Virus record (IMG/VR): IMGVR_UViG_3300034061_005656
Length of the DNA: 20,000 nucleotides
Source: an uncultured virus (IMG/VR IMGVR_UViG_3300034061_005656)
Taxonomy: Duplodnaviria > Heunggongvirae > Uroviricota > Caudoviricetes
Direction: 5' to 3' (one strand)
Shown: positions 1 through 20,000 of the stretch, one piece after another
Numbering within the stretch: the first letter of the stretch is position 1
How the letters are laid out: each line of letters starts with the position of its first letter
The notes under the pieces: model-generated
What the model saw: the letters and a program-made list of their open reading frames with translations, nothing else
The model's database searches: none
Told to the model about the DNA's origin: nothing
Program-made: the position numbers and the translations under genes

Positions 1-43
1 ATTGTTATAATAGTCTCAGCAGCCCATGACGAAAGGACACATA

Positions 44-214
44 ATGGACAAGCCAAACATCACATCCACCTATATTCATCACGCAGATTTTGATGAGCCA
101 GTTCCCTTGAATTACAGAGACCCGATCCATTACGCGATCAGCGTGCTCTGCCTTGAAGGCAAGGCTCCAGAGTTCAAGATTCTGGTGGGCCCCCAAGTCG
201 TGCTCCCGCGCTAA
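44..214 (+). CDS. Hypothetical cassette protein (56 aa)
   Basis: Motif at 1-11; SD GACGAAAGGAC 28-38; ATG 44 (track start at 26 is upstream of the SD). Confidence 0.8.
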   Translation: MDKPNITSTYIHHADFDEPVPLNYRDPIHYAISVLCLEGKAPEFKILVGPQVVLPR

Positions 215-254
215 GCGGGGCACAGCCCAAAACTAAAATTGTTATAATGATCTC

Positions 255-340
255 ACCAGCCAGCCACAAGGGCAGGCCCTAATAAATAGCCGTGAGAGGG
301 CGCTCGGCGGACCTGACCTAAGGTCCAAACAAAATGCCCA
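255..340 (+). ncRNA. Candidate structured small RNA (ORF-less cassette)
   Basis: Lies between motifs 229 and 350 with no SD or ORF. Stems GGGCA(270-274)/TGCCC(335-339), GGACCT(309-314)/AGGTCC(321-326) and GCC..GAG/CTC.GGC (289-308); GCCCT(276-280) is complementary to loop AGGGC(297-301). Confidence 0.45.
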
Positions 341-342
341 AT

Positions 343-750
343 GGAATCAAAAACTAAAGATGTTATAATGAATTTATCAGCCACGATGGCTGGTAACGAC
401 GAAAGGACAAGTCAACATGAACAAGAAATGGTCACTCCTCAAGAGCAGCGACATCGGCCCAATGGGACGCGGTCAGAATGGCAAGAAAAAGGTGTACGAA
501 GTCACCCTTGATGGCCAAACAGTCACCTTCGAATGGGGTATGGCTGAGATGACCCGCCGTCAGCGCCAGGTTCGCACCTTCAGCACCTCACAGGCCGCCA
601 TCAACGCGGCTTACGAAAAAGTGGGCGCAAAGCTGGATCGCGGATACTCGGTCGCCTACGCGGTCTAAGCGGTCAAGGAGCCGGGCCGGCGAGAGCCGGA
701 CCCGGCCCCGCCACTCCGCAAAACTAAAGATGTTATAATGATCTTGTACG
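343..750 (+). repeat. 408-bp exact direct repeat, copy 1 (motif + WGR gene + hairpin + next motif)
   Basis: Read base by base as identical to 3866-4273 (offset 3523). Confidence 0.95.
417..668 (+). CDS. WGR-domain protein (copy 1)
   Basis: Pattern KVYEV..DG..V.FEWG......Q...F.....A......K...K..RGY fits the WGR domain (WGM here); SD GAAAGGAC. Confidence 0.8.
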   Translation: MNKKWSLLKSSDIGPMGRGQNGKKKVYEVTLDGQTVTFEWGMAEMTRRQRQVRTFSTSQAAINAAYEKVGAKLDRGYSVAYAV

Positions 751-769
751 CATGACGAAAGGACAAAAT

Positions 770-1051
770 ATGCACACTACAGAAACACACGCCGTGGAGT
801 TCTTGGTAACAGATTCAATCTGCTACGAAGTAATTCGCCAAACAAACAAAACAATCTCACTGAGAAAATGTTTAAGCGGTGAAAAGGTCAGCGGAGAGTG
901 GCCAGTGGTCTACTCAGCAGCGGTGAGCAACCCAGAAGGAGAAACCATTACATTGCGACTTCGCAAGGATGGGACCTTCCGCAGAGCAAACTGGGCGAAT
1001 CCAATGCGCTTCACAAGCCAGCCAGCCTTCCGCACTGACTACGCCTTCTAA
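770..1051 (+). CDS. Hypothetical cassette protein (93 aa)
   Basis: Motif 720, SD GACGAAAGGAC, ATG 770. Confidence 0.8.
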   Translation: MHTTETHAVEFLVTDSICYEVIRQTNKTISLRKCLSGEKVSGEWPVVYSAAVSNPEGETITLRLRKDGTFRRANWANPMRFTSQPAFRTDYAF

Positions 1052-1142
1052 GGCGTAGCCGGTGGCGGCCGGCGGTGCCGGCAGGAAAACTAAAATTGTT
1101 ATAATGATTCCATGCCCACAAGGGCGAAACGAAAGGACAAAA

Positions 1143-1448
1143 ATGAAGAACGTAACGACTACATGGAAAGCTTTCGGAAAGCCAACGTACTCGGTCATCA
1201 TGATTGAAAACGACATGACAGACCTCGAGATCTGCGAAGAGCTTTTCAAAGCGACCAACATCTACTCTGGCTGGCTGTGGGACGCACTCCAGTACGACAT
1301 CCCTGCGGATCGCACGCACACAGCGTTGTCTGTTGGCGATGAGATCAGCGTCGATGGCACGGTGTATCGCTGCGCCCCAGTCGGCTGGGAAGTTGTCGCA
1401 AAGTACGAAGTTGACAACTTCGCTCTGTCGGAGAAAGACTTCCGATAG
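1143..1448 (+). CDS. YodL-like domain protein (101 aa)
   Basis: Motif 1086, SD, ATG 1143; HTALSVGDEISVDGTVYRCAPVGW resembles the YodL-family (H/R)SLSVSDV..DG..Y.VD..GF motif. Confidence 0.65.
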   Translation: MKNVTTTWKAFGKPTYSVIMIENDMTDLEICEELFKATNIYSGWLWDALQYDIPADRTHTALSVGDEISVDGTVYRCAPVGWEVVAKYEVDNFALSEKDFR

Positions 1449-1490
1449 AAACTAAAGTTGTTATAATAGTAAGTAACGAAAGGACAAAAA

Positions 1491-1739
1491 ATGAAAACAA
1501 TTGAAGAAATGACAGTCGAAATGGAGCCGCGGCTCAATCGCGGTGGAATAAAAGTTCTCACTGTGAAAGCTCTCCTAGAAATTCTTATGGAGTGTGACCC
1601 AGAAGATGACGTGGTGATCGGTGCTCACGCGGTTGGACTCGAGTGGCTAAATGTCTCCTCGGTGACTCTCCCTGATGGAGATGAGTACATCGCTCTCACT
1701 CTCAATGTCGAAGACACTTTCGACCACTGCCAATTCTAA
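1491..1739 (+). CDS. Hypothetical acidic cassette protein (82 aa)
   Basis: Motif 1448, SD ACGAAAGGAC. Confidence 0.8.
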   Translation: MKTIEEMTVEMEPRLNRGGIKVLTVKALLEILMECDPEDDVVIGAHAVGLEWLNVSSVTLPDGDEYIALTLNVEDTFDHCQF

Positions 1740-1791
1740 AAACTAAAATTGTTATAATAATCTTATCAACCTACAACAAAGGACACAAACA

Positions 1792-2025
1792 ATGAACTCA
1801 ACAATCCACATCCCAGGACGACTCACTGCAAAAATTAGCAATGGAAGAATTATTGGATATGTCTTTGATATTGCGGCAAATGACGCCGGATACTTTGGAG
1901 ACGCTTTCAATCTTATTGAAGGTGACGAAATGACAGCAAATGAGTTCTCAGACTTAGTTACGGGTTCACTCATGTTTACTCAAGATCGCAAGTCCGCGTT
2001 CTTCTCGGTTGAGCTGGGCGCATAG
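1792..2025 (+). CDS. Hypothetical cassette protein (77 aa)
   Basis: Motif 1739, SD AAAGGAC. Confidence 0.8.
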   Translation: MNSTIHIPGRLTAKISNGRIIGYVFDIAANDAGYFGDAFNLIEGDEMTANEFSDLVTGSLMFTQDRKSAFFSVELGA

Positions 2026-2083
2026 CTTCTAAAAACTAAAATTGTTATAATAATCTTACCAACCTACAACAAAGGACAACCCA

Positions 2084-2266
2084 ATGACACCTACAAAAGA
2101 ACACAAGGCAATCGTGAATGACATCATCGCATTCGCGAGCGACTTCCCACGCGAGATTGTGGATGAGGTAATTTCAGACTACATCCAGATGCTCAAGGAC
2201 GCCGATGGGCTGAGCAACCTCGATGTGGACGTCATCATCAGCATGCTCTGGGCGCGCGGATACTAA
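2084..2266 (+). CDS. Small helical acidic protein, paralog of 4286-4465
   Basis: Motif 2032, SD AAAGGAC; 18/59 ungapped identities with 4286-4465. Confidence 0.8.
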   Translation: MTPTKEHKAIVNDIIAFASDFPREIVDEVISDYIQMLKDADGLSNLDVDVIISMLWARGY

Positions 2267-2311
2267 ACTAAAGTTGTTATAATAACATTGTCAATTACGA
2301 AAGGACACACA

Positions 2312-2713
2312 ATGACAGTAGATAGAGAGACGCTTCGCGCAATCGCGGACGAACTGACGCCCATCATCGAGGCAACGCTAAAACGACATGGTCTTGACAC
2401 TCCCAAAATGCAGTGGAAGTATGGCGCAATGCTCGAGCTCAAGGCGACTGCGGCCGCGTTGAGCGAAGGCCCCAATGGAATCAACCTCGGCTCAAGAGAA
2501 GCTCAGTACTACACTCGCTTCGGCTTTCCCGGTCTTGACGCAAAACTTGGTACAGTGTTTAGCGTCAAAGGTGAAGAGTTTGCGTTCGCGGGAATTGCTG
2601 CATCACGCAGGAAGTACCCAATTTACGCTAAAAACATTGAAACCGGAGCTTACATTTTCTACACGGAAATGGTGATTCCTACAATCAACGCTGCCGCAAA
2701 AGCGGCAGTGTAA
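2312..2713 (+). CDS. Hypothetical phage protein (133 aa)
   Basis: Motif 2264, SD ACGAAAGGAC, ATG 2312. Confidence 0.8.
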   Translation: MTVDRETLRAIADELTPIIEATLKRHGLDTPKMQWKYGAMLELKATAAALSEGPNGINLGSREAQYYTRFGFPGLDAKLGTVFSVKGEEFAFAGIAASRRKYPIYAKNIETGAYIFYTEMVIPTINAAAKAAV

Positions 2714-2722
2714 GGAGCGGTC

Positions 2723-2938
2723 ATGGGAAATGAAAAAACAATTGACACTTGCTGCGATTTAGTGCAAGATGACCAAGTTGAGTACGCGGTTGACTCGCTC
2801 GGTGAAATAGCGAAAATCCTCAGCCTGGCTGAGAACGCAGACAGCGTGACGGACATGCGTGGGCTCATTGCGGTAGCAATATTCAAGTCAAGCGAAGCCC
2901 GGTCACGGATCAAAAAGATGAGCGAAATGCGTTTCTAA
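2723..2938 (+). CDS. Hypothetical protein (71 aa)
   Basis: SD AAGGAG overlaps the upstream stop; coupled to the next gene (TAATG). Confidence 0.7.
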   Translation: MGNEKTIDTCCDLVQDDQVEYAVDSLGEIAKILSLAENADSVTDMRGLIAVAIFKSSEARSRIKKMSEMRF

Positions 2939-3177
2939 TGAGTCTTGCACACGGATCGAAGAAAGAGTCTCTCGCGAAGACCGCAACCTGGTATCTAAGC
3001 GATTTGTTGCTGACGGGCGTCATAGCGTTCGCTGTAACTCGAGACGTTTCAACTTCTTTGATAATTGCCGGCTTGCAGCAGACGTGGGAAGTTTTGCTCT
3101 ATTACTTTCACGAAAGAGTCTGGGTCAAACTTCAGGCCCGCCGTGGGGCAGAAAATGCAGACGGGTCGGCTTTTTAG
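2938..3177 (+). CDS. DUF2061-like small membrane protein
   Basis: SLAKTATW...hydrophobic segments...LYYFHERVW signature typical of DUF2061. Confidence 0.75.
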   Translation: MSLAHGSKKESLAKTATWYLSDLLLTGVIAFAVTRDVSTSLIIAGLQQTWEVLLYYFHERVWVKLQARRGAENADGSAF

Positions 3178-3305
3178 CTTCAGGCCTGCCATAGGCCTGC
3201 AAGTGCAGACGGGTGCCACTTTCATCCACTGAGGTTCTGAGCATGTTCAGAACCTGAAGTAGGCAGTAAATACCACAAAAGCCTCTTACAAGCTCCTGAG
3301 GTCTC

Positions 3306-3321
3306 AAAAAGCCGGTTTTTT
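3306..3321. terminator. Possible bidirectional terminator AAAAAGCCGGTTTTTT
   Basis: Near-palindrome with A and T tails immediately before motif 3327; the stem is weak. Confidence 0.35.
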
Positions 3322-3352
3322 GTCTAAAAACTAAAATTTATATAATGACGAC

Positions 3353-3415
3353 ATGACAAACGACATGACATGCCCAAAGGAACTGAAAACTAAAGTTGTT
3401 ATAATGACAACATAA
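3353..3415 (+). pseudogene. Truncated cassette stub: 20-codon leaderless ORF reading through the next promoter motif
   Basis: ATG is 7 nt after TATAAT of motif 3327; only about 40 bp separate motifs 3327 and 3386. Confidence 0.4.
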
Positions 3416-3440
3416 CCTACCACAAAGGACAACCTACAAA

Positions 3441-3608
3441 ATGACAAACAAACAAAAAAACTCATCATCTTTTGGATTCTCGGTGCATCTCGAGTTTAGA
3501 AAAGTTACTGGCTCAGTGACGCGGGTTCGGAGACTTCGTCTCGTGCGCTTTAGCTCACTCAGGTTGCCAAGACTGCGCGGCTCCAATGCTGCTACCAGTC
3601 TTGTGTAG
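3441..3608 (+). CDS. Small Arg-rich hypothetical protein (55 aa)
   Basis: Motif 3386, SD AAAGGAC; hand translation MTNKQKNSSSFGFSVHLEFRKVTGSVTRVRRLRLVRF... Confidence 0.55.
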   Translation: MTNKQKNSSSFGFSVHLEFRKVTGSVTRVRRLRLVRFSSLRLPRLRGSNAATSLV

Positions 3609-3679
3609 CAAGAATCTAAAACTAAAGTTGTTATAATGTATTTATCAGCGACCCGCTGGTACCGACGAAAGGACAAAAC

Positions 3680-3844
3680 ATGCTCGGTGGAAAGCCATCA
3701 ACACGACTTCACGAGGTCATCGACACATCGTACCAATACACGATGATTGTTCACACAGGCTCAAAGAGCGCCTGTAACGCCTACTGGCTGAATCAGCCGG
3801 CCAAAAAGCGTCAAGACCTCGAGGTTCGAGTCGCCAAGCGCTAA
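3680..3844 (+). CDS. Hypothetical cassette protein (54 aa)
   Basis: Motif 3618, leader hairpin, SD GACGAAAGGAC; MLGGKPSTRLHEVIDTSYQYTMIVHTGSKSACNAYW... Confidence 0.75.
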   Translation: MLGGKPSTRLHEVIDTSYQYTMIVHTGSKSACNAYWLNQPAKKRQDLEVRVAKR

Positions 3845-3865
3845 CGCGCTTGGGGCTCCGGCCCC

Positions 3866-4273
3866 GGAATCAAAAACTAAAGATGTTATAATGAATTTAT
3901 CAGCCACGATGGCTGGTAACGACGAAAGGACAAGTCAACATGAACAAGAAATGGTCACTCCTCAAGAGCAGCGACATCGGCCCAATGGGACGCGGTCAGA
4001 ATGGCAAGAAAAAGGTGTACGAAGTCACCCTTGATGGCCAAACAGTCACCTTCGAATGGGGTATGGCTGAGATGACCCGCCGTCAGCGCCAGGTTCGCAC
4101 CTTCAGCACCTCACAGGCCGCCATCAACGCGGCTTACGAAAAAGTGGGCGCAAAGCTGGATCGCGGATACTCGGTCGCCTACGCGGTCTAAGCGGTCAAG
4201 GAGCCGGGCCGGCGAGAGCCGGACCCGGCCCCGCCACTCCGCAAAACTAAAGATGTTATAATGATCTTGTACG
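3866..4273 (+). repeat. 408-bp exact direct repeat, copy 2
   Basis: Identical to 343-750. Confidence 0.95.
3940..4191 (+). CDS. WGR-domain protein (copy 2, identical)
   Basis: Identical to 417-668. Confidence 0.8.
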   Translation: MNKKWSLLKSSDIGPMGRGQNGKKKVYEVTLDGQTVTFEWGMAEMTRRQRQVRTFSTSQAAINAAYEKVGAKLDRGYSVAYAV

Positions 4274-4285
4274 GAAGGACACGAA

Positions 4286-4465
4286 ATGAAAACACAGAAG
4301 CAAATACAGCAGATCGCCAAGGACATCTTCGCGGACGCGAGTGAATACCCAGCGGACGTGCGGGACGAGGTTCTCGACGAGCTAATCAACATCTGGCTCC
4401 TCGATGAGGACCTCAGTGCCGGCGAGAAAAGCCAACTGATCATTGCGGTGTCGGCCCGCCGCTAG
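4286..4465 (+). CDS. Small helical acidic protein (59 aa), paralog of 2084-2266
   Basis: Motif 4243, SD GGAAGGAC; MKTQKQIQQIAKDIFADASEYPADVRDEVLDELINIW... Confidence 0.8.
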   Translation: MKTQKQIQQIAKDIFADASEYPADVRDEVLDELINIWLLDEDLSAGEKSQLIIAVSARR

Positions 4466-4512
4466 CGTGCCAGCACCTCGGTGCTGAAAACTAAAATTGT
4501 TATAATGTACTC

Positions 4513-4671
4513 ATGGCGAGTAACAAGAAATCAAAAACAGTGGTGAAGTGGTCAGACGAAGACCATCAAGCTTTTGCGGATCGTAACATCCTCCGCGCTC
4601 AGACGATTCCAAATAAAAAAAGAATCGCGAGTCGCAAGGCGTGTCGCGGTCGAGCGCGAGGAGAGTGGTAG
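4513..4671 (+). CDS. Leaderless small basic protein (52 aa), paralog of 6801-6959
   Basis: ATG 7 nt after TATAAT; MASNKKSKTVVKWSDEDHQAFADRNILRAQTIPNKKRIASRKACRGRARGEW. Confidence 0.85.
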   Translation: MASNKKSKTVVKWSDEDHQAFADRNILRAQTIPNKKRIASRKACRGRARGEW

Positions 4672-4734
4672 TCGCGGTGCCGGCTTGAATGTGCGGCGTA
4701 GCCTGCAGAAAACTAAAGTTGTTATAATGTATTT

Positions 4735-4947
4735 ATGAGCACCGACCAAATCACCACCAAACTTAACATCGACCTTAAATCCGGCTACTACCTCGCCGAC
4801 CGATTTACTGCCGATACAAAACTCGCAATTATCGAACACGACTCGTACATGCGCCTTCTTGCCGTTCTTACGCCTGACCAGCACGCCCACCTTCTCGATC
4901 TTGCCAAAAACGACCAATTCCACGCGATTTCCGGTCACGCTATCTAG
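4735..4947 (+). CDS. Leaderless hypothetical protein (70 aa)
   Basis: ATG 7 nt after TATAAT of motif 4709; no SD. Confidence 0.75.
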   Translation: MSTDQITTKLNIDLKSGYYLADRFTADTKLAIIEHDSYMRLLAVLTPDQHAHLLDLAKNDQFHAISGHAI

Positions 4948-5012
4948 CCGGCCTCAATAAACATAAAACTAAAATTGTTATAATGATCTTATCAGGAAGG
5001 GATAAAATAAAA

Positions 5013-5270
5013 ATGGAAAAAGAGATAGTTAAATTCGAAGTCGACGTGGCGTTCGATGACGAAAGTTTTGAAGAAGTATTAGAGCGTTTGGGTAGAGAAG
5101 TCCCGAATGCGTTTTTGAGAATCGTGCGGCTAGTGGGATCTGGCGGTGGATGGCCAACTATCGAAGTGATGATTCCAAAAAACGAAATTCGTAAATTTGC
5201 GGAATGGTATTGCAAAGACGATGCGGACGAGTTGGAAATCGGATTCTTGGAAGATGCGGTCGCCTTATAG
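5013..5270 (+). CDS. Hypothetical acidic cassette protein (85 aa)
   Basis: Motif 4965, GGAAGGGA SD, ATG 5013; contains GSGGGWP. Confidence 0.8.
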   Translation: MEKEIVKFEVDVAFDDESFEEVLERLGREVPNAFLRIVRLVGSGGGWPTIEVMIPKNEIRKFAEWYCKDDADELEIGFLEDAVAL

Positions 5271-5337
5271 GCGGCTTCATCTTCGGATCGGTAAAAACTA
5301 AAATTGTTATAATGTATTTATCAGGAAGGAATGAAAA

Positions 5338-5511
5338 ATGAGCAAGATGACAGCAGCGGAGCGAAAAGAAGCGAAAGAGTGGGGTGAGGCGTCAGAGCGG
5401 ATCAGAACCCGCGAAGGTTGGAAAACCTATCAAAACGCACGTCTTGCCGGCTCCAGCCATTACGACGCGCTCGATCTCGCATTTCAAGCCGACATCATAG
5501 TGCCGGCTTGA
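5338..5511 (+). CDS. Hypothetical cassette protein (57 aa)
   Basis: Motif 5294, GGAAGGA SD; MSKMTAAERKEAKEWGEASERIRTREGWKTYQNAR... Confidence 0.75.
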   Translation: MSKMTAAERKEAKEWGEASERIRTREGWKTYQNARLAGSSHYDALDLAFQADIIVPA

Positions 5512-5581
5512 AATAAAAACTAAAATTGTTATAATGTATTTATCAGCCGCGGTGGCTGGTACAAAAAGAAAAAAGGACAAA

Positions 5582-5875
5582 ATGAACAAAATCACTTTTA
5601 TGCAGGCAGTCGAATTGATCGATATCGCGGCTCAAGAAAATCGCTTGTGGCACTACAATGGCGGATCAGGTTACGTCCGCGTGAGTGACTCATCGAACGT
5701 TTTGATGGTCATCGAGCACGCTTCGTCGCAAGGTGCGAGCGTTACACTGCACGATGGCACTGAGTACTTCAAGGCGTACAATGGCACGCAGTTTGCGCAG
5801 TCAGAGGCGCATCGCAATCGCGAGTCTCTCGTCGAGTTTTTCTCAACGCGGTTCGTCAACCCTGTGCTGCTATAA
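5582..5875 (+). CDS. Hypothetical cassette protein (97 aa)
   Basis: Motif 5516, leader hairpin, SD AAAGGAC. Confidence 0.8.
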   Translation: MNKITFMQAVELIDIAAQENRLWHYNGGSGYVRVSDSSNVLMVIEHASSQGASVTLHDGTEYFKAYNGTQFAQSEAHRNRESLVEFFSTRFVNPVLL

Positions 5876-5926
5876 AACTAAAATTGTTATAATGTTTTTA
5901 TCAGCTACAAATACAAAGGACACACA

Positions 5927-6235
5927 ATGAATGCAACAATTTCTGACGAACAACTAGCAGTGCGAGATGCGGTCACCGAGCTCATCAGCTTCATGGACTC
6001 AAAGACAAGCCTAGGCACTTACAGACTCGATGGTGGTCGCAAGTACCTTCGCATCGTAAGCACGCTAAGCGTTCACTGCTTCGTGGAGGCTCGTACGGGC
6101 GACGTGTACATGGCAGCTTCATTTGCGAAGCCAATGCTCAATGGCGCACGCTACAATCTCCTGGACGCGGACTCATTCGAAAAGCTGAAAAGCGAGTGGG
6201 ACGAGTTCGGCAGCTACCTCTACAAAAAGAAGTAG
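5927..6235 (+). CDS. Conserved phage hypothetical protein (GRKY..I...SVH.FV...TGDVY.AAS...P...RYNLL family)
   Basis: Motif 5874, SD; the pattern is recognisable as a family seen in large tailed phages, function unknown. Confidence 0.8.
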   Translation: MNATISDEQLAVRDAVTELISFMDSKTSLGTYRLDGGRKYLRIVSTLSVHCFVEARTGDVYMAASFAKPMLNGARYNLLDADSFEKLKSEWDEFGSYLYKKK

Positions 6236-6243
6236 CGCAAGAC

Positions 6244-6330
6244 CTAGACGATTCGTCGTCGTCTAGTGAGGTGCTTGAGCGCTGGGTTCTCCCCTTTCGT
6301 CCCCAGCGCTCGCACCTCTTCAATCTTTTT
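6244..6330 (+). ncRNA. Two-hairpin element; the second hairpin exposes an anti-SD-like loop (candidate antisense RNA/terminator)
   Basis: CTAGACGA/TCGTCTAG (6244-6266); GAGGTGC-tt-GAGCGCTGGG / CCCAGCGCTC-GCACCTC (6268-6318) with loop TTCTCCCCTTTCGTC; T-rich tail. Confidence 0.5.
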
Positions 6331-6362
6331 CAGCAAAAACTAAAATTGTTATAATGGTATTC

Positions 6363-6722
6363 ATGAACACCATCACACTCAAAACCGAAACCCAAACCGA
6401 ACTTATCTTCGAATTCACATTCGACTACGAATACGCGCTCACCACGCCCTTCGGCATCGACGAGCCATCCGACGTCCTCTCGTTCTTCTTCGACGACGAC
6501 ACACATCAAACTGTCACCTACGACCTCACCATTTTCACTGACCCTAACGATTACTACTTCGCGACCGGTCTCACCGAAAACGGCTACGGCTCCGACTGCT
6601 CCGACTACGACAGCATCGACGACATCGCATACACCTTCGGCCACCCGATTATCGACATCGTCACTGCCGAACTTACGCGCCGCAACTTGCCGCTCGTCGC
6701 ATCGCGCAACTGGCCTTCATAA
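6363..6722 (+). CDS. Leaderless, very acidic (Asp/Thr/Phe-rich) protein (119 aa)
   Basis: ATG 8 nt after TATAAT of motif 6336; strong C-ending codon bias. Confidence 0.8.
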   Translation: MNTITLKTETQTELIFEFTFDYEYALTTPFGIDEPSDVLSFFFDDDTHQTVTYDLTIFTDPNDYYFATGLTENGYGSDCSDYDSIDDIAYTFGHPIIDIVTAELTRRNLPLVASRNWPS

Positions 6723-6800
6723 ACACGCCGCTCTGCCGGCTGGCCTCGCGCCAGCCGGTCACAGCTCAACCCGCAAAACTAAAATTGTTATAATGTTCTT

Positions 6801-6959
6801 ATGAGCACGAACACCAAAAAACAAAAAACAAAAAACACATGGTCCGCCGCCGATCATCAGGCTTTCGCCGATCGCAACATTCTTCGGGCCCAAACAATTC
6901 CGAACAAAAAACGCATCGCGTCTCGCAACGCCTGCCGCGGCCGAGTCGCCTTCAACTAG
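6801..6959 (+). CDS. Leaderless small basic protein (52 aa), paralog of 4513-4671
   Basis: ATG 7 nt after TATAAT; MSTNTKKQKTKNTWSAADHQAFADRNILRAQTIPNKKRIASRNACRGRVAFN. Confidence 0.85.
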   Translation: MSTNTKKQKTKNTWSAADHQAFADRNILRAQTIPNKKRIASRNACRGRVAFN

Positions 6960-7050
6960 CACTCCGTCTGGCTGCGCCGGCCACAAGCCGGCCAGCCGGC
7001 AAAACTAAAAATGTTATAATGACTTTATACCAATGACGAAAGGAAACCAA

Positions 7051-7305
7051 ATGACACTCAATGAACTCATCGAGCGCCTCGAAGAATTACGAGACGAGGT
7101 TAGCGGCAACACTCCAATTCGCGGAGCGTTCCAGCCAAACTATCCTCTCGTCGCGGACGTCGCGGCGATTACCGCGTTTGTCAGCGAGGACGCGGACGAG
7201 TCCGGAATCTACATCGCTCTCGGCGATGGTCGTGACTACGGCTCACGAGACATGTGGGAAGATGAGATCGTGTACCGCGACGAAGAAGACGAAGACGAAA
7301 ACTAA
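7051..7305 (+). CDS. Acidic hypothetical phage protein (84 aa)
   Basis: Motif 7001, SD GACGAAAGGA; MTLNELIERLEE...AFQPNYPL; stop lies inside motif 7298. Confidence 0.8.
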   Translation: MTLNELIERLEELRDEVSGNTPIRGAFQPNYPLVADVAAITAFVSEDADESGIYIALGDGRDYGSRDMWEDEIVYRDEEDEDEN

Positions 7306-7347
7306 AATTGTTATAATAATCTTGTCAACGACGAAAGGAAACATAAA

Positions 7348-7464
7348 ATGGGATACGACTACGATTACGATTGGGATGGCCGCGACGACCTTAGAGGTCA
7401 CCACGCAGCAGGTGCGGCTGAAGCCGCATGGGAAAACGAGGAAGACGAGGAAGAGTCCGAGTAA
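7348..7464 (+). CDS. Tiny highly acidic peptide (38 aa)
   Basis: Motif 7298, SD GACGAAAGGA; MGYDYDYDWDGRDDLRGHHAAGAAEAAWENEEDEEESE. Confidence 0.7.
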   Translation: MGYDYDYDWDGRDDLRGHHAAGAAEAAWENEEDEEESE

Positions 7465-7581
7465 TTTCCGTCGTGCCGCGGAGGCCTGGTCGGTATTGGT
7501 GTTCCGGCCGGGCTCCGGTGGCAATTTGTAAAAACTAAAATTGTTATAATGTATTTATCAACCAATACGGAAGGACCCACA

Positions 7582-7755
7582 ATGGAACACGAATTCACAC
7601 GCTCATTTACGTCACGCGAGTTGGCATGCTTAATCATGGTTTTGCAGCCAATCGCCGATGGGACTACGTCTCCTCACGACGCGGAGGCTCTCAAGGAAAT
7701 GGCCCGCATCGCGCTTGACGCGGTCGTGGCGTTCCCAGTTGCGGAAGCCAAGTAG
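7582..7755 (+). CDS. Hypothetical cassette protein (57 aa)
   Basis: Motif 7531, SD GGAAGGAC, ATG 7582. Confidence 0.75.
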   Translation: MEHEFTRSFTSRELACLIMVLQPIADGTTSPHDAEALKEMARIALDAVVAFPVAEAK

Positions 7756-7757
7756 CC

Positions 7758-7976
7758 GTGAGGTCAGAGCTACCTCCGTGTCTCTTATGCGGTGGCAAGG
7801 TCGAGTACCTGTGGGACGAATCGGCAAATCTCTTGGACGCGGCCTATGTCACAATTTCCCCTGGCTATGGGTCAAAGCACGACCTGACCGAGTTTACTGC
7901 AATCTTGTGCGATGAGTGCATCACTGCGGCAGCAAAAAAAGCTGCAGTGCGTCTTTCATGGTCTGTAGAAAACTAA
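7758..7976 (+). CDS. Small C4 zinc-finger-like protein
   Basis: CLLC...CDEC with a GYGSKHD segment; GTG start 3 nt after the upstream stop; stop lies inside motif 7969. Confidence 0.7.
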   Translation: MRSELPPCLLCGGKVEYLWDESANLLDAAYVTISPGYGSKHDLTEFTAILCDECITAAAKKAAVRLSWSVEN

Positions 7977-8016
7977 AATTGTTATAATTATCTTGTACGC
8001 AACGAAAGGACACATT

Positions 8017-8175
8017 ATGAGCTACGAAGACACAACATACACTCCAAAGCACGAAAATTGTGCCGAGTGCGACGCATGTCTTGTGGAAGCGCACAAAGCG
8101 CTCCGCTTTACTTGCGCGAGCGCAATTACGACGTTTAGCGCTGAAGGCGATCATTGCGGCACAATTAGCCGCTAG
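8017..8175 (+). CDS. Small Cys/His-rich protein (52 aa)
   Basis: Motif 7969, SD ACGAAAGGAC; HENCAECDAC...C...HC. Confidence 0.7.
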   Translation: MSYEDTTYTPKHENCAECDACLVEAHKALRFTCASAITTFSAEGDHCGTISR

Positions 8176-8260
8176 GCTCGCGGTGCCGGCTGGATTGTGT
8201 AAAGATTTTGTCAAAACTAAAATTGTTATAATAATTACACAACGACAAAACGGAGACACA

Positions 8261-8437
8261 ATGTACATGGAAATCGATGCGGCACTCGACTTCGCTTACG
8301 CAAATCGCAAATCAATCGCATTCTGCGCAAAAATGATTCGCGTCTTCGAAGTTCGCGGAAATCTGACGCCGGCGCAAATTCGCACGCTAATCTCGATCCG
8401 AGACGAGCGTCGAAAGTTTTACACGAAAGCAAAGTAA
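8261..8437 (+). CDS. Small basic hypothetical protein (58 aa)
   Basis: Motif 8213, GGAG SD, ATG 8261; FCAKM......GNLTPAQI. Confidence 0.75.
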   Translation: MYMEIDAALDFAYANRKSIAFCAKMIRVFEVRGNLTPAQIRTLISIRDERRKFYTKAK

Positions 8438-8439
8438 AA

Positions 8440-8619
8440 ATGACAGAAAAAATGTACAAAGATCAAGAGTTCACAATTCATCCGCTTGGCGGAGATCGGT
8501 GGACTTTGCGAATGATGACTCCACGCGGAATCGCTGGACTTGGTGTCTTCAAATCGCCGGACGAAGCAAAAGAGTACGCTGCTGAAATTGGCGGAGTAGT
8601 CGCTGAAGACCAAAACTAA
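8440..8619 (+). CDS. Hypothetical protein (59 aa)
   Basis: Hand translation MTEKMYKDQEFTIHPLGGDRWTLRMMTPRGIAGLGVFKSPDEAKEYA...; stop lies inside degenerate motif 8612. Confidence 0.7.
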   Translation: MTEKMYKDQEFTIHPLGGDRWTLRMMTPRGIAGLGVFKSPDEAKEYAAEIGGVVAEDQN

Positions 8620-8660
8620 ATTTGATAAAATAAAAACATAACGACAAAGGAGACAACACA

Positions 8661-9176
8661 ATGGGAATGGACGTAGTCGGAAAGAATCCGGCAACTACAA
8701 CAGGCGAGTACTTTCGCAACAACGTCTGGGCCTGGCGGCCACTTTGGAACTACTGCGTAGAAGTAGCGCCGGAGATCTGCGAAAACGTACGCGGAGACGA
8801 AAATGGCGGAGATGGGCTTGACGCTGCAGATGCAGAACAGCTCGGTCAACTTCTGCTCGAGGAAATCGCTTGCGGACGCACTGCTCGGTACAAAAAGAGT
8901 TATGACGTACGTCTTGCAAAACTACCGAGATCAGAGTGCAGCTATTGCGATGCAACAGGGATTCGCACTGACGAGGTGGGATCTAAAATGAACATGCCGT
9001 CTCGCGAACTCGACGAAGCGTCTCAGATTCTTTTCGGACGCACTCACGGTTGGTGCAACGCATGTGGCGGCGAAGGGCAAGTTGACCACTTCGAAATGAA
9101 CTACCCATTCACTGTGGAAAACATCGAAGCGTTTGCGAAGTTCTGCCAAGAGTCTGGCGGATTCGAGATTCACTGA
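8661..9176 (+). CDS. Phage protein with DnaJ-type CxxCxxxG zinc-finger pair
   Basis: CSYCDATG and CNACGGEG; SD AAAGGAG. Confidence 0.8.
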   Translation: MGMDVVGKNPATTTGEYFRNNVWAWRPLWNYCVEVAPEICENVRGDENGGDGLDAADAEQLGQLLLEEIACGRTARYKKSYDVRLAKLPRSECSYCDATGIRTDEVGSKMNMPSRELDEASQILFGRTHGWCNACGGEGQVDHFEMNYPFTVENIEAFAKFCQESGGFEIH

Positions 9177-9376
9177 TGACTCTTTCATCTGCGGTCTATT
9201 CTGTGAAAATCAATCCTAATGCGGCAAGCGTAAAAACTCGCCGGCGGATAAAACAGAATGGTCCGCTGTTTGAAAAAATTGACAAAACTGCGAGAGAAGA
9301 CTCAATCTATTTGCGGTCATTGAAAACGAAGTGGGAGGGCTGGATCCCTCTTGCTGAGGTGAGCTTAAAAAACTAA
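9176..9376 (+). CDS. Hypothetical basic protein (66 aa)
   Basis: TGATG coupling; stop lies inside motif 9369. Confidence 0.7.
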   Translation: MTLSSAVYSVKINPNAASVKTRRRIKQNGPLFEKIDKTAREDSIYLRSLKTKWEGWIPLAEVSLKN

Positions 9377-9395
9377 AAAGAGTATAATTGGAAAT

Positions 9396-9446
9396 ATGAA
9401 AACGACGAAGAGAACTTCAGACGCGCACGACGCTGGCGGTTTCTAA
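9396..9446 (+). CDS. Leaderless 16-aa mini-ORF coupled to the next gene
   Basis: ATG 8 nt after TATAAT; MKTTKRTSDAHDAGGF; TAATG overlap with 9446. Confidence 0.45.
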   Translation: MKTTKRTSDAHDAGGF

Positions 9447-9640
9447 TGAACCCGGTAGAGCGAAGAGCGAAGTCTGCCGAATTGCGGAAAATACTCGAGA
9501 CGATGAGTCTTCCGAATTTTCGCATTCAGCAAATGAGTGAACCAAACATTTCGTGGATAAAAAGAAACATTCTGTTTCAGAATGCGGATCACCCACAAAT
9601 TGAAAGCGCGTTGCGGCTTCTTCGAGAGCTTAGCGACTGA
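9446..9640 (+). CDS. Hypothetical protein (64 aa)
   Basis: Open frame with plausible composition; no SD of its own, coupled to the mini-ORF. Confidence 0.7.
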   Translation: MNPVERRAKSAELRKILETMSLPNFRIQQMSEPNISWIKRNILFQNADHPQIESALRLLRELSD

Positions 9641-9759
9641 CTTTCTCCACATGGCGGGAGCCGAAGGAAGGACCAACTACAAAATGGCTGGGACTGCTAA
9701 CGGAACCTTCGGCTACCTGCCGCCTTTTACAACTACTACACAACTGAAAGAAAAGACAC

Positions 9760-9969
9760 ATGCCATACAAAAAAGTGCAGCCAGCGCCGGCTGAAGAAAA
9801 AAATTGGCAGGTTTTTCAAGAAAAACTTGGCAGTGCCGGCGGAGTGTTAACCAAAACAAAAATTGGAATGCCTCGTAATCTTCAAAGTGCAAAACAGATT
9901 CTCGAGTACCGCAGCACTATTGAGCGACGCAAAAACGTTCGGTATCGCCTCGAGCACATTGAACCATAA
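9760..9969 (+). CDS. Hypothetical basic protein (69 aa)
   Basis: Purine-rich leader GAAAGAAAAG; fills the gap before thyX. Confidence 0.6.
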   Translation: MPYKKVQPAPAEEKNWQVFQEKLGSAGGVLTKTKIGMPRNLQSAKQILEYRSTIERRKNVRYRLEHIEP

Positions 9970-10025
9970 CGTGTAAAGTCGAAGAAAACAGGAAAAATTG
10001 TCAAAATAAAGAAAGTGACATGTAA

Positions 10026-10709
10026 ATGAAAACAGAAACAATTGAGGTCGCCGGTGGATTCGTTCGTCTTGATGCGGCAATGGCAGACGATTTGTCAGTC
10101 GTAAACGCGGCTCGAGTCTCGTTTGCAAAAAGCTCAAGTGAGTTGAGCGAAGCTGACAAAGGTCTTATCAACTTTCTCATGCGCGAGCGTCATGGAACTC
10201 CGTTCGAACACAACTCGTTTCGCTTTCATGTCAAGTGCCCAGTGTTTGTTGCACGCGAATGGTTCCGTCATCGCATCGGTTCGTTCAACGAGTTCTCCGC
10301 TCGCTACAGCGAAGTTCCGAATGAATTTTTTTCACCCGAGCAGAAAGACGTTCGCGGGCAAGTCGGCAAGCCTGGGTCATACACGTTTGAAGCGCTCGGC
10401 AAAGACGTAGCAAACGCTGCAGTAGAAATCATTACAAATGCAAATGCGGACGCATACGATGCGTATTCAGCGCTCCTCGAGATGGGAGTTGCGAAAGAAC
10501 AGGCTCGCGTGGTGTTGCCAGTTTCAATGTTTACTCAATTCTACTGGACAGTCAACGCGCGTTCTCTCATGAACTTTTTGTCCTTGCGGACTCACGAAAC
10601 GGCGCAACGCGACATTCAACAGTACGCAAACGCGGTGCACGACTTAGCTGTTGAGCAAATGCCAATTACATTCTTTGCTTGGAAAGAAAACGGAAGGAAG
10701 ACACCATGA
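10026..10709 (+). CDS. thyX: FAD-dependent thymidylate synthase ThyX
   Basis: AARVS, HGTPFEH, REWFRHRIGSFNEFSARY (RHRx7SxR motif), EQARVVLP, NARSLMNFLSLR. Confidence 0.97.
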   Translation: MKTETIEVAGGFVRLDAAMADDLSVVNAARVSFAKSSSELSEADKGLINFLMRERHGTPFEHNSFRFHVKCPVFVAREWFRHRIGSFNEFSARYSEVPNEFFSPEQKDVRGQVGKPGSYTFEALGKDVANAAVEIITNANADAYDAYSALLEMGVAKEQARVVLPVSMFTQFYWTVNARSLMNFLSLRTHETAQRDIQQYANAVHDLAVEQMPITFFAWKENGRKTP

Positions 10710-10852
10710 TAACAATTATTTTTGCCGTAGGGACGATTTTTGTCGTTGCAGCGGTTCTTTTGCGGATTGGCAGCAATGAAGCAACGCGGCGCCGAGAAGA
10801 AGCGTCATCGCGCCATCGCCACCCAACTTCAAGAAAACTAAAGTTGTTATAA
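10706..10852 (+). CDS. Small single-pass membrane protein (48 aa)
   Basis: ATGA overlap with thyX, SD GGAAGGA; N-terminal TM segment then basic tail RRREEASSRHRHP; ends inside motif 10834. Confidence 0.65.
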   Translation: MITIIFAVGTIFVVAAVLLRIGSNEATRRREEASSRHRHPTSRKLKLL

Positions 10853-10859
10853 TGGTCAT

Positions 10860-11138
10860 ATGATGCAAACAATGAAAATTACCAAGATCGAAGTTACCAA
10901 TGAGATTTCCCGAGTGTGGGTTGAAATGCTCGGTCAGAATCGCGAAGTCGTTTTTACCAAGTGGATCGGCGAAGACAAGTTTTTAGTCGAAAACCCAAAA
11001 AACGTAGCGTACGCAAGGTTCGCGGTTGAATCCGAGTTAGCGCAGGTTTTTAGTTGTAACCCAGAAGTACACGAGGCCCTGTGCCGGCTGGAAATTGGCG
11101 GTGCCGGCTGGAAATGGCCAGTGCCGGCTGGAAACTAA
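10860..11138 (+). CDS. Leaderless hypothetical protein (92 aa)
   Basis: ATG 7 nt after TATAAT; 3' end runs through a 3x20-bp repeat and stops in motif 11131. Confidence 0.75.
   Translation: MMQTMKITKIEVTNEISRVWVEMLGQNREVVFTKWIGEDKFLVENPKNVAYARFAVESELAQVFSCNPEVHEALCRLEIGGAGWKWPVPAGN
11081..11134 (+). repeat. Three tandem GTGCCGGCTGGAAA boxes with 20-bp period
   Basis: Copies at 11081, 11101 and 11121; the third runs into promoter motif 11131. Confidence 0.9.
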
Positions 11139-11186
11139 AATCGTTATAATGTACACATACCGAATTACACAGAAAGAGAGCAACGC

Positions 11187-11678
11187 ATGAAAGTTGACTT
11201 GGAGTTAGCGCGCGAGACGTATCGTGCGGACATGGCGAGTCTCATCGCCGAGTACGGAAGCCCATCAAACGTCCCAGGGGACGACCAGCGTGTGGCGGCT
11301 GAAAAATTACGTGCGGCCTATGCGATAGACGCAAATCCAGAAATGCCAGTTCCTCAGGTTTTTCGCATTTACACCATCGACTCCCGAGTGTGGAATTTAT
11401 TCGTTGAAAACCCAGAAGAAATGAAAATAGAGCGAAAGTTGTCTCGCGCAGACAAGCAAGCAAAAGTTCTCAACTGGGCAGCGGCCAATGTCGGGGAAAA
11501 AGTAGACTTGACCAAACTTATGGAAATCGGCGATATCGCGTACTCTATGGCGAAAAAGATCGTTGAGGATCGCCCGGACATATTCTGGAAAATCAAACGC
11601 GGTAACTTTGAGGTCCGAGACCCTGAAGCGGATCGCAAGGCGGACAAAGAAGCAGCAGATAAGGTTGCCGGCAAGTAA
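11187..11678 (+). CDS. Hypothetical phage protein (163 aa)
   Basis: Motif 11131, purine-rich SD, long open frame. Confidence 0.85.
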   Translation: MKVDLELARETYRADMASLIAEYGSPSNVPGDDQRVAAEKLRAAYAIDANPEMPVPQVFRIYTIDSRVWNLFVENPEEMKIERKLSRADKQAKVLNWAAANVGEKVDLTKLMEIGDIAYSMAKKIVEDRPDIFWKIKRGNFEVRDPEADRKADKEAADKVAGK

Positions 11679-11725
11679 ACTAAAGTTTATATAATAGACT
11701 TGTCAACAACAAAAGGAGACACATC

Positions 11726-11893
11726 GTGGGAGAAACACTTATCGCGGTAGGAATGTTTTTTGCAATTTCTTCCTTCATTGCGTACATCGCAATTGATATG
11801 GTTAACTACGCGCCAGGCGAGCGACGCAAGGCAGTTGCAGAGCATCAGCGCCGTCGTCACTCAAGATCACACTACAACACACGGAGAAAATAA
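11726..11893 (+). CDS. Small single-pass membrane protein (55 aa)
   Basis: Motif 11676, SD AAAGGAG, GTG start; TM segment then Arg/His-rich tail. Confidence 0.7.
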   Translation: MGETLIAVGMFFAISSFIAYIAIDMVNYAPGERRKAVAEHQRRRHSRSHYNTRRK

Positions 11894-11895
11894 TC

Positions 11896-11997
11896 ATGAA
11901 ATTCAACATCGAATTCACAAACACAATCGCATCAGTTGCTTGGGCAATTGCGGTCTTCCTCATTGCAGGAATGTCAATTACCCAGCGTAAGAAGTGA
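11896..11997 (+). CDS. Tiny membrane peptide (33 aa)
   Basis: GGAG SD; MKFNIEFTNTIASVAWAIAVFLIAGMSITQRKK; GTGA overlap with the next gene. Confidence 0.6.
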   Translation: MKFNIEFTNTIASVAWAIAVFLIAGMSITQRKK

Positions 11998-12224
11998 AGC
12001 AGCCAGTAGAAGTGCAGCCAATCGCAATCACGACTGACAACAGCTCACTCGTATTTTGGTTCTTCGCGAACGAAGAGTCTATCGTAAAAATCCCGTGTGT
12101 CAGCGAAAAACATGCGGAAGAGCTAGCAGTGCTCTGTCATCGAGCCTTCGGCCTGCGGTCAAAAGAAAACTCTTTTACGACAGGGTTGTTGCATCGAGAC
12201 TTAGAAATTGGTTGCAGTCTGTAA
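11994..12224 (+). CDS. Hypothetical protein (76 aa)
   Basis: Coupled start; weak similarity to 16940-17149 (P..SE.HA...A......GL). Confidence 0.65.
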   Translation: MKQPVEVQPIAITTDNSSLVFWFFANEESIVKIPCVSEKHAEELAVLCHRAFGLRSKENSFTTGLLHRDLEIGCSL

Positions 12225-12269
12225 ACTAAAGTTGTTATAATGTACTTATACGATACGGAAGGACACTAA

Positions 12270-12554
12270 ATGTCAAACATGTCAAACTACCCACCAGGCG
12301 TCACAGGCAACGAGTACGAAATTGCCGGCGGAGTCGAGACTGAACTGACAATTACAGCTTCGTGTGAAAATACAGAATGTGCTGAGTACGGCGCTGACGT
12401 TGACGACCAAGAAGTGCTCGCTGAAGCGTACGGCGGAACTGTCACTTATGACTGGGACTGCCCAGTGTGTGGGACAACCTCGTCATACGAGCGAGACGAG
12501 TCCGAGTGGGACGATCGAGACTACGACGACTGGGTAGACCACGGTCGCCCGTAG
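12270..12554 (+). CDS. Acidic zinc-ribbon-like phage protein
   Basis: Motif 12222, SD GGAAGGAC; SNYPPGV N-terminus, CENTEC...CPVC. Confidence 0.8.
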   Translation: MSNMSNYPPGVTGNEYEIAGGVETELTITASCENTECAEYGADVDDQEVLAEAYGGTVTYDWDCPVCGTTSSYERDESEWDDRDYDDWVDHGRP

Positions 12555-12590
12555 CCGGACTTCGCTCGTGAACCTGGTACCATAGTCGAT

Positions 12591-13187
12591 GTGACCACCA
12601 TCATCGCCGTCCAAGGCCCGTCATGGGCAGTTGTGGGATTTGATTCTCGCGTAACTGAGGAAGGCGGACGATCGTACACACTTGGTCGCGGTTCATCGAA
12701 GGTTGTCAAAAACGGTCAGTATCTTCTTGGTGCTGCCGGCGACGTTCGCGCAATCAACATTCTTGCATATTCATTTCAACCGCCAAAGGCGATGGACTTA
12801 ACAGGAGTTCGACTTGATCGATTCATTACTAGCAAATTTGTACCGGCTCTACGTTCGTGCTTCGAAGAGCATGGCTACGCTTCGAGAGAATCGAAGGAAC
12901 AAGCGCAACACGGCTCAGTAGTTCTTGCAATCGTGAACGGTCAGATCTATGAAATAGACGAAGACTACGCTTGGGTGCGGGACACAACAGGCATTTACTC
13001 GTTCGGCTCCGGCGGAGATTATGCACTGGGCGCGATGTATGCAATGACTGGAGACAGCCTTGCGGCATCTGGCGTAGAAACTACCAAAAAAGTTATTCGT
13101 GAATCTTTGGCAATTGCGGCAAAGCTTGACGTAGGATCAGGCCCTCCGTTTCACATCATGCATCAATCACAACCAATTACAAAATAA
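12591..13187 (+). CDS. Proteasome beta-subunit/HslV-like threonine protease (Ntn hydrolase)
   Basis: N-terminal (M)TTIIA with Thr1, GFDSR, SKV, GAAGD and FGSGG catalytic-site motifs; GTG start 8 nt after TACCAT (leaderless). Confidence 0.88.
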   Translation: MTTIIAVQGPSWAVVGFDSRVTEEGGRSYTLGRGSSKVVKNGQYLLGAAGDVRAINILAYSFQPPKAMDLTGVRLDRFITSKFVPALRSCFEEHGYASRESKEQAQHGSVVLAIVNGQIYEIDEDYAWVRDTTGIYSFGSGGDYALGAMYAMTGDSLAASGVETTKKVIRESLAIAAKLDVGSGPPFHIMHQSQPITK

Positions 13188-13209
13188 ACTTAGCAAAAAG
13201 AAAGACAAA

Positions 13210-13485
13210 ATGACAAAAGAAAATACGCACAGAACCGTTTCCCTTGCGGATCTCACGTGGAGAGAGTACGCGGCTTGCTCAGGGAAGCAAGAATTGTTTT
13301 TCAGCGATCATAAACTAACTGTGGTCCGCGAAGCAAAGCAGGTGTGTGCGAAATGTGCAGTGCGGCAGCAGTGCTTGGCCCATGCAATGAAGCACGACGA
13401 GTACGGAGTCTGGGGCGGCATGACTGCAAATGAAAGAAGAAAAGCACGCCGAGCGCAAAAAGTGAATCTTCGTATCGCGAAGTAG
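13210..13485 (+). CDS. whiB: WhiB-family (Wbl) Fe-S transcriptional regulator
   Basis: WREYAAC...FF...AKQVCAKCAVRQQC...YGVWGGMTANERR: four Cys plus the GVWGG turn and a basic C-terminal tail. Confidence 0.95.
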   Translation: MTKENTHRTVSLADLTWREYAACSGKQELFFSDHKLTVVREAKQVCAKCAVRQQCLAHAMKHDEYGVWGGMTANERRKARRAQKVNLRIAK

Positions 13486-13527
13486 TATAAGGTAGTTCTT
13501 CATCAGTTCGTTCAATGGGAGCACAGC

Positions 13528-13686
13528 ATGCAAGAAGAAGAAAACGTAAAGCCAAAGCCAAACAAATGGGAATGCCCAGAATGCAAGCAGCGGGCTACTT
13601 TTTACGTCATGCCGTCTACGCCTCCTTCGTGTGCGAACCCAGAAGCTCACCCGAAAAAATCTTACAAAATGGAACAAAAAAAGTAG
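13528..13686 (+). CDS. Small zinc-finger-like protein (52 aa)
   Basis: GGGAG SD; MQEEENVKPKPNKWECPECKQRATFYVMPSTPPSCANPEAH... Confidence 0.65.
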   Translation: MQEEENVKPKPNKWECPECKQRATFYVMPSTPPSCANPEAHPKKSYKMEQKK

Positions 13687-13845
13687 CAGGAGATTTCGCT
13701 TTCTCCCCTACGGAAAGATAAAATGACAACACGGTTGCTTAAAGAAGCCGAGGGCCTTTTTAAGAGGTCCCGGGAAGTTTTGGCCTTATTAGCCGAAACG
13801 CCCTCAACAGAAACAAACCAAACAACACAAAGAAAGAAGATAACA

Positions 13846-14031
13846 ATGACTACAGAAGTTAGCCCGAACCAAGCCGGAGAGCTTTACGCGTCAGGCAAGT
13901 CAGTGGCCGAAGTGGCAAGCGCACTCAACGTTACCTACGGCAAGGCTCGTCGTTTGATTCAGGAAAGCGGTACCTCAGTTCGCGATGCTTCAGCACGTCT
14001 CAAGGGTCGCACCCGCAAAATCAACTCATGA
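13846..14031 (+). CDS. Small helix-turn-helix DNA-binding protein (61 aa)
   Basis: LYASGKSVAEVASALNVTYGKARRLIQESG HTH pattern; AGAAAGAAGA leader places the start at 13846. Confidence 0.8.
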   Translation: MTTEVSPNQAGELYASGKSVAEVASALNVTYGKARRLIQESGTSVRDASARLKGRTRKINS

Positions 14032-14189
14032 AAGATTTTGTTCAAGCAATTGTGTGGCCGGCGGTATTCTCCGTCGGACTGCACGTTGGAGCAGTTATCA
14101 TGGCAATTGCGGGCGCAAGCGTAACCTCGGTTGCGGCTGTCAGTGTGGCTGGAGTCACATCGGCAGTTTTGGCCACGCGGTCGAGATAA
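14028..14189 (+). CDS. Small membrane protein (53 aa, about 2 TM)
   Basis: ATGA overlap; almost entirely hydrophobic or small residues. Confidence 0.7.
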   Translation: MKDFVQAIVWPAVFSVGLHVGAVIMAIAGASVTSVAAVSVAGVTSAVLATRSR

Positions 14190-14236
14190 GCCAGAATTGG
14201 CAGATTCAGCAAAACTAAAAATGATATAATAACTTG

Positions 14237-14298
14237 GTACAGCCCGTAAGGCTGCGCATTGGCGTGGCGTCTGGGCAAACTCGGACGCTTCCGCTTTT
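14237..14298 (+). ncRNA. Candidate small RNA (two hairpins + T tail) downstream of motif 14211
   Basis: CAGCC/GGCTG (14240-14254), GCGTCTGGG/CTCGGACGC (14267-14288), TTTT at 14295; a separate TACTAT -10 at 14301 could serve the next gene. Confidence 0.4.
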
Positions 14299-14337
14299 AG
14301 TACTATAGAAGCAAGATTCACAAAAGGAGATACGGTT

Positions 14338-14514
14338 ATGGCCGCAGAAGTTTACAAGGTAACAGTAGTCGATGACATGGGCAACGAAATGATTTCGTAC
14401 GTTCTTCCAGAAAACTTGCGAGGTTACTCGGCAATGATGGCGTCAGAATACGGCAACATCAAGTCTGAAGGAATGTCAAAAGCTGACCTCCCCGAAGACG
14501 TTGTCTTAGACTAA
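14338..14514 (+). CDS. Hypothetical protein (58 aa)
   Basis: SD AAAGGAG; MAAEVYKVTVVDDMGNEMISYVLPENLRGYSAMMASEYG... Confidence 0.75.
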   Translation: MAAEVYKVTVVDDMGNEMISYVLPENLRGYSAMMASEYGNIKSEGMSKADLPEDVVLD

Positions 14515-14567
14515 TTGTCTAAGTCAGCAAAAACAATTCACCCCTCTACAGAAAGACAAAAAGACAT

Positions 14568-14918
14568 ATGTGGGTATTTACTCAAGACGGATTCATCAGC
14601 GCGGTCGATAATGGCCACGTTCCAGGCAAGCTTGCGGTTCGCGCACGCGACAAGAAGTCACTCGAGCTTCTCGCGGCTCTTACTCAGCAAGAAATTGTTA
14701 AAAGCAAGAATGCGGACTACCCGTATCGCGTGTTCGTAGCAAAAGACGACTTCACAAACTTTCTTGCATCACACGTAGAAAGTCTCGACTACAGCAATTT
14801 TAAAGATCGCGTGTACTCAACTCGCGGCAATAAGTTTGCTTCTGCTTGCGGTAAAGTCTGGGCAGCGATGCTCGATGTAACCGACAAGGAAGCAATTGGA
14901 ATTGGCTTATACAGCTAA
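14568..14918 (+). CDS. Conserved phage hypothetical protein (MWVFT..GF.S...VRAR...DYPYR...DYSNFK family)
   Basis: Recognisable recurrent phage family pattern; function unknown. Confidence 0.85.
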   Translation: MWVFTQDGFISAVDNGHVPGKLAVRARDKKSLELLAALTQQEIVKSKNADYPYRVFVAKDDFTNFLASHVESLDYSNFKDRVYSTRGNKFASACGKVWAAMLDVTDKEAIGIGLYS

Positions 14919-14937
14919 CTAACTTTAGGAGATAAAA

Positions 14938-15396
14938 ATGTCAAATGAACAATTCACGCCGCCGGTCCCGCCGGCACAAAAGAACACTCAAAGGAACGTC
15001 TGGCTAGCGACGTTGACAGCAGCGGTTGTAGTTTTAGCAGTTGCTATCTTTGTAACTCAGTCTGGGTCTGACTCAAATTCTTCGCCAAGTTTTAATTCAA
15101 GTGCGGTAATCGAAGACAGCCAAAGCCAGAATAAATATGACGACTACTATCAGGCTGTCTTAAACGCTTCCGGCATGGCTAACTCAGAAAGCAAAGCATC
15201 TGTTTTAGAATTCGGCGACTTCGTCTGCGGTCTTCTCGATGACGGCTTTTCAGTCGGTGAAATCCTCGAAGAAATGCGCAAGTATACTACAGGCTCAATG
15301 TTTACTTCAGAGTACGCGGCTGCGGTAATGCTCGGTGCAGTTACGTACCTCTGCCCAGAATACGAAGTTCTTGTAGAAGACTACGTAGGACGATAA
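14938..15396 (+). CDS. Membrane-anchored DUF732-like protein
   Basis: N-terminal TM, Ser-rich linker, then D.YY..L...G...G..VC..L..G...AV..LCP disulfide domain typical of actinobacterial DUF732; SD AGGAG. Confidence 0.75.
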   Translation: MSNEQFTPPVPPAQKNTQRNVWLATLTAAVVVLAVAIFVTQSGSDSNSSPSFNSSAVIEDSQSQNKYDDYYQAVLNASGMANSESKASVLEFGDFVCGLLDDGFSVGEILEEMRKYTTGSMFTSEYAAAVMLGAVTYLCPEYEVLVEDYVGR

Positions 15397-15675
15397 ATGC
15401 CTCGCGTCGCAAAAGACAAAACCAAATACGAGTGCGCCCATTGCCGCCAGCGGTTTGTCAAAATGCTCGACCACATGAATCATGTCATCGAGCAGCACGA
15501 TACTGGGTACAAAGAGCGCGAAGACAGATTGCGTAGACCAATTTCGTGCTGGCGTTGCGGAACACGCGATGTTTACGCGAGCGGAGAAGACAACTGGTTT
15601 TACTGTGATTGCGGTTGGGTGCTACCACGCAATTGGGTAAACGGTCAGCTTGTCATTGACAAGGAAGAACAGTGA
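15397..15675 (+). CDS. C2H2 + C4 zinc-finger protein
   Basis: YECAHCRQRF...HMNHVIEQH (C2H2-like) and CWRC...CDC. Confidence 0.8.
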   Translation: MPRVAKDKTKYECAHCRQRFVKMLDHMNHVIEQHDTGYKEREDRLRRPISCWRCGTRDVYASGEDNWFYCDCGWVLPRNWVNGQLVIDKEEQ

Positions 15676-15827
15676 ACTACATTAAAAGAAAAATTGTTAT
15701 TGGATTGGAAACAGCTTGTGAGCTAACCGGTCACCGTTGGTGTTTTCGCTTGGCAACTTGGTCAATCAAACTTGACCGTCGCTGGGGCACGGGCCTATGG
15801 CGAGAGGTAAGTCAAAATGGCGACTAA
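15672..15827 (+). CDS. Hypothetical protein (51 aa)
   Basis: AAGGA SD, GTGA overlap; ...CELTGHRWC...KLDRRWGTGLW. Confidence 0.6.
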   Translation: MNYIKRKIVIGLETACELTGHRWCFRLATWSIKLDRRWGTGLWREVSQNGD

Positions 15828-16071
15828 AACAAAAGCAGCAGCAACGGCGCATCTTCTTGTAGACACGGACAGGATTGCCGGCTGGATTTTTATTCAAACG
15901 ACAGATGCCGGTACTTATACTTTTGGCCCGTTCGAAGACTACGAAGATCTTCGCATGTGGCTTGCAACAATCGCGGTCGAGTCTAACATTGATGGCAATG
16001 CGGTTCCACTAATAAATCCTGCATCAGAACCCGTCAAATTCTGGGAGCCTTTGTATAAAATTGTCGAGTAG
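15817..16071 (+). CDS. Hypothetical protein (84 aa)
   Basis: GAGAGG SD, FGPF motif. Confidence 0.75.
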   Translation: MATKTKAAATAHLLVDTDRIAGWIFIQTTDAGTYTFGPFEDYEDLRMWLATIAVESNIDGNAVPLINPASEPVKFWEPLYKIVE

Positions 16072-16093
16072 GCACAACCGAAAGGCATGAATA

Positions 16094-16264
16094 GTGGAAG
16101 TCGCACAACGTTTCACGACGGACGAGCTCGCGGATCAACTGCAAAAAGCTGAAGAAAAAGCTGCGCTATGGAAGTCCGTGGCAGCTGGTCTGTACGACTA
16201 TTACTTTCTCGGTACTGGCATTTCCACTTGCATACGAAATTACGAAGATGCCGCAAATGACTGA
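16094..16264 (+). CDS. Hypothetical protein (56 aa)
   Basis: GAAAGG SD, GTG start; hand translation MEVAQRFTTDELADQLQKAEEKAALWKSVA... Confidence 0.6.
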   Translation: MEVAQRFTTDELADQLQKAEEKAALWKSVAAGLYDYYFLGTGISTCIRNYEDAAND

Positions 16265-16418
16265 CATCGTTCAACGGCTGCTCGATGCGCACGCGGACAT
16301 GAGAACTGGCACACGCGAAGAACTAAAAGAAGCCGCTGACGAAATAATTTCTCTCAGAGAAAAACTTCGCGAAGCGCAGACACAGAGTGACCACTGGTTT
16401 ATGCGGTCCACAGAGTAG
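16257..16418 (+). CDS. Small coiled-coil phage protein (53 aa)
   Basis: MTDIVQRL...EAADEI..LR pattern common in phages; overlaps the upstream stop. Confidence 0.7.
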   Translation: MTDIVQRLLDAHADMRTGTREELKEAADEIISLREKLREAQTQSDHWFMRSTE

Positions 16419-16460
16419 AATAAAATACAAGCAGGCGCAAGCAAAAGAAAAGAGGCGTCA

Positions 16461-16877
16461 ATGACAGAACAAGCAGAACCGTTTGATCGGTACAACATGA
16501 CGCCAAACGAATGCATACGTCTTGTAGACGTCATGAACGACATCGTTATTGAAGAACTCAGTCGCCTTGCGGAGCAGGAAGATGACATTGATCAAAGCGA
16601 TCGACATGCGGTTATGGAAAAAATGATCGAAGCGGCTGGAATGACATTTGATGATATTCTTCGTTTCTGCGAAATTGGCGAGTACATCTCAATGGACCGA
16701 GAAACATATGCCATGACGCCAGAGGAAGCCGCGCAGTGGAAGTACCGTCGCGACATTGCGGTGGCAATGATAGAAAACCTGGTAGTTCAAGCGGTTAGTC
16801 AAGGAATCGTTAGCGCCGACGAAGTTGATATCGACCCCAACATTACGATGCTCGAGGAGATTTGGAAGCTTTCGTAA
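16461..16877 (+). CDS. Acidic hypothetical protein (138 aa)
   Basis: AAGAGG SD; stop overlaps motif 16877. Confidence 0.8.
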   Translation: MTEQAEPFDRYNMTPNECIRLVDVMNDIVIEELSRLAEQEDDIDQSDRHAVMEKMIEAAGMTFDDILRFCEIGEYISMDRETYAMTPEEAAQWKYRRDIAVAMIENLVVQAVSQGIVSADEVDIDPNITMLEEIWKLS

Positions 16878-16939
16878 AAACTAAAGTTGTTATAATGATA
16901 CTTACCAGCCACCGTGGCTGGAATGACGAAAGGACAATC

Positions 16940-17149
16940 GTGGAAACGATTACAACAAAGGGCACCGTAGTTGCGGTTCTCACACTCGAAAGCACTGTGC
17001 AAATCTGGGTGGCATCGCCAACTGGTGACTCGTCAGACTCACACATCTTCGAGATGCCGACGACATCTGAATCACACGCTCACGTTATTGCAAGCATGTG
17101 GCGCCAAGTCTGGGGTCTACCAGCAGCCGACTCTCCAGTAGAGTTCTAA
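16940..17149 (+). CDS. Hypothetical cassette protein (69 aa)
   Basis: Motif 16877, leader hairpin, SD GACGAAAGGAC, GTG 16940. Confidence 0.8.
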   Translation: METITTKGTVVAVLTLESTVQIWVASPTGDSSDSHIFEMPTTSESHAHVIASMWRQVWGLPAADSPVEF

Positions 17150-17260
17150 TGTGTAGCGGTTGAGTAACACCGCAAAACCTCATCGCGCTGAGCGGTGTCA
17201 GAGTTACTCACTCAGCACTACCACTTTCCCAACTTGAGTTTGCTACTACGGAAGGACATT

Positions 17261-17827
17261 ATGACATCATCAACATTTATACCAGCCAGCCAAAAGCAAA
17301 TTGACTTTTTGGTTGATCTGTTCGCGACTCGCGTTTGCGAAGCAGAGTTTCGTGAAATTCATAGCGATCTGATTATGAAAGACAGATTGACAAAGGCACA
17401 AGCCAGTGCGGCTATCGACGTTTTGGTCAATGCGCCGCGTAATAAAACCGCCACTACGGTTTCGCCTCTGCAAAAGCTCCTTGCGGACATACCAAAGTCA
17501 AAATACGCTGTCTCGAGCGAAGAACTCATGCTTTCAGACTACGAAGACTCGTTTTCCACAGATATCATTTTTCTAGAGCTAAAAGAGTTCAACGGTGTTC
17601 GCTATGTTCGCCGTTTACACGGTGCGCCTGGCGGCTTCACTCGTGTAAAACTAAAAGCTGACGAAGTAGAGTTTCTATTTAAGATTATTGCAAAAGATCC
17701 GTACAAGCATGCGCGACTTTTTGGAGAGCACTACTCATGCTGCGGCTCGTGTGGGGCAGAGCTTACGGACGCTCGTTCTCGTGAACTTCAGCTAGGGCCA
17801 GAGTGTCGTAAAAAGTTTGGCCTATAG
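17261..17827 (+). CDS. DUF6011-like zinc-ribbon protein (188 aa)
   Basis: SD GGAAGGAC; N-terminal AS.KQ..F...L motif and C-terminal CGSCGAELTDARSRELQLGPEC. Confidence 0.8.
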   Translation: MTSSTFIPASQKQIDFLVDLFATRVCEAEFREIHSDLIMKDRLTKAQASAAIDVLVNAPRNKTATTVSPLQKLLADIPKSKYAVSSEELMLSDYEDSFSTDIIFLELKEFNGVRYVRRLHGAPGGFTRVKLKADEVEFLFKIIAKDPYKHARLFGEHYSCCGSCGAELTDARSRELQLGPECRKKFGL

Positions 17828-17868
17828 TTCTACAGGCGAATACACCAGCGTAGTGTTATAATTGCTTC

Positions 17869-19290
17869 ATGGGTATGAGCCTAATGGAGCAGCTTGCAAA
17901 ACTGTCAGAACAAGAGCGCAATGCGGCTCTTGAAGGCGTTGACATGGAATCGCTTGTCTGGGATTGGAAAGCCTGGGGCAGACCAGAGCAACAAACACCA
18001 GAAGGCGATTGGGCAATCTGGTTATTCCTTGCGGGTCGCGGCGCCGGCAAGACGCGCACGGCAGCGGAATGGGTACGCGAACAAGCCAAGTACACAACAA
18101 CAGGTCAACGACGTTTTGCGCTCGTTGCACGTACTGCAGCTGACGTTCGTGACGTTATCGTTGAAGGTGAATCCGGAATCATCAACGTTTCACCTCCTAG
18201 TGAAAAACCGTTGTATGAACCGTCAAAACGTCGACTAACTTGGCCTAACGGAAATACGGCAACTTGTTTTACGGCAGACGAACCTGACTCACTTCGCGGT
18301 CCTCAATTCACGCATGCTTGGGGCGACGAAGTAGCGGCTTGGAGGCAGACACCAGATGCGGCAGGTATGACTGCGTTTGACAACCTTCGCGTAGGTACTC
18401 GTCTTGGCGCTAATCCACAAATCATGGTTACAACAACGCCCAAGCGTGTGCCGCTACTGTATTCACTGCTTAAAGAGTCTGATCAGTACCCTGGCCGCGT
18501 TGTAGTGTCGCGTGGATCAACGCTTGACAATGCGGGTAACCTATCTAGCGCTTATTTGAACACAATTGTTGGAGTGTACGAAGGAACTCGTCTCGCGGCT
18601 CAAGAACTTTACGGTGAGATGCTTGACGATATTGAAGGCGCTCTTTGGACAATTGAAATGATTGAAAGGTCTCGTCAAACAGCGTACCCAATTGGTACGC
18701 CTTTGCGCGTGATTGGCGTTGACCCATCTGTAGCTGAAAATCCAAGAGACGAATGCGGTATCGTTGTTTGCGCATCAACTGGCGACCGTGACCTTTACAA
18801 ACGTCAAGCATGGGTACTCGAGGATGCAACAATACATGGCTCACCCGAAACCTGGGCGAACAAGGTTGTTGAAATGGCGCGCAAGTGGTCATGCCCAGTT
18901 GTAGCGGAAGTAAACCAAGGCGGTGCGCTTGTGCGGAATGCAATCAATGCAATTGACCCTGCGGTAAAAGTTTTTGAAGTGCATTCAAAATATGGCAAGG
19001 CACTTCGCGCAGAACCTATCACGCTTGCGTACGAACAAGACCGTATTCATCATGTTGGATACCTTGCGGACCTTGAATCACAAATGTGCGCTTGGATTCC
19101 AGGTGAAGGCAAATCACCTGACCGCGTAGACGCATTGGTGCATGCACTAACAGCGCTAATGATCAAACCACCTCAAGGGTTTTTGGGCGGTAAGATTACT
19201 GCCAAATCACCTGCGGCTAGGCGTATGCCAGCGTTCCGCAACGGTAATGGCAATAGCGGTGGAGGAAGAGTGTTCATGCCTAAGCGCTAG
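17869..19290 (+). CDS. terL: Terminase large subunit
   Basis: Walker A AGRGAGKT, LRGPQ..AWGDE Walker B, TTTP coupling motif, nuclease motifs IGVDP and SPDRVDA; leaderless start 7 nt after TGTTATAAT. Confidence 0.95.
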   Translation: MGMSLMEQLAKLSEQERNAALEGVDMESLVWDWKAWGRPEQQTPEGDWAIWLFLAGRGAGKTRTAAEWVREQAKYTTTGQRRFALVARTAADVRDVIVEGESGIINVSPPSEKPLYEPSKRRLTWPNGNTATCFTADEPDSLRGPQFTHAWGDEVAAWRQTPDAAGMTAFDNLRVGTRLGANPQIMVTTTPKRVPLLYSLLKESDQYPGRVVVSRGSTLDNAGNLSSAYLNTIVGVYEGTRLAAQELYGEMLDDIEGALWTIEMIERSRQTAYPIGTPLRVIGVDPSVAENPRDECGIVVCASTGDRDLYKRQAWVLEDATIHGSPETWANKVVEMARKWSCPVVAEVNQGGALVRNAINAIDPAVKVFEVHSKYGKALRAEPITLAYEQDRIHHVGYLADLESQMCAWIPGEGKSPDRVDALVHALTALMIKPPQGFLGGKITAKSPAARRMPAFRNGNGNSGGGRVFMPKR

Positions 19291-19308
19291 GCGTGTATAA
19301 TTACAGGC

Positions 19309-19785
19309 ATGGACGATACAAATTCTCAAGACCAAACCACTGAAACCAAAGACGAATTGGTAGAAGTAGGAAAACTAAAACTTCTCGCTGACGAGATACC
19401 AAAGCCAGAAGAAAAGGTAGACACTGCCAAACCAAAGTCAGAAAACTCTGCTCCTGCGCCTGCAACCAAGTCTGCGCCTGCGCCTGCTGCGGTACACGCG
19501 GTAGTCAGCGGCGAAGCAACTGATGCGGTGTATTTGAGCAAGTGTATCTACAAGAACGCGTTTGCACGCAAGTCTCTGACTGTGCATCACGTGCAACGTC
19601 GTCTCGTTGAGCTTGGTTACAAGGTGGCTGACTCTGACAAGGATGGCTGGTATGGCGACATGACCAAACTGGCTGTGTCTCAGTTTCAAGCTGACAATGG
19701 AACTGAAGGCAATGGCACAATGAATGCCGCTACCTTCTCTGATCTATTCACAGGCGACCACAACGTGACGGTAATCATCGACTAG
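19309..19785 (+). CDS. Peptidoglycan-binding domain protein with low-complexity N-terminus
   Basis: VQRRLVELGY...DGWYGDMTKLAVSQFQADNG...G.MN..T fits PG_binding_1; ATG 8 nt after TATAAT; no catalytic domain visible. Confidence 0.85.
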   Translation: MDDTNSQDQTTETKDELVEVGKLKLLADEIPKPEEKVDTAKPKSENSAPAPATKSAPAPAAVHAVVSGEATDAVYLSKCIYKNAFARKSLTVHHVQRRLVELGYKVADSDKDGWYGDMTKLAVSQFQADNGTEGNGTMNAATFSDLFTGDHNVTVIID

Positions 19786-19821
19786 AGCGGACTCATTGCG
19801 GACCCATAGCGGTCATAGAAC

Positions 19822-19855
19822 AAGACCTTCAGGTTACCTCCTGGAGGTCTTTTTT
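19822..19855 (+). terminator. Intrinsic terminator
   Basis: AAGACCTTCAGG/CCTGGAGGTCTT 12-bp stem, 6-nt loop, T tract. Confidence 0.85.
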
Positions 19856-19861
19856 ATACAC

Positions 19862-20000
19862 CTACACGTCTACACGTCTACACGTCTACACGTCTACACG
19901 TCTACACGTCTACACGTCTACACGTCTACACGTCTACACGTCTACACGTCTACACGTCTACACGTCTACACGTCTACACGTCTACACGTCTACACGTCTA
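19862..20000. repeat. Perfect 8-bp tandem repeat (CTACACGT)n, at least 17 copies, runs off the window
   Basis: Directly visible. Confidence 0.97.

Follow-up and report, generated by a model that had tools for sequence, protein, structure and literature searches.

The window, a stretch of 20,000 nucleotides, comprises most of the gene array, presumably an early one, of an uncultured freshwater actinophage related to DSL-LC01. In the window a 20-nt motif, AAAACTAAARTTGTTATAAT, was present in 34 full copies plus one cut copy at base 1, all on the + strand. We consider it probable that these promoter repeats, by general homologous recombination between copies, shuffle expression-ready cassettes. 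With about 50 co-oriented copies of promoter and leader, almost all boundaries between genes would offer 20-65 nt of patchy homology. Homologous recombination between the copies would act within one genome or between co-infecting relatives, and whole expression-ready cassettes would be deleted, duplicated, inserted, replaced or reordered; the recombinase responsible is a step which we infer. Such a mechanism is not new in kind, being that of the PeSLs (promoter-early stem-loops) of T4-type phages, a principle which would operate here in an actinophage lineage with another type of promoter.

An earlier note on this DNA had counted about 35 recurrences of a 20-bp motif, 27 of them in the first 8.3 kb. 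The count was confirmed, with the cut copy included in the 27. A scan with AACTAAANNNNNTATAAT, at most one mismatch allowed, gave 34 matches in the window, 34/34 on the + strand and co-oriented with the genes; by chance 0.01 were expected (maximum 1 in 200 shuffles). The cut copy reads ATTGTTATAAT at positions 1-11, and its 5' portion was found in the near-identical record G006. On the + strand of positions 1-17000 TATAAT occurred 34 times, 33 times in full motifs and once in the cut copy. It was absent from the - strand of the 24.6-kb array (6.2 expected). The span of 1 to 16,896 given earlier had to be revised, because G006 shows the array starting about 7.5 kb ahead of the window. The whole array thus has about 50 motif copies in about 25 kb, with about one copy per 300 bp in its densest 8 kb. 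When the scan was extended beyond the window as the earlier note had proposed, a joined stretch of 39 kb contained 50 copies, none on its - strand. The motif was not found in 18.1 kb of late genes or in G006 10-30 kb, and 50 kb of flanking phage DNA contained zero copies. The core CTAAAGnnGTTATAAT was conserved in all related arrays examined (G002-G005, G007, G009, L100/L101 and DSL-LC01), whereas the motif flanks differed by lineage.

Table 1. Motif copies, repeats and associated reading frames in the window.
Feature	Position	Strand	Associated features
Motif copy, cut by window start, -10 part only	1..11	+	ORF 44-214 (56 aa, SD leader); full in G006
Motif copy	229..248	+	no ORF until next copy (250-349)
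Motif copy, AAAGATG variant	350..369	+	5' hairpin; ORF 417-668 (83 aa, WGR domain)
Motif copy, AAAGATG variant	720..739	+	ORF 770-1051 (93 aa); cassette 722-1085 absent from X9 strain
Motif copy	1086..1105	+	ORF 1143-1448 (101 aa)
Motif copy	1448..1467	+	ORF 1491-1739 (82 aa)
Motif copy	1739..1758	+	ORF 1792-2025 (77 aa)
Motif copy	2032..2051	+	ORF 2084-2266 (60 aa)
Motif copy	2264..2283	+	ORFs 2312-2713, 2723-2938, 2938-3177 (DUF2061)
Motif copy, TTTATATAAT variant	3327..3346	+	tandem with next copy; ORF-less
Motif copy	3386..3405	+	ORF 3441-3608 (55 aa, arginine-rich, doubtful)
Motif copy	3618..3637	+	5' hairpin; ORF 3680-3844 (54 aa)
Motif copy, AAAGATG variant	3873..3892	+	ORF 3940-4191 (second WGR copy)
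Motif copy, AAAGATG variant	4243..4262	+	ORF 4286-4465 (59 aa)
Motif copy	4487..4506	+	leaderless ORF 4513-4671 (52 aa), ATG 6 nt after TATAAT
Motif copy	4709..4728	+	leaderless ORF 4735-4947 (70 aa)
Motif copy	4965..4984	+	ORF 5013-5270 (85 aa)
Motif copy	5294..5313	+	ORF 5338-5511 (57 aa)
Motif copy	5516..5535	+	5' hairpin; ORF 5582-5875 (97 aa)
Motif copy	5874..5893	+	ORF 5927-6235 (102 aa, DUF7717)
Motif copy	6336..6355	+	leaderless ORF 6363-6722 (119 aa, acidic), ATG 7 nt after TATAAT
Motif copy	6775..6794	+	leaderless ORF 6801-6959 (52 aa), paralogue of 4513-4671
Motif copy	7001..7020	+	ORF 7051-7305 (84 aa)
Motif copy	7298..7317	+	ORF 7348-7464 (38 aa, acidic)
Motif copy	7531..7550	+	ORFs 7582-7755, 7758-7976
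Motif copy	7969..7988	+	ORF 8017-8175 (52 aa)
Motif copy	8213..8232	+	ORFs 8261-8437, 8440-8619
Degenerate motif copy (TAAAAT)	8612..8631	+	ORFs 8661-9176, 9176-9376
Motif copy, no TG	9369..9388	+	leaderless 16-aa uORF 9396-9446, then ORFs through ThyX (10026-10709)
Motif copy	10834..10853	+	leaderless ORF 10860-11138 (92 aa)
Motif copy	11131..11150	+	three tandem GTGCCGGCTGGAAAT units before (11077-11134); ORF 11187-11678
Motif copy	11676..11695	+	exact start of homology to relative G009; ORFs 11726-12224
Motif copy	12222..12241	+	operon-like run 12270-14189: HslV-like peptidase 12591-13187, WhiB 13210-13485
Motif copy, 107-nt structured leader	14211..14230	+	run of about 12 ORFs, 14338-16877
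Last motif copy	16877..16896	+	5' hairpin; ORFs 16940-17149, 17261-17827 (DUF6011)
408-bp exact repeat, copy 1	343..750	+	promoter, WGR gene, hairpin, next promoter + 11 nt; G006 ends at 750
408-bp exact repeat, copy 2	3866..4273	+	spanned by X6 contig 3815-4976; G001 starts 127 nt before 4273
Cassette between two motif copies	3386..3637	+	99% second copy in G006, 4.2 kb upstream of window; absent from G005
-10 element TGTTATAAT, no upstream box	17854..17862	+	6 nt before leaderless ATG of large terminase (17869-19290)

The motif has the layout of an extended -10 promoter (TGnTATAAT). It lacks a -35, and an AACTAAA(R) box is conserved at about -24 to -17. TG at -15/-14 was present in 30 of 34 copies, the exact TATAAT in 33/34, and a purine (G or A) followed directly in 32/34. 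The box sequence AACTAAA occurred 52 times on the + strand, 48 times at a fixed spacing to a -10, and only twice on the - strand. At six copies an ATG was located 6-7 nt past TATAAT (counted by hand); five of these open ORFs of 52-119 aa. Each copy is therefore a predicted promoter for the host primary-sigma RNA polymerase, putatively active early, and this anatomy, including the fixed spacing to the start codon, agrees with the earlier proposal of one promoter per small gene. The phage was present in none of the RNA runs. Transcription would start 6-7 nt after TATAAT, either at the ATG itself, giving a leaderless message, or at the opening of a leader some 30 nt long. Many such leaders would begin with a 5' hairpin and finish with a GAAAGGA ribosome-binding site, and a GC-rich hairpin without U-tract would often close the preceding cassette.

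Known elements of primary-sigma promoters do not include the box at -24 to -17. A phage factor may be required, and timing may thus be middle rather than early. Possibly the upstream half, AAAACTAAAR, is the docking site of a phage DNA-binding protein, either an activator which replaces -35 recognition as in middle promoters with a MotA-like box, or a stoperator-like repressor which silences the array. We regard this as a doubtful but serious alternative which may coexist with cassette shuffling. The box is as well conserved as the -10, its 5' end depends on the lineage (AAAA, GAAA, GATT or ATCT) as expected from co-evolution with a phage protein, and the terminase promoter has a -10 and no box. 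In G006 the motif is missing from the first seven + strand genes upstream of the array, and these genes could be the ones really expressed first. However, the box is nearly always tied to a -10 and lacks dyad symmetry, a candidate binding protein was not found, and concerted evolution among recombining copies can also yield lineage-specific flanks. Further, an extended -10 of consensus quality is usually sufficient for the host enzyme. The stoperators of Cluster A mycobacteriophages are dozens of short asymmetric intergenic sites in one orientation relative to transcription. The motif resembles them as a short asymmetric site between genes, in a single orientation and in an actinophage; yet it is fixed in its spacing to a consensus -10 and a start codon, is limited to one genome region and has no known repressor. 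It is very improbable that a phage-encoded RNA polymerase uses the 20-mer as its promoter and initiates at the purine right after TATAAT. A conserved length of 20 nt would be typical of promoters of single-subunit polymerases and the purine is nearly invariant, but a scan of the 58 proteins of the window and of 38 ORFs (minimum 90 aa) from about 68 kb of flanking phage DNA detected no RNA polymerase domain, and the match to the bacterial extended -10 consensus is too close for chance.

Before 8.6 kb, 22 of the 27 motif-to-motif intervals contained exactly one ORF, two (250-349 and 3347-3385) contained none, and three contained two or three; the stereotyped layout of one small ORF per interval was thus borne out. 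A Shine-Dalgarno (SD)-led ORF followed 25 of 35 motif copies, 12 of the 25 with the leader CGAAAGGA. The remaining copies were the six with a close ATG, two with a more distant SD and two without ORF. The 60 nt upstream of the motif folded with a mean energy of -19.5 kcal/mol compared with -12.1 kcal/mol for random 60-mers of the window (Mann-Whitney p = 1.6e-6), and 23 of 34 reached -15 kcal/mol or lower as opposed to 30% of the random ones. The 24.6-kb array contained 36 GCCGGC sites, against 5.6 predicted by its base composition. The small array ORFs are real genes under purifying selection: in three close phage pairs, codon position 3 accounted for 34/53, 119/215 and 73/130 of the substitutions in ORFs of up to 110 aa (p = 4e-6 to 3e-11). 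The earlier proposal that the cargo serves anti-defence or host takeover found no backing; none of 54 proteins examined was annotated as anti-defence, and 47 of the 54 lacked a PHROG assignment. In SPO1, T5 and T4 the host-takeover regions have clustered, co-oriented strong host-type early promoters and short genes of unknown function. The array is similar in its many co-oriented, here predicted, host-type promoters and short genes at one end of the early region, but nothing marks it as first-injected DNA or terminal repeat, and no host-takeover function was assigned.

The three close phage pairs differed by eight structural changes of more than 50 bp in all. Five of these were whole cassettes with a motif/leader repeat of 22-65 nt at the junction, or motif-to-motif replacements, and among the close-pair events was a hybrid leader in G005, which resulted from a crossover inside the repeat. 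The other three were not motif-to-motif. One is an ORF which lacks a promoter and shows just about 10 nt of partial-motif microhomology; a second, a mini-ORF of 90 bp, shows 3-4 nt; the third is a deletion at a TACA microhomology. The expected mapping of breakpoints to the motif in close relatives accordingly held for five of eight events and failed for three. Inside the studied phage two duplications were both motif-bounded, and motif plus leader at 1734-1785 and 2027-2078 were 98% identical. In a 1057-nt contig from the lake metagenome run X9 the WGR cassette was followed directly by the motif at 1086. Thus, cassette 722-1085 is missing from that strain, motif to motif. A second X9 contig had 257 extra letters immediately after the TATAAT at 2283.

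More distant relatives were compared as well. DSL-LC01 and G003 shared 15 HSPs, 13 at 68-82% and two at 90-92%; the latter were single cassettes which started in a motif and ended at or in the next. Between G004 and G003, 6 of 7 internal left ends of synteny blocks were within 3 nt of a motif. As predicted, cassette order differed between relatives. Among six of them, 36 of 62 shared genes were collinear in the motif-dense part compared with 40 of 44 in the motif-sparse part, the synteny comparisons being mutually non-independent. Of 16 loose ends in 1-17000, among those listed (24 of 125 loose ends, 15 of 29 joints), 12 were no more than 25 nt from a motif, and the zone so defined covers 14% of the sequence. 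The comparators were without exception assembled from metagenomes, and contigs built by de Bruijn methods are prone to end at repeats. Taken as a whole, the comparative data show gain, loss, duplication, replacement and reordering of cassettes with junctions in the promoter/leader repeat.

Alternatively, the repeats may be a promoter battery only and the turnover ordinary actinophage mosaicism, i.e. illegitimate recombination plus selection for breaks between genes. The motif, which occupies much of every intergenic gap, would then be at junctions only because it is present in each. In a rough tally 21 of 26 breakpoints were in the promoter-leader zone, and roughly 65% are expected there if breakpoints are merely intergenic; on this tally a between-genes null predicts most of the positional enrichment, which is hard to tell from it. 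Both whole-gene insertions of G009 in the motif-poor part (2/2 in the window/G009 comparison) lacked the motif, and the three exceptions above also fit. Nevertheless, we consider ordinary mosaicism unlikely. Illegitimate recombination leaves no junction homology of 20-65 nt as in five of eight events and both duplications, nor a hybrid leader from a crossover within a repeat; these long homologies and the hybrid leader are the only specific support for repeat-mediated recombination. In addition, one 90% island of DSL-LC01 and G003 has both ends in the motif while each phage retains its own 5' motif variant, and dense motifs go with a much weaker conservation of gene order. Whether the array is a dedicated shuffling system, as was proposed, is another matter: cassette turnover at the repeats stood, but a by-product of homologous recombination fits equally well as a selected function.

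The claimed independence from an integrase was upheld insofar as a site-specific recombinase is unnecessary: crossovers fall at varying positions within the 22-65 nt of homology, and dyad symmetry is lacking in the motif. Yet the phage does encode a 226-aa serine recombinase of the resolvase family (in G006, about 22 kb upstream of the array), and DSL-LC01 also has a resolvase-family gene. With all motif copies in direct orientation, the motif could be its crossover site and the array an integron-like or shufflon-like device. We give this hardly any credence, since crossovers ranged from the 5' A-run to inside the leader, the dyad symmetry typical of serine-recombinase sites is absent and the gene is distant. 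The likeness to integrons lies in single unrelated small genes with a repeated joint between them and in cassette-wise variation among relatives. Here, however, an integrase next to the array and an imperfect inverted repeat of the attC type are both missing, each cassette has its own predicted promoter unlike integron cassettes, and crossover points vary within simple direct homology.

The closest parallel to shuffling by homologous recombination between promoter repeats are the PeSLs of RB49/phi1, T4/PST and KVP40/nt-1, for which promoter activity, terminator activity and mini-circles were established by experiment (Arbiol et al. 2010, PMC2839356; Comeau et al. 2014, PMC4122927). Several features differ. 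Here the host is one of the Actinobacteria, and the lineage of the phage has no relation to T4. In place of a -35 or an AT-rich UP-like tract, the promoter combines an extended -10 with the upstream box, and six copies are leaderless. Hairpins have no U-tracts, and they are found ahead of only some two thirds of the copies. The array is one continuous stretch of 25 kb, whereas PeSL phages have several hyperplastic regions. The likeness to PeSL shuffling to which the earlier note had pointed is one of principle: in a plastic region, small orphan genes follow a repeated strong host-type promoter, here a predicted one, often with a stem-loop just upstream of that promoter, insertions, deletions and replacements between close relatives occur at the repeats, and recombination between repeats accounts for gain, loss and exchange of cassettes with no integrase.

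The motif array is real and well defined. The query AACTAAANNNNNTATAAT matched the window 34 times with at most one mismatch, all on the plus strand (0.01 in shuffles), and a 35th copy is truncated at the window start. With 27 copies before 8.3 kb, the counts of the earlier note, about 35 in total and 27 in the first 8.3 kb, were reproduced. The consensus is AAAACTAAA(A/G)TTGTTATAAT; TATAAT is exact in 33/34 copies, TG stands two bases 5' of it in 30/34, and the base after it is G or A in 32/34. The AACTAAA half is conserved as strongly as the -10. G006, an IMG/VR record of the same phage which is 100% identical to window 1-750 and stops there, contains the array onset about 7.5 kb 5' of the window, and the joined 39-kb stretch carries 50 copies. 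The motif was absent from the minus strand of this stretch, from 18.1 kb of downstream structural genes and from G006 10-30 kb. The plus strand of the 24.6-kb array has 48 TATAAT sites, the minus strand none (6.2 expected). Every related array examined has the core CTAAAGnnGTTATAAT; its 5' flank and the first bases predicted to be transcribed differ by lineage. In a broad scan of viral contigs with CTAAAGNNGTTATAAT, which has no value as a census, the matches listed were mostly single chance matches.

TGnTATAAT is the extended -10 of primary-sigma promoters, and it is of consensus grade in 30-33 of the 34 copies. A canonical -35/-10 scan recovered only two motif copies (in total 22 sites, 17.5 in shuffles), and U-tract terminator-like sites were not enriched either (29 versus 25.6 in shuffles). 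Thus, the promoters lack a -35 and the hairpins lack U-tracts. The 60 nt upstream of the motif fold with -19.5 versus -12.1 kcal/mol, reaching -15 or lower in 23/34 copies; a strong hairpin is missing at about a third of them. In six copies an ATG is located 6 or 7 nt 3' of TATAAT. This is the usual distance to the transcription start, and leaderless messages are common in Actinobacteria. Five of the six ATGs open ORFs of 52-119 aa, the sixth a 16-aa uORF overlapping the next start. In 25 other copies a leader (median about 30 nt), in several cases starting with a CAGCCnnnnGGCTGG hairpin, is followed by a GAAAGGA-type ribosome-binding site and a start codon. By this anatomy the motif copies read as host-type promoters, and the most likely role of the array would be the ordinary one of early promoters. 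A phage RNA polymerase as their reader was considered and set aside. A stoperator-like array, i.e. a repressor-bound site distributed genome-wide and independently of promoters, does not describe the data: 48 of the 52 plus-strand AACTAAA sites have a -10 at a fixed distance (the minus strand has two sites), and none occurs in 50 kb outside the array. To our knowledge, host promoters have no element at -24 to -17 which would account for the AACTAAA box; it may be read either by the host enzyme or its accessory factors, or else by a phage protein. The terminase and the following gene are leaderless, and their -10 elements are devoid of the box (TGTTATAAT + 6 nt + ATG; TGTATAAT + 7 nt + ATG), which suggests a second promoter class.

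Two promoter copies have no ORF after them. One is a tandem promoter pair; the other is associated with a 100-nt GC-rich stretch which could encode a small RNA. Rfam at gathering score and ARAGORN returned zero matches in the window, including this ORF-less stretch and a doubtful ORF at 3441-3608. A leaderless 16-aa mini-ORF ends in a stop codon overlapping the next ATG (TAATG), an arrangement that looks like translational coupling.

The phage is not a member of the T4 superfamily. Its large terminase is closest to that of the Actinomycetia phage DSL-LC01 (79.7% identity), a lake phage assembled from a metagenome, followed by those of Microbacterium and Gordonia phages. DSL-LC01 and the window have a common gene order, i.e. 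HslV-like peptidase, WhiB, terminase and peptidoglycan-binding protein. The DSL-LC01 version of the motif is (GA)TTCTAAAGATGTTATAAT(A/T)GAATCA with 32 copies, counted by a loose pattern, in the first 48 kb (22.5-43.3 kb); in the paper on this phage the words 'promoter' and 'repeat' are both absent. A second record of the window phage, G001, spans window 4147-19976 at 100%. The contig ends of G006 and G001 are both at the right edge of a 408-bp exact repeat, and G001 starts exactly 127 nt within it, as expected of an assembly graph branching there. The phage recurs in lake-water metagenomes of 17 studies; megablast of window 1-8300 against GenBank phages gave zero matches. Metagenome contigs scanned with the motif yielded 20 loci, none closer to the window phage than about 88%, and therefore added no close-pair events. 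A ThyX-based search yielded 80 loci, six with the array (L047, L067, L100, L101, L103, L105). The cultured relative Microbacterium phage A3Wally has a different intergenic repeat, GTTTAGTGGCGTGATTCTTGCGTG, in 8 copies and also TGCTGTAGAAT-like -10 elements. In Gordonia phage GodonK (L171) the genes are closely packed and form no cassettes.

Three close pairs of related arrays were available, G006/G005 (93-98% identity), G003/G002 (96-97%) and L100/L101 (95-97%). In their array ORFs of up to 110 aa, 34/53, 119/215 and 73/130 substitutions are at codon position 3 (p 4e-6 to 3e-11). The same holds for 18 of 25 differences in four window ORFs, counted by hand from the listed variant rows. Judged by this codon bias, the small cassette ORFs are real genes. 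Pfam identified a WGR domain (in a duplicated 83-aa gene), DUF2061, DUF7717, ThyX, WhiB, DUF732 and DUF6011; 47/54 array proteins have no PHROG, and one further match is an HslV-family peptidase. The small ORFs of window 1-8.3 kb are mostly without homologue in seven related arrays. The array is a plastic region of mostly orphan genes. Neither Pfam nor PHROGs supplied an anti-defence or host-takeover annotation for array proteins. Several cassette proteins are strongly acidic, e.g. MGYDYDYDWDGRDD...EEDEEESE; in composition they resemble DNA-mimic anti-restriction proteins, which is only a hint. The two WGR genes of the window are 100% identical. DSL-LC01 and the related record G004 also have two WGR copies each, which are diverged, and one adjoins the terminase. 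A second WhiB gene is located in L140, a locus of G006.

The three close pairs together differ by more than 50 bp at eight places; all gaps within aligned blocks are 31 nt or shorter. In four of the eight a single cassette is present in one phage only, and the promoter/leader repeated at its ends measures 51, 65, 29 and 22 nt. In one of these four, G005 carries a hybrid leader in which the first part equals the left copy of G006 and the second part the right copy, i.e. the crossover was inside the repeat. The fifth difference is a replacement of one G002 cassette by two in G003, which begins at most 22 nt after TATAAT and ends at the next motif start. Motif-to-motif exchange does not describe the remaining three. 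G006 has a promoter-less ORF bounded on the right by a motif and on the left by the partial motif TCTAAACTAA; in G003 a mini-ORF of 90 bp adjoins a motif; and in L101 the deletion of a leaderless ORF has its break at a TACA microhomology. Thus the prediction that indel breakpoints map to the motif was borne out in five of eight events and failed, as motif-to-motif exchange, in three. In the motif-poor part, the related record G009 is 90-92% identical over window 11677-19857, and homology begins exactly at the motif at 11677. Both whole-gene insertions of G009 in this part are without motif. Contigs of X9, a metagenome run with strain variants, break at both insertion places, an independent assembly of the same variant type.

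Two duplications within the window phage also have the motif at their borders. The 408-bp exact repeat begins 7 nt ahead of one motif and ends 11 nt past the next, and another cassette, delimited by a motif start and a TATAAT end, has a second copy (99%) 4.2 kb 5' of the window. A 1057-nt X9 contig passes from the WGR cassette straight into the motif at 1086 and thus lacks the cassette 722-1085, motif to motif. A second X9 contig is 257 letters longer between 2283 and 2295, immediately 3' of TATAAT. Of 125 loose contig ends 24 were listed, 16 of them in 1-17000; 12 of these 16 are within 25 nt of a motif, a zone covering 14% of the stretch, with the caveat that assembly contigs tend to break at repeats. 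Joints with short sides (20-56 nt; e.g. 414>12285, 3998>1650) were excluded as they may derive from paralogues or other organisms. Among the listed joints, from assembled contigs of DNA runs, none had the form of a single-cassette circle.

Of the 15 segments in which DSL-LC01 aligns with G003, thirteen are 68-82% identical; two, at 92.4% and 90.1%, are single cassettes, i.e. islands of high identity on a diverged background. Both islands start at a motif. One of them ends 6 nt beyond the following motif in both phages; the other ends with the stop codon, which in G003 is 1 nt short of the following motif. The 5' motif variant at the junctions is in each case the phage's own. Of the two cassettes with which G003 replaces the G002 cassette, one is the 90% island. 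G004 has transposed cassettes compared with G003 (76-89%), and the internal left ends of synteny blocks are within 3 nt of a motif in 6/7. In the motif-dense part (before window 9400) the longest collinear run in six relatives comprises 36 of the 62 shared genes, in the motif-sparse part 40 of 44; this comparison, from best tblastn hits of array proteins, is descriptive only, as the relatives have ancestry in common and paralogues may exaggerate the disorder. Close pairs, duplications, X9 variants, islands and gene order thus agree with the earlier claim that cassettes are gained, lost, duplicated and reordered.

By comparison of these genomes shuffling is supported as a reading, and it is known in kind. 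About 50 host-type promoters, one per small gene, would together with their stereotyped leaders also serve as substrates for general homologous recombination. Alternatively, though less probably, breakpoints may merely fall between genes: the motif fills most intergenic gaps, and positional enrichment alone cannot tell the two apart. Repeat-mediated exchange is favoured by the homology at the junctions, by the hybrid leader and by the islands with motifs at their borders. For such exchange the best reading is one without a dedicated recombination enzyme. Nothing points to one: the crossover position differs between junctions, and dyad symmetry is absent from the motif. A shufflon was likewise set aside. 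The sole recombinase seen is a 226-aa serine recombinase (Resolvase and Recombinase domains), encoded in L140, the part of G006 about 22 kb upstream of the array. An integron was also rejected. The 58 window proteins have no integrase domain, as the earlier note had stated, the repeat is a direct, asymmetric promoter motif, and neither an adjoining tyrosine integrase nor attC inverted-repeat sites were found. A bolder proposal, which we regard as improbable, is that the box at -24 to -17 is read by a putative lineage-specific phage protein, which would both control the roughly 50 promoters and recruit or promote strand exchange at them. In that case the array would be a self-targeting device dedicated to cassette exchange instead of a by-product, with promoter-gene circles passing between co-infecting lake actinophages; the lineage-specific 5' ends of the box and the motif-bounded DSL-LC01/G003 islands are its candidate footprints.

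The closest known parallel to recombination between repeated promoters is found in the promoter-early stem-loop (PeSL) cassettes of T4-type phages. PeSLs are repeated early promoters accompanied by stem-loops; they lie in plastic regions, undergo exchange with one another and precede orphan genes (Arbiol et al., 2010, PMC2839356; Comeau et al., 2014, PMC4122927). The array is alike in its plasticity and orphan cargo, and also in that indels and replacements between close relatives are at the repeats with junction homology (five of eight events, two duplications, the X9 variant, the DSL-LC01/G003 islands); its predicted promoters and upstream hairpins would be the counterparts of the PeSL promoter and stem-loop. 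The array differs in host phylum and phage lineage, in predicted promoters without -35 but with a -22 box and leaderless variants, in hairpins without U-tracts at about two thirds of the copies, and in being a single dense block. The array would work like PeSLs and is not descended from them. Our literature search yielded no paper in which PeSLs or arrays of repeated promoters are connected with actinophages. Promoter-mediated modular shuffling, in print so far only for T4-type phages of Gram-negative hosts, would be extended to abundant freshwater actinophages with a different promoter architecture. The data further provide a compact candidate promoter (extended -10, -22 box, leaderless variants) for low-GC freshwater Actinobacteria, which are without genetic tools, and a concrete account of orphan early gene turnover in lake actinophages. 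Assemblers and annotators should be aware that contigs of this lineage break and vary at promoter repeats.

Coordinates of features in the window and in related records
Record	Position	Feature
Window	250-349	Promoter copy without following ORF; GC-rich stretch
Window	343-750 = 3866-4273	408-bp exact repeat
Window	417-668; 3940-4191	WGR-domain genes, 83 aa
Window	2938-3177	ORF ending in direct repeat
Window	3129-3230	Direct repeat of about 45 nt, two in tandem
Window	3347-3385	Tandem promoter pair without following ORF
Window	3386-3637	Cassette with second copy 5' of window
Window	6363-6722; 7348-7464; 7051-7305	Strongly acidic cassette proteins
Window	9396-9446	Leaderless mini-ORF, 16 aa
Window	9446-9640	ORF overlapping the mini-ORF stop
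Window	11077-11134	Three tandem 20-nt units 5' of promoter at 11131
Window	13730; near 15390-15403	Whole-gene insertions in G009
Window	17854-17871; 19294-19311	-10 elements without AACTAAA box
Window	17869-19290	Large terminase
Window	19822-19851	Strong terminator hairpin
Window	19863-20000	Tandem repeat, continuing in G001
G006	about 18.8-19.4 kb	Serine recombinase gene (= L140 8731-9408)
L140	8731-9408, minus strand	Serine recombinase, 226 aa
L140	18412-18741	Second WhiB gene
L150	1-15500	A3Wally locus

In the 24.6 kb of the array GCCGGC is found 36 times (5.6 expected from base composition) versus 22 times in 48.9 kb elsewhere, mostly within hairpins upstream of promoters. TTAA is scarce (19 versus 98 expected, G006 41.7 kb to window 17000), CTTAAG occurs 0 times versus 14 outside, and TCCGGA once versus 12. 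This depletion fits restriction-site avoidance. Directly 3' of the terminase, the peptidoglycan-binding gene and the strong terminator hairpin is the tandem repeat (TACACGTC)n, after which window 19798-19835 is repeated in G001; in DSL-LC01 the corresponding place is occupied by an ACGC-rich repeat block of 600 bp. The (TACACGTC)n repeat could be a packaging or replication site. The tandem units 5' of the promoter at 11131 are GTGCCGGCTGGAAAT. The direct repeat of about 45 nt at the end of an ORF reads CTTCAGGCC...GCAGACGGGT, and a third copy (76%) is located 5' of the window, in G006 about 360 nt before the window start.

What the first reader, a model, noticed from the sequence alone, without database searches (positions are those of the whole stretch)
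343..4273. Exact 408-bp cassette duplication whose ends coincide with the promoter repeats
Seen: 343-750 and 3866-4273 are identical. Each starts 7 nt before one motif and ends 11 nt after the next, enclosing the WGR gene and its hairpin. The copies are not tandem (3.5 kb apart) and have different neighbours on both sides. Inference: a very recent copy or reinsertion of one whole cassette via the repeats, the best direct evidence here that cassettes are mobile units.
Basis: seen in the sequence. Interest (0 to 1): 0.85.

Follow-up and report, generated by a model that had tools for sequence, protein, structure and literature searches.

The report
Twin gene cassettes in lake actinophage
A lake phage of actinobacteria really carries two identical, separated copies of one small promoter-gene-hairpin unit; a diverged strain has the same two copies with its own shared changes, so the copies look like an older duplicate kept identical by recombination, within a gene-shuffling array of a kind already known from T4-like phages.

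Summary
Confirmed: 343-750 and 3866-4273 are identical over 408 bp. A two-strain chimera is unlikely: in run X1 the repeat has depth 108.5 against 50.8-56.2 for seven unique pieces. The window belongs to a large actinophage (TerL 80% to DSL-LC01) with 34 promoter-like repeats. A second cassette (3386-3629) is also exactly duplicated, and a relative has a third such pair. 'Very recent' is doubtful: strain X17, 1-8% diverged with neighbouring cassettes replaced, has all four junctions and one collapsed 2x copy carrying 3 synonymous changes and 1 insertion. That suggests homogenisation by conversion or unequal exchange; bubble-popping is not fully excluded. The identity overshoots the motifs by 7 and 11 nt, and a rare promoter variant bounds both copies on both sides. 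This favours two-ended homologous copying over mini-circle reinsertion. The array works like T4 PeSL cassettes but lacks their -35 box. The scan has noted such arrays in other actinophages; persistent identical duplicates are the new part.

The parts
343..750 (+). Copy 1 of the exact 408-bp unit (promoter-leader hairpin-RBS-WGR gene-hairpin-promoter)
   Evidence: 2x depth
3866..4273 (+). Copy 2 of the exact 408-bp unit, probably placed between cassette B and the 4244 cassette, which are direct neighbours in relative L085
350..369 (+). Promoter-like repeat, rare GA variant (extended -10 type, no -35); also at 720-739, 3873-3892, 4243-4262
   Evidence: promoter activity inferred, not tested
374..396 (+). 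Leader hairpin in the 5' UTR (copy 2: 3897-3919)
   Evidence: z -4.13
417..668 (+). 83-aa stand-alone WGR-domain gene, copy 1
   Evidence: Pfam PF05406 E 3.9e-6; model pLDDT 85, top fold hits 2ra8 (E 1.1e-3) and PARP1 WGR 2cr9 (E 0.084), none at E<=0.001
3940..4191 (+). WGR gene, copy 2
677..708 (+). GC-rich hairpin between the stop codon and the next promoter (copy 2: 4200-4231); no U-tract
   Evidence: z -4.54 for 660-725; not among the terminators
751..3865 (+). Block between the copies, at 1x; would be lost or amplified as a 3523-bp unit by recombination between the copies
   Evidence: excision inferred, not seen
3386..3629 (+). Cassette A: second exact duplicate (244 bp); its twin lies about 4.2 kb upstream of the window in G002; both ends inside motifs
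   Evidence: bin depth 103.6 in X1 and the upstream joint in 4 of 4 runs
3619..3873 (+). Cassette B (ORF 3680-3844); its homologue is exactly duplicated (276 bp) in relative L085/G005
230..349 (+). ORF-less 121-bp cassette before copy 1, candidate small RNA; homologue in L084/G007
   Evidence: no Rfam hit
1..16896 (+). Array of promoter-headed small-gene cassettes: 34 full motif copies plus one cut at position 1, all on +, dense to about 9400

Best explanation
The window is the variable early-gene array of a large freshwater actinophage. Each small gene is headed by a near-identical 20-bp promoter-like repeat and an RBS (sequence shown; activity inferred). Homologous recombination between these headers, on sister or co-infecting genomes, gains, loses and replaces whole cassettes (shown by strain comparison; enzymes inferred). 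The WGR unit was copied with both flanking promoters to a second site by a two-ended exchange (double crossover or gene conversion), before the window strain and strain X17 separated. Since then the two copies have been kept identical within each strain by conversion or unequal exchange, which also explains why identity runs 7 and 11 nt past the motifs (inferred). Deletion alleles are probably purged because the 3.1-kb block between the copies, or the double dose of WGR, is useful (inferred). The WGR protein most likely acts early as a small DNA-end or nick binder, by analogy with PARP WGR domains (recalled; about 0.3).
For: Depth 2x with flanks 1x in X1, X17 and roughly X5. X17 holds all four junctions (pieces 1-376 and 3600-3899 in; 721-1763 and 4244-4507 out) and one 397-bp piece with 3 substitutions and 1 insertion at depth 30.5. 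Identical copies predict 31.0-32.2; four differences in one copy with bubbles removed predict 25.8-26.8. For X1, four removed differences predict 90-93 against 108.5 seen. All 3 substitutions are synonymous. The GA variant is in 4 of 49 motifs, all bounding the two copies; it is the commonest form in DSL-LC01 (17 of 33), so the unit may have arrived with both promoters. Left overshoot is matched by 0 of 1034 other motif pairs (one further pair belongs to the cassette A duplicate); right overshoot by 4 of 1035. 4 of 4 visible X17 replacement breakpoints lie at -10 to +19 from a motif start, where such zones cover 12% of 1-9400. Between L022 and L039, 2 of 3 large indels are header-to-header and the third has one end at a motif. 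Crossover positions vary (in the motif, at the RBS, beyond the motif). DSL-LC01 and G008 encode RecA-like, PD-(D/E)XK and RuvC-like genes.
Against: Only contigs were laid, no reads, and none spans a copy with both flanks. Contig simplification could have merged unlike copies in X17; the depth argument is a 15% difference on one figure. X9 shows no doubling (3.7 vs 2.8-6.7, about 3x depth). In X17 the middle block (12.6-15.5) is somewhat below the outer pieces (16-18.4), which also fits a minority lacking it. Within relatives, WGR paralogues are only 63-69% identical, so homogenisation is not lasting in general. Two small indels (16, 18 nt) lie in coding DNA, away from motifs. Direction of copying is mixed: neighbours point to copy 1 as the older site, the 11-nt right overshoot to copy 2 as the last donor. 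The recombination genes were not seen in this phage's own available pieces.
Confidence: 0.6

Rival explanations
1. A very recent PeSL-type event: the WGR cassette was excised as a mini-circle and reinserted by one crossover into another promoter.
For: Ends at promoter repeats and exact identity. B and the 4244 cassette are adjacent in L085, as an empty site would be. Mini-circles and their possible reinsertion are described for T4-like phages (PMC2839356). Cassette A and the L085 duplicate, whose ends lie in or within 2 nt of the motifs, fit this model.
Against: One crossover leaves the target's promoter variant on one side, yet both sides carry the rare GA form. It does not predict the 7- and 11-nt overshoot. 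A diverged strain shares the junctions. A circle could still have been the first step, with later conversion erasing its trace.
Confidence: 0.15
2. An older tandem duplication of a multi-kilobase block, then loss or replacement of most of the second copy, leaving A and WGR, which conversion keeps identical.
For: A precedes WGR in both places. A non-coding CAGGCCTG..GACGGG element also occurs twice, about 3490 bp apart and 76% alike, near the 3523-bp offset.
Against: A and WGR are 4.5 kb apart upstream but 255 bp apart downstream, with B between and no upstream B. That element is multi-copy in relatives anyway. L085 adjacency favours an insertion between B and the 4244 cassette.
Confidence: 0.14
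3. A site-specific recombinase acts on the repeats, integron-like.
For: A 228-aa serine-recombinase gene is in DSL-LC01, with 68% homologues in G002 (this phage's upstream contig, about 30 kb away) and G003.
Against: Crossovers are not at one fixed base: inside the motif before TATAAT (A), at the RBS (L022 vs L039), beyond the motif (WGR). The motif has a -10 hexamer and mostly an RBS downstream (38 of 49), and each cassette has its own promoter. The gene is not next to the array.
Confidence: 0.06
4. Assembly artefact: two single-copy strains joined at the repeat, or a single-copy genome plus a free 3523-bp circle.
For: The repeat is longer than the assembly words and other records break there. 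With A and WGR interleaved, another path through the same graph exists.
Against: Two strains would put the shared backbone at the summed depth, but the 11.6-kb backbone piece is at 53.7, like the middle block (50.8-56.2), with only the repeats doubled. A circle would need about 1:1 abundance in X1 and about 0.8 in X17; one PeSL circle was estimated at 1 in about 100,000 virions. G002 runs through A into the window's order.
Confidence: 0.05

Closest known systems
PeSL (promoter-early stem-loop) cassettes of T4-like phages RB49/phi1, PST/T4, nt-1/KVP40 (PMC2839356; PMC4122927)
   Same: Repeated intergenic promoter + hairpin + RBS units in a hyperplastic region of small unknown genes; strains differ by cassette indels at these units; crossovers between the -10 box and the ATG.
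   Different: Actinophage, not T4-like. A 20-bp extended -10-type motif without a TTGACA -35. Exact non-tandem duplicates shared by two strains; the stems 'duplicat', 'homogen' and 'conversion' give no relevant passage in the main texts of the two papers (supplements not seen). Circles not tested here.
Actinomycetia phage DSL-LC01 (OQ999401; proposed 'Nanparkviridae', PMC10611076)
   Same: TerL 80% identical, same WhiB/HslV-like/terminase/PG-binding gene order, same kind of motif (33 copies), two WGR genes, RecA-like and serine recombinase genes.
   Different: Its two WGR genes are 69% identical and it has no cassette-size exact repeat. The paper's main text holds neither 'repeat' nor 'promoter'.
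Concerted evolution of duplicated genes and viral 'genomic accordions' (recalled; search listing only)
   Same: Paralogues alike within a genome but different between strains; direct repeats that allow deletion or amplification of the block between them.
   Different: Here a 0.4-kb non-tandem cassette in a phage; the evidence is two strains and contig depth only.
Integron cassette arrays (abstract starts)
   Same: A row of single-gene units with repeated junctions, reordered between relatives.
   Different: Each unit has its own promoter; no integron integrase was found in the window; crossover points vary.

Membership tests
PeSL cassettes | Sigma-70 promoter with -35 and -10 boxes at about 17 bp | tested here: not met
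   TATAAT nearly invariant in 49 motifs, but the best TTGACA match is at most 3 of 6 in 44 of 49; extended -10-like TGnTATAAT instead.
PeSL cassettes | Stem-loop associated with the promoter | tested here: met
   34 of 49 upstream 62-mers fold at <= -15 kcal/mol against 15 of 49 downstream controls (not GC-matched); WGR hairpin z -4.5.
PeSL cassettes | Shine-Dalgarno and start codon of a small ORFan at the 3' end | tested here: met
   RBS-like word within 56 nt in 38 of 49; most array proteins have no Pfam hit.
PeSL cassettes | Strain differences have breakpoints at the elements | tested here: met
   4 of 4 visible X17 breakpoints; 2 of 3 large L022/L039 indels at both ends and 1 at one end.
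PeSL cassettes | Promoter and terminator activity shown by assay | not testable with these tools
   No RNA run among the 20 listed (DNA search).
PeSL cassettes | Mini-circles formed in infection | not testable with these tools
   Contigs drop rare forms.
PeSL cassettes | T4-like host genome | tested here: not met
   TerL closest to DSL-LC01, Microbacterium and Gordonia phages; WhiB present.
Integron | Tyrosine integrase IntI beside the array; promoterless cassettes with attC sites | tested here: not met
   No integrase among 53 window proteins scanned or in the DSL-LC01 annotation; each cassette has its own promoter-like motif. The rest of this genome was not scanned for IntI.
WGR domain (PF05406) | Profile score above the cut-off and WGR fold | tested here: met
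   27.3 bits vs cut-off 22; top fold hits 2ra8 and 2cr9, TM 0.73 and 0.67, though E > 0.001. The motif reads WGM/WGK, not WGR.
Concerted evolution | Copies identical within each strain, different between strains | tested here: inconclusive
   Firm for the window/X1; for X17 inferred from one collapsed contig and its depth.

The most novel reading that the evidence does not exclude
In these actinophages promoter-bounded cassettes are not only shuffled but copied, and the copies are held identical by continuing ectopic exchange while neighbouring cassettes turn over. Each such pair turns the block between the copies into a standing, selectable deletion/amplification module, and the same traffic spreads lineage-specific promoter variants along the array. 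That would be concerted evolution caught in a wild phage population.
Probability: 0.45. Interest if true: 0.6.

Novelty: new variant of a known kind. Interest (0 to 1): 0.4.

Why it matters
Promoter-cassette shuffling is known from T4-like phages, and this scan has noted it in several actinophages. What this locus adds is a natural marker of the route: exact duplicates with readable junctions, shared by two strains. If reads confirm that both X17 copies carry the same four changes, it shows copy-to-copy exchange in a wild phage. It would also favour two-ended conversion over mini-circle reinsertion as the step that leaves traces in genomes. The question is testable with existing sequencing runs. 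It also warns that exact repeats in phage arrays need not be young, and that they break assemblies and so are undercounted.

Tried and rejected
The window's own genome is not held; G001 and G002 served as flanks. A viral scan with the 2312-2710 protein found 0 relatives among 15 candidates. Rfam: 0 matches in the window. PDB sequence search with WGR: 0 matches at E<=10. The WGR tree (17 rows) is unresolved (support 30/44 for array vs terminase-side groups; 3 of 14 branches starred), so it dates no duplication. The sigma-70 scan was not enriched convincingly (13 vs 8.1, sd 2.7) because the motif lacks a -35. Exact-repeat surveys: of 88 loci held, only L085 had a cassette-size repeat (L059 and L066 had 48 bp). 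Of 8 rebuilt records, only G005 (= L085) had one; repeats of up to 102 bp in G002, G003, G006, DSL-LC01 and G001 were not examined further. No deletion joint 750->4274 was among the joints shown (18 not shown), but contigs cannot show it, since the repeat is longer than the word size. Uncovered stretches in X9 and X17 are not used as evidence of absence. The idea that WGR is specially selected for multiple copies is weak: other cassette families are multi-copy too. A 14-bp match between 337-350 and the 2312 ORF was set aside as chance. Direction of copying could not be settled. Literature: 8 searches listed no paper on exact cassette duplicates or their homogenisation in phage promoter arrays; one search returned nothing; the library lacks most subscription journals.
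Full report
Observation. The repeat is as described: 343-750 equals 3866-4273 over 408 bp, 3523 bp apart, with unlike flanks. It runs from 7 nt before one motif to 11 nt after the next. It holds a leader hairpin, an RBS, an 83-aa WGR-domain gene and a GC hairpin. The window has 34 full copies of the motif AAACTAAARWTGTTATAAT (up to 3 mismatches), all on the + strand.

What the window is. Terminase (80% to Actinomycetia phage DSL-LC01, 129 kb), WhiB, ThyX and a PG-binding gene mark a large actinophage. The 20 runs listed are lake-water or unlabelled metagenomes. An earlier finding lies 110 kb upstream on the same contig. The motif has a nearly invariant TATAAT with TG upstream and no -35 (at most 3 of 6 in 44 of 49 copies, counting G002 upstream); 38 of 49 have an RBS-like word and 34 of 49 a strong upstream hairpin. 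I read it as a host-polymerase early promoter; this is inferred, not tested.

Is it real? Logan contigs of four runs were laid on 1-9000 (169 pieces not shown). In X1, which may be the source, the 408-bp piece has depth 108.5. Seven unique pieces, including the middle block and an 11.6-kb backbone piece, are at 50.8-56.2. A two-strain chimera would put the backbone at the summed depth. X17 and, roughly, X5 also show doubling; X9 (about 3x) does not and is too thin to weigh. G002 ends at 750 and G001 starts at 4147, as expected for a fork at the repeat. A free circle at 1:1, or another order of the pieces, cannot be excluded by contigs alone. G002 supports the window's order.

More duplicates. 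Cassette A (3386-3629, 244 bp) has an exact twin about 4.2 kb upstream in G002. It is doubled in X1, and the upstream joint is seen in 4 of 4 runs. Relative L085 has an exact 276-bp pair of the B-type cassette, motif to motif. Older paralogues are common: WGR has 2 copies in DSL-LC01, L036 and L019 and 3 in G006, 63-69% identical; 4513/6801 and 2084/4286 are paralogues in the window.

Cassettes move. X17 differs from the window by replacements whose 4 visible breakpoints (2264, 3377, 4507, 8212) all lie at -10 to +19 from a motif start; such zones cover 12% of the region. L022 and its 92% relative L039 differ by three large indels, two header-to-header and one with one end at a motif, plus two small coding indels. 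Cassette order is scrambled among more distant relatives. Lineages favour their own motif spelling, for example 26 of 32 in G005.

Age. X17 differs from the window by 0.8-8% in neighbouring pieces, yet has both entries and both exits of the repeat. Its single collapsed piece carries three synonymous substitutions and one insertion. Its depth, 30.5, fits identical copies (31.0-32.2) better than four differences removed as bubbles (25.8-26.8). The window's copies are identical or nearly so in X1 by the same test. So the duplication predates the split, and changes have passed from copy to copy in at least one lineage, unless the X17 contig is a merged artefact. I put homogenisation at about 0.7.

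Mechanism. A circle entering by one crossover must leave the target's promoter variant on one side, unless heteroduplex repair removes it. All four promoters bounding the copies carry the GA variant, which none of the other 45 motifs has and which dominates in DSL-LC01. Identity also overshoots the motifs more than other motif pairs do (0 of 1034 on the left, 4 of 1035 on the right). Both facts fit two-ended homologous copying, or later conversion. Crossover points vary, which argues against the serine recombinase found in G002. RecA-like, PD-(D/E)XK and RuvC-like genes are in DSL-LC01 and G008; this phage's replication region was not available. Adjacency of B and the 4244 cassette in L085 suggests that copy 2 is the newer site. 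The 11-nt overshoot matches the 4244 header of L085, which suggests back-transfer. Why the pair persists is inferred: selection on the middle block or on WGR dose. The WGR model resembles PARP1 WGR and 2ra8 at weak E-values; DNA-end binding is a recalled analogy.

Comparison. It works like the PeSL cassettes of T4-like phages (PMC2839356: parts 1, 3 and 4 of 6 and search passages read; PMC4122927: part 1 of 3 and passages; supplements not seen) but fails the -35 and T4-like criteria, so I call it a variant and not a member. For DSL-LC01 I saw only passages of PMC10611076. The scan has reported such arrays in other actinophage genomes; those notes are leads, not support.

Verdict. Real; interpretation partly right; new variant of a known kind; interest 0.4, rising to about 0.6 if reads confirm homogenisation in X17.

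Noticed in passing
window 230-349; L084 4133-4232: ORF-less cassette with its own promoter, conserved in one relative; candidate small RNA, no Rfam hit.
   Followed up: partly
L078 2927-3010, L085 1113-1195, L074 8376-8455 and 1244-1324, L084 1988-2067, L106 4836-4915: A second family of ORF-less cassettes with three conserved hairpins; 3 of 18 predicted pairs show two-sided changes in 6 sequences; in 3 loci it directly precedes the WGR cassette.
   Followed up: partly
window 3124-3240; G002 48921-49035: Non-coding element with paired CAGGCCTG ... GACGGG units, twice in this phage near the array and found in L075, L076, L078, L030, L052, L067, L074 and G006; possibly protein-binding sites; unexplained.
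   Followed up: partly
window 3386-3629: Duplicated cassette A has promoter and RBS but its ORF (3441-3608) has no Pfam hit and looks atypical; absent from relative L039; weak folding (z -2.2).
   Followed up: partly
window 3328-3386: 59-bp mini-cassette between two motifs with short GACATGACA repeats; X17 seems to have about 400 other bases after 3377.
   Followed up: no
window 19862-20000: 8-bp tandem array running off the window end (at least 17 units); record G001 has about 14 units, so the length varies or is misassembled.
   Followed up: partly
G002 18777-19406 (L101/L102): Serine-recombinase gene 68% identical to that of DSL-LC01, about 30 kb upstream of the window.
   Followed up: partly
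window 17195-17869: No WGR gene before the terminase, whereas L071, L036, L019, L047, L060 and L063 have one there.
   Followed up: partly
window 4513-4671 and 6801-6959; 2084-2266 and 4286-4465: Older paralogous cassette pairs (79% over 48 aa; 38% over 34 aa).
   Followed up: yes
L084 4268, 9941, 11045; L083 94, 1203: Three and two diverged copies (about 70%) of the B-type cassette in relatives.
   Followed up: no
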